DNA of 64,000 nucleotides from the NCBI GenBank assembly GCA_018985235.1, contig JADGIG010000007.1, positions 1 through 64,000 of the forward strand. Direction: 5' to 3'. Both the position numbers and the translations under genes were made by a program. Source of the DNA: Sanchytrium tribonematis (taxonomy: Eukaryota). The first letter of the stretch is position 1. The number at the start of each line of letters is the position of its first letter. The notes under the pieces were generated by a model. The model saw nothing but the letters and a program-made list of their open reading frames with translations, ran no database searches and was not told the DNA's origin. Shown here one piece after another: positions 1 to 64,000 of the stretch.

Positions 1-116
1 TCTTCAGCAACATGCTTAATTTGAGATGATATTGTTGAGACACTATTCCAGAAAGACCAACCACCTTGATTGTCAGCATTTTCTATTGGAGGAATTTGTT
101 TGTCATTTTCATTCAT
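1..116 (-). CDS. 5' part of an unknown gene running off the window start
   Basis: ATG at 116, open to the edge: MNENDKQIPPIENADNQGGWSFWNSVSTIYLKLSMLLK. Confidence 0.4.
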   Translation of the reverse strand, partial: MNENDKQIPPIENADNQGGWSFWNSVSTISSQIKHVAE

Positions 117-505
117 TTATCAAATGTATCAAAAATAAAGTCGGGGAGTTGTACTTGAAAATTTAATTCTTGGACCATGGACAAAATCTGCGTCCGCTTA
201 TGCTTCCTATTAAGAATTTATTTACAAATTGACTATCTGATTCGATAGCGTTATTTATTTCTCCGTCCAAAAAGGAATTTCCAAATGACACTGGCAATGA
301 CTAAAGATAAGGTAATTTTCGAATTGGAAGTTTTTCGCCATTGCGTTGAAGTTAGTAGAATAATTCTTCTCGGCAACAACTTCAATTTTAGCCTAAACTA
401 AGAAGAGATAATTTCGGGGATCTTATTGAGTAAAGGTACTCAGAATGCACAATCGCTATTCACTATATATTGCATTGAGTAAACTTGTCAAATTGAATAC
501 CCCAA

Positions 506-1180
506 ATGTTACATGAAATTCGAGATTCTAAAGAATGGTTTCAATCAGATAGTACAGTTGATGTTCCATCCAGCAAAATTCTAGAAGTTGGGGTAGGAAC
601 GCCATTCATTGGCTTTACTGAACTGAAAGAGACAATTATTAAGTTTAATAAGATAATAATTAATGGAGCTAGTGGTGTTGGCAAAAATTTATTGGCTAGA
701 TATTATTGTGAATTTTATTCAGATTACAACATTTATAAATTTGATCCAAGCAAAATATCAAAGTTTGTGGGTCAAACTGAAGAATACTTACACAACTTAT
801 TTGCAAACAAAAAGAAAAAAATCATCATTGTCGATCACATGGAAACAATTTTGCCCGATCGAACAACAAATACTAGCCCAATAATGAACCGAATTATCTT
901 GCAATTTCTTGTACATTTAGATGGAATTGTCGAATACGATTGCAAATTTATTGGTATAACAAATAATATAAACAAAGTTGATTCAGCTATACGTCGCCCT
1001 GGTCGAATTGAGCGCATCTTAACCATGGAGCATCAAGACGAAGATGCAATATGGGATCATTATTGCGACTATTACAATTATAAAATAAAAAAGACTAGAC
1101 CATTTAAATGTGGTGCGGAAGTTCAGCAATATATATATAACAAATGTTTAAGTCATTTAAGCGAACAATGCTCTGACTAA
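506..1180 (+). CDS. Single-domain AAA+ ATPase-like protein (CDC48/AFG2-like), degenerate
   Basis: Walker A GASGVGKN, SKFVGQTE, Walker B-like IIVDHME, SRH DSAIRRPGR. Confidence 0.7.
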   Translation: MLHEIRDSKEWFQSDSTVDVPSSKILEVGVGTPFIGFTELKETIIKFNKIIINGASGVGKNLLARYYCEFYSDYNIYKFDPSKISKFVGQTEEYLHNLFANKKKKIIIVDHMETILPDRTTNTSPIMNRIILQFLVHLDGIVEYDCKFIGITNNINKVDSAIRRPGRIERILTMEHQDEDAIWDHYCDYYNYKIKKTRPFKCGAEVQQYIYNKCLSHLSEQCSD

Positions 1181-2950
1181 GTACTCTCCTCTGGAAGAAT
1201 TGACAAAAGGGATGTCTTGAGGTTGAATATCCGAGTTTCTACTAATGATACTCGGCGGCGTTTTTGGAGAATTGAGTTGGGATGATGATTTGTTTAGTTG
1301 ACCTATACTTTTCCCCGCCAGAGAACTATTGATAATATCTTGTATAGGTGAAAAGTTGTCGCTATTGCTTAGTAACTCCACTTCAACTTTATCATCTGAT
1401 GCAACACTCACTTCAGAATGTACTTTTTCGAAATGGGAAAGAGTTGTTATGGGATGAGCAATATCAATAATCTTTTTGTGAGAATGCAACTCATGTCCCA
1501 CATATTCGGGTCGATTTTCTGACGAATGCATCAAATTAGCTTGCGAACCACTTTGAAAATACTCTTGAGTTAGTAAGTCAATAACGACAACGGTGCAGTC
1601 GTCTCTTTTGCTTTTTGTTTTGGGATATTCCATATTGAGTTGCTCTGTAACATGCTCATCATCTGCACCCAATACATATCGAAGAACAGCAACAGCAGGA
1701 TTTGAATCTAGTAAACAAGGATGAATTTTATCGGTCTTTTCAGGATTGCAAAAATCTGGTATATTTTTCAAAGATTGCACTTTTATCATATTTCTTTCAA
1801 CTGCCATCTTTTTTTTAGTAGCTTCTTGTACTCTGACCGCATTAATCACTAAATAACTAGCCATTTCAGGACTGATTTTATCCCAAATCCCATCTGTGCC
1901 AAGAATTGCATATTTATCTTTAATTCTATCAGAATTTTCGATATTGCGAATGTAAATTTCAGGTTTGGCTGTGACATAAGGCGGCGTAAGCATGTTCTCT
2001 TCTAAGCCGTCGGTGATGGTGGATCTTTTCACATTGGACGTGTAAACATAAGCATTTTTATCTAAAAGCTTGTTAATTTTTTTGCTTTGCTTGATATCCC
2101 ATTTCAACGTACAGTCACCAAATGATCGAGTGGGTATCAAAACACCTAATAGACGCATTTCCCCGTACATATTTACGCCCGCTAAAGTTTTTTCCTCATT
2201 TGGGTGTTCCCGAATAAGCCTTTCATATTCTTTTGTACTTTTTGCTGTGTGGGAAGTGGTTAATTTATAGGCACTATATTCTCCATTGTGATGTAGTCGA
2301 ACTAAAATAGCACTGCTATCACCCAAATTAGCTGCATATAACTTTCTCACACCTTCTTCCTCAGTTATCATCGCTGTGAGTGATGTAGCGCCACTCAATG
2401 ATATCCCAACAGCATTGAGGTCCATTTTCAGAACTGGGCAAAACTGATCCTTACTTGTCCTAGTAGTGCCCATTCTCAGTGGCGTATCGATTGAGCCAAT
2501 TTGCATTTCTAAGTTATAATGGTTTTTAAAGTCGGTAATGTCAAGATAAAATGGCAAATTCAAAATAAATTCATCCAAAATCAAATGGGATATCTCTAAA
2601 GCTTTTGTAGGTGGCATATGATCTAATAAGTAACCAAGAACATCATGCAAAACACTTATTGTAAAGTGGGCACACTCTGCTCCATGATGGCCATCTGCTA
2701 CTGTAGCTAATACTACATCCTTTGTCTTGCTTATTTTATACACATCTTCAATCGGACAGTATGAAGGGCAAAGAGCTGTAAATATACCAGGAAAATAAGA
2801 ACTTAATTTGATAAGATCATTTTGATTTAAATTTTCATCTGGATACTCCTGCAGATAATAGTGAATTGGGTTGACGTTTAAATGTTTTTCTGGTTCTGAA
2901 TGCCTTATTTTTTTAAATAGGCAAAAAACGCTGGAAAATATATTCCCCAT
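1157..2950 (-). CDS. PP2C/PPM family phosphatase (PDP/Ptc5-like)
   Basis: VADGHHG, ANLGDS, TRSFGD, LGTDGIWD, RDDCTVVV motifs; probable start MGNIFSS at 2950. Confidence 0.85.
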   Translation of the reverse strand: MGNIFSSVFCLFKKIRHSEPEKHLNVNPIHYYLQEYPDENLNQNDLIKLSSYFPGIFTALCPSYCPIEDVYKISKTKDVVLATVADGHHGAECAHFTISVLHDVLGYLLDHMPPTKALEISHLILDEFILNLPFYLDITDFKNHYNLEMQIGSIDTPLRMGTTRTSKDQFCPVLKMDLNAVGISLSGATSLTAMITEEEGVRKLYAANLGDSSAILVRLHHNGEYSAYKLTTSHTAKSTKEYERLIREHPNEEKTLAGVNMYGEMRLLGVLIPTRSFGDCTLKWDIKQSKKINKLLDKNAYVYTSNVKRSTITDGLEENMLTPPYVTAKPEIYIRNIENSDRIKDKYAILGTDGIWDKISPEMASYLVINAVRVQEATKKKMAVERNMIKVQSLKNIPDFCNPEKTDKIHPCLLDSNPAVAVLRYVLGADDEHVTEQLNMEYPKTKSKRDDCTVVVIDLLTQEYFQSGSQANLMHSSENRPEYVGHELHSHKKIIDIAHPITTLSHFEKVHSEVSVASDDKVEVELLSNSDNFSPIQDIINSSLAGKSIGQLNKSSSQLNSPKTPPSIISRNSDIQPQDIPFVNSSRGEYLVRALFA

Positions 2951-3087
2951 TTGTAAGAAAAGCAAATGGAATTCTGCAACCACTCCAGCAAATGAATCGA
3001 ATATGAAGATTTATTTTAATAATTAATAAGCTCTGCAAATGCTCAAAAGTTATTATACAAACAGTCAAAAGAGGAGATCCCCCTCTG

Positions 3088-4482
3088 ATGAAAGTCAAAG
3101 TTTTGCAACATGCTCCCACAAGAGAAAGAGCGCAAGATCACCACATAATTCAAAGGTCACTGAGCAAAAATGTTCATCCTTTCCAAAAAGAAAGAGAATT
3201 CAAAAGAGCATTAAATTGCGCCAAAACAGAAAGGTTGTTAGCAAAACCTTTTGTTGCTTCAATGGCTTTGGACGACAGAATTTTGAGTATTGATACGCAC
3301 AAAAGAGATTTAAGTATATTGGTTGCTAATTCTTTAGAAGAGGTTGTGATATGGGATACACAATTAAATAGAGTATTAAATCGTTACAAAAATCCTCATG
3401 ACGGAATTTGCAAAAATATAGCATGTATTCCTTATGACATGCAAGGTACACATTTTTTGACTTGTGGGACTGATCAATTTGTGAAATTATGGTCCCAAAA
3501 TAGCATTGAACCATTAAAAATATTTAATGCAGATAGTGGTTTAAATAGTATTGATTGTCATTTTTCAAAGAGAATATTTGCTACTGCTGGTGATGATCTA
3601 AATTTGTGGGATTTTGAGAGAGACTCTCCGATATCCATTCTGAAATGGGGCTCAGATACACTTCATAGTGTTAAATTTAACCCTTGCGAACCACATTTAT
3701 TAGCAGCTACTGGAAAATCCCGCTCAGTGGTCATATATGATACGAGAACAAATCACCCTATACACAAGGTTATATTGAATATGAGTGTTAATAATTTATC
3801 TTGGAATCCAATGGAGGCTATGAATTTTGTAGTTGCGAACGAGGACCATAATTCATATTTGTTTGATATTAGAAAACTAAATAGAGCATTTAATATTTAT
3901 AAGGGTCACGTTAATGCTGTTATGGATGTGGATTTTTGTCCAAGCGGAAAAGAAATCGCGACCTGCTCTTTTGATAAGAGTATTCGAATATTCCCGACTA
4001 ATAGTGGAAGATCCAGAGATATTTACCACACTTCGCGGATGCAAAGATGTTTTGCAATTAGATATGCCAGAGATGGAAAATTTATTTACAGTGGAAGTGA
4101 CGACACTAACATAAGAGTTTGGAAATCTAACGCTTCGGAAAAATTTAATGTTACTGGTAGAGAACGAGCACATATTAATTACGTGCAGTCATTAAAGCAA
4201 AAATACAAAGAAGTCCCCGAACTGAAAAAAGTTGACCAACATCGCAGACTTCCTAGGTATGTTTACAAAGAAGCAGCCAAAAAATTTGAAATGGAGCAGT
4301 CTCGCAAAAAGAAAATTAAAAATATTGTTCAGCATTCTAGTGCCAAACACTTATTGGACTTGGACCAAGTTCAAGAAGCAGACAGGATACTAGTTCAAAC
4401 GGGTGATAAGTATCAGGAACATGTAATTGAGAATTTCCGAAAGAGCGAACGAACTACTGTTGTGGAAAAGATTGTTGAATAA
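3088..4482 (+). CDS. SOF1: U3 snoRNP WD40 protein Sof1/DCAF13
   Basis: MKVKVL start, [35 protein letters not shown]. Confidence 0.95.
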
Positions 4483-4526
4483 AATTAATGAAACTTATTT
4501 CCGATCTCCTTTATTTTTTTATTTTT

Positions 4527-4532
4527 CACGTG
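4527..4532. promoter_or_regulatory. E-box CACGTG upstream of RPL11
   Basis: TCACGTGG about 50 bp upstream of ATG 4580. Confidence 0.35.
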
Positions 4533-4579
4533 GTAATTTGATTTGTTTACAACAGTTTTCACTATTATACACATTCAAA

Positions 4580-5098
4580 ATGGCAACTGAGAATCCAATG
4601 AGAGAGCTTCAATTAAAGAAATTGTGTCTGAACATTTCTGTTGGTGAATCTGGAGACAGACTTACCAGAGCTGCAAAAGTTTTAGAACAATTGACTGGTC
4701 AAACTCCAGTTTTTTCAAAAGCAAGATACACTGTTAGATCTTTTTCCATTAGAAGAAACGAAAAAATTTCAGTGCACTGTACAGTCAGAGGTGCAAAAGC
4801 ATTAGATATTCTTGAAAGAGGACTTAAAGTTAAAGAATATGAACTTGTCAAAGGTAATTTCGCACAAAATGGTAATTTCGGATTTGGACTTGATGAACAT
4901 ATCGATTTAGGAATTAAATATGATCCATCTATCGGTATCTACGGAATGGACTTTTTCTGTGTTATGGGTAGACGTGGTGAAAGAGTCGGAAAGCGTAAGA
5001 AGTGTCAATCTCGTGTAGGCGCGTCTCACCGTGTTAAAAGAGAAGAAACTGTAGAATGGTTTAAAAAGAAATTTGACGGAATGGTATTAAACAAATAA
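4580..5098 (+). CDS. RPL11: 60S ribosomal protein uL5 (L11)
   Basis: [51 protein letters not shown]; start MATEN at 4580. Confidence 0.98.
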
Positions 5099-5101
5099 AT
5101 T

Positions 5102-5962
5102 TTATTCCAAAAATCTTTCTTTTGCAACTGACTGAATGTTATATTTTCTATATTTTCTGTAATTAGATAAAGTAGATACACATGCCACCGTTTTAAAGAC
5201 ATCTACGTTGACCATGCACTTTGGATTTTCAAGATTAACTTTCAATTTTCCATTTAAAATCGGTACTTGAACCAATTCATCTGGATTATCTATTTCTTTA
5301 TCATTTTTAATTTCAATACCTCGTTTCTTCAACTTTGCATGTTTTTCTTCAATGTATTCTTTTTTAGTGATTTCTTTGCTTCCATTGTGTTCAGTTAACA
5401 AAGTATCGACAATTTTAAGCATGTTCTTATTCTTTTCCTTAAACTTTTCACAATACCTAGAATTAAAAGTCACAGCAAAGGTAACTTCTTTATCGTCAAA
5501 TTGAAGTAATGCGTTAATTTTTCTCATTATTTCTTCCATATTTGCACTGATGGTGACACAAGGAATGATTCTCCCAATATTTTGAATAAATCTGTGTCCA
5601 GTGCCACTCATGCTTTCAAAAATCGAGTTGCAGATCAATGTGGGATCCCACTCTTTCAACTCACAAAAGAATAAGCATTTGATCCCTAAATCTACAATTT
5701 GGAAAGGAAGATTGATTTCATCGTACTCTAATTTCAGGTCTTCCGCTGCATCTAGAATTAAATTGAAAAGCTCTTTGTGAGCTGACTTGTATCTCCCTTG
5801 TGTAAATGTGATTAAAAGGCCTTTCTTATTTAGCAATTCATCAGCACTACCTAAGTTTTTAAAGGCTGTCTTTTTGTAGGCAGACTTTTTACGCTTCCTC
5901 GCCTCTTCTTGCTCTGCAGTTCGCTTCATGGTGGTAGACTTTTCAGTGGCAATTTCTGTCAT
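5102..5962 (-). CDS. TAN1: THUMP-domain protein (Tan1/THUMPD1-like)
   Basis: GLLITF, RFIQ..RIIP, KVNLENP, C-terminal Y.KY.KYNI. Confidence 0.75.
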   Translation of the reverse strand: MTEIATEKSTTMKRTAEQEEARKRKKSAYKKTAFKNLGSADELLNKKGLLITFTQGRYKSAHKELFNLILDAAEDLKLEYDEINLPFQIVDLGIKCLFFCELKEWDPTLICNSIFESMSGTGHRFIQNIGRIIPCVTISANMEEIMRKINALLQFDDKEVTFAVTFNSRYCEKFKEKNKNMLKIVDTLLTEHNGSKEITKKEYIEEKHAKLKKRGIEIKNDKEIDNPDELVQVPILNGKLKVNLENPKCMVNVDVFKTVACVSTLSNYRKYRKYNIQSVAKERFLE

Positions 5963-6089
5963 CCCTTGTTAGATCCTTAAGAATCAGCGCTTCAATAAAT
6001 TGGCAAAACTTTAAACTCCAAATAGCTATACAATCTAGTCCAGCTTCCGCATATCTATTGGATGTCTGACCTTGTGGAACAAAATTTAT

Positions 6090-6983
6090 TTAAAATTTAG
6101 ACGACTTCAATATTTGAACATTTTTTTTGTAGCTGTATACTACTGTTGACTTTTCTGATAGAATTCTGATGCACTCTTTCTTCCATAAATCAAAATACTG
6201 ATTTCGATATTTTTTCTTGTACATTTCAAACACCTCCTTACCTTCCTTAATTGCTGCACTAAATTTAAGCTGAAAAGAAATCCGCAACAAATCAAGGGCG
6301 GGGCCATCGTAATTCTCGTTTGTACAAAACATGAAAATTTGGTATAATTCGAATGATATCGCTCCCAAAAAAAATGCTGGTTCTTGTTTCCATTTCTCAC
6401 CATCTTTTAAAATAGTTTCTAGCAGGGATATTCCGATATAAAAGTTTGATTCATCCGTCCATCCGTGCAAATGTAATATAGCGAGATAGAGAAGCTCGTA
6501 ATTACTTTGTTCTGTTTTTTCATTGCATTTCAACAACAATGTCTTAGTAATCAGTTCGTCAAATCTTATGTCTACGTAACTCTTCAATTCGCAGCCATCT
6601 TTCACAGGAATAGGATCTACTGGTGATGCAAATGTAATACGAAGGCCGTCTTCTTGAGCAATCATTTGTCTAAATCTTTGCAAATAAGAGTTATATACCT
6701 CCAGCAGTTCTTTCTTGTATTGAACCCTGACTGCATTTCTGTCTACAATAAAAAATGATTTAGGTAAATTAACCTTGTTTGGATAAATGTCATGCAAAAT
6801 ATCCACAAATCGTTTCAACATATGACAAATTTCATCATAATCCATGTTTTTCTTGAATTTGAAAATGTGTTTGTCAGTAAATAATTGCGTGAATGGCCAG
6901 TACCATTTTACTCTCCCTCTTTTCCTTCTAAGAACTTCTTTTCTAGGTTTTCTGTCTTTGGGAAAACCTGAAATTTGGGACAT
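6090..6983 (-). CDS. Hypothetical protein
   Basis: Long ORF; start placed at MSQISG (6983) to avoid overlap with the upstream gene. Confidence 0.6.
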   Translation of the reverse strand: MSQISGFPKDRKPRKEVLRRKRGRVKWYWPFTQLFTDKHIFKFKKNMDYDEICHMLKRFVDILHDIYPNKVNLPKSFFIVDRNAVRVQYKKELLEVYNSYLQRFRQMIAQEDGLRITFASPVDPIPVKDGCELKSYVDIRFDELITKTLLLKCNEKTEQSNYELLYLAILHLHGWTDESNFYIGISLLETILKDGEKWKQEPAFFLGAISFELYQIFMFCTNENYDGPALDLLRISFQLKFSAAIKEGKEVFEMYKKKYRNQYFDLWKKECIRILSEKSTVVYSYKKNVQILKSSKF

Positions 6984-7014
6984 TATGAAAGAAATTAACT
7001 TTTTATCATTTATT

Positions 7015-7719
7015 CTACAATACAAAGCCTTCTTCAATTCCTTTTTGTAAGGTATCATTCACAATCTTTACCCTATCATCTTCTTTAAAGCAATCTATTG
7101 CTTCGCATGCCTTATATAGCCTCTTAACGAAATATGGAACATATATTTGAAGGGCCAAATTGCAAACAGATTCAGGAATATAAGTATCTGGATCGTGGTA
7201 TTTAACATAAACGAAACTGATATTGTCACTTTGTTGTATTAATACCGCCTGTTGATAATAATTAAATACTTGGTAGGCAAAATAAGATATTGGAACTGAG
7301 TAGTCAACAGATTCATTAGTTATTACAAAAGCCTTTCTGTTGTCAGCCAAAGACAATTCTTCTCCACTGCGTTTATATGCATAGGTACGTGTTCTCAGAA
7401 AAGGTACAGTGATTGACCATGTCGTCACAGGATTTCCATCGGGTATATTTTCCATATTTGGTGAATTCTTAGGTACATCAGGGTCCGATGATGTTCCCCA
7501 TAAAATAGCCGAAGTTAATATTTCGTTTAAAGATGAAATCAGATCCTTGTGATCATTACTCATGTAGTGGTCGTATAATTTACAAGCATTCAATTCTACA
7601 ACTCCTTTACAATAATATGTCTTACCATCGTAATATACTGAAATTCCTTCATATTGACATATTCTCTTCATACCATCGCCATTAAAAGAGTTCGCCTCTA
7701 TAAGGGACGGGTGATTCAT
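7015..7719 (-). CDS. START-domain lipid transfer protein (PCTP/StARD7-like)
   Basis: W..TVPF..TRTY.Y.R, Y.DP..YIPE..N pattern. Confidence 0.6.
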   Translation of the reverse strand: MNHPSLIEANSFNGDGMKRICQYEGISVYYDGKTYYCKGVVELNACKLYDHYMSNDHKDLISSLNEILTSAILWGTSSDPDVPKNSPNMENIPDGNPVTTWSITVPFLRTRTYAYKRSGEELSLADNRKAFVITNESVDYSVPISYFAYQVFNYYQQAVLIQQSDNISFVYVKYHDPDTYIPESVCNLALQIYVPYFVKRLYKACEAIDCFKEDDRVKIVNDTLQKGIEEGFVL

Positions 7720-7879
7720 TTTTACCCCAGACGTTTCTTCATTACTTCGTTTTTCCGCTTAACATTTAGAATTGATTGCATAATTTAATAAAATCATGAA
7801 AATTAAATTGGCAAATCAGTAGACCAGGGCTAAAAGGCGACAATGTTGCTTAGAAGGGGACTGTAAAACATTTACACCA

Positions 7880-9061
7880 ATGATAGGCTTAATTATACGA
7901 ATTCTATTTTTGTTTATGTTTGTACATATATTTCCAGAATTCGATGTTATTCTGAAAGTGTTTATGCTTCTCAGTCTGTATTTGTCTCCTTTTTTATTAC
8001 CAATTAATGAAGCGGGATTAAATTATTTCTTCAGTACATGCATTTTTATAACTGTCACAAGATTGCTTAAATTGACTCTTGGTTATCAAGTAAATGATCC
8101 GGTTTATCAAATTTACAGAGAAAAATTAGCAGAAGATGTTGCGCTTCCGAAAAGTAAAGTTCTAACACATTTAAAATTAAGAGATTACACAAAATTGTCC
8201 AGCTGGAAAACTTTTTTGGATGACATCAAGAATGCGCAATGTCTTTTAAGTACTCATTTTTTGCTTCCTTGGAGACCAAGTCTAACGCAATTGATTTCTC
8301 ATCTCATTATATCCAATATTAAGGTTAGTTTCTTCTATGTGATTACCCAATATTGTTTAAAATCCCGTAATATACTTCTCAAGCATATAGTAGCTAGATA
8401 CACTTTCTCTTGTGTAGTACTTTACATATTACAATTTGCAGCTGATGTTGTTGCACTTTTAGGCTATCTTTATTCCAAGATTTTGATAGATTATTATAAG
8501 AAAAAATTATTGGCTCTGAACTGGAAAGAACTAAAACCTAAACAACATGATGCCTTGTTCATGATTCTTTATTGGCAAGACATGAATTGTCTCGATGTTT
8601 TTGGAACCAATACTCTTACAAAACCAAAAAGTTTAAGAGATTTTTGGGGCAAAAATTGGCATCAAGCATTTAGATCTGCGTTTATATTCACTCCTAAAAA
8701 CTGGTCCAAACACCGCGTAAAGCAGTATATTTCATTTATTTGTGCCTTTTTTGTGAGTGGAATATTTCATGAATATGAAGCATGTGCAGGTGCCTCCCTG
8801 AATGCATTTAAAGGTTGCGATGGACGCTCTTTTACTTTTTTTATGATTCAGTGTCTGCTTGTCATAATAGAAGTTACTTTTACAAAAAACAAGTTAAAAT
8901 ACGACTCAAGTTCTGAACAAACGCGTTCTTTGTGGTCAGTGCTTACATTTATATCATTGATTGTGACTTTGCCATATTTTATGGACCCTTTAATCGAAAG
9001 TCATGTTTTTTTAGGAATTGGTCAACTACCCGGAATTCATTTATTTCTCGATAAGATTTGA
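7880..9061 (+). CDS. MBOAT wax-synthase-like membrane acyltransferase
   Basis: SLRDFWGKNWHQAFR, AFFVSGIFHEY, FFMIQ; hydrophobic segments. Confidence 0.85.
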   Translation: MIGLIIRILFLFMFVHIFPEFDVILKVFMLLSLYLSPFLLPINEAGLNYFFSTCIFITVTRLLKLTLGYQVNDPVYQIYREKLAEDVALPKSKVLTHLKLRDYTKLSSWKTFLDDIKNAQCLLSTHFLLPWRPSLTQLISHLIISNIKVSFFYVITQYCLKSRNILLKHIVARYTFSCVVLYILQFAADVVALLGYLYSKILIDYYKKKLLALNWKELKPKQHDALFMILYWQDMNCLDVFGTNTLTKPKSLRDFWGKNWHQAFRSAFIFTPKNWSKHRVKQYISFICAFFVSGIFHEYEACAGASLNAFKGCDGRSFTFFMIQCLLVIIEVTFTKNKLKYDSSSEQTRSLWSVLTFISLIVTLPYFMDPLIESHVFLGIGQLPGIHLFLDKI

Positions 9062-9169
9062 CTCGCCAGTGCGTTTGCTACAATATAGTCACGAGAAACC
9101 AGTAAAAAAAATTTTATTATTTGTACAAAAAAAGGGGAGGCACCTGAAATCGCGACGTGAAATATTTTC

Positions 9170-10069
9170 ATGACAGAAAAAAATACTGATAATTTTCTGC
9201 AAGATTTTGAAGCATTCGAATTTCAACCAATTCTTAGTTATCAAGAGCAAAATGAAATCGACCAATTTCTTAATCAACTAGTGACTGAGGATTACAACAC
9301 TCCTCCATTCTCAAATTATTCAAATTACCCTCTTCAACCCTATCCTCGCATGAATCCGCCAACTCCATATCTCATGAACGCAAGCCAGCATCAAATCCAA
9401 CCCCCAGTTCCTCACGGGCCACTCATTCAAACTGGCACTCCTCTATTTCAACAAAATCACCTCTTCAGTTCTCCCAAAATGAATTCATCGCATTTAGATA
9501 CCCAATTTAGAAGACCACAAATGAATGACTCTAAATCCGGGCAATTATTGGAAAAACCACTACAATCTCCTAATTTTACTTTAGGCACCAACCAATCACC
9601 GACAATAACAAGTTTTCATTCTACTACTCCGTCGAATGTATATCCCATTCCAGCTGCTAGCGAACTTACAGAAGATCAAAAGAAGGCGAATCATATCAAA
9701 TCCGAGAAAAAGCGAAGGCAAATAATTCGCCAAGGGTTTGGAAAATTGGAATATTTCCTTTTTGAAAAACAGCCTGGTGTTCAATTTACACAATCGCAAC
9801 AGATAAAAAGTAGATCAGAAGCTACCATGCTTAAATTGACTGTAGAATACATTCAACATTTAATTGTATCTCACAAAGATGAATATATTAAACTTTTGCG
9901 AAACGAGTTTTTGTTGGGTTTAAAAACAGAAGAGGAAATCAAATCAGAATTGGAAAAATTATCAAGAGATCCTACTTTTAATATATCTTATAAAACTCAG
10001 CAAAAAATTAGAACCTACAAAAGAGTTGTTTATAACAATAACAAAGTAGTTAGTACCAAGTCAGAATAA
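9170..10069 (+). CDS. bHLH transcription factor (Ino4/Mlx-like)
   Basis: LTEDQKKANHIKSEKKRRQIIRQGF...SEATMLKLTVEYIQHL. Confidence 0.85.
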   Translation: MTEKNTDNFLQDFEAFEFQPILSYQEQNEIDQFLNQLVTEDYNTPPFSNYSNYPLQPYPRMNPPTPYLMNASQHQIQPPVPHGPLIQTGTPLFQQNHLFSSPKMNSSHLDTQFRRPQMNDSKSGQLLEKPLQSPNFTLGTNQSPTITSFHSTTPSNVYPIPAASELTEDQKKANHIKSEKKRRQIIRQGFGKLEYFLFEKQPGVQFTQSQQIKSRSEATMLKLTVEYIQHLIVSHKDEYIKLLRNEFLLGLKTEEEIKSELEKLSRDPTFNISYKTQQKIRTYKRVVYNNNKVVSTKSE

Positions 10070-10079
10070 AATAGATTTA

Positions 10080-10885
10080 TCATTGTAAATTTTGCATTTT
10101 TTCAAGGTCTAATTGTAAATCACTTTTTTTCTGCCGCAGCTGTGTTAATAATTGAAAATCCAAACCACGCTCTTTCATTAATTTTGTTTGCCTATTGTTG
10201 ATCGTGACATTTGAAAGTTCATCATATGAAAATTCTCTACGATATAAAGCAAAAAATAAATAGCCAAAGATTGCTGTACCAAAGCCCAGAAAATAAGCTA
10301 TGGGTTCCATAACATCTAAATTAATAAAAATTTACCCCAAGACAAATCCCAAAAAGTCAGCCTTGCCATAACAAAAAATTGCGCGGTCAATCCTATAAGT
10401 CCGGCCCATACGTATCTATTTGCAGATTTACTGGCTTCCTTGATAATCAAGTCATATTTTTGTTCCAATGGGACCAGCTCCTTCTCTACAGCTGCAATTT
10501 GATTAACTATAGGTAAAGTAAGATCATCCATGCTTGGAAGCGTACAAAAAACCATCGAGGGTCCAACCGGAGTAGTTCCATCCGTTTCTTTTCCGATATA
10601 AAAGCCGCCTTCTTTCATACATTCTTTTAAAACAAATTCCAAGGAAGTTAAAGATGAAAGTATAGTCTTTGTATCAGCCAAATAAATTTGAGGTTTGCTA
10701 TTAGAGTCCATGATGCCGTCTAATTTCAATTTTTCAAAAATAGTAAGGATTGGGTACGTCTTTTTAATTGGATACTGGTATGTTTGATTTGCATTCTTAA
10801 AATTGAAAGTAAATATATTGTCGTTCACAGGTTTTAATTCCAAATTTGAAAACTGTCGTCTGGTTACCCTTAAGAATTGATTCAT
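10080..10885 (-). CDS. MCU: Mitochondrial calcium uniporter; exons 10885-10336 and 10315-10080
   Basis: Splicing restores ARLTFWDLSWDVMEPIAYF (DIME-type pore motif). Confidence 0.92.
10316..10335 (-). other. 20-nt spliceosomal intron (MCU), phase 1
   Basis: gtaaatttttattaatttag; joins SW-D-VMEP. Confidence 0.93.
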
Positions 10886-10918
10886 TTTTAATAATGTTTC
10901 AAAAAATTCAAAATTTAT

Positions 10919-12082
10919 TCAACAATGCATTCCATTTTTCTCGCAAAGCCACGGTGCGATTAATATTGCTGAAAAACCAGCACAAGTGATGCCAAAAGTG
11001 TCAGCTAGTGATACAGCTCCCATTAGAAATTCTTTAACATTTTTAGTTCCAGAACTAGCAGAATTCTGTGAAATATCATCCTCATCAGCCAATACCTCAT
11101 ATTCAAGTACTGGATCAAACTTGAGCAAGCAGGCAAATGCGTTGGCATATGTGGAACCACCCAGGAGACCTTCATATAAAACAAATAGACACACAGGTAT
11201 AAAACCAAAAACTTTGTCTAATGACTGACCAATGAAAAGAAAAACGTTAATAAATTGTAGCCCTGCTAATATAAAAAGATATTTGTGATGTGGAATAGTA
11301 TAAAAAGCTACACTTGATCGGCTTAAGAAGACGCCAACTTGATATAGCATCTGAAAAACAACGTAATAATCACGATTACTTTTAAAAAATGAGTCTTCTG
11401 ATACATCAAAAACAATTGTTGGTAGTATTCCTTGATTTATAACATATTCGGAGTAATAAACTAAAAACAAAGGTAGCATAAAAGGAATCACCGCTTTGGA
11501 AACTATTCTTAATTTATCAGATATTGTCTCCATTTTCATTCCTGTCAGATTTACCGACGAACTTTCGACACTTCCTAAAGATCCTCTTCTTAATCCAAAA
11601 TGGTAAGCGAAGTATAGCAATAATGGAAATGGAGAGATGAGCAACATCGTTTGTGCTTTAGTTAATCTAAAGACCGTAGTTAGTAAAAAATACAAAAAAC
11701 TACCACCAAGTCCCGCCATCCCAGTACCACTAAACCACCCTGTAATGTCCTTTGGAAATTGAGAGCTAAGTGCCAGAAAAGACGCTTCACCAAGTCCTGA
11801 GGAAAAGCTTGCTAAAACAACACCACTCAAACTTGCATCAACATTTGAAAATGTATTGAGCAAAAGAGCTGAAATACTTAAAACAACACATATTCTAAAC
11901 CGCATGTCATAACTCATTTCAATGTAAGGCGATATTGATTTTGAAAATAGTCCCGGTACTATGTCTGCAACTAATACCAGACCTTCTAACCCATGGAATA
12001 TATCTGAGGCAGCACTTAAAAAAATGACGTATATAATATTGTTGATTATCCCACAAATGAAAAACGCTAGAGTGGGCTTCAT
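10919..12082 (-). CDS. BTN1: Battenin CLN3/Btn1
   Basis: FFICGIINN..YVIFLSAA, GWFSGTGMAG, EYVINQG, YQVGVFLSRSS, YEGLLGG. Confidence 0.95.
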   Translation of the reverse strand: MKPTLAFFICGIINNIIYVIFLSAASDIFHGLEGLVLVADIVPGLFSKSISPYIEMSYDMRFRICVVLSISALLLNTFSNVDASLSGVVLASFSSGLGEASFLALSSQFPKDITGWFSGTGMAGLGGSFLYFLLTTVFRLTKAQTMLLISPFPLLLYFAYHFGLRRGSLGSVESSSVNLTGMKMETISDKLRIVSKAVIPFMLPLFLVYYSEYVINQGILPTIVFDVSEDSFFKSNRDYYVVFQMLYQVGVFLSRSSVAFYTIPHHKYLFILAGLQFINVFLFIGQSLDKVFGFIPVCLFVLYEGLLGGSTYANAFACLLKFDPVLEYEVLADEDDISQNSASSGTKNVKEFLMGAVSLADTFGITCAGFSAILIAPWLCEKNGMHC

Positions 12083-12264
12083 TCCAGTCGCTTTGAAACA
12101 AATCACGTTTTTGGAGGGAATCTTTTTTTATACCAATGAGACTATTTTAAATAAATTTTAAGTATCTTAGATTCGAGTTTCCGATAAATTATATAGTCTA
12201 TGACCATTTGGAATTTAAGATTATTATAATAAATGTTTCAGCTAATTCGCTCCAAAGTTTCACA

Positions 12265-12915
12265 ATGGAAATACATATTTCTTCCCAAAATGCCAGTGGA
12301 TGGCACACTTTCTCTCCCAATATGCTTATTTCAGAGTTTCAGCATAGGCTAGAATTAATAACTGGGATAAGAGCTGTGAATCAGACCATAGTGACTGATA
12401 GTCGTCAATTAGCAATTGAGCAAAATCTTGGAGTGATATCTGACATATTTAAAAGCAATCAGCAAATACTTGTCAAAGGCGCAGTTGAATTTGATGAAAA
12501 TGTCGAGAAATATGAAATATCAGATGAGCATTACTCAAAATTGAATGGAACTGTGCAATCTTTTTTAAAAGAAAATAAGTTAGGAAAATACAAAGAGGGA
12601 CAAGAAGTAGAAAACGTGAAAGACTTCTCTGAATTCCAATTGAATTGCAGATGCTTTGTAGAAGGTTTGGAAAAGTATGGCACCATTAGATACTTGGGCA
12701 CATTCCATTTAAAGCCCAACAAAATATTTGTAGGCATCGAATACGATGAGCCAGTTGGTAAACATAATGGCACAGTCGATAAAAAGACATATTTTACTTG
12801 TGCCGAAAAGCACGGCGCTTTGCTAAGGCCTAGCTCTGTACTTTTAGAGATGCCGAATGGATCAAAAATTCCTTCGGCTAATGAGTTATTTGAACGCGAG
12901 CTTGAAGAAATGTAG
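12265..12915 (+). CDS. TBCB: Tubulin-folding cofactor B (UBL + CAP-Gly)
   Basis: RLELITG, VEKYEISDE.Y, GIEYDEPVGKHNG..YF.C. Confidence 0.9.
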   Translation: MEIHISSQNASGWHTFSPNMLISEFQHRLELITGIRAVNQTIVTDSRQLAIEQNLGVISDIFKSNQQILVKGAVEFDENVEKYEISDEHYSKLNGTVQSFLKENKLGKYKEGQEVENVKDFSEFQLNCRCFVEGLEKYGTIRYLGTFHLKPNKIFVGIEYDEPVGKHNGTVDKKTYFTCAEKHGALLRPSSVLLEMPNGSKIPSANELFERELEEM

Positions 12916-12963
12916 CTTCTGAAGTAAATGATTTATTTTCTTTTTAATAATCTCCTAATTGCC

Positions 12964-15900
12964 ATGAAACACATACTGCTCAACGATCAATTGCAAATCG
13001 TTGATGAAGGCACCGGTATCATAGATGGCGAGCTGGTCACTTGTCCAACACAAAAGCAATTTCCCGGGTTTAAGCAAAAAGCAAAATACAATCCACAATC
13101 ACTACCTTACTTTATTAATGGGCCATTTCCAATTGAAGTTACCTTTCCCCATTTTAAGAACAATTACCACACTTTAGATGATATTTATGTATTATATGGA
13201 CAGTTCGAAAGTCATCGATTTTACAACAAGGAGCTATATTTGCCAGCAGCGGATAAGCCTTCGACCGGAGAAGACAAGCTATTTCACGGATACACTATAC
13301 AATCGTTTTTATCATTTATACACACTCTGAGCGAATTGCCATTTACATTGGTATTGCTCCCCGAAGTTAAAATCGAAAACGAAAAAGAAGACGAAGTCAA
13401 TCACGAATTTCCGTTAGAGCAGGGACTGGTCTCATCTTCTAATGTCATTTTTGTAACATGGCCTGACACAGTGGAGTCCATGAATGCGTTTTTAATGGGG
13501 CTTTGTTGGCATGTTGCAGGAATCACATTTGGATATTTTATTCGATGTCCTTTGGCTAGGAACCCTTACGTAAAACTTGACGCAAAAAATGACGAGAAGC
13601 ATGTTGAAGCAACTGTTCCCTTAATAGAATATCAACTGAATCATTTGTGGGTCATCGTTGGGTTACGAGGTTATCTTTATATAAAACTATTGAAACAGAT
13701 ATTTGGACCATCATTTGTTCAGTATTATACTTTTAAATCAATAGAAATGATTTTAGAAATTGAAGAAGCTGGCAATATTCCATCTGTTGCCGAATTTTAT
13801 GTTAAACGTGTTAATGGCAGCCATGTAGTGAATAATTTGGATTGTACAACCGCCCACCGATATTTTGTCTCAAAATGTACTTTGATAATGTATGGCCTTT
13901 CGAAAAGGGTTGGTGATCAAGCCATGGACCAATTTACATCAAATTTATTGAAAAAATGCTCCAAGTTTGACAAGAAACAAAACAATCCAGACGACCTTGC
14001 TTCTAGTGAAAGGTCCATATATGATGCTTTTGAGGAAAGCAAAACAAATAATTTTACTAGTTTTCTGCACACTCTCAATTCTAACGAGTTTATCAAAAAA
14101 CTTCAAAAGCTGACTACCTACAATTTTCAAGATTATTTAAAGCAATATATTTTTTACCCTGGGTTACCAATTTTGGAAATATCGTATCAATATAATAAGC
14201 GGAAAGGTGCTATTGAAATTGATATTAGTCAATCCAAAACTATCCCAGGGGGCCCAATTTTCACGGGACCTTTGGCAATCAAAATACAAGAACCAGATGG
14301 CAGTTATGAACATGTTTTGGATGTCCAGAAGCAAGTTCAGCAATTTGAAGTACGTTACAATACAAGATACAAGCGTGTGAAGCGATTTAGAAATGTCGAT
14401 ACAGAAGATGTAATGTTTCACCGAGACATCAATAGCATTGTAGTTTCGGAATATGCCAAGCCCGAGGATGAGGCCATGGAATATTTGCGTGTGGATTGTG
14501 ACAATCTTTGGATTGGCAGGATTGTTTTACAACAATCTGAATACATGATCGCTCAAATGGTTTTGAAAGAAGTTGATGTCCGAACACAGATTCAAGGAAT
14601 TAAGGTCTTAAAAGCAAGTAAAGAACCTCCAGCAGCGACCGTTTTATTTCGAATTTTATGCAATCACCGATTTCATCCTTTGGTTAGGAGCGAAGCCGCA
14701 TTTGCCCTTAAAGAACATCACCTGTTAGGTATGTATTATTTGTTACAATATATAAAAAGATTTTGGTGTGAAAATGATAATGTGGATCCGTTTAATAGTC
14801 CGCACACTATTCTAAATTATTCTCTATTTATTCATGGGAATGAATTAGGGGTCAAACTGGAATTAGAAGTCAAAAAACCACAACTTTACAAATATCTATT
14901 TTTTACTCCATTGGTTTTAAAACTGAATGACTTTTGTAATTTTGGTCAATATACGGTTGCAGTGAGTGCTATACAAGCCTTATCGATGATAAGGATTGAT
15001 AGGAAACAAATCACAATTCCTGCTATTCGAGAAAATTCATTAGGAATGTCTTCTGCTATTGCTCAGAGGCTGAACGCAGTTCAAAACCAAAATTTTAATA
15101 GAGCCGAAACCACGCAACAAGCTGGCATCAATTCCCTGCAATCGAATCTCGCAAGTCCTCTTCAATCCCCTCCAAATTTGTTGAGTTATCAGCATCAACA
15201 GTTACAAGCTTATCATCAACAGATGAGTCTACAGACTATGAGCGTTTTAGAATTGCCTTCTATGCTTGAAGGTGTCGCGCCACCTTTAATTAGAAAATTA
15301 AGCATAGATATGCTCAAATTATCAGATAATAGAAGCAACCAATTTCACGACGATGATTACCTTGCCTCCTTAGTGAACGCTATATACAATGCGTTTATTC
15401 CGAAGCTACAGCCAGATGCTGCTGATGATTCTGAAAATATCGATAATGAAGAGATAATTGGCGATCACATTCACCATGCAAATTTTTTGGAGATTGTTGA
15501 TATTGTTGGTAAAGCCTACAGAGGGAAACATGATCTTGCAAGTATACACCCTCCACATATTGACTATCATTTATTTAAACGAGCTATATTTCAAGTAGAC
15601 TCAGTAAGAGTTCGATTTGAAGGAAAATTACGTTATTCGAAAACTGTTTCTGCGTGTATCAAATTTCTTAGCCACTCCATGCTTTTAGATTTGCTAGATG
15701 TAGATTTGTCAAGGATATTACCTCACACATTATCAACAAATCATATCCTAGTCAGACTCCAATCCTTTGAATCCCTGATGTTATTGAACGCATTTGAGTA
15801 CAAGTCTTTTTTAAACTATTTTTTGATGACGCTTTGTAGCGACAAAGATTTGGAATTAAAAGAATCTTTAGCTCAAATGCTAATATCTTTTTCAAGAATT

Positions 15901-18210
15901 CTCGTATTTCAGAATGGAAAAGAAGAATATAGCCACGGCATTTATAAAATTTTAAAGACAGATGTTAGTAAGCAGTTGCCATTATTTGTTTATCTTGATG
16001 ATTATTTTAACAAATATGAATTTATGCATCTGATACAACAAGTTTTAACTTGTAATATATCAAACACAATGAAGAAGAATATTAATGAAGTGAAACAGCT
16101 TGTCTGTGAACCACGAAATATAATAACCTCCGACTTAGACTTACAAAAGGATGTTGTGCCTGCTCCTCAAATTAAGAAATTAAAGATAAAGTTATCATCA
16201 AATATTGTCAATAAGGTCGAAAAAGAGCATGAAAGTGTTAGAAAAGCTCACATTTATATAACTGAATTGCGAACGCATCCTAAATCTGGCTTTTTACTGG
16301 CTCCTGCTGATGAAGTTAATTTCTTTTCTGTTGAAAGTGAACTTAAGGGGAAATCTGAAGTGGATATAGTCGACTTTGTATCCAAAATTCGTGGATTGTT
16401 TTTTAAATATTTGGACCACTATAAAGGCAGTGATACATATTCCGACATTTTTATAATATACAAAGATTTTGAATTAAGAGTCTTGGTGATCAATAGAATT
16501 GGTTTAAAAATGGACCCCTTCAACGTTGAAATGTTAAAAACCATACTTATAGCCTGTTACGAAAACCATCTGCCATTGGACTTTAAGGCATTATTCAGGC
16601 AGGTCGATGACGAAAGTTTAAAGATTGGACCTTTGAAAGACCTTATATTCGAACTTCCACCTGCCGATTTAGAGAAAATTCAACCTGTTATAGACCAGTA
16701 CAATTTATCGGACATTCAAAATGAACTTATATCCTTAGCTGAATTAAATGAAGATGAATCTGACAAACCAATGGTGAATCAAGTCCTGTTAGACATATGG
16801 AATTCCCTCAATGATCATGATAGAAGCTTGTGTTTTAGGGAACCTATAGATCCAGTTGCTCTTGGAATTCCAGATTATTTTAATGTCATAAAACAACCAA
16901 TGGATTTGCAAACAATTTATACGAGGCTAAACAACAACGAATACGGCGAGGTCACAAAATTTCGAGATGACGTAATTTTAATGTTGCAAAATTGTTACAC
17001 TTTTAATTCTCCAGGAATTCAAGTTTATCAAGATGCCAATACATTAGAATCTTTTTTTCGTCAAAAATGGTTGAGTTACTATCCACAAATTCCCGTGCCC
17101 CGATTAGCTAGTGAAAAAGTAGTCCACAAACCAATTCCTAAAGACTCTCTAGTCACGTCCGCTATGCAGCAAACCCTATGCTCTGATTTTAATGTTAGAC
17201 AAGTCCTAAATAATCTTAAAAAGAGAAAGGAAGCCGCATTGTTTTTGAAACCGGTAGATCCTGTTGCACTTAATATCCCAACTTATCCTGAAATTGTCAA
17301 AAATCCGATGGATTTCCAGACTATAAATGATAAAATTGGAAACGATGAGTATGAGTACTTGAGCGAATTTGTTGAGGATGTGGAATTGGTATTTTCCAAT
17401 TGCTGGCTATTCAATCCTCCTGGAAGTTATATACATGGAGCTGCAATTGAGTTGAAAAAACAATTGAAAATTGAATTAAGTAGGTCAAACCTCTCTTCAA
17501 AGCCCAAAAAGGTTCAATCGGTCCCAAAGCCCGCTATAGACATTTCAGTGGTTGACGATATGAATGACCTTGAGATTGGAATCTTAGAAATTCAAGTTAT
17601 TGAGAGTGCAATACGAAAGGAAATGGCGAAGAAAGCTGCGATTCCATTTCTTGAGCCTGTAGATGTTGTCCGTCTAAACATACCCCAATACAAGACAATC
17701 ATTAAAACGCCAATGGACTTTTCAACCCTTCTTAAGAAATTGAATGGTGGTTATTATCAAATACTGAGCCAATTTTTTGAAAACTTATTCCTGATTTTTG
17801 AAAATTGTTATACCTTTAATACCACAAATCATCCTGTGTCAGTTCTTGCAAAACAGATTGAGCAGGGATGCGTGAAAGCTCGAGTATCTATTGTTCAAAA
17901 TATTATTAAAAGACATGAAAAATTGAAAGCTACAACTTATGAAGAATCAGGAAAATCTGATATTTACAAGTCAATTTCTAAACTATCCTATCCTTTGAGC
18001 GAAATGGAACAAATTTACGAGACAGTTTCCGATGATCACGAGAATCTGTTTGAAATTCGGTGCAAGATTTTCGAATATGCAAAAGATAAGCAACATCGAT
18101 TCAATATTATTAAAGCATTTGACAATGTTGCAAAGGAGTTAAGTGGTATCGATTCTAAGAAAAGAAAGAAAGCAGACAGTGATCCAAAAAGAAAGAAATC
18201 AAAGTATTAA
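12964..18210 (+). CDS. TAF2: TFIID subunit TAF2 fused to C-terminal bromodomains
   Basis: FTGPLAIKIQEPDG.YEH, RYNTRYKRVKR, DV..Q..I..L; three bromodomains (PVDP..L.IP.Y..I.K.PMD, NC..FN); start may be 12928. Confidence 0.85.
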   Translation: MKHILLNDQLQIVDEGTGIIDGELVTCPTQKQFPGFKQKAKYNPQSLPYFINGPFPIEVTFPHFKNNYHTLDDIYVLYGQFESHRFYNKELYLPAADKPSTGEDKLFHGYTIQSFLSFIHTLSELPFTLVLLPEVKIENEKEDEVNHEFPLEQGLVSSSNVIFVTWPDTVESMNAFLMGLCWHVAGITFGYFIRCPLARNPYVKLDAKNDEKHVEATVPLIEYQLNHLWVIVGLRGYLYIKLLKQIFGPSFVQYYTFKSIEMILEIEEAGNIPSVAEFYVKRVNGSHVVNNLDCTTAHRYFVSKCTLIMYGLSKRVGDQAMDQFTSNLLKKCSKFDKKQNNPDDLASSERSIYDAFEESKTNNFTSFLHTLNSNEFIKKLQKLTTYNFQDYLKQYIFYPGLPILEISYQYNKRKGAIEIDISQSKTIPGGPIFTGPLAIKIQEPDGSYEHVLDVQKQVQQFEVRYNTRYKRVKRFRNVDTEDVMFHRDINSIVVSEYAKPEDEAMEYLRVDCDNLWIGRIVLQQSEYMIAQMVLKEVDVRTQIQGIKVLKASKEPPAATVLFRILCNHRFHPLVRSEAAFALKEHHLLGMYYLLQYIKRFWCENDNVDPFNSPHTILNYSLFIHGNELGVKLELEVKKPQLYKYLFFTPLVLKLNDFCNFGQYTVAVSAIQALSMIRIDRKQITIPAIRENSLGMSSAIAQRLNAVQNQNFNRAETTQQAGINSLQSNLASPLQSPPNLLSYQHQQLQAYHQQMSLQTMSVLELPSMLEGVAPPLIRKLSIDMLKLSDNRSNQFHDDDYLASLVNAIYNAFIPKLQPDAADDSENIDNEEIIGDHIHHANFLEIVDIVGKAYRGKHDLASIHPPHIDYHLFKRAIFQVDSVRVRFEGKLRYSKTVSACIKFLSHSMLLDLLDVDLSRILPHTLSTNHILVRLQSFESLMLLNAFEYKSFLNYFLMTLCSDKDLELKESLAQMLISFSRILVFQNGKEEYSHGIYKILKTDVSKQLPLFVYLDDYFNKYEFMHLIQQVLTCNISNTMKKNINEVKQLVCEPRNIITSDLDLQKDVVPAPQIKKLKIKLSSNIVNKVEKEHESVRKAHIYITELRTHPKSGFLLAPADEVNFFSVESELKGKSEVDIVDFVSKIRGLFFKYLDHYKGSDTYSDIFIIYKDFELRVLVINRIGLKMDPFNVEMLKTILIACYENHLPLDFKALFRQVDDESLKIGPLKDLIFELPPADLEKIQPVIDQYNLSDIQNELISLAELNEDESDKPMVNQVLLDIWNSLNDHDRSLCFREPIDPVALGIPDYFNVIKQPMDLQTIYTRLNNNEYGEVTKFRDDVILMLQNCYTFNSPGIQVYQDANTLESFFRQKWLSYYPQIPVPRLASEKVVHKPIPKDSLVTSAMQQTLCSDFNVRQVLNNLKKRKEAALFLKPVDPVALNIPTYPEIVKNPMDFQTINDKIGNDEYEYLSEFVEDVELVFSNCWLFNPPGSYIHGAAIELKKQLKIELSRSNLSSKPKKVQSVPKPAIDISVVDDMNDLEIGILEIQVIESAIRKEMAKKAAIPFLEPVDVVRLNIPQYKTIIKTPMDFSTLLKKLNGGYYQILSQFFENLFLIFENCYTFNTTNHPVSVLAKQIEQGCVKARVSIVQNIIKRHEKLKATTYEESGKSDIYKSISKLSYPLSEMEQIYETVSDDHENLFEIRCKIFEYAKDKQHRFNIIKAFDNVAKELSGIDSKKRKKADSDPKRKKSKY

Positions 18211-18231
18211 GCTTATTTATATAAATTCATT

Positions 18232-18675
18232 TCATCTTCTACATTTTTCCTTGTAAAGACTGTCATAAAATAATTTAGAATCCTTTTTAGCTTTCTCCTT
18301 GAAAAGATCCTCGCCTAAATTTGGATTTGTGGCCCTATATGCCATGCATTTCATCAAATGATTTCTTAGAATATCTGGCCTACCAAATAATCTTAATTTT
18401 TTTGAGCACGAAAATGGACAATTTGTCGGACAACAATGGGTGTTTTTGAAATGACGCAAGGCAGTCGAATTATCCTTAAATTTTCTTTCACAGATCGGAC
18501 AAATTCCATTTTTTACCCTATTCAAAGGAACTCTTTCGCTTGTTAATAAACCAAAAGCCAAAAAATTTCCCGTAAGTTCCGTCGACCTATTCCACTGACT
18601 CAAATTACCTGCGCTCATTTCACTGATCATATTTGTGCAATCGAGCCCCACATTGGTATCTTGAAATTTATTCAT
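18232..18675 (-). CDS. C2H2 + C2HC zinc-finger protein
   Basis: CPIC..RHFKNTH then CPFSC..FGRPDILRNHLMKC. Confidence 0.75.
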   Translation of the reverse strand: MNKFQDTNVGLDCTNMISEMSAGNLSQWNRSTELTGNFLAFGLLTSERVPLNRVKNGICPICERKFKDNSTALRHFKNTHCCPTNCPFSCSKKLRLFGRPDILRNHLMKCMAYRATNPNLGEDLFKEKAKKDSKLFYDSLYKEKCRR

Positions 18676-18808
18676 TATTGGAATCTATTGATATATGTTT
18701 CAAACACACGTATTTAACTGAGCAACTTTATGGAATCAGTATGCGTGAAATTCTTTTTCATTTGAAAAACAAACAAATAAAATCCCAAAAGGGAAAAATG
18801 GGTCAAAC

Positions 18809-21800
18809 ATGCAAAGTGCCACAATAGTTCAAAAATTGGATTATGGGTATTTGGTCAAAATTGAGGACGAAAACGAGTTGTTTCTAGATTCAAAACAGAC
18901 ATACTCTCTAAATGCTTCCATTAATGTATACAAGTTGGGCGAAAAATGTGTCGACCATTGTGTTGTTGAGAAGCAATTGTGTGAAGGATTTGTAGTTGCT
19001 AAAAATAAAAAAGGCTGCTATGTCGTTGATAATAAAGAGCTGATTATAGTAGGCCCGGGAGACGTCGAAAAGTATGCTGGTGTAATGGTTTCAAAATTTG
19101 GAGACTACTTTGTTGGTAGGTTAATTGTCAACAAAGGCAAAATATTATCTGATACTAAGTCAGAATCGGTCAAAATGGAAATCCAAAGTATTAATTTAAA
19201 TAGTCTCGAATTATTTGAACCTCAGGTAGACCCTAAAAATGCTGTTATAGTTGAAAAATATGTGAATTTTTGCAAAGAATTTAGTCTCAGTGTTTTATCT
19301 TCCGAAAAAATTCAATTTTTTGCTTCTAAATCTATAGACAGAAATATAAAGTGCTTTTCTCATAATATGAAATATGGCCTACTTTTAGATAATACTCAAT
19401 TTCACAAATTTAACGAAGTTTGTAGAGGAATTCCATGTACATTTCAAGTTTCCGAAATATGTTTTCAAAAGAAGAAAAAGGCTGGGCACTGGTGCAAAAT
19501 TGGTGAATTTAAAGCCTTTTTGCCAATACACCATTCAGTTGATAATATCAAGATTGATGATACATATGAAGGGAAAATATGGGATATTCAACAAGATATC
19601 ATTGTTGTTTCTTTGAAAAATATATCGTCTATAAAATTTTCCACGTTATCTGACGTAAAACAATATGCACTATCCAAAGACTCTATTGACGTCGTTGTCA
19701 GGGCAGCCGAAACTGGACGAGTACAAGTTGATTATTTTGGTATTAGGAGTTGGATCGACGGTAAACACAAATTGGGTAATACTATAAGTTGCGTTGCAAC
19801 AGGCACATTAGATAATGTCCACTTTAGAAATATTTGGTCGGAAGTACCAGTTATTCCTATGACAAGGGGATTTCAGTGTGAAGGCCGACTCTTTGAAGAC
19901 AATGTATGGACTAAAGATGTAATTTATAAGGAATCTAGAATTGGACTTTATGGGCCTCCATTGATCGTAAAACCTTTGATATTCGAACAGAGACCTTTAG
20001 AAATTGGATACATTTTCCCCTTTTGGATCCAAAAAATTGACAACAACTCTTTACATTTACTTTCTTGGCACGATTCTCGATTAGTCAAGGGAATAGCTTT
20101 TAAACGAAACATCTCAGAATATTTTATTTCAAATTTAAATATGTTTAAATGCGGGCAAACGGTTCTTGCATGTATTGAAGAGCTGAATGAACACGGATAT
20201 GTGGTTAGTCTAAAATGGCACAAAATTGTTGAGTCGGTCGGAAAATTGGGATTTGAAAGCAAAGTGGTTGAGTTAATTAATGGCATTCCTGATTATGTGC
20301 TTTCTAAATTGGTTATGCTTCCAAGAAACCTAGTCGGAACTGAAGTTAATTGCCAACTGATAAAAACTGTTGCAAGTGGGCTTCATGTCCAATTCATGCT
20401 AGAAGATTCGCGTAAAGAGGGCTTCATAGCAACAAGTAGAATTCCAACTGAAGGTAATTTTGAATGCGTAATTATCAATCACGATACGCCTTTATTTGAT
20501 TTAATATTAAAAGAAGAGTATTCATCAAAGCGTAAGTCTTCAAAACATGCTACCGTACTCTCTATAAAGAGTGACTATGCTATTTGCATCGACGAGCAAG
20601 GGCAAATTGGTTACACTCCAACTCGAAACTTTAATTATGCTTTACAACATGGTCTATCCCCTGGTAAAGTCATTCAGATAGAGTCACAAATTCACTCTGG
20701 CGTAAATATATACAAAATTTCGATTGTCAATCACAAGCGAGCAAAAGCTGATGAGTTTAAGCTGATAAATCCAATTGATAACATTACCAATTTAAAAGCG
20801 AATCAGCTTATAAAAGTGAAGGTGACTCAAGTTAAACAGTTACAGGTTCATGTTAAAATCGCTGATAATTTATTTGGCAGAATCTTGGGCAACTTTGCTG
20901 TTTCCGAACCCACTTTGCAGCTTAAGAATATTTACAAGAAAGATGACACGATTTTAGTTAAAATCATCACTACTAGAGATAACAAATCTGGCCGCTATTT
21001 GCCGTTAAGCCATGTAAATTCTTTCAGAGGTTCAATGCTAGAATGTTCAATTCCAGGTGCACCTGAATTTGATTTTGATTCGCCTCAGTTAGAAATTAAT
21101 CGTCAATATTTGGTCAGTGTTGCTGAAATAATGGAAGATAAATTTATGGTTCAGATAATTCCGGGGAAGAAGGCTCTAGTTTATGACATTGGCTATTCAG
21201 GTGATATTAATAAGCTCCAAATTGGACAAATTTTACAGTTAACTCTCAGTTATATGAGAAATGATAAGCTCTATATGAGCGACGTCAAAAACAGAGCTAA
21301 AATAATGGCTGACAAGACATTGGAGTACCAAGTGCTCTTAAGTTATGGTGAAACAGGTTTTCTTCACAAATGTCATTCTCATTCATTAGAAATTGGCTCT
21401 ATCGTTGATGTAACATCAAAAACTATGCATAAATCAAGGCTTTTTATTAATACTAAATCTGAACCTATCGAAGTTGGTTTGACTTGTCATGGCATTGTCA
21501 AAAATATTCAAAATAATGGAGTTTTTGTTCAAATTTGTCACGATAAAGTAGGAAGAGTTAAAATTAAAGATTTAAGCGATGACTATGTTAAAGATTGGAA
21601 GTCTCTGGTCTCTCTTTATCAATCTGTACAAGTGAAAGTCGTGAAAATGGAAGCAGAAAATATCGATTTGTCAATGAAATCTTCTGACATTTACAATGTC
21701 AACTTGGATAATTATTTTGATATGATAAACATAGAAGCAATTTTTAAAGCCAAGGTTTTAAACATTACTAACAATCATATTTTTTATAATATACAACTCG

Positions 21801-22861
21801 GTCAGCCAAAAGCAGTTATTATAAAAGCTATTGGTGATAAATCTGATACCTTAAGTAAAGGTGACACATGCAGAGTAAAAGTCACAAAAAAGAGTGGTGT
21901 CAAAATTCAAGTAGACCTTTGCACAGATTTGAATATACAAGAGACCGTAGAAATAAGCGAATCTGAATCTGAAATGGAAATTGATTTACCTACTTTAGAC
22001 CAAAATGTAAAGGTATCTAAGAATTTGCCAGAATTGCAACATGAATTCACATCAAGGCCTTTTGTTGAAAATCCAGAGTTTGAGAAAAGATTGATTGAAA
22101 ACCCTAATGATTCCATGATTTGGTTGGAATATATGGCTTTTGTTTTAAAAACATCCAGTATGGAGAACGCACGTCTATTAGCAAAGCGAGCCTTAAAATC
22201 AATTAATTTTAGGGAGGAATCAGAGACTTATAATATACATGTTGCCATTCTAAATATGGAATTGGAATTTGGTTCCAAAGCTTCTTTTGAAGAGGCTCTG
22301 AAATCCAGTTTGCTCGTAAATAGTCATAAACTGATTTTACTTCATTGTATGTCAGTGTGTTTAAAAATGCAAAAGTACGAATTTATTGAAAATTTAATTT
22401 CAATGATTTTAAAAGAGTATAAGCAAAGTTGCAAGGTTTGGATTAAAATCATCGAATATTATTTTGTTGTTGATCTTAAACGAGCAAGACTAGAATTACA
22501 GCGATCTTTGAAGAGTTTGCCGAAACACAAGCACATCAAAATTATTCAAAAGTTTGCACAAATGGAATTTCAGAACGGCGATCCTGAAAGAGCCAGAACT
22601 ATTCTAGAGGGAATTTTAAATGAATATCCCAAAAGATTGGATCTATGGAGTATCTATGTCGATATGGAAATTAAGGGGAAACACTACGAGCAAGCTAGGC
22701 AAGTGTTTGACAAAATGCTGAGAATACAATTTAAGCCAAAGCAAATGAAATTCATTTTTTCCAAAAACCTGAAGTTTGAGCAAGATCATGGATCTAAAAC
22801 TTCAATTGCAAAAGTACAGCAGAAAGCAGCTGATTATGTTAAAGAAGTAAATATGAAATAA
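18809..22861 (+). CDS. RRP5: rRNA biogenesis protein Rrp5 (S1 repeats + HAT/TPR)
   Basis: FEKRLIENPNDSMIWLEYMAF, INFREE.E, GDPERARTI.EG...PKRLDLW. Confidence 0.92.
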   Translation: MQSATIVQKLDYGYLVKIEDENELFLDSKQTYSLNASINVYKLGEKCVDHCVVEKQLCEGFVVAKNKKGCYVVDNKELIIVGPGDVEKYAGVMVSKFGDYFVGRLIVNKGKILSDTKSESVKMEIQSINLNSLELFEPQVDPKNAVIVEKYVNFCKEFSLSVLSSEKIQFFASKSIDRNIKCFSHNMKYGLLLDNTQFHKFNEVCRGIPCTFQVSEICFQKKKKAGHWCKIGEFKAFLPIHHSVDNIKIDDTYEGKIWDIQQDIIVVSLKNISSIKFSTLSDVKQYALSKDSIDVVVRAAETGRVQVDYFGIRSWIDGKHKLGNTISCVATGTLDNVHFRNIWSEVPVIPMTRGFQCEGRLFEDNVWTKDVIYKESRIGLYGPPLIVKPLIFEQRPLEIGYIFPFWIQKIDNNSLHLLSWHDSRLVKGIAFKRNISEYFISNLNMFKCGQTVLACIEELNEHGYVVSLKWHKIVESVGKLGFESKVVELINGIPDYVLSKLVMLPRNLVGTEVNCQLIKTVASGLHVQFMLEDSRKEGFIATSRIPTEGNFECVIINHDTPLFDLILKEEYSSKRKSSKHATVLSIKSDYAICIDEQGQIGYTPTRNFNYALQHGLSPGKVIQIESQIHSGVNIYKISIVNHKRAKADEFKLINPIDNITNLKANQLIKVKVTQVKQLQVHVKIADNLFGRILGNFAVSEPTLQLKNIYKKDDTILVKIITTRDNKSGRYLPLSHVNSFRGSMLECSIPGAPEFDFDSPQLEINRQYLVSVAEIMEDKFMVQIIPGKKALVYDIGYSGDINKLQIGQILQLTLSYMRNDKLYMSDVKNRAKIMADKTLEYQVLLSYGETGFLHKCHSHSLEIGSIVDVTSKTMHKSRLFINTKSEPIEVGLTCHGIVKNIQNNGVFVQICHDKVGRVKIKDLSDDYVKDWKSLVSLYQSVQVKVVKMEAENIDLSMKSSDIYNVNLDNYFDMINIEAIFKAKVLNITNNHIFYNIQLGQPKAVIIKAIGDKSDTLSKGDTCRVKVTKKSGVKIQVDLCTDLNIQETVEISESESEMEIDLPTLDQNVKVSKNLPELQHEFTSRPFVENPEFEKRLIENPNDSMIWLEYMAFVLKTSSMENARLLAKRALKSINFREESETYNIHVAILNMELEFGSKASFEEALKSSLLVNSHKLILLHCMSVCLKMQKYEFIENLISMILKEYKQSCKVWIKIIEYYFVVDLKRARLELQRSLKSLPKHKHIKIIQKFAQMEFQNGDPERARTILEGILNEYPKRLDLWSIYVDMEIKGKHYEQARQVFDKMLRIQFKPKQMKFIFSKNLKFEQDHGSKTSIAKVQQKAADYVKEVNMK

Positions 22862-22952
22862 GTTATTAAATCCTTAAACTTAAATTTTACTAGTCGTCAA
22901 AAAGGACCAAATTGACTAGTTTTTGAAGATGAAAAAGAGAACAATCATAAAT

Positions 22953-24027
22953 TTATTGTTTCAAACATTCAATAAAATTTGAAAAGAATCTAGTAAAGCC
23001 AGTATCTCTATGCTCATTCAAGCCTCGAAATCTGCGTCTCACAAAAGTATTGATGAGAAGCTGGGAGTCGAACCCATCATTTTGAAACACAGAATACAAC
23101 ATTTCGGCCTCTGCATCTACCAATTCCCTATTTGTGGTAACCTGAAATATATGGACCAAATCGGTTTTTGTTATTTTATCAGAATTTTTACTCTACATGA
23201 ATAAAAAATACTTTTGAAAAAAGTTTAATAGCATAATTAAATTCATCAATATTACTTAGTGCTTCATTAAAAGACAAGAACTCGTCTAATTTCATTTTAA
23301 AATTTGATTCAGGTAGTTTCTGAATTCTTTCACCTAACTCAATTTGTTTGGTTGGATGTGCATAATTAGTTATAATGTAAGCAAAATCTTTTAAATTTAT
23401 AGTCCCATTTTTGCTGTACAAGTCAAATTCTATTTTTAGTAAATCTGATTTAATAGATTTAACAAAGTTTTCAAAATCTCTAAATTTAACAACGTCCGTG
23501 TCACCAAAAAGACTCTTTATCACATCAGTTGGATGAACAGCTTGTTTGGATCCAATTCTCTGAGAAAATCCTGCGCTTTGTCTTGAAAATGTCAAAAGCA
23601 TTTCTTGTAATTCTTCGTCATCTACACCACCAGAATTATTTTTGTCAAACAAATTGAACGCACTTTTTAGACTTCTCAGAGGTATTGTCAATAAAGAAAG
23701 GTAGAATACATATTCGTCAAAACTTATCTTTCCATCTTTGTTTAAGTCTGCCAATAAAAGTGAAGAAGTTTTAGGTATATTAATTTTCGTATTTCTTGTT
23801 ACATGATCCTTACTGTTGTATGGAATTAAAGATCTAACAAAGTCTTCCATAGTCATATATTCGTTATTGAGACTGGCAAAATATTGAAATACTTTTAAAG
23901 GATGGCTGTAGGCTCTAACTCTATTTTCGTAATTTCCGAGTATTTGCTCCCGGTATCCATCGCACTGGACGACAAGTCCACCTAAAGCCAATGCTCCAAA
24001 TCCTTTTCGTAAAATTGGTCGAAACAT
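22953..24027 (-). CDS. MICU1: Mitochondrial calcium uptake protein (EF-hand); exons 24027-23212 and 23192-22953
   Basis: YENRVRAYSHP.KVFQYFAS, MT.EDFVRS, EF hands; spliced C-terminus RGL....DTGFTR. Confidence 0.9.
23193..23211 (-). other. 19-nt intron (MICU1), phase 0
   Basis: gtattttttattcatgtag; joins the two ORFs in frame. Confidence 0.88.
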
Positions 24028-24197
24028 GCAATCCGCGTTTCACTCGAATTCCTAATTACGCTTGTATTCTAAAACTATGGCGCAGAATTGTAATACCATT
24101 CGCTTACATTATTCTGCCGTGTCGATCTAAAAATTTTTTGATCGCCTGAAAGCCAATAATTTTATTAACGCGAATTCCTGAAACAGCTAACTTTTAA

Positions 24198-27159
24198 ATG
24201 TCTTTTCAACTCAGAGCTCTCACGCGAAAGCAACTGATTCAAGAAAAAAGAAGATGGAAAACAAGTTTATGTTGCGTTGGTTTATGTCCGTTTTTGATGG
24301 TTTTGATCGCAGGTGGAGTAGGTATATTTCTCCAACAATTACTGGCCAGCCAATTGAAATACCAGGAAACCTTGGTATGCTCAAATAGCAATGCTACTGA
24401 TTCCAATGGCTTGTATACCCAGGCTGGTGTGACTTTGGATAAATCAAAAGTTTATGGTGCTACGATCGATGTAATTGCTACAAATTATTACACTGCCCCA
24501 TTTAAATTTTCAAAGAATGGTCCACCAACTGGTGGATCCCAAAGTAGCTGTGTTCGATGGCATACCCAAAATACGCCAGATCAATTCCCTTACAGTAGAC
24601 AAACCAATCAAAGTACATGGTTGGCTGGTGGTGATACATTATTTATACCCGCACCAGCTGGCGGGTGGCTTAATGTTCAGAAATTCGCAAACCAAACCTA
24701 TGCTTTTAAATTGACGCAGTTGCAAACCTATCCTTGGTGGATTGTATCAGGTGATGATCAAGCAAAACTTGGATCAAGAGGTAGCCGACAATATTCGTTT
24801 ACAAATGTATCCGACTTTACAGCAACCAATCCACCTAGTAGAAATGATGCTTCTGGCATTTTTAAAACTATGGGTGAACAGGTTTACATTAATGTTGATA
24901 CGACGAATAAAACCAATCCATTTAGTTATTATGGTGTACCGTTTGCCAAGACAAGCAGTGGAAGTGTTAGCGAGGTAGATGATGCTTTTCAGGCTATCAT
25001 AGCTGATGTACTGGATAAGATCTCCAGAGTTGTAGACAAACCTGACAGTCCAACTTTCCAATCTGATCGATCAATTGCAGACAGAATTAAAATTCAAACA
25101 TCCGCCAACAAGATCGTTCAATCATTACCATGGGGAACTATGATTGTTAATTCTTTTATTCCGAATTCGGTTGTGGATATGGTGCTTCAAGTGGGACATG
25201 ATACGCGAATTGACCAAGCTGCACAGTATACCTCATTAGGACTTCGAAGATTTATGAGTTGGGCTTATGTTGCTCAAGGTGCATTGAAACAAATCGACAA
25301 TTCAGCAGATTTGAATCACGGAATTAGAAACTTTCCGCAATTGGTTAACAACAAAATTGATTTCAATTTTGATTCCTTTTTAGCGGATATCCTATTTCCT
25401 TTTGCTCTTTCCTTTTTGTTCCCTATTTTTGTAGTTACTCTCGTTCGTGAGAAAGAGGACCGTATTGCAATTATGATGAAAATGAATGGGTTAAAGACAA
25501 GCACGTATTATTTCACTCATGCCATCACTTTCTTCATTTTGCATGTTTTGGCATGCGTCGTCTTCACGGTGACTGGTATTGCATTTCGACTAAAGTTTTT
25601 TGTTAATACTGACCCTGGTGTTTATATCTTGTTGTTCTTATTTTGGGGTCTCGTTCAAATTGCAATGGCATTTTTCTTTGCAACAATTTTCGATAAAAGT
25701 CGTCTAAGTCTGATTGTTTCTTTCTTCACCGTGTTGGTTAATATTATTATTAGCTTGGCTTTGGATAGATTGCAAGTCAACGGATACAATACGTTCTTTT
25801 TTATATGGCCACCATTTGCATTTTATAGAGCACTATCGTTGATAAATGCTGGGAGCTACGATTCAGATCTCACTCCTTATACGCTTGCTAATGCAAATCC
25901 CCCTGACAATGTTGGGCTGGCCTTGATTGCATTGAGCTTAGAAACCATTGCTTATATATTTATGGCTTATTATGCAAGTCAAGTTCTCCCATCAGAATTT
26001 GGAACTCAGAAACCTTGGTATTTTCCTTTCGAGTATCTGAAAAATAAAATGAAGAAGAATTCAACCACGGAGGAGGGTACATATACTGCGATAGAAATTG
26101 ATGATAAGGAGTTAACCCAAGAAGACAATGACGTCAAAAATGAAAGAGCGAGAATTGATAAGGGTGAATATGATCCTGAATGTCCACTAATCGTCAAACA
26201 TATGAGAAAGGTTTATCCGAATGGAAAGCTTGCTGTGCGCGATGTCACTTTCGCTGTTGAAAAGAACAGCATTATGGGATTACTTGGGCCAAATGGTGCA
26301 GGAAAAAGTACTTTAATAAGCATTTTAACTGGACTTTATCCACCCAGTCATGGTCAAGCCAAATTAGGCGGCTTTGACATTCACACAGAACAAGACAAGG
26401 TCTTTCAAGTTACTGGTATTTGCCCACAACATGATATATTGTGGCCTGATCTTACGGTGGAAGAACATCTTTACTTTTATGCTAGATTAAAGGGAGTTCC
26501 ACCAGCTAAGGAAAAGGAAGCTGTTACGACTGCTATTGAAAGTGTGAAACTAGCAGCTTTTACCAAAAGACAAAGTGGTGGACTTAGTGGTGGCGAAAAG
26601 CGTAGGTTGAGTATCGCCATTAGTCTGATTGGAGACCCTAGAATTATATTTCTAGATGAGCCAACAACTGGTATATAATTTTTACTTAGGACTGGATCCA
26701 GAAGTTAGAAGAATTATTTGGGATATCATTAGTAAAGCAAGACACGGTAGAACTGTCATTTTAACAACTCACAGTATGGAAGAAGCGGAAAGTCTTTGTC
26801 AAAGAATTGGGATCATGGCAAATGGTAGTATGAGATGTATTGGTGCTCAAGCCAGATTAAAGCAGCAATATGGTAGTGGGTTCCGTATTACATTCAGTAT
26901 GAAAGCGGAGCACCATACTGAAGCTACTGAATTTGTCAAGTCGCTTTTAAAAGAAACGGGATTTCAAATTTTAGATGATTTTGACACATTATGCAATTAC
27001 GAGTTTCCATATTCTCCCGGGATTGTTAGTCATCTTTTTGAGAAAATGGGTGATTCCAAAGAGCATTTCATAGTGGATTGGGGAATTAGTCAAACCAGTC
27101 TTGAGGATGTCTTTCTTCGAATCGTAAAAGAAAGCGACGCAGCAGCTTATGCAGATTAA
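24198..27159 (+). CDS. ABCA-family half transporter (980 aa); exons 24198-26670 and 26690-27159
   Basis: LVREKE..MKMNGL, GPNGAGKST, CPQHDILW, LSGGEKRRL; spliced DEPTTGLDP; LTTHSMEEAE. Confidence 0.93.
26671..26689 (+). other. 19-nt intron (ABCA), phase 1
   Basis: gtatataatttttacttag; restores DEPTT-G-LDP. Confidence 0.96.
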
Positions 27160-27169
27160 AATAATAAAT

Positions 27170-28489
27170 TTATTTCAAAAAAATTATTGTTTCTTCGAGT
27201 TCGTCCTTTATTTTGCTAGATTGTTTGTCGTATTCATCTGGCCCGAGAGACTCTTCAAAGCATCTTAAAAAAGTAGATAGATTCGACAATCTTAAGTCTA
27301 AGAAATATTCCCTGACATGTAAATTTGTCGAGGCAGCAATTTCAACAAAATTAAACTGGATATTCAAATCAAAGTCGATTTCTAGTTCTTTTAAAATTGC
27401 ATCTGCTTTAGATTTTTGTCCAAGCTCATAAGAATTACAAAAAATTTCAGCTTGTGATATGTTGTGGTAAACATGGAGCTCTATCCATTCTGTGATTGAC
27501 TTGATATAGCACAACGATTGCGAAACTGCTTCCATAAAAACTAATTTGATTAAATTATCACAGGGTAACTTTTGTCGACAAGTTTTCCATCTTTCAAATG
27601 ATTTGCGAGTTTCTTCAATGATTTCGACACTTCTGTAAATTTTCTGTAATTTATCATCGGATTTAAGCTTTTTGGCGAAATTATAGAAGGTGGTGAAGTC
27701 CTTTTTAAGTGTGGTGCACCATTGCTTTTTCCATATCAAACAATTAAGGATTAGTTCACTTTGCAAATCAGCGTTTGCTTTGATGTGATCAAATAATGTT
27801 CGGCCTTGTATTATAATTTCATTTTCTGATTCAATGAGAAATTTTGACATAGCATTGAATGTACCCTTTACATTAGCACCTCCAGGAGACTTTTCTATGA
27901 TTGCAAGTATCGACTTGAAAATCGAGGAATGCATCTCCGTCATATTTCTTTTCTGAGATAAGCACAAATCTTGTAAGTCGGACAGTGCACTAGCTTTTGT
28001 TTCAATTTCATGCATTTTGTGCATAATGTGGTGTTCTTCTAAAATCTCGAATGACTTTATCGAATGGTTTATATTGTTGTTTAAATTGCGGAGCTTTTCA
28101 AACTTCTTTTTATTATTCGAATCAATCTCTCTAGAATTTTTGAAATTTTTTTCAGATATTCGAAGTTTTTCTATTAAATTGCAAATTAAAAAATCTTGAA
28201 TTTCAAAAACTGTTGAAAAAAGTTGCTCTAAGCAAGAGGAAATTTCCCCAAATAACGATTTGGATTTTTGATAGTCTGTGTATAAGAAAGTCGATTGGAA
28301 TATTTCAAGGCTTGATAAGAACAAGTCAGGCAATTCACATTTTTTTAATAAATTCGAATCTACGAACCTTTTCATTATATTGAGCCTATGCACTTCTATT
28401 GGATTTAAGGATTTTTTGTCCATTAATGCACCGAAATCGATAAATTTGATTTTTCCGATTTCACTAGTAAAAGTTGGAGGAATTGACAT
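27170..28489 (-). CDS. Hypothetical helical/coiled-coil protein
   Basis: Long ORF, first ATG at 28489; no recognised motif. Confidence 0.6.
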   Translation of the reverse strand: MSIPPTFTSEIGKIKFIDFGALMDKKSLNPIEVHRLNIMKRFVDSNLLKKCELPDLFLSSLEIFQSTFLYTDYQKSKSLFGEISSCLEQLFSTVFEIQDFLICNLIEKLRISEKNFKNSREIDSNNKKKFEKLRNLNNNINHSIKSFEILEEHHIMHKMHEIETKASALSDLQDLCLSQKRNMTEMHSSIFKSILAIIEKSPGGANVKGTFNAMSKFLIESENEIIIQGRTLFDHIKANADLQSELILNCLIWKKQWCTTLKKDFTTFYNFAKKLKSDDKLQKIYRSVEIIEETRKSFERWKTCRQKLPCDNLIKLVFMEAVSQSLCYIKSITEWIELHVYHNISQAEIFCNSYELGQKSKADAILKELEIDFDLNIQFNFVEIAASTNLHVREYFLDLRLSNLSTFLRCFEESLGPDEYDKQSSKIKDELEETIIFLK

Positions 28490-28649
28490 TTGGCCGAGAC
28501 CAAATTTCAAGTTTTCACGATAGAAATGCAAATTACTTATAATTCAAATGCGAGATGCTTAGCAATTGATAAGTCATGAACGTCCTGAAATTTCAAGAGC
28601 TAAAGATTGAAAATTCGTACGAATAAAAATAATTTTTATTATTTTTTGA

Positions 28650-28935
<286 letters not shown>

Positions 28936-28952
28936 ACGTTTATAAATCTATT

Positions 28953-29237
28953 TTAATTTCGTAATTGTTCATAGTTAGAGTCCATATAGTCTTCTTTAAA
29001 TATTTTAAACAATGATGTGATGACTAAAATTGTTGTTAGAATTATGAACGTACTAATTATAATTTCATCTTTAAGGCTTTCCCTATGAAAACATTCGCCC
29101 ATTAGCTGAGGAATGTCGGTATTGTTTTGAAAATGGTTACAATCTGGCTGTTGTAAACATAGCATCTTGTCACAGCTGTCACAATTATGAACTGGAACCG
29201 TCACAGTTTTTGGGAAACATGTACATAAACAATGCAT
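28953..29237 (-). CDS. Small Cys-rich membrane protein of a conserved fungal uncharacterised type
   Basis: CxCxC, C..C...C, CFHRES.KD followed by a transmembrane segment. Confidence 0.7.
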   Translation of the reverse strand: MHCLCTCFPKTVTVPVHNCDSCDKMLCLQQPDCNHFQNNTDIPQLMGECFHRESLKDEIIISTFIILTTILVITSLFKIFKEDYMDSNYEQLRN

Positions 29238-29259
29238 TTCAAGGAGTCAATTGAAGAAT

Positions 29260-29523
29260 TTATTTTAATTTCTCGTACAATGCAAATATGTAACCATTTT
29301 TCTTGGCAATATGTATCGGTTGGTCACCAAAAATGGAAACGCTTAAAGTGCTACTATTTTTTACCAAGGCCGAACTTGCGTGCATAATAGACGAGATAAA
29401 TGGAGCACTTGGATTAGGTATTGATTTCGACTGATAGATTATGTGGCCATCGTCATCACAAATTAAAACACTCTGTGATTGCTGTTCATATTCTTTTGCC
29501 AATTGCGTAATGTCAGGTTTCAT
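29260..29523 (-). CDS. Roadblock-fold protein, LAMTOR5-like (Ragulator)
   Basis: 87 aa; VLICDDDG, A.FIS.I, I.K.NG...A pattern resembling LAMTOR5. Confidence 0.55.
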   Translation of the reverse strand: MKPDITQLAKEYEQQSQSVLICDDDGHIIYQSKSIPNPSAPFISSIMHASSALVKNSSTLSVSIFGDQPIHIAKKNGYIFALYEKLK

Positions 29524-29646
29524 CCATAAAATAATTTAAAATCTAGAGGAACCTTAATTAAGCACTCATTTTTTCCAGGATTTTAAAATTGACAAGAATT
29601 TCTGAAATGAATAAAATATGCATTTATCATTGGAAAATTTTTTGGC

Positions 29647-29652
29647 CACGTG
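29647..29652. promoter_or_regulatory. E-box CACGTG upstream of SAH1
   Basis: CCACGTGT about 36 bp upstream of ATG 29688. Confidence 0.35.
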
Positions 29653-29687
29653 TTTTGATATATCTTGAGCGCGAATCACTCCTTGAA

Positions 29688-31011
29688 ATGGCAAATCAAA
29701 CTTATAAAGTCAAAGATATTAACCAATGGGAATATGGTCGAAAAGAAATCGAAATCGCAGAAAACGAAATGCCTGGTTTAATGGCAATCCGAAATAAGTA
29801 TGCTAAAGAACAACCTCTGAAAGGAGCAAGAATTGCGGGATGTCTTCATATGACCATCCAAACAGCAGTCTTAATTGAAACTTTAGTTGCCCTGGGTGCT
29901 GAGGTCACTTGGTCCTCATGTAACATTTACTCCACGCAAGACCATGCTGCTGCTGCAATCGCTAAGACAGGAGTACCAGTTTTTGCTTGGAAAGGTGAAA
30001 CCGATGAAGAGTACTTGTGGTGTATTGAACAATCTTTGCTTTCATTTAAGGATGGTAAGCCTCTCAATATGATCTTGGATGATGGTGGGGATTTGACCCA
30101 ATTGGTTCACGACAAATATCCTCAATTAATGAAGGACGTTAAAGGTGTATCTGAAGAAACCACAACTGGTGTACACAACTTGTACAAGATGTTTAAAAAG
30201 GGTCAATTAAGATGTCCTGCTATAAATGTTAATGACTCTGTCACAAAAAGCAAATTTGACAATCTTTATGGCTGTCGTGAGTCTTTGATTGATGGGATCA
30301 AAAGAGCCACTGATGTCATGATTGCTGGTAAAACAGCCGTTGTTGCTGGATATGGTGATGTTGGAAAAGGATGCGCAATGGCCTTGAGAGGTATGGGTGC
30401 TAGAGTTCTTATTACTGAAATCGATCCGATTAATGCATTGCAAGCAGCTATGGAAGGATATAAGATCATGACTATGGAGGAAGCTGTTAAAGAAGCTCAA
30501 ATTGTTGTAACAACTACTGTATCTATTAATAATTTAGGGGTGTAGAGATATTGTCACTGCTAAGCACTTTGAAGCTTTGCAAGACGACTCAATTGTCTGC
30601 AACATTGGGCATTTTGATATTGAAATCGATGTCGCATGGTTGAAAAAGAATGCTAAATCAGTTTCTAATATTAAACCGCAAGTTGATCGATACACTCTAG
30701 CCAACGGAAAGAGAATCATTTTACTTGCTGACGGAAGACTTGTTAATCTCGGATGTGCCACTGGACATCCATCTTTTGTCATGTCAAATTCATTTTGCAA
30801 TCAAGTTCTTGCTCAAATTGCATTATGGAAAGCGCAACCTGGAGATTATGCTATTGGAGTGCATGTCTTACCAAAACATTTGGATGAAGAGGTTGCTAGA
30901 TTGCATTTGGAGAAATTGGGAATGAAATTGACAAAATTGTCTGATGTACAAGCTGAATACTTGGGAATCCCTCAAGAAGGCCCTTACAAGCCAGATCACT
31001 ATAGATATTAG
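29688..31011 (+). CDS. SAH1: S-adenosylhomocysteine hydrolase; exons 29688-30518 and 30538-31011
   Basis: [30 protein letters not shown], spliced VTTTGCRD, C-terminal PYKPDHYRY. Confidence 0.98.
30519..30537 (+). other. 19-nt intron (SAH1), phase 0
   Basis: gtatctattaataatttag; restores VTTT|GCRDI. Confidence 0.96.
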
Positions 31012-31045
31012 TAAATTTTATCAAGCAATGCTTTACTTAAAAAAT

Positions 31046-31757
31046 TCAAAAGAGCCAACTACCAATGAGAAAACTCATTACCATTAGTACTAAGACCATA
31101 GACATAGGTATACCTTTTTGCTCAACTTGTTTGTATACTTTGGGTGATTTAGGGGACGAAGCTGAAGATTTGGCGAGTTGTGCCTTATAATCTTCAATTT
31201 TTAATTGCAACTCTAAAACTATATAAATGATGACTACCTTCATCTTCTGACCTTTCTGTTTTGCTAGTAGTATTAGTATTCCTTTGAGTTGCTATGTTAT
31301 TTTGGGACAGAGCGGTTGTGACTGCAGCGTCTTTACTTGGAACCATATTGGATTTTGGAATTGTCAAAGCTGGAGAAGTTGTCGGATTGATAGTTTTTGG
31401 CTGTAAAGTGTTACTTGCAGAATCGGGAGATGGCTCTGACTTTTCAATATCTAGAAATTTAACTCTTAATTTATGCTCGTGTGAGGTTCCATCATCCCAT
31501 AATTTGGACCTTGTAGACATTATTAAAAATTTATCTTTATGGCTAGATGGTGGGTGATAGTCTATGGAAATCTCAATGTTAGATTTGGGAGGTATTTCGC
31601 CGCTTGCAGGCTTGACTGTGTATGTTTTTGGAGCAGTGGTGCGTACTTTAAAATGAACAATAGAATCATGTGGATTCTCCAAATTCAAACTAGAGGTTGA
31701 CTCGATGGTGGAATTTCTAAACTCTATATAATGATCCGGTGAAATTGTGAGTGACAT
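31046..31757 (-). CDS. SCS2: VAP/Scs2 (MSP domain + tail anchor); exons 31757-31238 and 31218-31046
   Basis: FKVRTTAPKTYTVKP, KDKFLI, KLRVKF; spliced C-terminal transmembrane segment. Confidence 0.88.
31219..31237 (-). other. 19-nt intron (VAP), phase 1
   Basis: gtagtcatcatttatatag; links the MSP part to the coiled coil and TM tail. Confidence 0.85.
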
Positions 31758-31802
31758 ACAAAGTTTCAAAAAACATCGTAATAAATTTATTCTCACGCTT
31801 AA

Positions 31803-32604
31803 TTAATTTTTCCGCTTCTTTTTGATAATACCCATTTCTAGTTGCAACTCGTATTCATCTTCCTTCTTTCCTATCCTTGAACTAAATTAAAAGAAATTAC
31901 CTTCTGGCTTCCTCCCGCTTAATATCTTCTGCTGTGGCCTCCATATCGTCTAAATCATCATCAGAAAAATAGCTGTAGTTTCTCTTACGCCCATATAAAC
32001 CCTGAACTATATCAGTTATGCTTTCTTCATTGTTTGGGGAAGGTGACATATCAGTATCATTGTGATTTTCATGCTGTTTTTTCGACGAGGTATCTTTATA
32101 AATTTGAGTCTTCGTTGGTCTGTCTTTAAAAGCGTAATCAACTTGAGGAGGAATCCTTTTTTCGATGTCCCTATTAGGATTCACTTTTTGCTCTATTTTT
32201 TTCTTGTTCAAAATGGTCTTTTCTTTTAGTATTTCATCATAATGGTCATCCTCGTCTGGTATTGACTGCAAAATTTCTTTGGGCTTGGGTGGAGGGAGGT
32301 ATTCCCCTTTTTCCAATTTCCGCTCTAATTCTTTCTTGTCAACAATATGAAAAGACTCAATCGGCTGACTTAGATTTGAGTTTCCTTTAAGCGCCTCCAT
32401 TAGCTGCTTATCTGTCTCGCTCAATGTAGGTGGTTTAGCTCTTCGAATTTTCGGTTTATTACTTAATTCACCTTTTTCCTTTCTTGGTGGTATATTTACT
32501 GATTTCTTCTTTTGGGGCTGTTGGATCGGCACTTTTTCCTGCTTAATATTTGAAAAGAGTCCATTCATTCTATTCTTGAAGTTTTTCAGTTGATTTGAAG
32601 ACAT
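31803..32604 (-). CDS. SPT2: Spt2-like chromatin protein; exons 32604-31901 and 31881-31803
   Basis: Spliced C-terminus DDMEATAEDIKREEARSSRIGKKEDE. Confidence 0.75.
31882..31900 (-). other. 19-nt intron (SPT2), phase 2
   Basis: gtaatttcttttaatttag; restores EEAR-S-SRIG. Confidence 0.88.
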
Positions 32605-32629
32605 TTTTTGTTTCGTCCCAATATTAAAT

Positions 32630-32812
32630 TTATTTAGATTTTAGTATCTGATAGACCATAGATATTATAGAAAATGACAAGATAAACACGCTGGTGAACC
32701 CAAGAAGCTTTGGTAAAATATTTTCCTGCTTAGTCGCTAAAACTCGTTTAACATCATCAAAGAACATGTTGATCAAAATATGTTTCAGGAATTTTAAGCG
32801 TGACACTTGCAT
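32630..32812 (-). CDS. Small single-TM protein (44-60 aa), unknown
   Basis: Fills the gap between genes; hydrophobic C-terminal helix; GCCAAT about 20 bp upstream. Confidence 0.45.
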   Translation of the reverse strand: MQVSRLKFLKHILINMFFDDVKRVLATKQENILPKLLGFTSVFILSFSIISMVYQILKSK

Positions 32813-32845
32813 CTCATGTAGAAAGCAGTTTATTGGCAGTAGATT

Positions 32846-34942
32846 TTAACTGCGGTGCTTTAATCTGAAATATAGAAGCTTACTTCTAATTTGAACTTGA
32901 TTCGTACATATTATCAATTCTTTCTCTTGTCTCCAGTCTACTTGTACAGTTTCCAGGTCTAAAATTGTAAAAACGTAGGGCATTATTTCAATAAATTTGC
33001 CGTTTTGAATAAATTCGCTTAAGATAATGTTGGATAGTTCGCGAACAAAAGATTCTTCTTGTTTATGGACCATAAAATGACTGTATACATATTTTAAGCC
33101 TTCCTCTATTTCTGAGTATTTAGCGAAAGCCAGAATAATTTGAAGCAATGAACGATTGAACAGAAATGAGACATTGAAACACAGCAATTCATTAATACTC
33201 AGCAATAGCTTTTGAAGAAGTTTTAAGTCCAATATGTAGGAGACATCTATAACTAGCAGAAGCCTCACGAGTTGATCCATTACAGATTCTTTTTGCAAGC
33301 TATCTCTTCTGCTTATGTTAGATAACAATAAGCTCATACAATCAATTCCATCGTCCACGTGGTCCAAGCTATTTTCTCTTGCTCTTAAAACTTGATAAAC
33401 AATATGTGAGTACGTATTCAGCAGATGATGAACGAGCAATAAAGAATTGTCGTTTTCTATTTTAGAGGTCAACTCAAGGCATTTAAGAACAATGAATGGA
33501 TCATCATTAATAAATTTTTCTTTGGCAATAAATTCAAGTATTAGAATATTGAGTTGCTGATTATCCACTTTAAGTACACCCTCTATAATATCTAATAACG
33601 GCAGCATTGGCAAGTCAATATTTAATATTGTATTAAGCTTCCTGGGATTATTTGTAAACCATTTGCCTAAAATACATCCAACAGTGACCAGATTTTCAGA
33701 ACTCAGTTTTAAACTCAAAATTTTAATGGATCTATATAATTTAGACACTATAAACGATGTGTCCAGATTAGTCATTGAAAGGACACCTAAAACACCATTC
33801 ATTACTTGCGGCTCATTTGCGTAATGATCAATATAGTGTACCGCTAGTTCTATGAGTTCATGTGGATGATTTGAGGTGAGAGCATAACTGTTCCAAATAT
33901 GAGAGGCTAGAAATAACGATTCAAAATTACTTACTTGTGAGATTATGTGAATTGCTTGTGGTTGTGGTGGATAATCAAAAATCATGTCATTCGATAAGGC
34001 ATACATAATGGCCCAATGAAACCAAATAAATTTTTCATTTTCAGCACTCCAATTGTAGACATGATAATGACAAAGGATTTGAGACAAATTAATTAAAACT
34101 CCCAGTAATGTCTCGCTTAACAATCCACTACTATTAGGATCGTCTTCTTCATGTTCCAAGAGTATGTCTACAGTTTTTCCAATCAAAACGTTGATAAAAT
34201 TTGGATCCAAATGAAATTTTGTACAAAATATCACGATGCTTAAAAAATCTTCTAAATCTTCAAATTCTATATCAAATCGATACAGAGTTTGAATGTCTGA
34301 ACTATTCAAAGCATCTTTAAAATATCTGTAACCATAAATTATGTCTTTAAAAGCCAAATTGGCTGTCTTCATCTCATTCAAGCTATTTCTCTTTACTTCA
34401 ATTGGGGCATATTGTAATATATCAATAACAAGTACAGAAAAAGAGCTTAAATACGGTATAACAGCATTCAAATCAAGATCAAGCCTGAGTTCCTTACATT
34501 GTAATAAACAATTGAGACCTTGTTCTGCATTAAAGTTTAATCTTTCAAGAATTATCCGGCACATCACTTCCAAATCCTGTTTATGAATCATTTCAGAATG
34601 TTCTTCTACCAAATAAAACAAAGTCGGGATTTCAATTGTTGTCCATTCGATAGTTGTATTTTGATAAATTTTGAAAATACATTCTCCATGTAATTGGTGT
34701 AGCTTGTTGTTGATATACTGAGGCCTATTATGCAAAATGATTCCGAGATATTCTTGGATCTTGCTATCGGTTTGATGATGAACCACCGACTTGAGTCTAT
34801 TTAAAATTATGTAGAGTAACGGATCTGAACAGCCGAGTAAATTATAATAATGAGCATCGATGTATGGATAATAATTGACAATTTCTTGCTGAGAATGTTG
34901 CATGTCGCTGGCAAGCAATTCTAAATGCATTGGCACATCCAT
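32846..34942 (-). CDS. Hypothetical leucine-rich alpha-solenoid (HEAT/ARM-like) protein
   Basis: About 700-aa ORF, first ATG 34942; composition only. Confidence 0.6.
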   Translation of the reverse strand: MDVPMHLELLASDMQHSQQEIVNYYPYIDAHYYNLLGCSDPLLYIILNRLKSVVHHQTDSKIQEYLGIILHNRPQYINNKLHQLHGECIFKIYQNTTIEWTTIEIPTLFYLVEEHSEMIHKQDLEVMCRIILERLNFNAEQGLNCLLQCKELRLDLDLNAVIPYLSSFSVLVIDILQYAPIEVKRNSLNEMKTANLAFKDIIYGYRYFKDALNSSDIQTLYRFDIEFEDLEDFLSIVIFCTKFHLDPNFINVLIGKTVDILLEHEEDDPNSSGLLSETLLGVLINLSQILCHYHVYNWSAENEKFIWFHWAIMYALSNDMIFDYPPQPQAIHIISQVSNFESLFLASHIWNSYALTSNHPHELIELAVHYIDHYANEPQVMNGVLGVLSMTNLDTSFIVSKLYRSIKILSLKLSSENLVTVGCILGKWFTNNPRKLNTILNIDLPMLPLLDIIEGVLKVDNQQLNILILEFIAKEKFINDDPFIVLKCLELTSKIENDNSLLLVHHLLNTYSHIVYQVLRARENSLDHVDDGIDCMSLLLSNISRRDSLQKESVMDQLVRLLLVIDVSYILDLKLLQKLLLSINELLCFNVSFLFNRSLLQIILAFAKYSEIEEGLKYVYSHFMVHKQEESFVRELSNIILSEFIQNGKFIEIMPYVFTILDLETVQVDWRQEKELIICTNQVQIRSKLLYFRLKHRS

Positions 34943-34976
34943 TTGAGTAAAAATTTCGCAACTTAGGGGATTGCTA

Positions 34977-35378
34977 ATGCGACAACAAATACAAACCGCT
35001 TTTAAAGAAGCATTTAAAAGCAAAGATAAATTAAGACTAAATGCAATCAAGCAAATAAATGCGCAACTCCAGCTCGCAGATAAGAAAAAACACCTAAGTG
35101 ACTCTGAAATTCAAGACTTAATTTTAAAATTGGTGAAGCAAAGGGAAGAATCTATACAACAGTTTTCTAAATCTGATCGCGAGGATCTCAAGGAAATTGA
35201 GGTTCGAGAAAAAAATGTCTTTCTTGAATTTTTGCCAAAGCAATTGACAAAATCAGAAATCGTCCAAATTTTGGAAACAATGAAAGGCAAATCCATTAAA
35301 GACATAATGAAAGAATTTCCTTATTCCAACTCAGTGGCACCTAGAAAACTCATAAAGCAAATATTAGATGAAAAGTAA
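34977..35378 (+). CDS. AIM41: YqeY/Aim41-like protein
   Basis: K.A.KSKDK.RL..IK, KQREESIQQF...REDL...E..E...L.EFLPKQL. Confidence 0.85.
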   Translation: MRQQIQTAFKEAFKSKDKLRLNAIKQINAQLQLADKKKHLSDSEIQDLILKLVKQREESIQQFSKSDREDLKEIEVREKNVFLEFLPKQLTKSEIVQILETMKGKSIKDIMKEFPYSNSVAPRKLIKQILDEK

Positions 35379-35389
35379 ATTTATTAATT

Positions 35390-35939
35390 TTACATCAAAT
35401 GGCAGCAGCTATTGGTTTTTTGAGCTTGTTTATAAAAAGTCTTTGATGTGTTTGACAGAACCTCCGATTTGGTTACCAAATCGTCTAATCTACGTAAATT
35501 TTAAATACTTTTGGCCTCTTTCAAGAACTGAATTTATAGTGTCATGTAAAACAACTTTAGTCTCATCCAACTCTTTTTGCACTCCTAATAATTGATCTAC
35601 TTGCTCTGGTTTCTGGTATTCTTTCAGAAGTGCCTCAATTTGACTCGCTGTCAAGGCTTTTGTAAGCAAATGATATGCCACTCTTGATGGATAGGACTGA
35701 TCTGTAATGCATACAGCCACATCTCCAGATTGACAATAACAATGGATCATGTAAGTGTCTTGCTTCACGGATTGTCTCTGGCCAGGTAGGGTCCTGTCAG
35801 CAATAGTTTTCGCAGCAAAATTCATAAATTCTTGAACACTTGATCTTTGAAAGTAAGAAAAATCATAGAGGTCGAATGCAGATTGCTTCACTTTGCAGTC
35901 TGGTTTTGGAGAAAATGTTATCACACCATATAATTTCAT
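35390..35939 (-). CDS. YKT6: R-SNARE Ykt6; exons 35939-35509 and 35489-35390
   Basis: [17 protein letters not shown], spliced LERGQKLDDLV...KTNSCCHLM. Confidence 0.97.
35490..35508 (-). other. 19-nt intron (YKT6), phase 2
   Basis: gtatttaaaatttacgtag; restores RGQ-K-LDDLV and the CCAAX tail. Confidence 0.96.
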
Positions 35940-36014
35940 TATGAAACAGGGATTTGCATTGTTTTGGATTTATAAAATTAAGAGTTACCCAATCATACGG
36001 AGATATATATATTA

Positions 36015-37763
36015 CTACCGTTTGGCTGGATTTTTTACTTCGGACTCGCTAAGATTGAATGGCTTCTGTATATCTCTTCTAACTGGAGTTTTGTATTGTG
36101 CTTGGATTTGTGCAAAAGGAAGATCCAGAGTTTCATTGATTAGCAATGGGTCTGTGATAGACCTTCGAGAAATTGGATTTGGATTTGGTTTTTGGTATGG
36201 CTTTTGTTCTTTTCCTTTATTCTCTGGGCTTGGTTGAAAGACCTTCGAATGTTTTGGAACTTCCAAGTGAATAGATTGCTTTAATAAACTTAAGACTTTG
36301 TCATTATTTTCAGCCTTCAAATGTTCTTCATCAAGCTCCCACTGAGGATAATCTTTTTTGAAATTAAGCATACTGGCAACCATTTTGTTATCCTGCTCCG
36401 CTTCGGACATCTCAAAGCAAGCAAATTTGCACACAATTCCCAAATCTTGGTGATCAATCGCTATGTTCCGTAAAAAATCAATGATTTCTTCGGATTTGTC
36501 GTGAAAAGTGGTCCATAAAATGTAGGGTGTAGCCAATAAACTCAGAATTTCATGAAACAGAACCTCGAATTTTAGTGGGAACAGAGTGCAAAATTCTCTA
36601 AATGTTTTCTTAGTATGAAGTTGATTATTCCACCTCTTTGGGCAATACTGTATATTCTCAACGACTTTTAAAATATGCTGATCAGGCGAAAATGAGATGT
36701 GCTCTGCTGGTATCATATTTCTGGTAATAGCTATTAAACTTCCAAGTAAGCCAATATAAAATAATGGCGTTTGATCATATATGATTACATGAGTTAGAAA
36801 TTCTTGATTTAAAAAAGCTAAAAATAAAATTATTGTTAGCAAGGCACTGCAAACAAATGCAAAAAATCTTGCTAGAGCAATTGTAAATTCATTTGGAAAT
36901 TGGCTGACGTACTCAACGGCATGCTCAAACGAATTGTTTAGACGTTGCTGGAATAAATGTGGCAATTCGTTGTACTGACGAAGAAGATATTTAGAGTATC
37001 GAGAGTATTGACGAGATAAGACCGTCCCGGGAGAGCGCTTGATTTCTTCTGCATATCTAAAAAATATATACATCAAAAGAAATACAGCAATCAATGGCAG
37101 TAAAATACCATTTATAACAGCCATAGCTTTAAATCTCTTCTTCAATTTTTCTGTGAGTTGATCTTCAGATTGATGAAGAAAAGCGTTGTTACCCAAAAGC
37201 CCTAAAATGCAGGCAGTCAAATTCCATTCCAATGATAATCCGAAAATAGACATATTTCCAACTTTCATTGAAGGATCCATGTGATTAAATAGTGCGATCA
37301 TAAAATTTTCCTTCTTCATGATTGACTGAACAAGAAAATCTTCTGTTTGGTCTTTCGCAGCAAATTCAGCATGATTGTTTACAACATGAATTATCTTTTT
37401 AGCCACAAAATCCCAAGATACAGTGCTCAAATCTTCATCCGGAATGTTCAAATAGTCATTATAAAAATCGTGCATTCGAAGAGTAGTAGGAATATTTTGC
37501 AAAAATTGTATAACTTGTAAAATAAAGAATATAAAAAATGACCATAGAAACATAAGCCATATCACTGGTATTTTATACCAGCATTGCTCAATAAGTATAG
37601 ATTTGTCGTCCAAATGAAGCAAGTGCTTATAATCGATGCACGAGATAAGAAATGTACTGCAAGCCATAATGAAAACCAGGACGCATAGTTCTAAAAACAT
37701 GCTTAAAAGTTTGACTCTGCCTCTTTTCAAGTAATATTCGTAGGCAGCCAAGTAAATGTCCAT
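36015..37763 (-). CDS. ATG9: Autophagy protein Atg9
   Basis: Y.YY...G, IMKKENFMIALFN, LEWNL, RQYNELPHLF..RL, TPYILW, G.VC.FA.F. Confidence 0.93.
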   Translation of the reverse strand: MDIYLAAYEYYLKRGRVKLLSMFLELCVLVFIMACSTFLISCIDYKHLLHLDDKSILIEQCWYKIPVIWLMFLWSFFIFFILQVIQFLQNIPTTLRMHDFYNDYLNIPDEDLSTVSWDFVAKKIIHVVNNHAEFAAKDQTEDFLVQSIMKKENFMIALFNHMDPSMKVGNMSIFGLSLEWNLTACILGLLGNNAFLHQSEDQLTEKLKKRFKAMAVINGILLPLIAVFLLMYIFFRYAEEIKRSPGTVLSRQYSRYSKYLLRQYNELPHLFQQRLNNSFEHAVEYVSQFPNEFTIALARFFAFVCSALLTIILFLAFLNQEFLTHVIIYDQTPLFYIGLLGSLIAITRNMIPAEHISFSPDQHILKVVENIQYCPKRWNNQLHTKKTFREFCTLFPLKFEVLFHEILSLLATPYILWTTFHDKSEEIIDFLRNIAIDHQDLGIVCKFACFEMSEAEQDNKMVASMLNFKKDYPQWELDEEHLKAENNDKVLSLLKQSIHLEVPKHSKVFQPSPENKGKEQKPYQKPNPNPISRRSITDPLLINETLDLPFAQIQAQYKTPVRRDIQKPFNLSESEVKNPAKR

Positions 37764-37796
37764 TTATAATATTAGAAACAGGAGTATCGCAATCAT

Positions 37797-38342
37797 TTAT
37801 TCCAGATTTGCATTTTCCGGATTCTTGTTTTTAGAAAGCATATCTTTCAGCTGATTTATATCAGAAATAAGCTCCTTAACAATCTTATCTTGCTCAGTCG
37901 CATTTCTGGTGACAGATTCTTCAAGTTTTTGAAATTCGATAGTCATATCATTTATATTTTTGTTGTTCTCTATTATATTATTATTGATTGTTGATATGAC
38001 ATTATCTACATCATTTGACATCTCCTCTAGTTCTTTTTGCATTTGTCCAATTTGATTATTAGCTTGACCAATATGTTCATCAATTGATTGTTGAATAGGC
38101 TTCACAATCTGATTAAGCGTGTATTGAAATAACGCATATCCAGCGTATATTATTCCTCCTCCTAAAAGAAGTGATACAAAATAATTGTATTTTAAAGGAA
38201 CATAAATTCCAGCCTTTAACAAAGCGTAATAAATTTCCTGTGGTGTAAGTCCTTTTTCCTCCAAGAACCTAACTTGATCCCTAATGTCGTTCTTCTCAGA
38301 CAAAAACTCTATTGCTTGTTTTAATTCAGCTGCGTTGACCAT
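37797..38342 (-). CDS. PEX14: Peroxin Pex14
   Basis: AIEFL...FLEEKGLT..EI..AL, TM segment, coiled coil. Confidence 0.8.
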   Translation of the reverse strand: MVNAAELKQAIEFLSEKNDIRDQVRFLEEKGLTPQEIYYALLKAGIYVPLKYNYFVSLLLGGGIIYAGYALFQYTLNQIVKPIQQSIDEHIGQANNQIGQMQKELEEMSNDVDNVISTINNNIIENNKNINDMTIEFQKLEESVTRNATEQDKIVKELISDINQLKDMLSKNKNPENANLE

Positions 38343-38494
38343 GTTTTGACATTCTCCATGTTATTGGCAAAATTTTCATTTTTGATGAATATTCTAGGCA
38401 ACAAATGTATGACGCTATTGATGTAACAATTTGCTTGGAAAGACAATTTTGATATTAAAATAATTTACAGTAAGGGGTAAAGTTAATACACAAA

Positions 38495-39116
38495 ATGGAC
38501 GACGAATTTGTGGATATAGTTGGCGACACGGATGAAGAAATCATAGATGTAGTAACAATAGACAAAAATCCACCAGACGCTATCCGACCATTAATAAAAT
38601 TCCAGGGATTTACCTGTAAAATTTGTGAGAAGGTCATGAGAGACAAAGCAGGATTAACGAGGTATTTTATTTTTACTCAGACATATGAAAAATCTTCATA
38701 CTAAAAAAGTACCATGCTTTTTTTGTAAAAAAGAATTAAAAACTTTTGGACGATCCGATAGTTTAAGAAGCCATTTGATGACTTGTCAGAGTTTCGTAAA
38801 AATAGTACGACACTACTATGGGGGTGATATTTCAAAGGAAGATTTTAAAACAATAACCTGGAGGTATAGCCTTGAATCTGGAAAGAAAAACCGGTTGCCA
38901 CGGAATTTTGATGAAAGCGATTTACAACAAGTTTGCCAAATTGAATGTGTTTATGATGCTCCCGTCACTGACGTAGAATTATTTCAATTAAACAACCTTG
39001 TCAATCAATATAAATTAACCAAATCTCAATCTAACAATTTTAATCCAAATATACAAAATACTTTATGTGATAACCAAAAATCTACATACTTGAGCATTGA
39101 AAAATCAAATGATTAA
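38495..39116 (+). CDS. C2H2 + C2HC zinc-finger protein; exons 38495-38661 and 38681-39116
   Basis: Spliced CKIC...LTRHMKNLH then CFFC..FGRSDSLRSHLMTC. Confidence 0.8.
38662..38680 (+). other. 19-nt intron (zinc-finger gene), phase 2
   Basis: gtattttatttttactcag; restores LT-R-HMKNLH. Confidence 0.9.
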
Positions 39117-39141
39117 ATGTTCCAATAAAGGTTATGTCTTA

Positions 39142-41474
39142 TTATTCTTCTAATTTTCCATTCATGCAAACGCAATCGCAACCAACTACCGCACAGCTCT
39201 TGTGATGGGCAAACCATTCCATCAAATGATTATAATGTCCCCCGTGTCTACCTAAATTATTAAACATATACAGAGTTGACACCAAACGTAAAATTGGTCG
39301 GTGCTCAGCCCCATCGAATTTGTGTCGACTGGCAAGGAACACAAGCTGCAAAGTGGCAATGATTGCCCGCAATTAGAACAAGCCCCAAACCGTATAGGGT
39401 GTCCCACTTGCTGCTGACGCTGGCCAAAAAATCTACTAGTATTTCTCATAAATTGGTTTGTAGAAAGCAAAGAAAGACCACAAAATTGACATTTCAAGTG
39501 AACCTTACTGGCTTTTACACTCTCAGGATATTTAGCACCATAAATGATATCAAATGAGGCTCTTTGATCATAAAGCTCCCATTTGTTTAAGAAAGACCTA
39601 TATTTCTCAATCCAAGACTTGCAAATATCTAAATGGCTCGATGGTATAGAATCTACTTGGAGACAAGCTAAAACAACAGTTTGCAAATCGCCTGTGTAGT
39701 CCACATAATTCTGAAATAAACGAAATGCATCTTCTGAACTAGTACCCGTCAGAAATAATCCAAATAGACTACCCTGCTGTATTTTCAGTTCTGTTTCTCG
39801 TTTTAGATAAAGATTTAAACTTTCATTGTCGAGATATCTCATTGCAATGTAAATTTTGTCAACTAAAGGTAAATTAGGTATATCAAGCACCGGTATCCAA
39901 TTAAATTCATACAAGAAAATCAACATTGCTTTCAGAAAAGGACAAGACGCTCTATCTGCCAAAACTTTAAGATTGGCTGAAGCTGGGCTTTTTAGCGAGT
40001 AGCCTAATATGACAGTCCCAATCAATTGCAAATTAGAGTCATTGCTATTTATCAAACAGTTTGTGCATGAATATAAATCACTGGCAAAAAAGTATCGCGC
40101 AGCGGCCTCTGCGATTCTTCCATGATCAACCAGTTCTTCGAGAGACTTGGAAAAAAGAGTTTCTGTATCTGGATAGCCCAAAAACAAAAGCGCTCTTAGT
40201 CTTACAGATGATGTAATGATATTATCAAATGGAGCATCCAACAAAGTTAATTCTTCATCATTGGCATCCTGGCTTGATTGCATCATTCCAATTAATCCAC
40301 TGTTGATATATTTAAATTCGTCCAAATCTTTCATCGATGATAGATAGGCCATCCAATTCCAGAAATGGACTACTTGGCTATCGCTAGATCCAAAAATTGG
40401 ATGAGAATACATACCGATATCATTCTCTTTATTCATAATACGGGCGTTAATCATAGCACTAGGCCCGTATCCAGACACTGCTCTTTCTTTCATGACTAAT
40501 TGAATATCTTTAATTTCATTTTCAATCAAAAATTTTGTCATTGATGTCGGACATATTGCTTGAGACGATTTAAATGAACAAACTAAGGGTTCTTGATCCC
40601 AGCTGATTTTTTGGACAAGTTCATATTCATTGGCGAGGGACAATTTTTTCTCACAAATAAATAATGGATGCTTGGATGAAATTTTGGAAACACCAAAACT
40701 GAAAGACAATATTGTAGAATTTTTGTGTTTTTCTTCGTAAGATTGATAAAGCTTGAGAATGGGCTCATTGTCAACTCTGTGAATGTCCCAGAATTTCATT
40801 GATTTTGTGTCTTTTGAAAGGGCTCCTACTATAGAACTTCTGCTTTTCGAGTAATCCATTTTTACACAGTTTCTAAAATTTAAAGAATACACTTCTTGTA
40901 ATGGATTACGGATATCCCATATTTTAATTGCATCGTCATTTCGACTCATAAATCCAAAATCACAAAACGGATCTTTTTGAATACCAAAACATGCTTTTGT
41001 CGAGTAGGTTACAGCTGGATCGTCTTTTCTTGTATCGTAAATTCTAACAAACTTGTTATTTAGACCAGATATGATAACGCTTGCATCTCTCCATGCTGCC
41101 GAGCAACAGTGGTCAGATATCCCAAATTCGAATTCTTTTAAACCATCATACGTCGATACCACAACACTCGGCTCATTGCGACTTCTTTCAAAAGCGATCA
41201 CCAATTTCCCGTTTAAGTCAACTGTGGATATAGGGCGTGGTGTGCCCGAAATAGCTTTTATCATTTCAAATTTTTTGGACAGATCATATATCATCACCGT
41301 TCCATTACTTAATCCTGTTGCAAATATGTTTTCAGTAAGAGCTGTTGTTCTTGTCAAGGCGTGCAACGGGTAAGATGATATTTTTGCCTCATTTTGATAT
41401 TGATCCAACCTATGAGAAGATACTACAAAAACGGAATCATCAGTACAATGCAGATTTAATTTCCTGTAGTTCAT
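39142..41474 (-). CDS. MIOS: GATOR2/SEA subunit Mios/Sea4; exons 41474-39272 and 39251-39142
   Basis: WD40 N-terminus, MKERA..GY, YVD.TGDLQT, LP.CSLC, spliced WCQLCRHGGH..H..EWF. Confidence 0.93.
39252..39271 (-). other. 20-nt intron (MIOS), phase 1
   Basis: gtatatgtttaataatttag; restores WCQL-C-RHGGH. Confidence 0.95.
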
Positions 41475-41832
41475 GGTTTCAAAAATTCAAAATTGTGATC
41501 CTTTAAAATTGGCACTTTTCCTCACTAATTCTAGTTGCCAATGTAATTTTAACCCGTGGTTCCTGTATAGTATCAATAGATCACTGAATCAAATTAAAAC
41601 CTAGAAAAAACGACGTAATGCCACAACAGCATAGATAGGTTTTCAATTATTTAATAATTAATTTAGAGTAAATAAATCGACAGTGAGGCTATTGCTACAA
41701 AAAAATCTGAAGTATAAAATACAGTTCTTTGGAGCAATTATAGGAATTTAATAAGAAAGCGTCAGCTGATTGGCTCCTACGCTTATTGGTTTTATTTCAA
41801 TTGAAGGGACCAAAACAACCAAAAAAACAAAT

Positions 41833-42549
41833 ATGAAATTCTTCAAGTCGAAAAAACCCAAAACAACAACCGAAAGCATCCAAACACAAACCGAAGATAA
41901 AAAACTTTCAAATTGCTGTGTACAGACAGACTCCTATATTTTGGAGCCAAATTTGTTTTTCGAGGAAAATGAAAGAGGCAAGAGGGTGTCTTTTAGCGAC
42001 TCAAAGAATTATTTGTCAAGTGATTCTCTTCCTTCTAAAATTGACCAAAATCCCAACATTCCAGCTATGCAAAAGAAATTGACTCGGTCAACACTTGCAT
42101 TGGAGCCTTTGAGTGAAACCAGTGAGTCTCTCAATGACGAGGATGAAACTGTTGATTCGTTTAACAAAATTACCAATGTTTTTGATCAGTGTGAACAGCT
42201 TTTCATAAAAGCGATTGCAGATGAAGACGATAAGCCCCTAATAAGTGACCCAAGGATGTTGTCTCCGGTGTCCTCTTTTAAATCAACGCCTTATCCAAAT
42301 CTTTCAAGATCCAAAAGCGCGCGTCTTCCAAAATCAAATTTAATTAGCCAGATTGACGTTAAAAAAAAACAGGGACAATTAAATCGTGTCAATTCTCTTC
42401 GAATTCCATCTACTTCACACAAGCACAATAGCATAAATAGATCAAATTCCCTTTTGGTCGCCAAGAAGCGCGATTCGGCAAATTCCTTGCTTACACCAGA
42501 AAAGAATGACTACATCAGAAATTGGGCATTGAAGTCAACTTATGATTAA
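41833..42549 (+). CDS. Hypothetical Ser-rich disordered protein
   Basis: ORF from MKFFKSKK; contains IQTQT and KRVSF short motifs. Confidence 0.6.
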   Translation: MKFFKSKKPKTTTESIQTQTEDKKLSNCCVQTDSYILEPNLFFEENERGKRVSFSDSKNYLSSDSLPSKIDQNPNIPAMQKKLTRSTLALEPLSETSESLNDEDETVDSFNKITNVFDQCEQLFIKAIADEDDKPLISDPRMLSPVSSFKSTPYPNLSRSKSARLPKSNLISQIDVKKKQGQLNRVNSLRIPSTSHKHNSINRSNSLLVAKKRDSANSLLTPEKNDYIRNWALKSTYD

Positions 42550-42554
42550 ATTTA

Positions 42555-43340
42555 TTATCCAGTCAAGTCATAGCAATCCTGGGGAATCTTAATTGACCTT
42601 CCTTGCCACCTAGCTAAAGATTGCGGGATGGGATTTTCAACGTCAATGAGTTTTTGTGATAAAATTCCAACCACATCTCCTTCCTTTAGTCCAAGGTGCT
42701 GAATTTCCGGCGTCGACTTAGAAATTTTAGCGATTGGAATATGTAATAAATAATTAGCAATTCGTCGAATAAAGTATATGGTACCTATAATGCTAAGTAA
42801 TAATTTGAATGTGTTCCAATTTTTATCTTTGTTTTTAATATATTTTTTAAACTCTTCTTTGTTTATAATTGGCTTGTTGCCATATAATTCTTTGAAAGCA
42901 TTTTTAAAATTTAAATTTTTAAGCTGCAAAATAGCATTTCTAGCATTATCTCCAAACTCAAAAAGCTTACTCTTGGCAGATTCAATCTGAGAATGCATAC
43001 CTATGAAAATATAAACAATATTCATAATAAACTGATACGAACTTTCCAATACATGAGCAGTTGAATAAAAAGTTGATATTATAGCTTGAAATGTTTGCAA
43101 TTTTGCTAGCACAGGACTTCCAGCATTGAAGTTAGTATTTAAGCCGTACCCCCCATAATTGTTGAAAGAGTTGTAACCACCTCCGAAATTAGAGAAAGAA
43201 TTTAATCCTCCATTTAAGCCAATTGGATTAGAGTAACCTGAGGCATAGTTGGAATGATTATATGTCACATCTCTTGTATTTAAGTTCGAAGTCGTAGGGC
43301 CGAGATGGTCTGATTCCCATGGTTTTGCAGGACTTGCCAT
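42555..43340 (-). CDS. PEX13: Peroxin Pex13
   Basis: MASPAKPWE, Y/G/N-rich region, AHVLESSY, degenerate SH3 (L.LKEGDVV.IL). Confidence 0.75.
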   Translation of the reverse strand: MASPAKPWESDHLGPTTSNLNTRDVTYNHSNYASGYSNPIGLNGGLNSFSNFGGGYNSFNNYGGYGLNTNFNAGSPVLAKLQTFQAIISTFYSTAHVLESSYQFIMNIVYIFIGMHSQIESAKSKLFEFGDNARNAILQLKNLNFKNAFKELYGNKPIINKEEFKKYIKNKDKNWNTFKLLLSIIGTIYFIRRIANYLLHIPIAKISKSTPEIQHLGLKEGDVVGILSQKLIDVENPIPQSLARWQGRSIKIPQDCYDLTG

Positions 43341-43487
43341 TTCGTTTCAAGATGTACAATTTAGAATGTAATTGGTCGAAGACAAAACAGACTTTTGAGT
43401 TCTAATTTTAAGACAATGCCATTGGCTTAAAAACCTGGTATCAGACAAAATTTATTATAAAGTTGGAAAGAACCTCACATTTCATCA

Positions 43488-43883
43488 ATGACTACTGACA
43501 ACAAACCAAAATCATTACAAAATGAGGAAAAACTAATTGTGGGTCAAAAAGACTTGCCGAGTCAAGAATCTGGGACCAAAAAGAAAGCGGAATCCAATAA
43601 GCCTATTGAAAATGAAGAAAAAGTGGAAGACATTGCAGTCGGTACAGAGAAAAAGGAAAAAGATGCAGAAGATACAGAAGATACTGTTGAGAAGAAAGTT
43701 GAGAAAAAGGAAGAATTGAGTGAAATCACGGCAGAGGAATCCAAGCAAGGAGGCCAGCAGGACGATGACATTGCAATTGGGAAAGAAACTATTAAAGCTC
43801 CTTCATTGGAAGAGAAGTCTCAAAATAAGCGAAAAGTTGAAGAATCTGCTTCAAACACTAAGAAAATCAAATTAGAGGAATAA
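43488..43883 (+). CDS. Small E/K-rich low-complexity protein
   Basis: 131-aa ORF with a possible bipartite NLS at the C-terminus. Confidence 0.6.
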   Translation: MTTDNKPKSLQNEEKLIVGQKDLPSQESGTKKKAESNKPIENEEKVEDIAVGTEKKEKDAEDTEDTVEKKVEKKEELSEITAEESKQGGQQDDDIAIGKETIKAPSLEEKSQNKRKVEESASNTKKIKLEE

Positions 43884-43911
43884 AAGATTAAATTTAATTT
43901 CTTTTTCAATA

Positions 43912-45403
43912 TCACCGCAAACTGTTTGGTGACATTCTTGCCACGAGAACCCCGATTTGCTCACAAGCAACTCTAGACTTAAGCCACTCATGACTAATTA
44001 ATTCTCCAGAAGACCATCTACAATTAACATCCACTTCTAGACAGCAAGCTAAAAATTCTTTTGTTAGAACCCCAGTGAGATTCGATTTTTTTAATCGAGG
44101 TGTCCCATTTGTTACAATTAGATAGAGTGCTTTTAATGGTTCTTCTGACAAATAAGGTGGCTCTCCTTCTAGCATCTCTATAAGCATGATACCAAGCGAC
44201 CAACAATCAACTTTAAACCCATAATTTTTCTGTTTGATAACCTCGGGAGCCATCCAATATGGAGTTCCTACCATTGTGGCTCTCCTGTCTTGCCGATTGA
44301 CGCGAGCACAAAAGCCAAAGTCCGCTAAATAAAATTAAAATACTTAATTTGATATGCCCAGTTTTGTCCAGCAGAATATTGTCACTTTTTATGTCTCTAT
44401 GTATCACTTCTTTAGAATGCAAAAAAGATATACCCTGCAATGTTTCGTATATAATACATGCCATTTCGTTTTCCTTAAAAGAGGTTTTAATGTTCTTTGT
44501 GTGGTAATCAATTAAATTAGTTAAAGAGCAATTCATGTACTCCATGACGACGTATAAATCGCCTTTCAAATAATGAGAATCTACAAATTCGACTAAGTTC
44601 GGGTGACGAAAGGTTTTTATAATATTCAGCTCGTTAATGATAAGCTCCTTTCTGGGCTGATTCTTTAAATGTATTCTTTTGATGGCCATATAAATTGAAT
44701 TTGCGCGATTTGAATATTTTGCAAGATAAACACTACCACTTGCCCCTTGGCCAAGCTTCTTAATTAAAGTATAGCATTTGTGAGGGTCTGTCGGATTACA
44801 AAGTGGAACAAGTTGATCGACCATTTCTTCAAAAGTCATTTTTCTACGTTTCTTCGGCAAGTCGGGTTTGATATTTTCCTTAAGGTCGGGTTTTTGTGGA
44901 CGATCTTTTTTCAAAATTTTATAGTCATTGTCTTTAGTAGATGTATAAAATTCAAGAACATTAAGTACATTTTCAGGATCTTTCTCAACATCGGCTTTGT
45001 TGATTTTAGAACCCTTTAACAATTGATGCCAATGTGCCGGCAAACCGGTGAATTCACCTTTTTCATGATTATATCCAACATGGCATAGATGTTTGAATTG
45101 ACTAGGTTTTGAAATCTCGCTTTTACAATCCATAATACGGAAAACATCATCATCCTCTTCAAAAATTAGGGAAATTTTTTTCTCGCCTCCTTTTTCTCTA
45201 TAATGTACCGATACATCGAGCTGGTCGGTTCTTTCCACCCGCTCTATGTCTTCAAAAAAAATTAAATAATTAGGATGGTCAACACAGTCACGTCTTTTAT
45301 GAATAGTAAGAGAATCGTGTTTGAGAAGCACAAATCTTTTTTGAGCCAACCCTAGAATGCCAGATTTAACAGCGCATGATATGCTTTTATTTTCAGCTAA
45401 CAT
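43912..45403 (-). CDS. CLA4: PAK kinase, Cla4-type (PH + CRIB + kinase); exons 45403-44344 and 44324-43912
   Basis: [32 protein letters not shown], spliced [21 protein letters not shown]. Confidence 0.9.
44325..44343 (-). other. 19-nt intron (PAK), phase 1
   Basis: gtattttaattttatttag; restores KL-T-DFG. Confidence 0.96.
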
Positions 45404-45519
45404 CTCACTCCCTGTTTTGAATGAGTCCACAACATTAACCACGAAAATGTCCGTGTTACAAAGTACACAAATAAGGAACGTTACACTATTGCGCGAAAAA
45501 GAATCAAAGACATACCAAA

Positions 45520-46248
45520 TCATTCATTTATTTGACTATTTTGATCAGACTCGCTAGCTACAAAAAATTGGTCATTTGGGGGTGCTACCGGAAATCTATT
45601 GGAATCTTGAAGTGGGTCGTCTCGAAGCCCAGTTGAAAACGGCTGACTATCAACAGGGTTTGCATCTCTGTTTTGCTGATGTGATTGCTGTTGGTCCCAA
45701 TAATATCCATATTGTTGAGGTGCTTGTGTTACCTGGTTTGGTAAGAAATTGTACTGCGCCGGTACATTTGGTTGGTGGTTAATAAACGGTCCTTCTTCTT
45801 TCATTACCTGAAATCCTTTTATATCGTCCCGAGGTACAATATCAATCAGAAAATCATATTGATCTGATTTTGATATAGCAGAAGATATATCACTACGTTG
45901 TAATGTCCTTCTTTTATTCTCTTCAGCGTGCATCCACGCCCGGGTTGTCAATTCTGCGATGAATATGTCACAAGCTTTAGCAAACAGCATAGGGCCTTCA
46001 GACGATATCATCAATTTTAAATCATCATCCAGTTTCATTACTCTCTTTACTCTTGCTAAAGGGAACGCGTGTAATTTGAAATCCATATTTCCGTGTTCTA
46101 TTTCAAAAATAACCGTACTCCAAAAATTGGATACAATTTGTTGAGTCACTAGTTGCGGGTGAACTATTTGCTGAGCTTGCATTTGCATTGTTTGATGGAC
46201 CGTGTTGTTTGGTTGGCCAGTACCTTGAGCTGCTAACTGGTTGGACAT
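45520..46248 (-). CDS. HAP5: CCAAT-binding factor subunit C (NF-YC/Hap5)
   Basis: PLARVKRVMK.D, MISSEGP.LFAKAC, NKRRTLQRSDI, DFLIDIVPR. Confidence 0.95.
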   Translation of the reverse strand: MSNQLAAQGTGQPNNTVHQTMQMQAQQIVHPQLVTQQIVSNFWSTVIFEIEHGNMDFKLHAFPLARVKRVMKLDDDLKLMISSEGPMLFAKACDIFIAELTTRAWMHAEENKRRTLQRSDISSAISKSDQYDFLIDIVPRDDIKGFQVMKEEGPFINHQPNVPAQYNFLPNQVTQAPQQYGYYWDQQQSHQQNRDANPVDSQPFSTGLRDDPLQDSNRFPVAPPNDQFFVASESDQNSQINE

Positions 46249-46430
46249 TGATCAAAAAATTTGTTTCAAGCCACGAATTTCTCTAGAAATGGAAAATTGA
46301 AATTTTTAAAATCCAAACAGATGCAAAATCGATAATATCAATTAAGAGTACAACGTAGAGATCTTTAACAATATAAAAAAATATCAAATATGAAAGTCAA
46401 TTTAAATAAAGGGGCTAATTTTGTAACAAA

Positions 46431-47547
46431 ATGCCAAGTGAGATAAAGTCTGTCTTGATTACGGGAGGAACTGGCTTTGTAGGCCGACACTTAGTAGATT
46501 ATCTATTAGACTCAGGAATTACTGATATCAAAGTAGTTGACAAGTCATTACCTTCATTGTCTTGGCTAAATGAAAAACACAAATCTGCCTTGGGCAAAGT
46601 GCAGTTCGTTCAAGCAAATTTATGTTTAGACAGCGGCGTAGCAAAAGTTTTTGATAAAAGTTACGATTTGGTTGTAAACTTAGCCTCGGAAACTAAATAT
46701 GGCCAATCAGAAGAAATTTATAAAGAAAAAGTCCTTGATGTGGCTCTGAGAATAGCTAATGCAGCCGTCGGAAAGACGAAGGTATTTGTAGAGCTTTCTA
46801 CCGGACAGGTTTATGACCCAAAAGACAAGCCGGTAAAGGAAAGTGGAAAAACTAAACCTTGGACAAAATTAGCAGAGTACAAATTACAAACCGAACAAGA
46901 GCTCTCCAAATTAGACTTAAATTTAGTGATTTTAAGACCAGCCATTATCTATGGTGTTGCTGATATTTATGGAATTACTCCCAGACTCATTATTGGTAAA
47001 GTCTATCAGCACATCAAGGAAACTATGGAATTGTTATGGACTGGTGATTTGGCAATCAACACGGTTCATGTTACTGATGTTGTCCGTGCTATTTTGTTCA
47101 CAGCCAGATACCACATGCAGAAATTAGCAAAGGGAGAAATTTACAATTTAGCAGACAAAAGTAATTCTACGCAAGAAACTATTAATGCTCTATTGCAAAA
47201 TATTTTCGGTATTAAAACTTCGTTTGTTGGATCTGTTGCTTCTCAGTTCGCTAAATTGAATTTGACTACTGTTGTTCAAGATGTGAACGAAAAACACATG
47301 GCACCATGGAGTGAATTGTTGAAGAAGGAAGATTTAAACAGTTTTTAATTTTCATTTAGGTCATCTGACTCCATATTTGGATAAGGAGCTGCTTTATAAC
47401 CACAGTTTATCTATTGACGGGTCAAAAATTGAAGACTTGAAATTGGATGGGGAATCATTTAAACTTAAGCATCCAAACATCAATGAGGCGTTACTTAAAG
47501 AAGTTGTGGATGACTTTAAACAATGCAAATTATGGCCAAGTGCTTAG
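46431..47547 (+). CDS. NAD-dependent epimerase/dehydratase family protein; exons 46431-47340 and 47360-47547
   Basis: TGGTGFVG, LRPAIIYG, VHVTDV; spliced LTPYLDKELL...SIDGSKI. Confidence 0.88.
47341..47359 (+). other. 19-nt intron (epimerase), phase 1, GTT donor
   Basis: gtttttaattttcatttag; extends the ORF by about 60 codons. Confidence 0.85.
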
Positions 47548-47559
47548 GAATAAATTTGT

Positions 47560-47871
47560 TTATTCATTAGACAACAAAAGATCTGATGAATCAGCGTCAG
47601 GCAATTGCTCTTTTAAAGTAGCGTCTTTCTCCATTTCAAATGCAATAGGAAGTGCGACAAGAATCATCGAGGACGCCAATACATACCCAAATTGCCCAAG
47701 ATAATACCCGAGTGATTTTGCGTGATCTGTACCTACGGTAATTATTTTTTCCATTCTATATCTTTTCATTGGTGAAACAATATCTTTTAGCGCCACAATT
47801 CTTTGCAATATTGTTTCATTGAATTCATCGTAATCAATATCTAAACGAGAATCTTCTCTCTGTCCTTTCAT
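47560..47871 (-). CDS. TOM22: Mitochondrial import receptor Tom22-like
   Basis: ETILQRIVALKDIVSP, TM segment YVLASSMILVALP..FEME. Confidence 0.8.
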   Translation of the reverse strand: MKGQREDSRLDIDYDEFNETILQRIVALKDIVSPMKRYRMEKIITVGTDHAKSLGYYLGQFGYVLASSMILVALPIAFEMEKDATLKEQLPDADSSDLLLSNE

Positions 47872-47907
47872 GATTGGTTTGAAGGGGTTCACAGTTGTAC
47901 TCTTTAA

Positions 47908-48825
47908 ATGTTTAGTCCTAGTTGGCGTCGCTTGAATCATTTTCCGTTTGAACTGTACCAGAAACCCGTGCATTCGTACCCTGGACATATTTATAAAGCC
48001 AGGTGGGAGCTTAAGAAAATTCTAAATCTTAAAGACACTCATCATGTAATTATTGAAGTACGAGACTCACGGGTGGCCACGATCGTACACCCAGACTTGG
48101 AACTTAATTATAATAACTGTAAAAAAATTGTTTTATTTAATAAGTTGGATCTTATTGATGATACTTCTATTGCCAGTCTAAAAAGGAGATATCCAGACGC
48201 GATATTTATTTCAAAAATAAGAAGTTCAATGATAGATAGCATTGTTGATGTTAAAAATTCGATTTTCTCCCTAATGAATTGCTCGGATGAAGATCAAATA
48301 CATGAGTTACCCTTAAAAAGATTAGTTCATGTTGTTGGGTATCCAAACGTTGGGAAAACCACTATTGTCAATCAGCTAAGAACATTGGCTTTGAAAAAGG
48401 GAAAGCAAAGAACTGCGAATAGCCCCGGAACGACAAGAATGATAGAAAAATTGAGGTTTTTCGAAAATCCCAAAATAGATCTCGTCGATTTTCCCGGAGT
48501 ACTAGTTCCTCCAAAAGAAATGAGCCCCGATGAATCTCTAAAATTGTGCCTTGTGAATTCTTGTACACTTTCTGAACCCAACTTGGAGCTTTTGGTCCAT
48601 TTTCTGTTGTATCATATAAAATGCTACGATTCAATGGCTTTAAGTCATTTAAAGATACCATTCGACACCTCGTCTATTAATTTTGATGATATCATGGAGA
48701 GCGTTGCAAATAGCCATGGGTTTCTAATCAAAGGAGGTAGACCAAATGTTCAAAAGGCGATGACTTTTATTTTAAATAAGTACCGATCGGGATCAATGAC
48801 GAAAATTCCATTGACTTCGGTCTAA
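47908..48825 (+). CDS. MTG1: Circularly permuted GTPase Mtg1/RbgA
   Basis: YPGH, IEVRDSR, NKLDL, VVGYPNVGKT, PGTTR, D.PGVL. Confidence 0.88.
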   Translation: MFSPSWRRLNHFPFELYQKPVHSYPGHIYKARWELKKILNLKDTHHVIIEVRDSRVATIVHPDLELNYNNCKKIVLFNKLDLIDDTSIASLKRRYPDAIFISKIRSSMIDSIVDVKNSIFSLMNCSDEDQIHELPLKRLVHVVGYPNVGKTTIVNQLRTLALKKGKQRTANSPGTTRMIEKLRFFENPKIDLVDFPGVLVPPKEMSPDESLKLCLVNSCTLSEPNLELLVHFLLYHIKCYDSMALSHLKIPFDTSSINFDDIMESVANSHGFLIKGGRPNVQKAMTFILNKYRSGSMTKIPLTSV

Positions 48826-48904
48826 GCTTTATTCATTTCAATAAACGAATGCTCTTTTTTGCTCTTTTTTGAACTTGTAGCAATAATCTCCAGTTTCAAT
48901 TCTA

Positions 48905-49844
48905 ATGGCAACTTCGCAAACAATCGAAGTAATTGAAGTCGCATTTTCCGGAGGCCAAGGCAGAGATGGAGTCGAGTTTGGACCAGAGACACTTATTAAT
49001 CATGGTTTGTTAAATCAACTAAAAGGTCTTGGTTACAACGTTCAACACAATAAGTCTTTTAAAAATATTCCTAAACCCGAAAACGATCCAATTGTTGCTG
49101 GCTGTAAAAATTCAAAGTATGTATCCGCTGCAAACAAGAGTCTTTTCTCTGCTGTTAAACAAGCTTGTGAAGTTCATAAAACTACACTTGTAATCGGCGG
49201 AGACCATTCACTTGCTATAGGCTCAATTGCAGGCTCCGCAGCAGTTTATCCTGATATCTGTGTTATTTGGGTTGATGCACATGCTGATATTAATACTCCA
49301 GATACCAGTGGTAGTGGGAATCTACATGGGTGTCCATTGTCCTTCTTATTAAAGCTGCCATCTACGGAAAAAGTACCAGAATTGAGTTGGGTCCCAAAAT
49401 GTTTATCTCCAGACCGACTGGTGTATATTGGACTCAGAGATGTAGATGAAGGCGAAAGAAAAATTTTAAAAGAGCACAAAATCAAGGCTTTTAGCATGCA
49501 TGATGTTGACAAATATGGCATAGGAAGAGTTGTTGAAATGGCATTGGACCACGTCAATCCGAAAAGGGATCTTCCTATTCATATGTCGTATGATGTGGAT
49601 GCTTTAGACCCTACAGTAGCGCCAGCAACTGGTATATCTAATTTATTTAGGAACACCTGTAAGAGGTGGTTTGACTTTCCGCGAGGGTCACTATATAGCA
49701 GAGGCTATAGCAGAAACCGGGAAATTAGTTGTAATGGACATCATGGAAGTCAATCCAATTTTGGCAATTCAAAAAACCGACGAACCTACCGCGACTGTAG
49801 CTTGTTCTTTAATTCGAGCGGCATTTGGTGAAACGTTGCTTTGA
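48905..49844 (+). CDS. CAR1: Arginase; exons 48905-49631 and 49651-49844
   Basis: GGDHS, DAHADIN, GNLHGCP, SYDVDALDP; spliced ATGTPVRGGL..REG, EVNP. Confidence 0.97.
49632..49650 (+). other. 19-nt intron (arginase), phase 1
   Basis: gtatatctaatttatttag; restores AT-G-TPVRGG. Confidence 0.96.
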
Positions 49845-49853
49845 TTCATAAAT

Positions 49854-50258
49854 CTATAAAATATGAGTAACTTGGGGCTTTTTCTTCTTAAAAATTGTAA
49901 ATCTAAATAGCGATAGCATAATTGTCACGATGGACGCAACGAAGTGGATGCATACAAATGCCAAATAATACTTATTCAACCAAAATTTAAGCTCTGCGTT
50001 TGTTGTAAAGTTCTCAATAAATTCTTGATATGTTATAGTCATGTACAATTCGTATCCAATAGACAACAATCCCGCGGCCAAGTACACATATTGAAAGGCT
50101 TTTTTCCCTTCAAATATAATTGCTATAGCAAATATTGTCAATAGCAGCATCCAACTCAAAGCTGTAAAGAAAAAGGTCTGATAAATGAATAGGCTGCTCC
50201 CTATTTGAAAAAAATGCATCATGAAGAGAAGCATAGTATAAATTGCAGTTGTCGTCAT
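49854..50258 (-). CDS. Small multi-pass membrane protein, unknown
   Basis: 134 aa with about four hydrophobic segments. Confidence 0.6.
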   Translation of the reverse strand: MTTTAIYTMLLFMMHFFQIGSSLFIYQTFFFTALSWMLLLTIFAIAIIFEGKKAFQYVYLAAGLLSIGYELYMTITYQEFIENFTTNAELKFWLNKYYLAFVCIHFVASIVTIMLSLFRFTIFKKKKPQVTHIL

Positions 50259-50369
50259 CTAATCACGATGGGTAGTCTGTGATCTTTTGATCTTAGGCAA
50301 ATATTTGCTGCCAATCACATCAACAAACAGAACCTTGGATGATTGCACAAATGTTTTTTGCAACAAACT

Positions 50370-51755
50370 ATGGAATTTTCCAATACTTCCATTTATGTAG
50401 ATGAAGACTCAATTGATTTCATGCATTTAAATGGATGGCGTTTCACTAACTGCATATTTCATGACATTCAGTTTGAAAATTCCGGACTTAATCGAATGAA
50501 TGATGCTATTGTTAGTGTCACTAACCGAACAAGATCAAATGTACTTGAGTTGCGTACAAATGATGAGGTTGACATATATACAGGAGAACCAGAGGATGGA
50601 GGATTTTACGTCAAAGATTTGGCTTTCGTAAAAATTTGTCACACTATATACCTAGTTCCCAGAAATCAATGGAGATCCAAATTAAAGCATTTCGCAAGAA
50701 ATAATCTATTTTTGTTTGATTTTACCGAAAAATTTCCATTTACCTTAGATTATTCACCGTCAGAGCCCGGAAATACTGCATTAATTTTAATGAGAAGAGA
50801 ATTTGATGGTCTGCCTTTTTTACTGGAGCCCCTATCTTTATTAAGTTGTATCTTTAAAAATCTGAGAGTGGGAAGATACAACGTTACGCGGCAATTACAA
50901 AATAATGAACAAGCTACATTACAAGGCATCAATAATGATATTATTTGGGAAATATTAGAGGAGTTGTTGGAAAATGACACGACGTCATTACTAAATTATC
51001 CCTCTAAGGTCCAGTCGCAGTTGACCAAGTTGCGGAAGTGGATTATTGATAACGCGCAAATAGTAGGTGCAGATATTAAAGTTCCTAAAATATTAGCCAA
51101 GGTTTCCATATCTCAGCTTAAGAAATTTTCTCTGTATTTATATGGAAAGAACCACTTCAATACATTGTATCCTATGTCTAGCTTAGTTTTACTAATAATT
51201 GAAAGTTTCGAATATATACTGGAGGAAGAAGTATCAAATGAGAAATCTTTATTACAAATATTCAACACTGAACCCTCAAAACTGATTGATTTTTCCATGA
51301 ATAATACAAAATTGAGAAATTTGGCTTCTCACTTATTGTGTTTACCTCTTCCGGGTTGTGATTACAATACAAAAGTTTTATTGGAGACGGAGCATGAGCT
51401 CAAAATTAATCTAGATTTTAATCAAAGGTCCAATTTTTTAGTATCACAGTGGTATTCATTGCTCTGCCAATACCAGTGTATTAACGACATTACTTCCGAA
51501 AGCACTTATATTTGGGAACGAATTCAAAAATATCTATGTAAATCTTTCGTTTCACCAAATTCAATAAGAGATATAGCACACAATTTTGCATCTTATTTGT
51601 CGACACCTCAAGTGGCATTGCCTAAAAAATTTGACAAAGTGATATTTGTTTTTGAGAACGGAATGAGTATCGATGAAGCCCACTCCTTAAAGGAAATTTC
51701 GAAAAAATACAGTTTGTCTGAACAACTTATATGCATTACTGACCAGATACTATAG
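50370..51755 (+). CDS. Hypothetical protein with a Sec1/Munc18-like C-terminus
   Basis: VIFVFENGMSIDEAHSLKEIS...ICITDQIL resembles the SM-family end; the rest is unrecognised. Confidence 0.45.
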   Translation: MEFSNTSIYVDEDSIDFMHLNGWRFTNCIFHDIQFENSGLNRMNDAIVSVTNRTRSNVLELRTNDEVDIYTGEPEDGGFYVKDLAFVKICHTIYLVPRNQWRSKLKHFARNNLFLFDFTEKFPFTLDYSPSEPGNTALILMRREFDGLPFLLEPLSLLSCIFKNLRVGRYNVTRQLQNNEQATLQGINNDIIWEILEELLENDTTSLLNYPSKVQSQLTKLRKWIIDNAQIVGADIKVPKILAKVSISQLKKFSLYLYGKNHFNTLYPMSSLVLLIIESFEYILEEEVSNEKSLLQIFNTEPSKLIDFSMNNTKLRNLASHLLCLPLPGCDYNTKVLLETEHELKINLDFNQRSNFLVSQWYSLLCQYQCINDITSESTYIWERIQKYLCKSFVSPNSIRDIAHNFASYLSTPQVALPKKFDKVIFVFENGMSIDEAHSLKEISKKYSLSEQLICITDQIL

Positions 51756-51813
51756 TCTAAAAATAATTTACTCTATAATTAAAACTTCAATAAAAATCAT
51801 TATCAAACAAGGG

Positions 51814-52251
51814 ATGAGATTTCCATCTGTACAATTATTAGCTAAAAAATACAACATAGATTTAAGCAAGGTCAAAGCAAGCGGATTCAAAAATTCTTTG
51901 AATAAGGGAGATATATTATCATACATAGATCAAAATAATCTTTTACCAACTTTTAAATTGACAAATGACCATTCCGAATACTATCGTATATCACGAAATA
52001 GACGAGTAAGCCCATTAGAAATTAATTCTTTTGAAAAATCGACAAATTCCAAGGTCAAGATTAGATATAACAATTATTCGTTTGCGGATATTCCGTTGCA
52101 ATTACAAAAACAAAATTGGTTTTCAATTTTAACAAGCCCCAAAAATCCAAAATATGAGCAGCCTAGCTCAGTTGAAACAATTTTGATGATTGACAGCCAA
52201 TATAAGAATGTAGCAGAAGAGGTTTTTGTAGAACACAAAATAAAAAATTAA
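51814..52251 (+). CDS. Protein with an N-terminal E3-binding (PSBD) domain and no lipoyl domain
   Basis: PSVQLLAKKYNIDLSKVKASG...L.KGDIL.YI. Confidence 0.65.
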   Translation: MRFPSVQLLAKKYNIDLSKVKASGFKNSLNKGDILSYIDQNNLLPTFKLTNDHSEYYRISRNRRVSPLEINSFEKSTNSKVKIRYNNYSFADIPLQLQKQNWFSILTSPKNPKYEQPSSVETILMIDSQYKNVAEEVFVEHKIKN

Positions 52252-52262
52252 GAAACCCTGAT

Positions 52263-53624
52263 ATGAAACTTGATTCTAAATCTAGCAAAATTTTTAGCAG
52301 GAGATATTTATTACGCCCTACTCAACTTGATTTAAGAATACTGGCACAGCAACCTAACTCATTGTGGGGCTTCTATGTACTATTTTGGTTTTCTGGAGTT
52401 CTATTAATTTGTTTGACAATGTATAGTAATTTAAAGCTAGAGAAATCTATAATAGGATCTTACTTATTTAAATTAAGCTTGAGCAATTTTCCAGAGGTAG
52501 TTTTATTCGATTTGGTGATGGTTTTAAGTACCAGTTTTTGTTTTTTCTTACAAAAACTAATTGCTACTCAAACAATAAGCACAAAAGGGGGATCCTTTTT
52601 GCAAAGGGTTTTTGAAATTTCTTTTATTGGTTGTTTTAATTATTATATATATAAACAAAATTGGAATTGGGCAAGTTCTGGCGCAACTTGCGTACATTCT
52701 ATAAGTATTTTGTTTAAGATGCACTCCTACAACATTGTGAACATTAGACTCATGGAGCAATACAACTTAAAAAAAAAGTTGATACAGGCGGAAAAAAAGG
52801 AAGATGCTAATGTAGCAGAGCAAATTGCCGAGATAGACAAAATACTTACAATAGAAGTTCCACACGACCTGGAATTTAATGGGTTTGATGCTTCACCAAT
52901 TAGTGAAGAATCAGTGAAATTTAGGATATGTTATCCTGAAAATGTGAATATCTCAAATTTTGTAGACTATTTGATAGTTCCCACACTGTCATATGATATC
53001 GCGTATCCCAGAATGAAATATGTACGTCCTTTATACATTTTCGAAAAGGTGGTAGAGTTTATAGGCACGTGCTTCTGTTTATACGTAATTCTAGAGAACT
53101 ACACAATCCCACCATTTTCGGAATCACACAGGTCATTTGTTGATCTGCTACTAGTTTTATGTACGCCTTTCATGGCTTGCATGCTTCTCACATTCAATAT
53201 TATCTTTGAAGTAATTTGTAATGTATGTGCTGAGGTCACAAAATTTGCAGATCGCGGTAATTTTTACAGCGACTGGTGGAATAGTGTTAACTATTTAGAG
53301 TTTAGTAGAAAATGGAACAAACCCGTCCATAATTTTTTATTTCGACATGTGTACCTCGAATGTTTACAAGTGATGGGATTTTCAAAAGGTCTCTCAAGAT
53401 TTATAACTTTTTTTATTTCTGCACTATTTCATGAGCTAGTTTTTGTTGTACTTTTTAAAGAAATCAAATGGTACATGTTTGTAATTCAAATGCTCCAAAT
53501 TCCATTAATAGCTTTTCAAGAACTCCCTCCGATTAAAAAATTTCCAGTCGCTGGTAACGTTCTATTTTGGTTTGGGATGTACTGTGGACTACCTTTATTA
53601 TGTGTTGCATATAACAAACTTTAA
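52263..53624 (+). CDS. Sterol O-acyltransferase (Are1/2, MBOAT)
   Basis: KMHSY, YPENV, PTL.Y...YPR, FY.DWWN, WNKPVH.FL.RHVY, SALFHE. Confidence 0.92.
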   Translation: MKLDSKSSKIFSRRYLLRPTQLDLRILAQQPNSLWGFYVLFWFSGVLLICLTMYSNLKLEKSIIGSYLFKLSLSNFPEVVLFDLVMVLSTSFCFFLQKLIATQTISTKGGSFLQRVFEISFIGCFNYYIYKQNWNWASSGATCVHSISILFKMHSYNIVNIRLMEQYNLKKKLIQAEKKEDANVAEQIAEIDKILTIEVPHDLEFNGFDASPISEESVKFRICYPENVNISNFVDYLIVPTLSYDIAYPRMKYVRPLYIFEKVVEFIGTCFCLYVILENYTIPPFSESHRSFVDLLLVLCTPFMACMLLTFNIIFEVICNVCAEVTKFADRGNFYSDWWNSVNYLEFSRKWNKPVHNFLFRHVYLECLQVMGFSKGLSRFITFFISALFHELVFVVLFKEIKWYMFVIQMLQIPLIAFQELPPIKKFPVAGNVLFWFGMYCGLPLLCVAYNKL

Positions 53625-53633
53625 ACATAAAAT

Positions 53634-54191
53634 TTACTTTAAAATCAGTAAATGTCTTTTCTCTGTGTCCAGTTGCCTCTGAATATTCATTGCCTCAAAG
53701 ACAAATAGACGAAATTCTTCAATATCCAGTTCTTTGTTTCCACTGACATCAAATTCCTGATAAATTCTTTTCACTGCCTCATTTGAGAACCCGAACAAGT
53801 ACCCTAAAGTAATAAATTCTTGTCGCGATACAGATTTACCTCCGTCCTCGTCAAGTAACTCAAAGCAGGTCCTCCAATGGCGGTAAAGGAATGCCTGAGC
53901 TTCGCTGTGTTGGGTGGCAACCATTATACATACAAGAACATAAAACTCATTGAATTCAACCATGCCAGATTTGTCCAAATCAAAAATGTCAAATATATGA
54001 CTTGCTTGATCAGGACTAAGGTCAGTACATTCCAGTAGGAAGCTGCAGAATTGAATATCGTCTAACCCATCTTTATTGTTAAAATCTAATAAGTTGAAAA
54101 TATCAAGTACTGCACAAGCATTTTCAGCGCTTAGAACACAAAAAGATGGAATTATTTTCATTCTTTGTAGAAAAGTAGAAGTTATTTTCAT
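53634..54191 (-). CDS. EFCAB9: EF-hand protein, EFCAB9-like
   Basis: CVLS..N, F..LD....L.D..F, TDL, EFY.LVC, F.YRH.R..F.LLD, FD.SG...L...EF resemble EFCAB9 along the whole length. Confidence 0.75.
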   Translation of the reverse strand: MKITSTFLQRMKIIPSFCVLSAENACAVLDIFNLLDFNNKDGLDDIQFCSFLLECTDLSPDQASHIFDIFDLDKSGMVEFNEFYVLVCIMVATQHSEAQAFLYRHWRTCFELLDEDGGKSVSRQEFITLGYLFGFSNEAVKRIYQEFDVSGNKELDIEEFRLFVFEAMNIQRQLDTEKRHLLILK

Positions 54192-54220
54192 TGAAGTTGG
54201 TGTTTTAAAGTGCCAATTTA

Positions 54221-54818
54221 TTACAAAATAATGCATTTTTTCTGGGCCTTCGCTTTTTGTGGAGGAGCAAGAACAGCACGGATAGCTAAATTAATAACAA
54301 GTACCTTCATCAAAGACGTTTTTTAATCCTTTTTGGGTAAGAGCAGAGCACTCCAAATATTTAACACTTCCTATTTCTTTTGCCATTTGAAGCCCTTGTG
54401 GGTATGTAATTGGAGACATTCTTTTCTCTCTCAACTTTTCAATTGTCTCTCTATCTTCTCTCAAATCCAGCTTAGTTCCTACTAGAATAATAGGGACTCC
54501 AGGTGCATGATGAGATATTTCAGGATACCATTTGGTTCGAACATTTTCAAATGATGGGGGACTGACCAGTGAAAAACATATCAAAAACACATCTGTTTGA
54601 GGATAAGACAATGGCCGTAGACGATCATAATCTTCCTGACCAGCAGTATCCCATAATCCCAAATTAATCGGTTTTCCGTCAACCATCACATTAGCTGAGT
54701 AGTTATCAAAAACCGTAGGAATATACTCTCCTGGAAACGCATTTGTAGTATATGAAATTAATAAGCAGGTCTTTCCAACAGCTCCATCTCCAACAACAAC
54801 ACATTTTATAGCTTGCAT
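54221..54818 (-). CDS. RAC1: Rac GTPase, full length 192 aa; exons 54818-54305 and 54285-54221
   Basis: [46 protein letters not shown]; spliced tail KKCIIL. Confidence 0.98.
54286..54304 (-). other. 19-nt intron (Rac), phase 1
   Basis: gtacttgttattaatttag; restores FDE-A-IRAVL and the CAAX box. Confidence 0.96.
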
Positions 54819-54960
54819 TTTATGAAGACTGGTGTTTCAGATTATTTTGGAGAAATTTTCTACTCTCTATATGATAAAAAATGTTCTCTTTTTGGCTGAT
54901 TAATAAGAATTTGAATTATTTAAATTCGATCATAATCTTTTTTTTGAAATTCTTTTGTCC

Positions 54961-55972
54961 ATGTTTCGCCCTGATGAGATTCTTAATCAATTTTTATCCA
55001 ATACAGGTCAGATAACTAGCGACTGGGTCCTTCCAAGCTTTGGAGCTATTCCTAAAAAGACTCTACATACTCCTGATGATATAAATAAATGGAGCAAGAG
55101 TAAAGGCCTTGGCTTATTATTGACAACCTTATTACAATTTACTGATTCTGTTGAAGGTGTGACTGAAATACCTGCTAAATTATCGGAAGAAACTAAAATT
55201 ATTCTTGACTTCTTCCACAAGATTAATTTGATGACTTTAAAATTGGGAAATCAAGTAGAATCAAGCGACGACATCAGATTTGGGAATCCAAAGGTGATGG
55301 ATCTTTACAAATGGATTTATGACAACACTCCGGTACATTTAAACAGTTTATCTACTGTTAAAACAGCATTAAAAGAGGAACTATTTTATTATTTCAATAA
55401 TTCATTTGGTTCATCTCGATTAGACTTTGGAAGTGGTCATGAACTTTCTTTTTTGGCATTTATGACTATTATTTATAAATCAAACGAAAACGCAGACTTT
55501 TCACGCGAGCTTGTTCTTGTGATTTACTCGCAATACATCACTCTGATCCGCGGCATCATTAAAATATTTCATTTAGAGCCTGCAGGTACTACTATCTTAA
55601 TTAGGGAGTCATGGAGTGTGGGGAGTTGATGATTATTACTTATTACCATACTTATTAGGTGCCTCACAATTATGCAACTCAAGGCTAAAGCCATCGGATA
55701 TCCACAATCCCGAAATTTTATCACATTTTCAAACTAAAGATACAAAATTATATTTATATTTCGATGCTATAAGATATATAAAGAGTAACAAAACTGGACC
55801 ATTTTTCGAGCATTCGCCCATGCTCAATGATATTTCAAATTCAAAAAATTGGGTCAAGGTAAGACAGGGAATGTTGCGCTGGTATATCATGGAATGCTGC
55901 ACTAAATTTGTAGTTGTACAACACTTCTTCATGGGTCAAATTTTTACTCTCGAAGAATATGTGCGAAAGTAA
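54961..55972 (+). CDS. PTPA: PP2A activator PTPA (Rrd1/2); exons 54961-55585 and 55605-55972
   Basis: RFGNP, RLDFGSGHEL, spliced LEPAGSHGVWGVDDY, K.GPFFEHSP.L, KF.VVQHF. Confidence 0.95.
55586..55604 (+). other. 19-nt intron (PTPA), phase 1
   Basis: gtactactatcttaattag; restores EPA-G-SHGVW. Confidence 0.96.
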
Positions 55973-56024
55973 ATTGGTTTTGTACTTTTTGTGATGTGAA
56001 CTTTTTAAGGAGTAAACACAAAAT

Positions 56025-56591
56025 ATGTCGGATATTGAATCAAATGAAAACGATTTTGAACTAATGCAAAAAGAAGCGAAATACATCCCACCGATTTTAA
56101 AAACAGACGTAATTGAAGGTATTGGCAAAATTCAAAACATCATCGGAAACCTATTTACTATCATTGGTGAATTGAATGAAAGCATCTACGAGGATGCAGT
56201 GATAGTGAATGCTGAAAAGCAAGTAATTGGCCATATAGTAGATATTTTTGGTTCATATGATGGTGCTTGCAATTATTGCTGTGCAAGGGCTTCTAACTGC
56301 GAAAATATAGTGTGGGATTCATTGATCGATTCAATTAAATGTAATAAAGAGGTATTACTCTATGCGGTCCAGTCTCTGTCAATTAAACTAGATAAATTAG
56401 AGATAAAAGAGAAACAAATTGAGGATGAAGGCTTCTTTCAAAATATAAGCGAAGATAGTGAAGAAGAATCAATTCATTCTGATGTGCAATCCACGTTTCA
56501 TTTCGATAACCTCACAGCGCAAGACTATCAATCAATTTTAGACAATGTAAATAAGATGAGTGGTGTCGGATTAGATCAAAATCTTAGCTGA
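56025..56591 (+). CDS. Naf1/Gar1-domain-like protein
   Basis: IGKIQNIIG, VIG.IVDIFG, acidic SEDSEEE tract. Confidence 0.5.
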   Translation: MSDIESNENDFELMQKEAKYIPPILKTDVIEGIGKIQNIIGNLFTIIGELNESIYEDAVIVNAEKQVIGHIVDIFGSYDGACNYCCARASNCENIVWDSLIDSIKCNKEVLLYAVQSLSIKLDKLEIKEKQIEDEGFFQNISEDSEEESIHSDVQSTFHFDNLTAQDYQSILDNVNKMSGVGLDQNLS

Positions 56592-56631
56592 TAGTATTTA
56601 TAGACACTCAATAATAAATTCAGTGCAATTG

Positions 56632-57363
56632 CTATAGCAGGTTGTTTTTATTTAAATTTAATTCATCTGTGTGGAAAGGTTTAAACGCGTAAGGTAAATT
56701 AATGGAATTGTATGCGAATTTCGGACCTTTGGTTGCCAAGAGTTCCTCAGCAGTCAAAGAATTCTCACTTAGTTGATTGGAATATAGCATAGGGTACACT
56801 TTAGATACCAAATCTACAAAGACTGCGATCATTTTGGCGTTACTTTTTCGATCGCCCTTTTTAATGAGCTTTTTGGTATCTTCCCATAATATTGGAAATT
56901 TCTCAGAGAAAAGAAATCGATGGCATTGTGCCAGTGGTGTTGGTAAAAATCTATCGACGTTAGGGTGTAAATTATTTAAGAAATCCTGAACGCTGAGACG
57001 ATAATAATAATAACAATCAATATTATCATAGGGTATGATACATTCTAATGGAAAAAGTTGGATTTTGTCGATATATTCTCGCATATAGGTCCATTTTAAA
57101 GTCAACTTTTTTTCCTTTACTGGAGACGATAACAAAGACTTGCGCCTAATCTCGAGATGGGTCAGATAGTATGTTCCAGGTTCTCCCAAGGTAAATGGTT
57201 GTGACTCATCTTGCCATTCAATTGTGAACTCGAACAATTCTGAACGGAGCAAAAAATGCTTACCTTCTTTTTGATGTTTTTTTGATATGATAGTACAATG
57301 ATCATCTGATTCGATCTGGATGGTGTATTTGGGAACTTTTGGTTTAATGTAGAAGTCCATCAA
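56632..57363 (-). CDS. Hypothetical protein
   Basis: 243-aa ORF, no recognised motif. Confidence 0.6.
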   Translation of the reverse strand: MMDFYIKPKVPKYTIQIESDDHCTIISKKHQKEGKHFLLRSELFEFTIEWQDESQPFTLGEPGTYYLTHLEIRRKSLLSSPVKEKKLTLKWTYMREYIDKIQLFPLECIIPYDNIDCYYYYRLSVQDFLNNLHPNVDRFLPTPLAQCHRFLFSEKFPILWEDTKKLIKKGDRKSNAKMIAVFVDLVSKVYPMLYSNQLSENSLTAEELLATKGPKFAYNSINLPYAFKPFHTDELNLNKNNLL

Positions 57364-57398
57364 ATTTAATATATAGCAGTAATTTCAAGGAGTTGCAA

Positions 57399-59313
57399 AT
57401 GTTAAATTATTTGTCTGCGGCTTTTAACGCATTTGGTATAGGCAATTTTAAAAGCCAAGTAGTTGGCACTCTCTATGAAAAAATCAACAAGCTATCTGTA
57501 AAATTCAAAGATTGCGAGTTAGAAGTTCAACAGCATTCAAATAATCTTTATCAGTTGGTTATCAGCAAAATTTATGATCAAGATGAAGAGTTTTCAGATT
57601 TTGATGAGTATGTTATCCTTCTTCGCTCTGAAATAGAATTAAAAGAGACTTCGGGAGGCTTCACTTGGATTGATGATGGGATTGAAATGGTTTTTATGAC
57701 AAAAGACTCCAGTATCCTTCAAAAGCTTCAAAATCACATAAATATTTATGAGGATGATAAAATGAAAAGCAAGTCAATTTATATTGAAAGTGCTCAAAAT
57801 ACGGCTCCTTTAAATATATCTGGAGACGTCATGCTCTCTTGCGGTATTAATTTATTTACCTTTAACGTGAAAGATTCACTATTTGAGCCAATATCAGAAA
57901 AAGAATTCAAATTAGAAGTCGTAAAAAGTCAAACAGGATCTTTTATGAAAATCAGTGGCGAACATGACATCTGCACCAAAATTGAACATTCTATGAATCC
58001 CTACTTCAGTCAAGAAAAGTGGTGCTTTTTGTGGAACCATTTTGATAAAGTCTTGGTGAGTATGGCGGCTGTCTTCTCACCTAAGGATTACTCAACGTTT
58101 AGATCCATACTACAGAGAGTCTTAATTGAACAACAAAATCTGTTAATCACTCCAGATGAGATCCAGTACGCTCAGTCTGCTCTAATTGCTGAAGATATGG
58201 CATATGAAGAAGGAGTTACTGCAGATGATAGCTCTAGCTCTGAGACTGAGTCCGAGCCTGATTTGATCGGAGAGGCCAATGTTGCAAAAGATAGAAATAA
58301 CAAGCTTACAACTTCTCTCAGAAATTATAAAGCATTTGTTAGCAGGGGTGATAAAATTGACTCGTACGACACAAATTCTAAAGTTCAGAAATTAAGGACA
58401 AATTCTTCCAATTTTACTCCTGACAACATACATCTGCATGAAAATGAACGGAAGCTTCTAATGTTTGACAAAAATCGCGTCTCTTCTATGGATTTGGAGA
58501 CCGGAAAAGTGGTTGAGGAATGGGATGCTCCTAAAAATTTGAGAGGAATTAGTTCTTTGACCAAATCGTCTCAATTAACCAATGAACAACAATTTTATGG
58601 AATAACCAATAATGATGTGTTACTAATGGACCCTCGATCAAGAAATTTGGCTTCACAGACCACATCTTACAAGTCAAACCCAAATTTCACTGCAATTAAG
58701 ACAGGCGGCAAGGATGATCAGATTGCAGTGGCAAATGAGCAAGGAGAACTCAAATTATACAACAAGTTAGGAATTCGTGCTAAGACAAATCTAAAGCTAG
58801 CTGGAGGTATTTATTTTTAATGAAGAACCAATATTAAGTTTAGATATATCAGAGAATGGGGCTTGGATAGTAGCGACTTGCAAGACTTTTCTAATGTTGA
58901 TAGAGGCTGATCACGAATCCACAAGTGGTTTTTCAAAATCAATTCCAGTTAAACACAGGAAACCACCTATTAGACTTACCATTCGACCTGATCATGCAAT
59001 GCAGCTAGGCCTTCAGAAAGTCAATTTTACTCCGGCCAGATTTGATACAATTAATGGCAAGGAAGAGAAATACATCGTAAGTAGCACAGGAAATTATCTT
59101 ATAGCATGGTCGCTAAAGAAAGCGAAGTTAGGTAGGAATGATTATCAAATCAAAAAATATTCAGAAACAATAGTCGGAGAACAATTTCACAAACCAGGAC
59201 AAGTTGTCGTGGCCTTATCGAATCAATTGGTACTAGCCAACAAACGAAATTTTATGACCCCAAAAAAGATTTTTGCGGATCGTGACAGCGTCACTAAATC
59301 TTATAATAAATAA
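57399..59313 (+). CDS. VID27: Vid27 family protein; exons 57399-58806 and 58826-59313
   Basis: FVSRGDKI, MDLETGKVVEEW, DPR, RAKT.L; spliced GEPI..LD.S.NG.WIVATC, FTPARF. Confidence 0.92.
58807..58825 (+). other. 19-nt intron (VID27), phase 1, AAG acceptor
   Basis: gtatttatttttaatgaag; restores G-E-PIL. Confidence 0.9.
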
Positions 59314-59316
59314 TTA

Positions 59317-60003
59317 CTAACTTAATAATTTTTTTATTTCGTTCCTATTCAAAGGAACCGCTGGACTTTGCGTTGATTTGATAAAAATTTGCTTAATAAA
59401 ATTATTTTCCAGTGTGGTTCCACTGAGCTCATTAACATATTTAAACAAGGAAGAAAGATTACTCTTGATTTTTTGAAAATCCAAATTAGTGTCACCCAAT
59501 ACAACATCAACTATGCCATTATTGTCTATCATTTTGGAAGATTTCCTAGAAATATCGATGGCCGCTTGAAGGTCTCTAGTCACTGTACCTTTCTTGGTGC
59601 TCGGCATTAAATTTTTTGTACCAAGATATTTACCCAATTTGGTGAGTTCTTTAAAGTTGCTTTCATAACAAATCAAGTTTGTAAATTCATGTTTAGACAC
59701 ATCATCCAAATCAGATATTTTAATTTCAGCATCAGTCTTATTTATAACATCCAGTGGCCCATACACCGCTACAACTGATTTTTTCGCTTTAAAATATTCC
59801 AGAGGGAGTGTACTAGTCAATTTTATCCTTTTGAACATTTTTGTATTGTACATAAAAGTCACATTTACCACTTCAGTATCAGTCGCGAAAGCCTTGACCA
59901 TCAAGTAAGCATCCTCGATGGTCGCGTTTGGTTTATCTAACTTCTTCAGAAGTCTACTTCTGCTCCTGTGTCCACGTAATAAATTAAATTTTCGAAGAAA
60001 CAT
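59317..60003 (-). CDS. MRPL1: Mitochondrial ribosomal protein uL1m
   Basis: LGKYLG.KNLMPS.KKGTV, NL, I.STQSP; basic N-terminal presequence. Confidence 0.8.
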   Translation of the reverse strand: MFLRKFNLLRGHRSRSRLLKKLDKPNATIEDAYLMVKAFATDTEVVNVTFMYNTKMFKRIKLTSTLPLEYFKAKKSVVAVYGPLDVINKTDAEIKISDLDDVSKHEFTNLICYESNFKELTKLGKYLGTKNLMPSTKKGTVTRDLQAAIDISRKSSKMIDNNGIVDVVLGDTNLDFQKIKSNLSSLFKYVNELSGTTLENNFIKQIFIKSTQSPAVPLNRNEIKKLLS

Positions 60004-60018
60004 GGAGGTTTTCAAAAT

Positions 60019-61881
60019 TTATTGAATATTTCTCGACGATAGATATTTGATAATAAATTCATTTATGTCGCTTGGATTATCGATCCATTTTGATTCATCC
60101 ATAGATACACAGCGCCAGCCAGAAATCCCATAAAATTTAGGTCTGGGATAGTTCAGATTCGTTATTTCACCATAATCTTGGTAACCTTGAAAATTGCTCG
60201 ATGAGATTTCTCCTGCATATTTTATGAGGTTTGCATGAAAGAAGGAAGCCTCGCCGTCCATATAATGCACCATGGCATGTCCGCATTTATACTGCTTGTA
60301 AACAAAGCCATACGATTTCATGAAGGATGGCTCTATGAATATTGTGTTCATTAGGTACTTTGCAGACCATCTCACTACATCCTTGTCACCAAAAAAGAAA
60401 TCCATCCAAAATTTATGGTCCATCAAGATCAAATAAGAGAGAACTAAAGTCTGTAAATGTTGACTTTTGTTAACCAGCCATTGCCCAGCCTCAATTTCCA
60501 ATTCATTCATACATTGTACCTCAAATATATCGAAAATAGGATTTTCAAAGTTGGTTTTCCACATATCTTGAAATAATACGAGCCCGTGCTCCAGGTAATT
60601 TCTATTTAGAAAAAGAGATGAAGGGTCTTTAATAGGGGTGCAATCTGAATCCAGATACAAAATGTTTTCGAAATTGCTTGCCAAAATGGCGGCAAGTTTG
60701 TAGTGATAGTTATTTTTAGCCTCTGAAGTTAATTCAATTCCAAGAAGCCCAATTTTCGAGAGAGAAATTACATTAACATTGGAAACTTGTTCCAGACTTT
60801 TTTGGTTGGTTGAGTTGATTTCATTAAAATGAAAGACTTGAATTGGCAGAGTAGATTTAAGTTGCTCACGAATAAATTTTACATTAAAATAAGTTTCATT
60901 GAAAACATTGTCGTACGAAAGCATTACAATTCCTTGTTCTCTCGTGCTTTTGGGTAATGACTGTAAGGAATCCTTGTTCAGCAAACTCAAATATTTTTTC
61001 AGCCTTATTTTACCTTCAAAAATAATTTCATCTCTATTTCTCCATAAATACGAAGATGGCTTTCCATCAATTTGGTACGAAGGTACATTTCCACAGCCAT
61101 TGATACACAAGTTAGACTTTTGTTTAAGAATTCTGAGATAAAATTCCGGTAAAGAAAGTGCTTCACTTTCAAAGTCATTACAACTTTTGCTTGAATTAAA
61201 ATTCATGTAACCTTTTGGTATCTTCTTAAACGAATTCACAGAGCCAATATGTTCATTCGAAAGCCCAGTAATTTGCTGAATTATTAATGGTTTCGAATTT
61301 AACATATATACCATAGAAAATCCACAAAATTTTAATACATGCCTTCCAACCAAATGAGAAGGCTCCAAAATTGGAGTGACCAAAGATTTTAAAAATTCGT
61401 TATATGTCATACTACTTTTGAATTCTCTTTCAAAAATTTCAATGTCCAGAACGATTGAATACTGGCCTTCTAGAATCCCAAATCTTATTGAACGTTTTTT
61501 GCTGAATAGTTCATGCTGAATTATTACTCTTGGATTTCCAAGAAATTGAAAATTAGGACTTAAAATAAAAAGCTGTGAGCATTTTTTTTCAATTGCCCTA
61601 GAATACAAATTTATAATTTCTATAAACTCTATGCTATGTGCATCAAACGTGTCAGTTCTTAAAGGATGGCCATTTGGTAATACAAATGCATGATCAATAT
61701 AATTTGCTAGAAAGTAATCGTTTAGATAATTGAAAAGGTAAGAATTATTTTCTTGAACCAAACATAAGACTTGTTTCTTCCTTCTTAGGAAAGAATTCGA
61801 TTCTTTCTCAGCCATGTTTTGTGGTAATAATGCCATAATTGATAAAATAATGACTATGGAATAAAGGATTTTAGTATACAT
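60019..61881 (-). CDS. Alpha-mannosyltransferase (MNN/GT71-like)
   Basis: N-terminal TM, S.LPIQVFH, K.AAIL.S.FE.ILYLDSD, D.WK, E.GQ.LVNK, GDKD. Confidence 0.85.
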   Translation of the reverse strand: MYTKILYSIVIILSIMALLPQNMAEKESNSFLRRKKQVLCLVQENNSYLFNYLNDYFLANYIDHAFVLPNGHPLRTDTFDAHSIEFIEIINLYSRAIEKKCSQLFILSPNFQFLGNPRVIIQHELFSKKRSIRFGILEGQYSIVLDIEIFEREFKSSMTYNEFLKSLVTPILEPSHLVGRHVLKFCGFSMVYMLNSKPLIIQQITGLSNEHIGSVNSFKKIPKGYMNFNSSKSCNDFESEALSLPEFYLRILKQKSNLCINGCGNVPSYQIDGKPSSYLWRNRDEIIFEGKIRLKKYLSLLNKDSLQSLPKSTREQGIVMLSYDNVFNETYFNVKFIREQLKSTLPIQVFHFNEINSTNQKSLEQVSNVNVISLSKIGLLGIELTSEAKNNYHYKLAAILASNFENILYLDSDCTPIKDPSSLFLNRNYLEHGLVLFQDMWKTNFENPIFDIFEVQCMNELEIEAGQWLVNKSQHLQTLVLSYLILMDHKFWMDFFFGDKDVVRWSAKYLMNTIFIEPSFMKSYGFVYKQYKCGHAMVHYMDGEASFFHANLIKYAGEISSSNFQGYQDYGEITNLNYPRPKFYGISGWRCVSMDESKWIDNPSDINEFIIKYLSSRNIQ

Positions 61882-61925
61882 AAATTTAAAGGTCACGTCG
61901 CTAAAAAGTTACAGTTTATTTTGAT

Positions 61926-64000
61926 TCAATTGGCCGACCCTGGAGTTCTAAGCTCTATCACACAGTCATCGGATATAGTTTCAGGAAGTAAAGGAATATC
62001 TTTAGACTCAAAAATTTTGTCAAAATTTTCAATCAAGAATGTCACAAAGTCATTTGGCTGATTGTCGAAAAAATTGTTAGGATCGTCCTTGAGCTTTATA
62101 AGTGTTGGCCCAAAAACAATGCCGATATTCCTAGGATTCATTTTATTATATTCTTCAAAAGAAGCTACCCTAAATTAGATCAATTTACCTTTGCAGATGT
62201 TGAATAAGGTAGTATAATGTATAGTAATGAGATGGTAGTAATTTTTTAATGGAATTTTTAAAAAAGATTAACGAATCATCGGAAGGTTTAGGTTCCTTGA
62301 GAATATATACTGTTGTTTCATATATGTCTGTAGAAATAAGTGGGATTTTCAAATCTCGGAAATAAGCTTTTAAAAGAGACGATACTGAAAGAACGTCGAT
62401 GAGATCATGCGCCATGTCAATGGTGTTACCTTGTTCCCACTCATCTTGCATATTCTTCATTTCCTTCATCGCACCAGCCCTTCGATAAATTCCCTCAGTT
62501 TTTAAACCTTTTTCATCAACAACTCTCAAACAAGCAGTTACAATATTAGGAATTGGTTTGCCCTCGAAGTCCGCTCTTTCTTGCAAAAATCCACCGAAGA
62601 GGACAACTTTTTGTTTCTTTAACTTAGCAATAGCCAAGCCTTTCAATTGTTTTGCACGCAAAGATCCCTCCATGAGTCTTAAAGTTTTAGCTCTGTTAAT
62701 ATCTTGTGGTTGATCGTCTTCATCTTGTTTTTGCTTTTTGATAAGATTATTTGCTTTGTCTCTCCAAAACTCTTTCTTGCCTTTATCTTCAGCTAAATTA
62801 CTGTTTGAAACATTCTCGAGACTTTCCCTAGAGCCTTTGGCGTCTATATCATGTTCTCTTGGTGATTCAGGACTTGTTGGTTGCTGAAATTTTTCAGATT
62901 TTTTAGCTGTACTTACTACTTCATTTTGTCTGAACTTACAGACTTCGTATTCCTTTACTTTTTCACGAATTTCTGTCAGAATTGTGGCTTTGTCGGCAAT
63001 CAAGGATTTAATTTCGCTAGTTAAAGTATTTTTTTGCTCTTCCAATGGTGCCAGTAACGATAACAATTTCGCTATTTCGGAGTCGGATGCGATAACTCCA
63101 TTTTCAGCTCTCTTTCTCAACATTTCTTGTAAGACTTTACACTGCTTCTCAGACTGATTTCTCAAATTTTCCTCATATTTAGAGTCAGATTTTTGTTTTT
63201 CAAGTTCTGAAAGCTTGACATGCAATTCACCAATGAGTAGCTCATATTTGAGCTTCAAATTATTGTAATCGGAGGACTTGTCTTCTTTTTCTTTAGCTAT
63301 AATTTCATGTTGTTTTTTTATTCCACTGATATTTATTTCCAACGACCTTAATTTCTCCAAGTCAAACCTATGCTCTTCTCTTTCTTTATCCAAATCTTTT
63401 ACTACTTTAATAAATTCGTTGTCCAAAGTTGATAATTGCATTTGAAGCCTAGAGACTTTTTCTAATTGGATTTGTAAGGATATTTCTAAATCTTTCTTTG
63501 ATTGAGTTAATTGCTTGAGTTCTTTGCCAATTTCTGAATTAAAAGAACTCAGTTGCTGTTTCGTTTTGGTTTCTGACTCGGCAGTGTTTTTAAATCCCGA
63601 TAATTGTAGTTCATAAGAATGAATTATTTGTCTTGATTCATCAAGTTGTTTTTCAACTTGAATTTTAGACTGTCTTACCAACATTAATTCATCTTTTAGC
63701 TCTTGCAACTGGTCTTCCAAGTAGGATTTAGTTTGCTGAAGTTCTGAAAATTCCTCAATTGTGCAAGAATTTTTTTTCAATTCATCAAGATGATACAATG
63801 CTTCTCTGTATCGAACTTTCTCTAATTCCATGCTATGTTTATAATGATCGAAATCCTCTAAAGCCTTACGACTCAAGTCTTTCAATTTTTTCAGCTGTTC
63901 TTGGAGCTCTATATTCAAGGCTTGTGATTTTTGAAGTTCTTTTTTAGCATGTTCGTGCTCCTCATTGCGAGATTGCTTCGGAACCTCTGTTGTTTTAAGA
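61926..64000 (-). CDS. Coiled-coil RhoGAP, 5' end outside the window; last exons >64000-62189 and 62169-61926
   Basis: IP.IV..C, GL.TEGIYR, SLLKAYFRDL; spliced HLQRV....NKMNPRNIGIVFGPTL. Confidence 0.92.
62170..62188 (-). other. 19-nt intron (RhoGAP), phase 2
   Basis: gtaaattgatctaatttag; restores HLQ-R-VASF. Confidence 0.95.

What the first reader, a model, noticed from the sequence alone, without database searches (positions are those of the whole stretch)
10316..62188. Fixed-length 19(-20)-nt spliceosomal introns in a fungus-like nuclear genome
Seen: 17 frame breaks are each repaired by removing a GT..AG segment. 15 are exactly 19 nt (23193, 26671, 28849, 30519, 31219, 31882, 35490, 38662, 44325, 47341, 49632, 54286, 55586, 58807, 62170) and 2 are 20 nt (10316, 39252). 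Most removals restore a highly conserved motif (DEPTTGLDP, KLTDFG, EPAGSHGVW, ATGTPVRGG, WCQLCRHGGH, SWDVMEP). I found no longer intron. Known: introns this short are described from chlorarachniophyte nucleomorphs (about 18-21 nt) and heterotrich ciliates (15-16 nt); typical fungal introns are several times longer. Inference: this lineage independently evolved a length-measuring, miniaturised spliceosome. I cannot check whether this is already reported for this organism.
Basis: partly seen in the sequence, partly recalled or inferred. Interest (0 to 1): 0.92.

Follow-up and report, generated by a model that had tools for sequence, protein, structure and literature searches.

The report
Nineteen-base introns in sanchytrid fungi
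Genes of this alga-parasitising fungus are interrupted by 19-20-base segments that are very likely true introns (no RNA was available to prove it), shorter than any fungal intron class in the papers read, and, against the usual fungal pattern, all sit within about 500 bases of the gene's end.

Summary
Confirmed. All 17 segments are GT..AG of 19 or 20 nt. Two are one intron in duplicated Rac genes, so 16 are independent (14 x 19, 2 x 20). Removing them rejoins Pfam profiles exactly in 8 genes and gives the best homology score in 4 of 4 alternative-length tests. All 16 have A at -6 and T at -8, a likely branch site. SAH1 groups the window with Amoeboradix gromovi (SH-aLRT 99): a sanchytrid fungus. 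Intron-blind ORFs of relatives decode to 19-nt introns at 5 sites, and to at least 21 and 22 nt at 2 more: narrow, not strictly fixed. New: all 16 lie 65-488 nt before the stop codon (p about 6e-5), the reverse of the fungal 5' bias. A miniaturised spliceosome is not shown: Amoeboradix keeps core U1, U2, U5 and U2AF proteins; Slu7 and Prp18 were not found (weak test). No RNA data. My searches found no paper on sanchytrid introns. This scan earlier noted a 26-31-nt regime in Rozella, on other DNA.

The parts
10316..10335 (-). 20-nt intron, phase 1, MCU gene
   Evidence: Pfam MCU 117 | 119 across the junction
23193..23211 (-). 19-nt intron, phase 0, MICU1-like gene
   Evidence: both exons match MICU1 chains, contiguous within about 2 residues; downstream match weak, E about 0.01
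26671..26689 (+). 19-nt intron, phase 1, ABCA-type transporter
   Evidence: ABC_tran ends at the last residue of exon 1; DEPTT-G-LDP restored
28849..28867 (+). 19-nt intron in the shortened second Rac copy; same intron as 54286, not independent
   Evidence: inverted repeat; contigs of X1
30519..30537 (+). 19-nt intron, phase 0, SAH1
   Evidence: AdoHcyase_NAD 86 | 87; best of 26 variants; same site in P0121, P0002, P0122
31219..31237 (-). 19-nt intron, phase 1, VAP (MSP-domain) gene
   Evidence: frame repair and motif only; 16, 22 and 25 nt also open the frame; leave-one-out motif score low
31882..31900 (-). 19-nt intron, phase 2, SPT2 gene
   Evidence: frame repair and motif; downstream exon gave no Pfam hit
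35490..35508 (-). 19-nt intron, phase 2, YKT6
   Evidence: Synaptobrevin 31 | 33; best of 17 variants; same break in P0143, P0144, P0145, absent in P0146
38662..38680 (+). 19-nt intron, phase 2, zinc-finger-like gene
   Evidence: frame repair and motif only; Pfam hits weak
39252..39271 (-). 20-nt intron, phase 1, MIOS/Sea4
   Evidence: best of 37 variants against 109 homologs, 134.6 vs 126.9 bits
44325..44343 (-). 19-nt intron, phase 1, PAK/Ste20-type kinase
   Evidence: Pkinase 139 | 141
47341..47359 (+). 19-nt intron, phase 1, NAD-dependent epimerase-family gene; only donor that is GTT
   Evidence: frame repair and motif only
49632..49650 (+). 19-nt intron, phase 1, arginase
   Evidence: Arginase 222 | 224
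54286..54304 (-). 19-nt intron, phase 1, Rac-type GTPase
   Evidence: frame repair to VFDE-A-IRAVL (seen in the twin copy); Ras profile to 154 of 162 in exon 1, exon 2 too short to hit
55586..55604 (+). 19-nt intron, phase 1, PTPA
   Evidence: PTPA 180 | 182; best of 27 variants; same site in P0124, P0125
58807..58825 (+). 19-nt intron, phase 1, VID27; only acceptor that is AAG
   Evidence: VID27 184 at residue 196 of 200, then 190 at residue 1: exact fit
62170..62188 (-). 19-nt intron, phase 2, RhoGAP gene
   Evidence: RhoGAP 119 | 121

Best explanation
These 19-20-base GT..AG segments interrupt conserved genes of a sanchytrid fungus and are very likely U2-type introns, removed by a largely complete spliceosome that is predicted to branch at the invariant A six bases from the end and to take the AG right behind it. 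Shown: boundaries, lengths, the donor GTAWNT-like consensus, T at -8 and A at -6, no pyrimidine tract between that A and the AG, exact repair of the proteins, same-site breaks in relatives, one intron per gene at most, all within 488 nt of the stop. Inferred: a 14-nt lariat loop with a 5-nt tail; 3' splice-site choice by proximity to the branch, not by scanning; 19 nt as the steric floor of this spliceosome, reached by deletion pressure in a genome with 48-nt median spacers, rather than an active ruler. For the 3' confinement I favour (about 50%) functional coupling of the last intron with 3'-end formation, so that only introns within reach of the poly(A) site are kept; that step is untested.
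For: Exact Pfam contiguity in 8 genes: MCU, YKT6, arginase, RhoGAP; kinase, VID27, PTPA, SAH1. These are all the genes with a usable hit of one family on both exons, apart from MIOS, whose exon-1 hit was weak and stopped short. Reported intron is the top-scoring of 26, 27, 17 and 37 open-frame alternatives for SAH1, PTPA, YKT6 and MIOS. Read-through tails and heads of relatives' ORFs decode to 19 nt: P0121 (10 of 10 motif residues), P0125 (8 of 8), P0143 and P0146 5' site (8 of 8 each), P0002 (2 of 2); the three window controls gave 19 as well. A(-6) and T(-8) in 16 of 16, and compatible in all 7 decodable relatives. Stentor has the same branch-A-plus-5-nt-tail layout (PMC9505925). Core spliceosome genes are annotated in Amoeboradix. 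3' confinement: 15 of 16 in the 3' half (p 2.6e-4); mean distance to stop 267 vs 625 nt expected, p 6e-5; 0 introns in 34 kb of coding DNA more than 500 nt from a stop, 9.3 expected; no missed 5' intron among 41 motif-candidate rows.
Against: No transcript was examined, so splicing, the branch point and splicing efficiency are all inferred. Four introns (31219, 31882, 38662, 47341) rest on frame repair and motif alone. Relatives were read from protein sequences only, not DNA, and I chose the allowed motif residues partly after seeing them. P0122 and P0144 need at least 21 and 22 nt, and could be longer; P0124, P0143 (3' site) and P0145 give no length. The branch A in the two 20-nt introns is ambiguous (A at both 14 and 15). 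Stop-free 18- or 21-nt introns would not break a frame; none scored 12 bits or more, but that cut-off recovers only 14 of 16 known introns. One 64-kb window, 16 introns. The 488-nt limit is post hoc. Amoeboradix YKT6 appears to hold two introns, so 'last intron only' is not a rule in the lineage.
Confidence: 0.78

Rival explanations
1. True ruler: the spliceosome actively measures about 19 nt from the donor (or 14 nt donor to branch) and cannot splice longer introns.
For: 14 of 16 are exactly 19 nt and none exceeds 20; intron interiors differ freely between orthologues while length holds at 19 in 5 decodable relatives.
Against: Two 20-nt introns here; at least 21 and 22 nt in P0122 and P0144. 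A floor plus deletion bias predicts the same one-sided spread.
Confidence: 0.3
2. The 3' confinement is mutational: internally primed (self-primed) reverse transcription erased every intron upstream of the priming zone and spared the last few hundred bases.
For: Self-primed reverse transcription is proposed for internal intron loss that spares 3'-terminal introns in fungi (PMC2395259 passages). Intron presence differs among relatives' YKT6 genes, so loss or gain has occurred within the lineage.
Against: Such models usually leave 5'-end introns too, and fungi keep introns near the start codon (PMC8476143). None was found near a start here.
Confidence: 0.3
3. Not introns: sequencing or assembly frameshifts, pseudogenes, or programmed ribosomal frameshifts with a few extra residues.
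For: No RNA in hand. One real assembly fault probably exists in the window (shortened Rac copy).
Against: Same-site breaks with different interiors in relatives. Profiles rejoin with no extra residue. 9 of 16 carry an in-frame stop. GT, AG, A(-6), T(-8) invariant. Hosts are single-copy housekeeping genes. No indel against X1 contigs over 39 kb (X1 may be the source, so not independent).
Confidence: 0.03

Closest known systems
Stentor coeruleus 15-16-nt introns (PMC9505925; passages)
   Same: GTA donor, AU-rich, branch A at -6 with a 5-nt tail, one dominant length plus a +1 class, most spliceosome parts kept.
   Different: Ciliate, not a fungus; 10-11-nt lariat loop against 14-15 here; no 3' confinement mentioned in the passages read.
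Mikrocytos mackini and P. canceri (name as abbreviated in the passages) 16-17-nt introns (PMC10245619; passages)
   Same: Parasite with a compact gene set; one dominant length plus a +1 class; few introns.
   Different: Rhizarian; strongly reduced spliceosome (17-19 proteins), whereas Amoeboradix keeps U1, U2AF and SF1 proteins.
Bigelowiella natans nucleomorph 18-21-nt introns (PMC6009652; passages)
   Same: Same size range, GT-AG, AU-rich.
   Different: No discernible branch A there; about 3 introns per gene against 0.27 per kb here; endosymbiont nucleus.
Microsporidian (about 25 nt) and Rozella (about 30 nt) short introns (PMC6349667; passages)
   Same: Reduced holomycotan parasites with short GT-AG introns.
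   Different: Longer. Encephalitozoon introns have an extreme 5' bias, the opposite of this window. Sanchytrids are sister to Blastocladiomycota (PMC8371127), so the shortening is a separate event (inference).
Myxobolid and dicyemid introns, median 22-27 nt (PMC13644364; two of three parts of the text read)
   Same: Opisthokont parasites; donor reduced to GTa; no pyrimidine tract.
   Different: Animals; broader lengths; weak A run instead of one fixed A.
Fixed branch-point-to-AG distance in Yarrowia, Trichomonas, Giardia (PMC2483917; passages)
   Same: Branch site anchored at a set distance from the AG, no pyrimidine tract, intron-poor genome.
   Different: Those keep a long consensus branch motif and variable or long introns; here the motif is only T-N-A and the whole intron is 19-20 nt.

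Membership tests
U2-type spliceosomal intron | GT..AG boundaries | tested here: met
   17 of 17
U2-type spliceosomal intron | Removal restores the conserved reading frame without loss or gain of residues | tested here: met
   exact in 8 Pfam pairs; top variant in 4 of 4; 4 of 16 introns have no homology test
U2-type spliceosomal intron | Branch-point adenosine near the 3' end | tested here: met
   A(-6) and T(-8) in 16 of 16; sequence evidence only, lariat not mapped
U2-type spliceosomal intron | Segment is absent from mature mRNA | not testable with these tools
U2-type spliceosomal intron | Organism encodes a major spliceosome | tested here: inconclusive
   core proteins annotated in the relative Amoeboradix and U1-70K in Sanchytrium; own genome not held; no snRNA in the window; snRNAs not searched elsewhere
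U12-type (minor) intron | Extended ATATCCTT/GTATCCTT donor and long branch motif (motif recalled) | tested here: not met
   donors are GTATTT, GTATAT, GTAAAT and the like
Ultra-short intron regimes (heterotrich, mikrocytid, nucleomorph) | Genome-wide length confined to a 2-4-nt range under 22 nt | tested here: inconclusive
   met in one window (16 of 16 at 19-20 nt); relatives 19 in 5 cases, at least 21 and 22 in 2; no genome-wide count
Reduced-spliceosome lineages (microsporidia, mikrocytids) | Loss of most spliceosomal proteins | tested here: not met
   name and id look-ups in the Amoeboradix annotation found U1-70K, U1A/U2B'', U2AF35, U2AF65-type, SF1, SF3B1, Prp8, SNRNP40, Prp22, Cwc25, Isy1; not found: U1-C, Slu7, Prp18, Yju2, the name Prp16. 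Tested in a relative, not a full inventory.
Sanchytriomycota | Groups with Amoeboradix gromovi in phylogeny | tested here: met
   SAH1 clade of 5 rows, SH-aLRT 99, quick tree of one gene, 31 rows; Amoeboradix is the best named hit for PTPA (46%) and YKT6 (85%)

The most novel reading that the evidence does not exclude
Sanchytrids have the shortest intron regime in Fungi and in opisthokonts, and their spliceosome is loaded from the 3' end: having dropped the 3'-splice-site docking factors Slu7 and Prp18, it can only define a 19-nt intron with help from the cleavage and polyadenylation machinery, so introns survive only within about 500 nt of the mRNA end.
Probability: 0.2. Interest if true: 0.9.

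Novelty: new variant of a known kind. Interest (0 to 1): 0.74.

Why it matters
1. It adds an independent origin of sub-20-nt introns, in Fungi, close to the best-studied spliceosomes. The fungal records in the papers read are about 25 nt (Encephalitozoon) and about 30 nt (Rozella). This makes the question of a minimal intron length testable by comparison with yeast structures. 2. The confinement to the last 500 nt reverses the 5' bias that is the textbook sign of reverse-transcriptase intron loss in fungi. If it holds genome-wide it points to a link between splicing and 3'-end formation or to an unusual loss mechanism. 3. The published sanchytrid proteomes were called with TransDecoder on genomic contigs (PMC8371127). 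Three of three Amoeboradix proteins examined here are cut at such introns. In the window 16 of 50 genes carry one, so gene-content work on this phylum rests on many truncated models.

Tried and rejected
Whole genome: none held, so no genome-wide histogram or snRNA search. RNA: no RNA holder listed; this is no evidence either way. Rfam and tRNA scans of the window: 0 hits. Metagenome pattern scan for a 10-40-nt intron at the SAH1 site: 0 matches. Metagenome scan with P0002: 598 relatives, best 80 kept, best identity 78%, none close enough to be a sanchytrid; loci not analysed further. MIOS search: 149 homologs, no close relative (best 36%); 109 with the motif intact were used, 8 with variant motifs and 32 without the motif in the last 160 residues were left out. 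Loose gene-finder settings produced spurious long introns. A 15-25-nt prior produced extra calls inside open frames or at gene ends; these lacked the motif or were not needed to open a frame and were dropped. A forced 20-nt call at 1362 lies inside an unbroken 617-codon PP2C frame and was dropped. In one search the script picked the wrong phase for 54286; phase 1 was taken from its twin. Adjacent same-strand ORFs at 6983/7015 and 51755/51814 were checked by eye and by motif: no intron joins them. The careful SAH1 tree did not finish; only the quick tree is used. U12-type, frameshifting and pseudogene readings rejected as above.
Full report
Observation. All 17 reported segments exist and read GT..AG on their gene's strand: 15 of 19 nt, 2 of 20 nt. 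The window is 34.6% GC and gene-dense: 50 full genes, 58.7 kb coding, median spacer 48 nt. The segments at 28849 and 54286 are one intron in two inverted, near-identical Rac-type genes. In run X1 a 570-nt contig spans the whole gene, its flanks join the first copy, and it differs from the second copy at 4 places; the window's first copy lacks the middle. I read this as an assembly collapse. Sixteen introns are independent: 14 of 19 nt, 2 of 20 nt, 0.27 per kb.

More than chance. A gene finder with a flat length prior from 10 to 300 nt and no splice motif beyond GT/AG hit 12 reported introns exactly among 17 calls, and 12 among 18 at a second setting; most other calls shared one boundary. Looser settings added many long spurious calls (39 and 28 in all), with 19 still the mode. 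A donor and acceptor matrix, blind to length, found at 12 bits 16 segments of 19 nt, 2 of 20 nt, and none of 18 or 21-23 nt; the two 19-mers not already reported lie antisense to genes; leave-one-out recovery was 14 of 16. The matrix was trained on these introns, so this tests for missed introns, not for the reality of the known ones.

Protein evidence. With exon-only references, Pfam profiles end and resume with exactly the junction codon between them in MCU (117|119), YKT6 (31|33), arginase (222|224), RhoGAP (119|121), kinase (139|141), PTPA (180|182), SAH1 (86|87, phase 0) and VID27. Against profiles of homologs, the reported intron beat every other GT/GC..AG of 10-150 nt that opens the frame: SAH1 885 vs 866 bits (26 variants), PTPA 148 vs 124 (27), YKT6 227 vs 207 (17), MIOS 135 vs 127 (37). 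MICU1 exons match solved chains nearly end to end. The ABC and Rac junctions restore known motifs. Four introns (31219, 31882, 38662, 47341) have no homology test.

Organism. The closest SAH1 cluster holds Amoeboradix gromovi protein P0121. In a quick one-gene tree of 31 rows the window, P0121 and three unnamed ENA proteins form a clade with SH-aLRT 99. Amoeboradix is also the best named hit for PTPA (46% identity) and YKT6 (85%). The window is therefore a sanchytrid but not that species; I did not determine the genus. Its GC fits the roughly 35% of published sanchytrid genomes (PMC8371127). Sanchytrids parasitise algae and are sister to Blastocladiomycota (same paper).

Relatives. No relative's DNA could be fetched. 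But relatives' ORFs were called without introns, so their ends read through the intron and can be decoded. The method returned 19 for the three window controls. It returned 19 for P0121 (10 of 10 downstream motif residues), P0125 (8 of 8), P0002 (2 of 2), and for a 5' YKT6 intron that the window lacks, in P0143 and P0146 (8 of 8 each). P0122 and P0144 allow no length below 21 and 22 nt; those lengths fit the T(-8)/A(-6) motif, but longer is possible. P0124, P0145 and the 3' site of P0143 break at the same codon without giving a length. P0003, P0004 and P0146 are uninterrupted at one of the sites. So of 10 relative sites, 5 give 19, 2 give 21-22 or more, 3 are silent. I set the allowed residues partly after seeing the sequences.

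Anatomy. Donor GTA in 15 of 16, T at +6 in 14 of 16; interior 90% A+T; T at -8 and A at -6 in 16 of 16; acceptor TAG in 14, CAG 1, AAG 1; phases 2, 10, 4 for 0, 1, 2; an in-frame stop inside 9 of 16. T-N-A matches the core of the usual branch motif (established knowledge). Stentor's 15-nt introns have the same A at -6 and 5-nt tail (PMC9505925).

Position. All 16 introns end 65-488 nt before the stop codon and no gene has more than one; 15 of 16 are in the 3' half. Given the host genes' lengths the mean distance is 267 nt against 625 expected (p 6e-5); 34 kb of coding DNA further than 500 nt from a stop holds none, where 9.3 are expected. A 19-nt intron always shifts the frame, so it cannot hide in the long unbroken ORFs. 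None of 41 weaker motif-candidate rows in or just upstream of genes gave a credible extra 5' exon, and starts such as RPL11, Rac and YKT6 look complete. The relatives' 5' YKT6 intron is also only about 430 coding nt from the stop. Fungi generally lose 3' introns and keep those near the start (PMC8476143); Encephalitozoon is an extreme case (PMC6349667).

Mechanism. Most likely a U2-type spliceosome reads the GTA donor, pairs U2 with the T-N-A site, forms a 14-nt lariat loop and ligates at the AG five bases on. In yeast, step 2 proceeds without Slu7 and Prp18 when branch and AG are 7 nt apart (PMC3683925 passages), so proximity alone can pick this acceptor. The supplement of PMC8371127 (file 4; the Amoeboradix sheet appears complete, the Sanchytrium sheet is cut near its start; two larger files and a scanned PDF could not be read) lists U1-70K, U1A/U2B'', both U2AF subunits, SF1, SF3B1, Prp8, Prp22, Cwc25, Isy1, Y14, Mago, Upf1 and Upf2. 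Slu7, Prp18, U1-C, Yju2 and the name Prp16 were not found. That is a weak negative: the ids were recalled, the annotation is intron-blind and covers half the proteins. Length is best read as a floor plus deletion pressure; an active ruler is not excluded. For the 3' confinement I favour coupling with 3'-end formation (terminal-exon definition; recalled knowledge, no paper read) over self-primed reverse transcription (PMC2395259); neither is tested.

Novelty. Ultra-short introns are a known kind: heterotrichs 15-16, mikrocytids 16-17, nucleomorphs 18-21, myxozoans 22-27, microsporidia about 25 nt. Library searches 'sanchytri + intron + genome' (9 papers), 'Amoeboradix + intron' (9), 'Sanchytrium + splic' (5), 'Sanchytriomycota + genome' (29, 27 listed) and two searches on tiny introns showed no title or abstract start on sanchytrid introns. 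In PMC8371127 and PMC10459994 the word intron occurs only in a reference title; in PMC9730499 only for Blastocladiella. The other listed papers were seen as listings only. Subscription journals, database annotations and the unread supplements were not covered. What I saw of each cited paper: passages for PMC8371127 (plus supplement look-ups), PMC10459994, PMC10245619, PMC9505925, PMC8476143, PMC6009652, PMC6349667, PMC2483917, PMC2395259, PMC9730499, PMC3683925; parts 1-2 of 3 for PMC13644364. Earlier notes of this scan describe 26-31-nt introns in Rozella, none in sanchytrids.

Verdict. A real feature: about 93% that these are spliced introns. New variant of a known kind: a new lineage, the shortest fungal size class I could find, a clear fixed branch A, and a reversed positional bias. 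Interest 0.74.

Noticed in passing
window 28653-28905 (+) and 54248-54821 (-): Two near-identical Rac-type GTPase genes in inverted orientation 25 kb apart. The first copy lacks about 320 nt in the window but appears full length in X1 contigs: probable assembly collapse; gene conversion or a recent duplication would explain the identity.
   Followed up: partly
window 29688-31011 and 54961-55972; P0121, P0124: SAH1 and PTPA lie 24 kb apart here and on one 12.6-kb contig in Amoeboradix (same NODE label): conserved linkage with rearrangement.
   Followed up: no
P0143, P0146 (N-termini) vs window 35390-35939: YKT6 intron turnover among sanchytrids: window has the 3' intron only, P0146 the 5' intron only, Amoeboradix both.
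   Followed up: partly
PMC8371127 supplement file 4, NODE_116 p11 and p12: Amoeboradix SF1/BBP is annotated as two adjacent ORFs, as expected if an unannotated intron splits it.
   Followed up: no
window 10080-10885 and 22953-24027: MCU and MICU1-like genes, both parts of the mitochondrial calcium uniporter, lie 12 kb apart; many fungi lack this pair (recalled).
   Followed up: no
window 25610-25664 and 34454-34553: Short alternative contigs of X1 differ by 5 and 8 substitutions: alleles, a second strain or paralogues.
   Followed up: no
window 1157-1180, 41475-41832, 28936-29687: Two convergent genes overlap by 24 nt; the largest spacers are 358 nt and the stretch behind the shortened Rac copy, which holds short ORFs without Pfam hits.
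   Followed up: no

What the first reader, a model, noticed from the sequence alone, without database searches (positions are those of the whole stretch)
10316..62188. Every detected intron is single and 3'-terminal (last coding exon 65-488 nt)
Seen: no gene has more than one detected intron. Coding lengths after the intron are 236, 240, 470, 68, 474, 173, 79, 100, 436, 110, 413, 188, 194, 65, 368, 488 and 244 nt. All are under 500 nt, even in CDSs of 1.9-2.9 kb (ABCA, MIOS, VID27, RhoGAP), and 16 of 17 lie beyond 62% of the CDS. The 5.2-kb TAF2 and 4-kb RRP5 ORFs have no frame break. A hand calculation under uniform placement gives roughly 1e-5 or less, with a post hoc threshold. Known: intron-poor genomes such as budding yeast and microsporidia are 5'-biased, the pattern expected from reverse-transcription-mediated loss, so this is the reverse. 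Inference: splicing may depend on terminal-exon definition, with the 3'-end/poly(A) machinery licensing one nearby micro-intron, or intron loss spares the 3' end. This is my best candidate for an undescribed system here.
Basis: partly seen in the sequence, partly recalled or inferred. Interest (0 to 1): 0.93.

Follow-up and report, generated by a model that had tools for sequence, protein, structure and literature searches.

The report
Tiny fungal introns crowd gene ends
In this compact genome, likely of a sanchytrid fungus, all 17 predicted introns are only 19-20 bases long, one per gene and within 500 coding bases of the stop codon, the reverse of yeasts, likely because intron loss removed the others and spared gene ends.

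Summary
Observation confirmed. 17 of 53 genes carry one GT-AG intron (15 of 19 nt, 2 of 20 nt), all with T at -8 and A at -6, and the 17 terminal lengths match. Among 16 independent introns the 3' bias is real (threshold-free P about 1e-4; none in 34.9 kb lying more than 488 nt from a stop, 22.8 expected). No in-frame or ATG-adjacent intron was found. Singleness alone is weak (P 0.02-0.07).

The organism groups with the sanchytrid Amoeboradix gromovi. Relatives' truncated ORFs share the SAHH, ABCA and VID27 introns, and two distant fragments end at the VID27 site, so at least some introns are likely ancestral. The 500-nt limit is not absolute: A. gromovi ABCA lacks this intron and breaks about 840 nt from the stop.

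Most likely these are survivors of 5'/central-biased loss. Licensing by the poly(A) machinery is not excluded but has no direct support, and no RNA data were available. The pattern is published for the ciliate Fabrea salina; my searches found no fungal report, and no note on it in this scan.

The parts
10316..10335 (-). 20-nt intron, MCU gene (10080-10885), phase 1, 236 nt after
   Evidence: Pfam MCU profile 62-117 then 119-174; model
23193..23211 (-). 19-nt intron, EF-hand (MICU-like, label recalled) gene 22953-24027, phase 0, 240 nt after
   Evidence: motif and frame; no Pfam hit on exon 2
26671..26689 (+). 19-nt intron, ABCA gene 24198-27159, phase 1, 470 nt after
   Evidence: homologues run through DEPTTG-LDP; same break in P0148/P0229; absent in A. 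gromovi P0231
28849..28867 (+). 19-nt intron, internally deleted Rac copy 28656-28935, 68 nt after; identical to 54286-54304
30519..30537 (+). 19-nt intron, SAHH gene (start likely 29688, end 31011), phase 0, 474 nt after
   Evidence: homologues run TTT-GCRD; same break in P0002, P0121, P0122
31219..31237 (-). 19-nt intron, VAP/MSP gene 31046-31757, phase 1, 173 nt after
   Evidence: motif and frame; no Pfam hit on exon 2
31882..31900 (-). 19-nt intron, SPT2 gene 31803-32604, phase 2, 79 nt after
   Evidence: Pfam SPT2 stops at profile 81 of 109 at the junction; no hit on exon 2
35490..35508 (-). 19-nt intron, Ykt6 gene 35390-35939, phase 2, 100 nt after
   Evidence: exon 2 matches Synaptobrevin 33-58
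38662..38680 (+). 19-nt intron, zinc-finger gene 38495-39116, phase 2, 436 nt after; only intron in the 5' half (28%)
   Evidence: C2H2 pattern completes across the junction; no Pfam hit
39252..39271 (-). 20-nt intron, MIOS gene 39142-41474, phase 1, 110 nt after
   Evidence: exon 2 matches zinc_ribbon_16 96-123
44325..44343 (-). 19-nt intron, PAK kinase gene 43912-45523, phase 1, 413 nt after
   Evidence: Pkinase 1-139 then 141-263
47341..47359 (+). 19-nt intron (GTT donor), epimerase-like gene 46431-47547, phase 1, 188 nt after
   Evidence: motif and frame; no Pfam hit on exon 2
49632..49650 (+). 19-nt intron, arginase gene 48905-49844, phase 1, 194 nt after
   Evidence: Arginase 3-222 then 224-277
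54286..54304 (-). 19-nt intron, Rac gene 54221-54818, phase 1, 65 nt after
   Evidence: removal restores the C-terminus of Rac
55586..55604 (+). 19-nt intron, PTPA gene 54961-55972, phase 1, 368 nt after
   Evidence: PTPA 1-180 then 182-292
58807..58825 (+). 19-nt intron, VID27 gene 57399-59313, phase 1, 488 nt after
   Evidence: VID27 2-184 then 190-347; same break in P0281, P0317, P0352; P0282 full length
62170..62188 (-). 19-nt intron, RhoGAP gene (61926 to beyond the window end), phase 2, 244 nt after
   Evidence: RhoGAP 1-119 then 121-146
12928..18210 (+). TAF2 ORF, 5,283 nt without a break (negative control)
18809..22861 (+). RRP5 ORF, 4,053 nt without a break (negative control)

Best explanation
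The 17 insertions are predicted spliceosomal introns of 19-20 nt with a fixed T-N-A six bases before their end, all within 488 coding bases of the stop, and they are likely the shrunken survivors of an intron-rich fungal ancestor in which cDNA-mediated loss cleared the 5' and central parts of genes but rarely reached the last few hundred bases. Shown: size, consensus, position, domain continuity, shared positions in relatives. Inferred: splicing; ancestry of most introns; mRNA ends right behind the stop. Most likely mechanism (inferred, untested): the reverse transcript starts upstream of the mRNA end (poly(A) fold-back or internal priming in AU-rich messages), or too little homology is left behind a terminal intron for the 3' crossover because the 3' UTR is tiny. 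Splicing itself would be ordinary U2-type and not tied to position.
For: Bias is significant without a threshold. Shared positions: SAHH in 3 of 5 sanchytrid-clade relatives, the other 2 being one full-length sister sequence; ABCA in one ENA relative; VID27 in P0281 and in two fragments only about 30% identical to the window protein; the A. gromovi ABCA break at Gly700 matches the start of two unnamed, chytrid-like fragments. Presence differs between close relatives (ABCA, SAHH, VID27), so loss is recent or ongoing. A. gromovi has 11 'transcriptase' and 4 'retrotranspos' matches in its annotation and a fairly full spliceosome (U1-70K, U1A/U2B'', PRP40, BBP, U2AF65/35, SF3B1, PRP8, BRR2). TAAATT lies within 30 nt from the stop in 23 of 53 genes against 5.7 in shuffles, and convergent genes are a median 11 nt apart. 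Cryptococcus losses usually spare the 3'-terminal intron and self-priming is a published model (PMC2395259, passages). Fabrea's 3' pile-up is ascribed to loss of 5' introns (PMC13685798, passages). Mikrocytos has 224 tiny introns in 179 genes, so tiny size does not force singleness (PMC10245619, passages).
Against: The standard poly(A)-primed model predicts the opposite bias (PMC8476143, passages), and a crossover argument should spare 5'-terminal introns too, yet only 1 of 16 is in a 5' half. A. gromovi apparently lost the more 3' ABCA intron and kept the upstream one. The window's ABCA position matched none of the non-sanchytrid ABCA fragments (nearby but different sites seen). Four intron-bearing Rac loci from other eukaryotes lack the window's Rac intron. 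Ancestry was examined for 4 of 16 introns only. Phase 1 excess (2/10/4) is not explained by neutral loss alone. No RNA data.
Confidence: 0.47

Rival explanations
1. Splicing of 19-nt introns depends on the 3'-end machinery (terminal-exon definition through U2 snRNP/U2AF with CPSF and poly(A) polymerase), so only the last intron near the poly(A) site is removed well and upstream introns were purged by selection.
For: No gene with two introns in the window (0 of 53). In ABCA three sanchytrid lineages each show one break, at two different sites. A hard 488-nt window has the best likelihood of the models tried, but it is fitted post hoc. A. gromovi has U2AF65/35 and CPSF1. Coupling of the last intron to 3'-end formation is known in mammals (PMC3325483, passages). 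The likely poly(A) signal sits at the stop.
Against: Singleness has P 0.074 given the 3' zone. The A. gromovi ABCA terminal part is about 840 nt. Absolute and relative decay models fit equally (log-likelihood -104.6 and -105.0). Intron-like decoys are not tolerated upstream and purged downstream as predicted: near 11 vs 12.5 expected, far 15 vs 19.6, antisense control 18 vs 27.2, so the test is inconclusive. The ABCA ancestor likely carried both introns. Tiny introns occur several per gene elsewhere.
Confidence: 0.25
2. Selection keeps one late intron per gene because its exon junction complex marks nearly the whole coding sequence for nonsense-mediated decay, or aids export and translation.
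For: A. gromovi keeps Mago, Y14, eIF4A3/FAL1, CWC22, UPF1 and UPF2. EJC-dependent decay needs a junction more than 50-55 nt behind the premature stop (PMC3325483, passages). The reciprocal ABCA pattern fits 'keep one'.
Against: 36 of 53 genes, including the two longest, have no intron; intron-bearing genes are not significantly longer (median 1,024 vs 729 nt, P 0.11). No UPF3 row was found under two recalled identifiers (genome about 92% complete, so not absence). EJC-dependent decay was not tested in this lineage.
Confidence: 0.14
3. The pattern is a small-sample or detection effect: hidden in-frame, UTR or ATG-adjacent introns, or one atypical region.
For: One 64-kb window, no genome and no reads; UTR introns are invisible; 5 of 14 introns tested by Pfam have no hit on exon 2.
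Against. Held-out check in A. gromovi: of 18 long conserved genes, 15 have one annotated ORF on their contig and 3 split into one long and one short piece, none into comparable halves.
Confidence: 0.08
4. The introns were gained near 3' ends at proto-splice sites after near-total loss.
For: G at exon -1 in 10 of 16 and AG in 7 of 16; phase 1 excess; ABCA and Rac positions unmatched outside the lineage.
Against: VID27 and the Gly700 ABCA site are shared with distant sequences; apart from the duplicated Rac pair all introns differ in sequence, unlike a mobile family.
Confidence: 0.06

Closest known systems
Fabrea salina (heterotrich ciliate) introns; PMC13685798 and PMC9004412, passages read
   Same: Streamlined genome, tiny GT-AG introns with a fixed branch A, most genes intronless (68.2% there, 36 of 53 here), extreme 3' enrichment ascribed to loss of 5' introns.
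   Different: Ciliate, mostly 15 nt, 5,156 introns and multi-exon genes; here a fungus, 19-20 nt and frame-shifting, never two per gene in 53 genes. Independent origin.
Stentor coeruleus and Blepharisma tiny introns; PMC9505925 and PMC13685798, passages read
   Same: GUA start, AU-rich body, branch A leaving a 5-nt tail (position 10 of 15), identical in geometry to the A at -6 here.
   Different: 15-16 nt, mostly phase 0 and 5'-biased; here phase 1 excess and 3' bias.
Mikrocytos (16-17 nt) and chlorarachniophyte nucleomorph (18-21 nt) introns; PMC10245619, passages read
   Same: Narrow size range in a reduced parasite or symbiont genome.
   Different: Several introns per gene occur; the Mikrocytos spliceosome is strongly reduced, whereas A. 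gromovi keeps U1 proteins, U2AF and the EJC core.
Intron-poor fungi: yeasts and microsporidia; PMC8476143 and PMC10245619, passages read
   Same: Massive loss from an intron-rich fungal ancestor (about 7.6 introns per kb reconstructed).
   Different: Their survivors sit near the start codon, often in ribosomal protein genes; here RPL11 is intronless and survivors are 3'.
Internal intron loss in Cryptococcus; PMC2395259, passages read
   Same: Loss events rarely remove the 3'-terminal intron.
   Different: Intron-rich genome with few losses, still biased toward the 3' part; 5' introns are kept.
Terminal-exon coupling of splicing and polyadenylation in mammals; PMC3325483, passages read
   Same: Would explain a single late intron.
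   Different: There it assists one of many introns and is not a requirement; not shown here.

Membership tests
U2-type spliceosomal intron | GT...AG ends | tested here: met
   17 of 17
U2-type spliceosomal intron | Branch-point adenosine near the 3' end | tested here: met
   A at -6 and T at -8 in 16 of 16 independent introns; use as branch point is inferred
U2-type spliceosomal intron | Removal restores a conserved reading frame | tested here: met
   6 of 14 genes tested show one Pfam profile continuing across the junction, 3 more have an expected domain in exon 2, 5 have no exon-2 hit; SAHH, Rac and ABCA continue in homologues
U2-type spliceosomal intron | Absent from mature RNA | not testable with these tools
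   No RNA run was listed
U2-type spliceosomal intron | Spliceosome present in the lineage | tested here: met
   In the relative A. gromovi only: PRP8, SF3B1, BRR2, U1-70K, U2AF, BBP rows; no snRNA in the window
Sanchytriomycota | Monophyly with a named sanchytrid | tested here: met
   SAHH: window + P0002 + P0003/4 clade 100/99; P0002 shares a 90% cluster with A. gromovi. ABCA best non-self hit is A. gromovi, 69%; six A. gromovi ORFs of five window genes share one contig. One gene tree only.
Fabrea-type 3'-biased tiny introns (works like) | 3' enrichment | tested here: met
   window only
Fabrea-type 3'-biased tiny introns (works like) | Preferential loss of 5' introns on a reconstructed tree | not testable with these tools
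   No outgroup gene structures; only fragment ends for ABCA, VID27, SAHH and four Rac loci
Terminal-exon licensed splicing | Fixed maximum distance from intron to gene end | tested here: not met
   488 nt in the window, about 840 nt in A. gromovi ABCA if that break is an intron
Terminal-exon licensed splicing | Only one intron per gene, beyond chance | tested here: inconclusive
   P 0.020 to 0.074
Terminal-exon licensed splicing | Intron-like words tolerated upstream, purged near the end | tested here: inconclusive
Terminal-exon licensed splicing | Splicing depends on the poly(A) signal | not testable with these tools
   needs an experiment
Introner / mobile intron family | Introns similar to one another beyond the splice signals | tested here: not met
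   16 different sequences by inspection

The most novel reading that the evidence does not exclude
Sanchytrid fungi have tied their spliceosome to 3'-end processing: a 19-nt intron is removed only when it is the last one before the poly(A) site, so genes carry at most one, late intron, and sister species keep different ones.
Probability: 0.22. Interest if true: 0.88.

Novelty: new variant of a known kind. Interest (0 to 1): 0.62.

Why it matters
The 5' bias of surviving introns is the main argument for reverse-transcription-mediated intron loss; a fungus with the opposite polarity, plus sister genomes that keep different introns, makes loss bias, 3'-end coupling and surveillance separable with existing assemblies. 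It adds a fungal case of 19-20-nt introns with the same branch geometry as ciliate tiny introns. It also has a practical consequence: the published sanchytrid proteins were called with an intron-blind ORF finder (PMC8371127, methods passage), and 7 of 7 read-through ORFs looked up are in the public collection in truncated form, so roughly a third of such gene models may lack their C-terminus.

Tried and rejected
No whole genome is held. Contaminant eukaryote contigs in 5 MAGs gave no PAK orthologue (best 40% over a long stretch), so that route to outgroup introns was dropped. Rfam: 0 matches. Earlier scan notes: none on this genome, none relevant by words. Decoy test inconclusive. Idea that introns mimic the stop-adjacent motif: TAAATT in 2 of 16 introns vs 1.2 expected, rejected; only AATTTA, the branch region itself, is shared. 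In-frame candidates at 40873-40890 and 37057-37071 are coding; 7249-7269, 32865-32883 and 4533-4555 lack the -8/-6 rule and were set aside without homology tests. No adjacent ORF pair is joined by a consensus intron. Poly(A) polymerase, UPF3, U1C and CFIm25 were not found in the A. gromovi table under recalled identifiers; this is not absence. PMC5659724 is not held. Paper searches; none showed a report of sanchytrid introns or of 3'-biased introns in a fungus; subscription papers are not covered. The supplement of PMC8371127 was searched, not read: file 4 is cut, and two files could not be opened; they may mention introns.
Full report
Observation. The window is a gene-dense eukaryotic stretch, about 35% GC. 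Gene models give 53 genes covering 59,763 nt; 17 have one frame-break intron each, and the 17 terminal coding lengths equal those reported. Fifteen introns are 19 nt and two are 20 nt. All begin GT (GTA in 15 of 16 independent ones), end AG and have T at -8 and A at -6. Of 14 genes with both exons scanned, 6 show one Pfam profile continuing across the junction, 3 have an expected C-terminal domain in exon 2 and 5 have no exon-2 hit. SAHH, Rac and ABCA continue in homologues. The two Rac introns are identical, so 16 are independent.

Chance. With host genes fixed and uniform placement, the mean relative position has P 1.1e-4, KS P 2e-5; the post hoc 488-nt limit has P 2e-6. No intron lies in the 34,886 coding nt farther than 488 nt from a stop, where 22.8 are expected at the density of the 3' zone. 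Singleness is weaker: P 0.020, or 0.074 given the 3' zone. Absolute and relative decay models cannot be told apart. A matrix scan found no 18- or 21-nt sense candidate at 6.5 bits or more, and only weak words in intergenic DNA. Two in-frame candidates are coding. UTR introns remain invisible.

Organism. SAHH forms a supported clade with unnamed ENA proteins, one of which clusters with Amoeboradix gromovi. The ABCA best hit is A. gromovi, whose contig also holds RRP5, BTN1, the EF-hand gene and RPL11. The window is therefore likely sanchytrid. The genome paper called proteins with TransDecoder on contigs and does not discuss introns in its main text (PMC8371127, passages). Seven of 7 read-through ORFs of intron-bearing window genes are in the public collection letter for letter.

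Relatives, from protein ends only. Such ORF calls read into introns, so their tails mark intron sites. SAHH breaks at the same codon in P0002, P0121 and P0122, with tails that fit 19-, 19- and 21-nt introns; the sister sequence P0003/P0004 is full length and could be a transcript. ABCA breaks at the window's site in P0148/P0229. A. gromovi ABCA instead stops at Gly700, and its second ORF runs unbroken through the window's site: a terminal part of about 840 nt, 71% into the gene, if the break is an intron and there is no second one before residue 776. Two unnamed chytrid-like fragments begin at that same Gly700; other fragments mark different sites near DEPTTG, none identical to the window's. 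VID27 breaks at the window's site in P0281, is full length in P0282, and two of 150 hits, only about 30% identical to the window protein, end at the same codon. Four intron-bearing Rac loci of other eukaryotes lack the Rac intron. So some positions are likely old, loss is ongoing, and 500 nt is not a law.

Held-out check. In the A. gromovi annotation table, 15 of 18 long conserved genes have one annotated ORF on their contig; RPC2, EF2 and POL3 split into a long and a short piece (1025+349, 1248+97, 976+123 bits). By recalled protein sizes these genes hold about 100 kb, where uniform placement at the window's density would give about 27 introns. Limits: pieces under 100 residues are invisible, the side of the short piece is not given, and one clathrin row was not seen. 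CPSF1 splits with the conserved region in the short piece, which fits a 3' break; DBP2 splits long plus short and BBP into two small pieces.

Mechanism. A. gromovi keeps core splicing factors, the EJC core, UPF1, UPF2 and reverse transcriptases, so no rival falls for lack of parts. TAAATT follows the stop in 23 of 53 genes against 5.7 expected, and convergent genes are a median 11 nt apart; 3' UTRs are likely very short, so distance to the stop approximates distance to the poly(A) site. That suits both a loss process that cannot reach the message end and a coupling to 3'-end formation. The decoy count that should separate them had no power. I favour loss bias (0.47) because shared positions and presence/absence among relatives show loss at work, sparing of terminal introns is documented in Cryptococcus, and tiny introns occur several per gene elsewhere. 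Licensing (0.25) and EJC-based selection (0.14) stay open; the reciprocal ABCA case is the best hint for them but is a single gene. The missing 5' introns and the phase 1 excess (2/10/4) are not fully explained.

Known cases. Fabrea salina shows extreme 3' enrichment of 15-nt introns through loss of 5' introns (PMC13685798; PMC9004412). Stentor has the same branch geometry (PMC9505925). Intron-poor fungi are 5'-biased (PMC8476143). For these papers I read passages; of PMC13644364 the first third; of PMC10459994 one passage. Nine searches showed no report of sanchytrid introns or of a 3'-biased fungus.

Verdict. Real and significant in this window, partly backed by a sister species, unconfirmed by RNA. 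A new variant of a known kind: interest 0.62; 0.88 if splicing proves to be licensed by the 3' end (probability about 0.22).

Noticed in passing
window 28656-28935 (+) and 54221-54818 (-): Two Rac copies differ at one base over most of their shared length, intron included; the first lacks 321 nt in frame and has a different C-terminus. Recent duplicate, gene conversion or an amplification/assembly artefact.
   Followed up: partly
first 30 nt from stop codons, whole window: TAAATT in 23 of 53 genes (5.7 expected) and AATAAA in 14 of 53 (3.7 expected), often overlapping a TAA stop: a likely poly(A) signal fused to the stop codon.
   Followed up: partly
window 32633-32812 (-): A 59-codon ORF ending in a hydrophobic stretch follows gene 32846-34942 in the same frame after one TAA; separate microgene, read-through or error.
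   Followed up: no
whole window: Extreme compaction: 93% coding, five overlapping gene pairs (4-81 nt, some dependent on start choice), divergent gaps median 144 nt.
   Followed up: no
window 12928-18210: TAF2 carries three bromodomain stretches at its C-terminus.
   Followed up: no
the 16 independent introns: Phases 2/10/4 and G at exon -1 in 10 of 16; G is commonest at codon position 1 here, which may link the two.
   Followed up: partly
L083, L084, L086, L088, L089, L092: Unbroken Rac-like ORFs (59-71% identity) on long contigs of bacterial genomes, one a complete Maricaulis chromosome.
   Followed up: no
L095 9900-11200 and L096: Intron-containing eukaryotic Rac genes inside prokaryote MAGs, that is eukaryotic contamination.
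   Followed up: partly
P0151 (Sorochytrium ABCA), residues matching window ABCA 698-702: The annotated protein has a short gap in the Walker A motif next to the A. gromovi break, possibly a mis-called intron at or near the same site.
   Followed up: no

What the first reader, a model, noticed from the sequence alone, without database searches (positions are those of the whole stretch)
10316..62188. Invariant T(-8) and A(-6): branch point fused to the 3' splice site
Seen: aligned on the final G, all 17 introns end T-H-A-n-n-H-A-G (taatttag, ttacttag, tcatgtag, ttatatag, ttacgtag, ttactcag, ttaattag, taatgaag and others), with A at -6 and T at -8 in 17/17; the two Rac introns are the same sequence. 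Donors are GTA in 16/17 with little consensus beyond +3, and there is no room for a polypyrimidine tract. Known: TnA is the branch-point core, and Stentor tiny introns also have a conserved A six bases from the 3' end. Inference: the branch A sits at -6, giving a lariat loop of about 14 nt and a convergent steric minimum; AG selection by fixed distance could reduce the need for U2AF.
Basis: partly seen in the sequence, partly recalled or inferred. Interest (0 to 1): 0.8.

Follow-up and report, generated by a model that had tools for sequence, protein, structure and literature searches.

The report
Tiny 19-base introns in sanchytrid fungi
Genes in this compact fungal genome are interrupted by stretches of only 19-20 bases that look like introns and all carry an A six bases from their end, likely the branch point, a layout known from ciliates but missed by the public protein predictions for this fungus.

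Summary
The 17 GT-AG inserts (16 distinct: 14 of 19 nt, 2 of 20 nt) all have T at -8 and A at -6, far above chance. A pyrimidine at -5 (15 of 16) completes the ordinary branch motif. The window is from a sanchytrid fungus, grouping 100/100 with Amoeboradix gromovi. Relatives' unspliced read-through proteins imply the same inserts, with A at -6 in 4 of 4 determinable 19-nt cases. A branch A at -6 is likely but unproven: no RNA run was listed. The geometry is known: Stentor and Blepharisma share this 3' module, and Yarrowia's spacing puts the branch A at -6 too. Two side claims fail. A 14-nt loop is not the minimum (Stentor's is 10), and A. gromovi keeps U2AF1, U2AF2 and SF1; Slu7 and Prp18 are the factors missing from its annotation. 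What is new is near-fixed 19-nt introns in a true fungus, absent from its public proteome and not found in my literature searches. All 16 also lie within 500 nt of the stop codon. The scan had no note on this genome; it noted longer tiny introns in Rozella and Neolecta.

The parts
10316..10335 (-). 20-nt intron in the MCU gene, phase 1; predicted branch A at 10321
   Evidence: Pfam MCU profile 117|118 across the junction
23193..23211 (-). 19-nt intron in an EF-hand gene (MICU-like, name recalled), phase 0; predicted branch A at 23198
   Evidence: frame restoration only
26671..26689 (+). 19-nt intron in an ABCA-type transporter gene, phase 1; predicted branch A at 26684
   Evidence: both exons hit ABC families; the join restores the ABC D-loop (motif recalled)
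28849..28867 (+). 19-nt intron in the second Rac copy, identical to 54286-54304 and not counted separately; predicted branch A at 28862
30519..30537 (+). 19-nt intron in adenosylhomocysteinase, phase 0; predicted branch A at 30532; position shared with three relatives
   Evidence: Pfam 87|87; homologues P0003, P0005; read-through in P0002, P0121, P0122
31219..31237 (-). 19-nt intron in an MSP-domain (VAP-like) gene, phase 1; predicted branch A at 31224
   Evidence: ends not fixed by homology (13 frame-restoring options)
31882..31900 (-). 19-nt intron in SPT2, phase 2; predicted branch A at 31887
   Evidence: the Pfam SPT2 match stops at profile 81 of 109 at the end of exon 1
35490..35508 (-). 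19-nt intron in Ykt6, phase 2; predicted branch A at 35495; position shared with relatives
   Evidence: junction matches P0149 and P0150; P0146-P0148 diverge or stop at the same site
38662..38680 (+). 19-nt intron in a zinc-finger gene, phase 2; predicted branch A at 38675; the only one in the 5' half of its gene
   Evidence: the join restores a C2H2 spacing (pattern recalled)
39252..39271 (-). 20-nt intron in MIOS, phase 1; predicted branch A at 39257
   Evidence: both exons match MIOS chains in the PDB
44325..44343 (-). 19-nt intron in a PAK kinase just before the DFG motif, phase 1; predicted branch A at 44330
   Evidence: Pfam Pkinase 139|139
47341..47359 (+). 19-nt intron in an NAD-dependent epimerase gene, GTT donor, phase 1; predicted branch A at 47354
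   Evidence: frame restoration only
49632..49650 (+). 19-nt intron in arginase, phase 1; predicted branch A at 49645
   Evidence: Pfam 224|223; most homologue matches end at residue 242-245 and the junction matches homologues
54286..54304 (-). 19-nt intron in Rac, phase 1; predicted branch A at 54291
   Evidence: junction matches P0126 and P0128
55586..55604 (+). 19-nt intron in PTPA, phase 1; A at both -6 (55599) and -5, the one intron without Y at -5; position shared with three relatives
   Evidence: both exons meet at residues 186-187 of PDB 2ixn; P0151-P0153
58807..58825 (+). 19-nt intron in VID27, AAG acceptor, phase 1; predicted branch A at 58820
   Evidence: Pfam 184|189, a loose fit
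62170..62188 (-). 19-nt intron in a RhoGAP gene, phase 2; predicted branch A at 62175
   Evidence: Pfam 120|120

Best explanation
These 19-20 nt GT-AG inserts break conserved genes of a sanchytrid fungus and are likely U2-type spliceosomal introns whose invariant A at -6 is predicted to be the branch point, so that branch site and 3' splice site form one 8-base signal. Shown: the inserts, their length, the T-n-A-Y-n-n-A-G ending, and inserts at the same positions in relatives. Inferred: U2 pairs with a wobble, T-rich version of TACTAAC at -11 to -5. The A at -6 attacks the donor, giving a 14-15 nt lariat loop and a 5-nt tail, and the first AG, 4 nt on, is used. The intron is likely defined as one unit, because the donor has almost nothing beyond GTA and never +5G. 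U2AF and SF1 are probably still present. Slu7 and Prp18 may have been lost, because so short a branch-to-AG distance would not need Slu7.
For: Invariance and chance tests. Y(-5) in 15 of 16 (P 0.03) and U2-pairable flanks at 39 of 64 against 30.8 (P 0.02). Junctions match homologues or Pfam profiles for 10 of 16. Of 11 read-through tails from relatives (read by hand), 5 fix a 19-nt intron: A(-6) is determined in 4 and present in all 4, and Y(-5) is present in 5 of 5. Two more give 21 and 22 nt with T(-8), A(-6), T(-5) if their stop codon is the TAG acceptor; that would show 3' anchoring. Same spacing in print: Stentor branch A at position 10 of 15 (PMC9505925), the Blepharisma 15-nt motif (PMC13685798), and Yarrowia with 2 nt between TACTAAC and AG (PMC2483917). 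The A. gromovi annotation lists Prp8, Prp22, Prp17, Isy1, Cwc25, Yju2, U1-70K, Dbr1, U2AF1, U2AF2 and BBP, and no Slu7 or Prp18. Slu7 is dispensable at 9 nt or less (review PMC10158995).
Against: No spliced read, lariat or snRNA was seen, so splicing and branching are inferred. n = 16 from one window. Five junctions are not fixed by homology. In the window A(+14) is also invariant, so 3' anchoring rests on T(-8) 16 of 16 against T(+12) 15 of 16 and on two conditional relatives. The PTPA intron fits the branch motif better at -5. T(-8) could not be determined in 4 of the 5 length-fixed relatives, and 4 of 11 tails stop too early to fix a length. A 19-nt GT-AG stretch at 32865-32883 (-) has A at -7 and T at -6 and is unresolved. 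The spliceosome inventory is from a relative and covers 3838 of 7220 proteins, so the Slu7 and Prp18 blanks are weak. The ciliate branch A that I lean on is itself assigned from conservation.
Confidence: 0.8

Rival explanations
1. The introns are real, but T(-8)/A(-6) is an extended 3' splice-site signal read by a protein such as U2AF or SF1 (as with the C. elegans TTTCAG consensus), and branching is loose or occurs at an upstream A.
For: U2AF1 and U2AF2 are kept in A. gromovi. Upstream T-n-A-Y matches at -9 to -13 exist in 13 of 16 introns. Strong 3' consensus without a fixed branch site is described for C. elegans.
Against: The upstream matches vary in position and are absent in 3 of 16; they would need loops of 7-12 nt. 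The -11 to -5 profile follows the U2-pairing pattern, and two A. gromovi introns read N-A-A-Y at -8 to -5.
Confidence: 0.1
2. The branch A is placed by distance from the 5' end (+14), and the 3' end follows as the next AG; the -6 invariance is a by-product of fixed length.
For: A(+14) is 16 of 16 in the window. In myxozoans the conserved A's move away from the AG as introns lengthen (PMC13644364).
Against: T is 16 of 16 at -8 but 15 of 16 at +12. In the inferred 21- and 22-nt introns of relatives +14 is a pyrimidine while -8, -6 and -5 are T, A, T (conditional on a TAG acceptor).
Confidence: 0.06
3. The shared letters reflect descent from one mobile intron (introner) or selection for in-frame stop codons, not a splicing signal.
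For: TAA makes up 7 of 16 of the T-n-A triplets; 15 of 16 introns hold a stop triplet in some frame.
Against: 9 of 16 triplets are TTA or TCA and none is TGA. Interiors differ. Positions are shared with relatives whose PTPA is only 43-47% identical, and an unrelated arginase (P0155, 54% identical) diverges at the same site.
Confidence: 0.02
4. The inserts are assembly errors or unspliced frameshifts.
For: No spliced transcript was seen; this assembly has at least one likely error, in the short Rac copy.
Against: GT-AG ends, one length class, and matching inserts at the same codons in separately assembled relatives. The joins give full-length proteins without stops in 16 of 16.
Confidence: 0.02

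Closest known systems
15-16 nt introns of heterotrich ciliates: Stentor coeruleus (PMC9505925, parts 1-3 of 6 read) and Blepharisma undulans (PMC13685798, passages)
   Same: GTA donor, AT-rich body, near-fixed length, and the same 3' module with T(-8), A(-6), T(-5) and a 5-nt tail; proposed canonical U2 pairing.
   Different: Here 19-20 nt with a 14-15 nt loop, none of 16 divisible by three, and placed near gene 3' ends. Stentor's are 15-16 nt with a 10-11 nt loop, mostly 3n, and 5'-biased. Unrelated lineage.
Branch-anchored 3' ends of Yarrowia lipolytica, Trichomonas and Giardia (Irimia and Roy 2008, PMC2483917; abstract, sections 9, 10, 26 and part 1 of 13 read)
   Same: No polypyrimidine tract and a fixed branch-to-AG distance; Yarrowia's 2-nt spacer puts the branch A at -6 in a fungus.
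   Different: Those use a strict TACTAAC motif, and Yarrowia's introns are long. Here only T and A are invariant, the donor is weak and the whole intron is 19 nt. That paper found no branch signature in its three short-intron lineages.
18-21 nt introns of the Bigelowiella natans nucleomorph (PMC6009652, passages)
   Same: Same length range; GT-AG ends; reported as efficiently spliced.
   Different: No discernible branch A there, and 3.1 introns per gene; here an invariant A and about 0.3 introns per gene.
Mikrocytos mackini 16-17 nt introns (PMC10245619, section 7 read); myxobolid and dicyemid 22-27 nt introns (PMC13644364, part 1 of 3 and passages)
   Same: Parasites with very short introns; conserved sequence in Mikrocytos; U2AF1 and U2AF2 kept in myxozoans.
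   Different: Mikrocytos keeps only 17-19 spliceosomal proteins, while A. gromovi keeps many. Myxozoan A's are weak and not at a fixed distance from the AG. I could not see the Mikrocytos logo.

Membership tests
U2-type spliceosomal intron | GT...AG ends | tested here: met
   17 of 17
U2-type spliceosomal intron | Removal restores a reading frame collinear with homologues | tested here: met
   open frame in 16 of 16; homologue or profile support in 10 of 16
U2-type spliceosomal intron | Branch motif able to pair with U2 | tested here: met
   T(-8) and A(-6) 16 of 16, Y(-5) 15 of 16, flanks P 0.02, assuming the canonical U2 motif quoted
U2-type spliceosomal intron | Precise removal from RNA through a lariat | not testable with these tools
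   no RNA holder listed
U2-type spliceosomal intron | Spliceosomal proteins and snRNAs in the organism | tested here: inconclusive
   proteins annotated in the relative A. gromovi; no genome held; no Rfam match in the window
Branch-anchored 3' splice site (Yarrowia, Trichomonas, Giardia type) | Fixed branch-to-AG distance and no polypyrimidine tract | tested here: met
   A at -6 in 16 of 16, with 3 bases between it and the AG
Branch-anchored 3' splice site (Yarrowia, Trichomonas, Giardia type) | Strict ACTAAC branch sequence and strong donor | tested here: not met
   C at -9 in 2 of 16, A at -7 in 7 of 16, G at +5 in 0 of 16
Heterotrich-type tiny intron | A at -6 within a T-n-A-T-n-T-A-G end and a GTA donor | tested here: met
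Heterotrich-type tiny intron | 15-16 nt long, mostly 3n | tested here: not met
   19-20 nt; 0 of 16 are 3n; no convincing hidden in-frame candidate
Introner (mobile intron family) | High similarity among copies at lineage-specific positions | tested here: not met
   interiors differ; positions shared with divergent relatives

The most novel reading that the evidence does not exclude
Sanchytrids run a distinct fungal splicing regime. The intron is a single 19-nt unit with branch point and acceptor fused, and exon ligation works without Slu7 and Prp18. Introns survive only within about 500 nt of the stop codon because their recognition depends on coupling to 3'-end processing, the reverse of the 5' bias of other intron-poor fungi.
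Probability: 0.2. Interest if true: 0.82.

Novelty: new variant of a known kind. Interest (0 to 1): 0.6.

Why it matters
These would be among the shortest introns known in fungi (microsporidian minimum of about 22-25 nt recalled; E. cuniculi mean 35.8 nt). They add an independent origin of the ciliate-type A(-6) module, which points to the 5-nt tail rather than the loop as the recurring limit. They combine very short length with a sharp branch signal, against the pattern in PMC2483917. Practically, 9 of 10 unspliced ORFs I looked up stand as such in the public collection, from EukProt. Sanchytrid proteomes, called without an intron model, therefore hold truncated or split proteins; 16 of 53 genes here are affected, which may bear on gene-loss claims for the phylum. 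The 3'-end clustering, if genome-wide, would test models of intron loss and of coupling between splicing and 3'-end formation.

Tried and rejected
No whole genome is held, so no genome-wide logo or snRNA search was possible. No RNA holder listed; one DNA run, X1, may be the source and is not independent. Rfam found nothing in the window. A metagenome scan with an intron-spanning SAHH pattern gave 0 matches; a Ykt6 alignment scan gave 312 pattern hits and 0 confirmed. So I have no DNA from relatives, only protein read-throughs. The first coding model was overfitted and was dropped. Joins between neighbouring ORFs at about 4410, 7030, 51716, 53619 and 61901 were rejected because the downstream frame has its own start or Pfam family, or the upstream gene ends normally; the pair near 7030 has no Pfam match and stays open. 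The top in-frame 18-nt candidate (40873-40890, -) aligns without an insertion to a GATOR2 chain and is coding. The arginase search gave junction support but no informative read-through from a close relative. Stop-codon selection and introner origin were rejected. Two primary papers were not held (PMC3809491, PMC1369409), so the Slu7 distance rule is taken from a review passage. Only the start of the S. tribonematis annotation sheet could be searched, and two supplements of PMC8371127 were too large to read.
Full report
Source. The window is 34.6% GC with no N and is packed with eukaryotic genes. Its adenosylhomocysteinase exon 1 is 92% identical to P0002, whose 90% cluster contains an Amoeboradix gromovi protein, P0121. 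In a 30-row tree the window, A. gromovi and three ENA proteins form a clade with 100/100 support (one gene, deeper nodes mostly open). Published sanchytrid genomes are 10.5-11.2 Mb at 34.6-36.3% GC (PMC8371127, section 6 read). I take the window to be a sanchytrid fungus other than A. gromovi. No genome is held.

The introns. A motif scan showed an excess at 19 nt: 20 hits against a mean of 7.6 at other lengths, P 1.3e-4. A separate ORF-joining search that ignored the motif listed 12 of the 16 distinct introns and added the GTT-donor one; its filters missed PAK, arginase, Rac and Ykt6. The final set is 17, with the two Rac introns identical, giving 14 of 19 nt and 2 of 20 nt. Each join gives an open frame to a stop (16 of 16). 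Pfam profiles run on across the junction for MCU (117|118), adenosylhomocysteinase (87|87), PAK (139|139), arginase (224|223), PTPA (182|181), RhoGAP (120|120) and, loosely, VID27 (184|189). Homologues fix the junction for adenosylhomocysteinase, Ykt6 and Rac, PTPA and arginase, and support MIOS. Each locus has 2-13 frame-restoring alternatives. For five genes (EF-hand, MSP-domain, SPT2, zinc finger, epimerase) the exact ends rest on parsimony, and for ABCA on a recalled motif.

The motif. A(-6) and T(-8) are each 16 of 16. Column probabilities from each intron's composition are 1e-9 and 2.8e-4, and 1 of 200,000 shuffles gave two invariant columns. Decoy GT..AG 19-mers have both letters in 26 of 323, and T-rich decoys in 7 of 103. 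With a score blind to -8, -6 and -5, 15 of the 17 introns ranked in the top 45 of 3389 sense candidates; the VAP and RhoGAP introns did not. The consensus is thus a T-rich wobble form of TACTAAC with the bulged A at -6. Donors are GTA in 15 of 16, +5G in 0 of 16 and +6T in 14 of 16. One limit: A(+14) is also 16 of 16, because both 20-mers have AA there. PTPA fits the motif better at -5.

Relatives. Public proteins of relatives were called without introns, so their tails read through the inserts. I back-translated 11 tails from 10 proteins (frames checked by hand). In five (P0121, P0002, P0146, P0149, P0153) the neighbouring exon is recognisable in the shifted frame and fixes 19 nt. A(-6) is forced by the codons in four and present in all four, Y(-5) is present in all five, and T(-8) falls on a free third position in four. 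Two of the five are a Ykt6 intron that the window lacks. P0122 and P0147 give 21 and 22 nt with T, A, T at -8, -6, -5 if their stop is the TAG acceptor; this is the best, though conditional, evidence for 3' anchoring. Four tails stop too early to fix a length. Two metagenome scans brought no DNA.

Mechanism. The likely route is U2-type splicing with the branch A at -6, a 14-15 nt loop, a 5-nt tail and use of the first AG. Fixed distance and first-AG choice cannot be told apart here. The A. gromovi annotation (supplement 4 of PMC8371127, searched by term; its sheet ends within the stored part) lists U2AF1 (E 7e-57) and BBP, U2AF2, Prp8, Prp22, Prp17, Isy1 and Upf1, and U1-70K, Dbr1, Yju2 and Cwc25. 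Slu7, Prp18 and U1C gave no hit by name or by recalled identifiers, but only 3838 of 7220 proteins are annotated. A review states that Slu7 is unnecessary when the branch-to-3' distance is 9 nt or less (PMC10158995, passages). The gene content therefore does not support the U2AF-reduction idea; a Slu7/Prp18 loss is the better, still weak, lead.

Comparison. Stentor introns of 15-16 nt have the A at position 10 or 11, a 10-11 nt loop and a 5-nt tail (PMC9505925). Blepharisma has the same 3' motif (PMC13685798). In Yarrowia the 2-nt spacer after TACTAAC puts the branch A at -6 (PMC2483917; my arithmetic from their definition). The fused geometry is therefore known, and the 14-nt loop is not a minimum. 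Nucleomorph introns of 18-21 nt show no branch A (PMC6009652). Mikrocytos introns are 16-17 nt and conserved (PMC10245619). Myxozoan A's are weak and shift with length (PMC13644364). I found no description of sanchytrid introns. The search for Sanchytrium plus intron gave 8 papers, none on this by title or abstract start. The two sanchytrid papers mention intron only in a reference title. Broader searches (top 20-40 rows seen) showed nothing. Most subscription papers are outside this library.

An unplanned result. All 16 introns lie 65-488 nt upstream of the stop codon, one per gene. Fifteen of 16 are in the 3' half (binomial P 2.6e-4; KS within host genes P 2e-5). The 500-nt threshold is post hoc. 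Around the starts of 53 gene models, 9 motif matches were found: 2 are already-listed introns, 6 have GC donors and 1 is a 23-nt stretch inside an intact ORF. Fungi usually lose 3' introns and keep 5' ones (PMC8476143, passage). Caveats: starts are first-Met guesses, UTR introns cannot be seen, and the relatives' extra Ykt6 intron lies in the 5' part of a short gene, though still about 430-450 nt from the stop (by hand).

Earlier notes. None exists for this genome. Notes on Rozella (25-32 nt) and Neolecta (about 37 nt) describe longer tiny introns; I did not test them.

Verdict. The steric-minimum and U2AF claims are not supported. This is a new variant of a known kind: near-fixed 19-nt introns with a ciliate-type 3' module in a fungal phylum where they appear unreported and are missing from the public proteome. 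Interest 0.6.

Noticed in passing
whole window, 16 intron-bearing genes: Every intron lies 65-488 nt from the stop codon, one per gene, 15 of 16 in the 3' half; the two longest genes (TAF2, RRP5) have none. This is opposite to the usual fungal 5' bias.
   Followed up: partly
window 28656-28905 (+) against 54221-54818 (-): The second Rac copy lacks 321 nt in frame. A 570-nt contig of run X1 holds those bases between the same flanks, so the deletion is likely an assembly error between two near-identical full copies.
   Followed up: yes
window 32865-32883 (-): A 19-nt GT-AG stretch with a textbook-looking donor near a gene's 3' end has A at -7, not -6; removing it would only shorten the C-terminus. 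It is a possible exception and is untested.
   Followed up: partly
exon-1 ORFs of Rac, Ykt6, arginase, PTPA, MCU, VAP, epimerase and EF-hand genes, and the exon-2 ORF of PAK: 9 of 10 unspliced ORFs looked up stand letter for letter in the public collection, from EukProt; A. gromovi proteins show the same truncations.
   Followed up: yes
window 35390-35939 (-), Ykt6: Intron content differs among relatives: A. gromovi (P0146) has an extra upstream intron that the window lacks, and P0149 has that one but lacks the downstream intron.
   Followed up: partly
all 16 introns: None is a multiple of three, so retention would shift the frame in every case; Upf1 is annotated in A. gromovi.
   Followed up: partly
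window 10080-10885 (-) and 22953-24027 (-): An MCU gene and an EF-hand gene resembling its regulator MICU (name recalled) lie 12 kb apart.
   Followed up: no
window 29607-31011 and 54961-55972: Adenosylhomocysteinase and PTPA, 24 kb apart here, are two ORF numbers apart on one A. gromovi contig, a sign of partial synteny.
   Followed up: no
window 6090-7758 (-): Two overlapping ORFs without Pfam matches; they could be two genes or one gene with an atypical intron.
   Followed up: no
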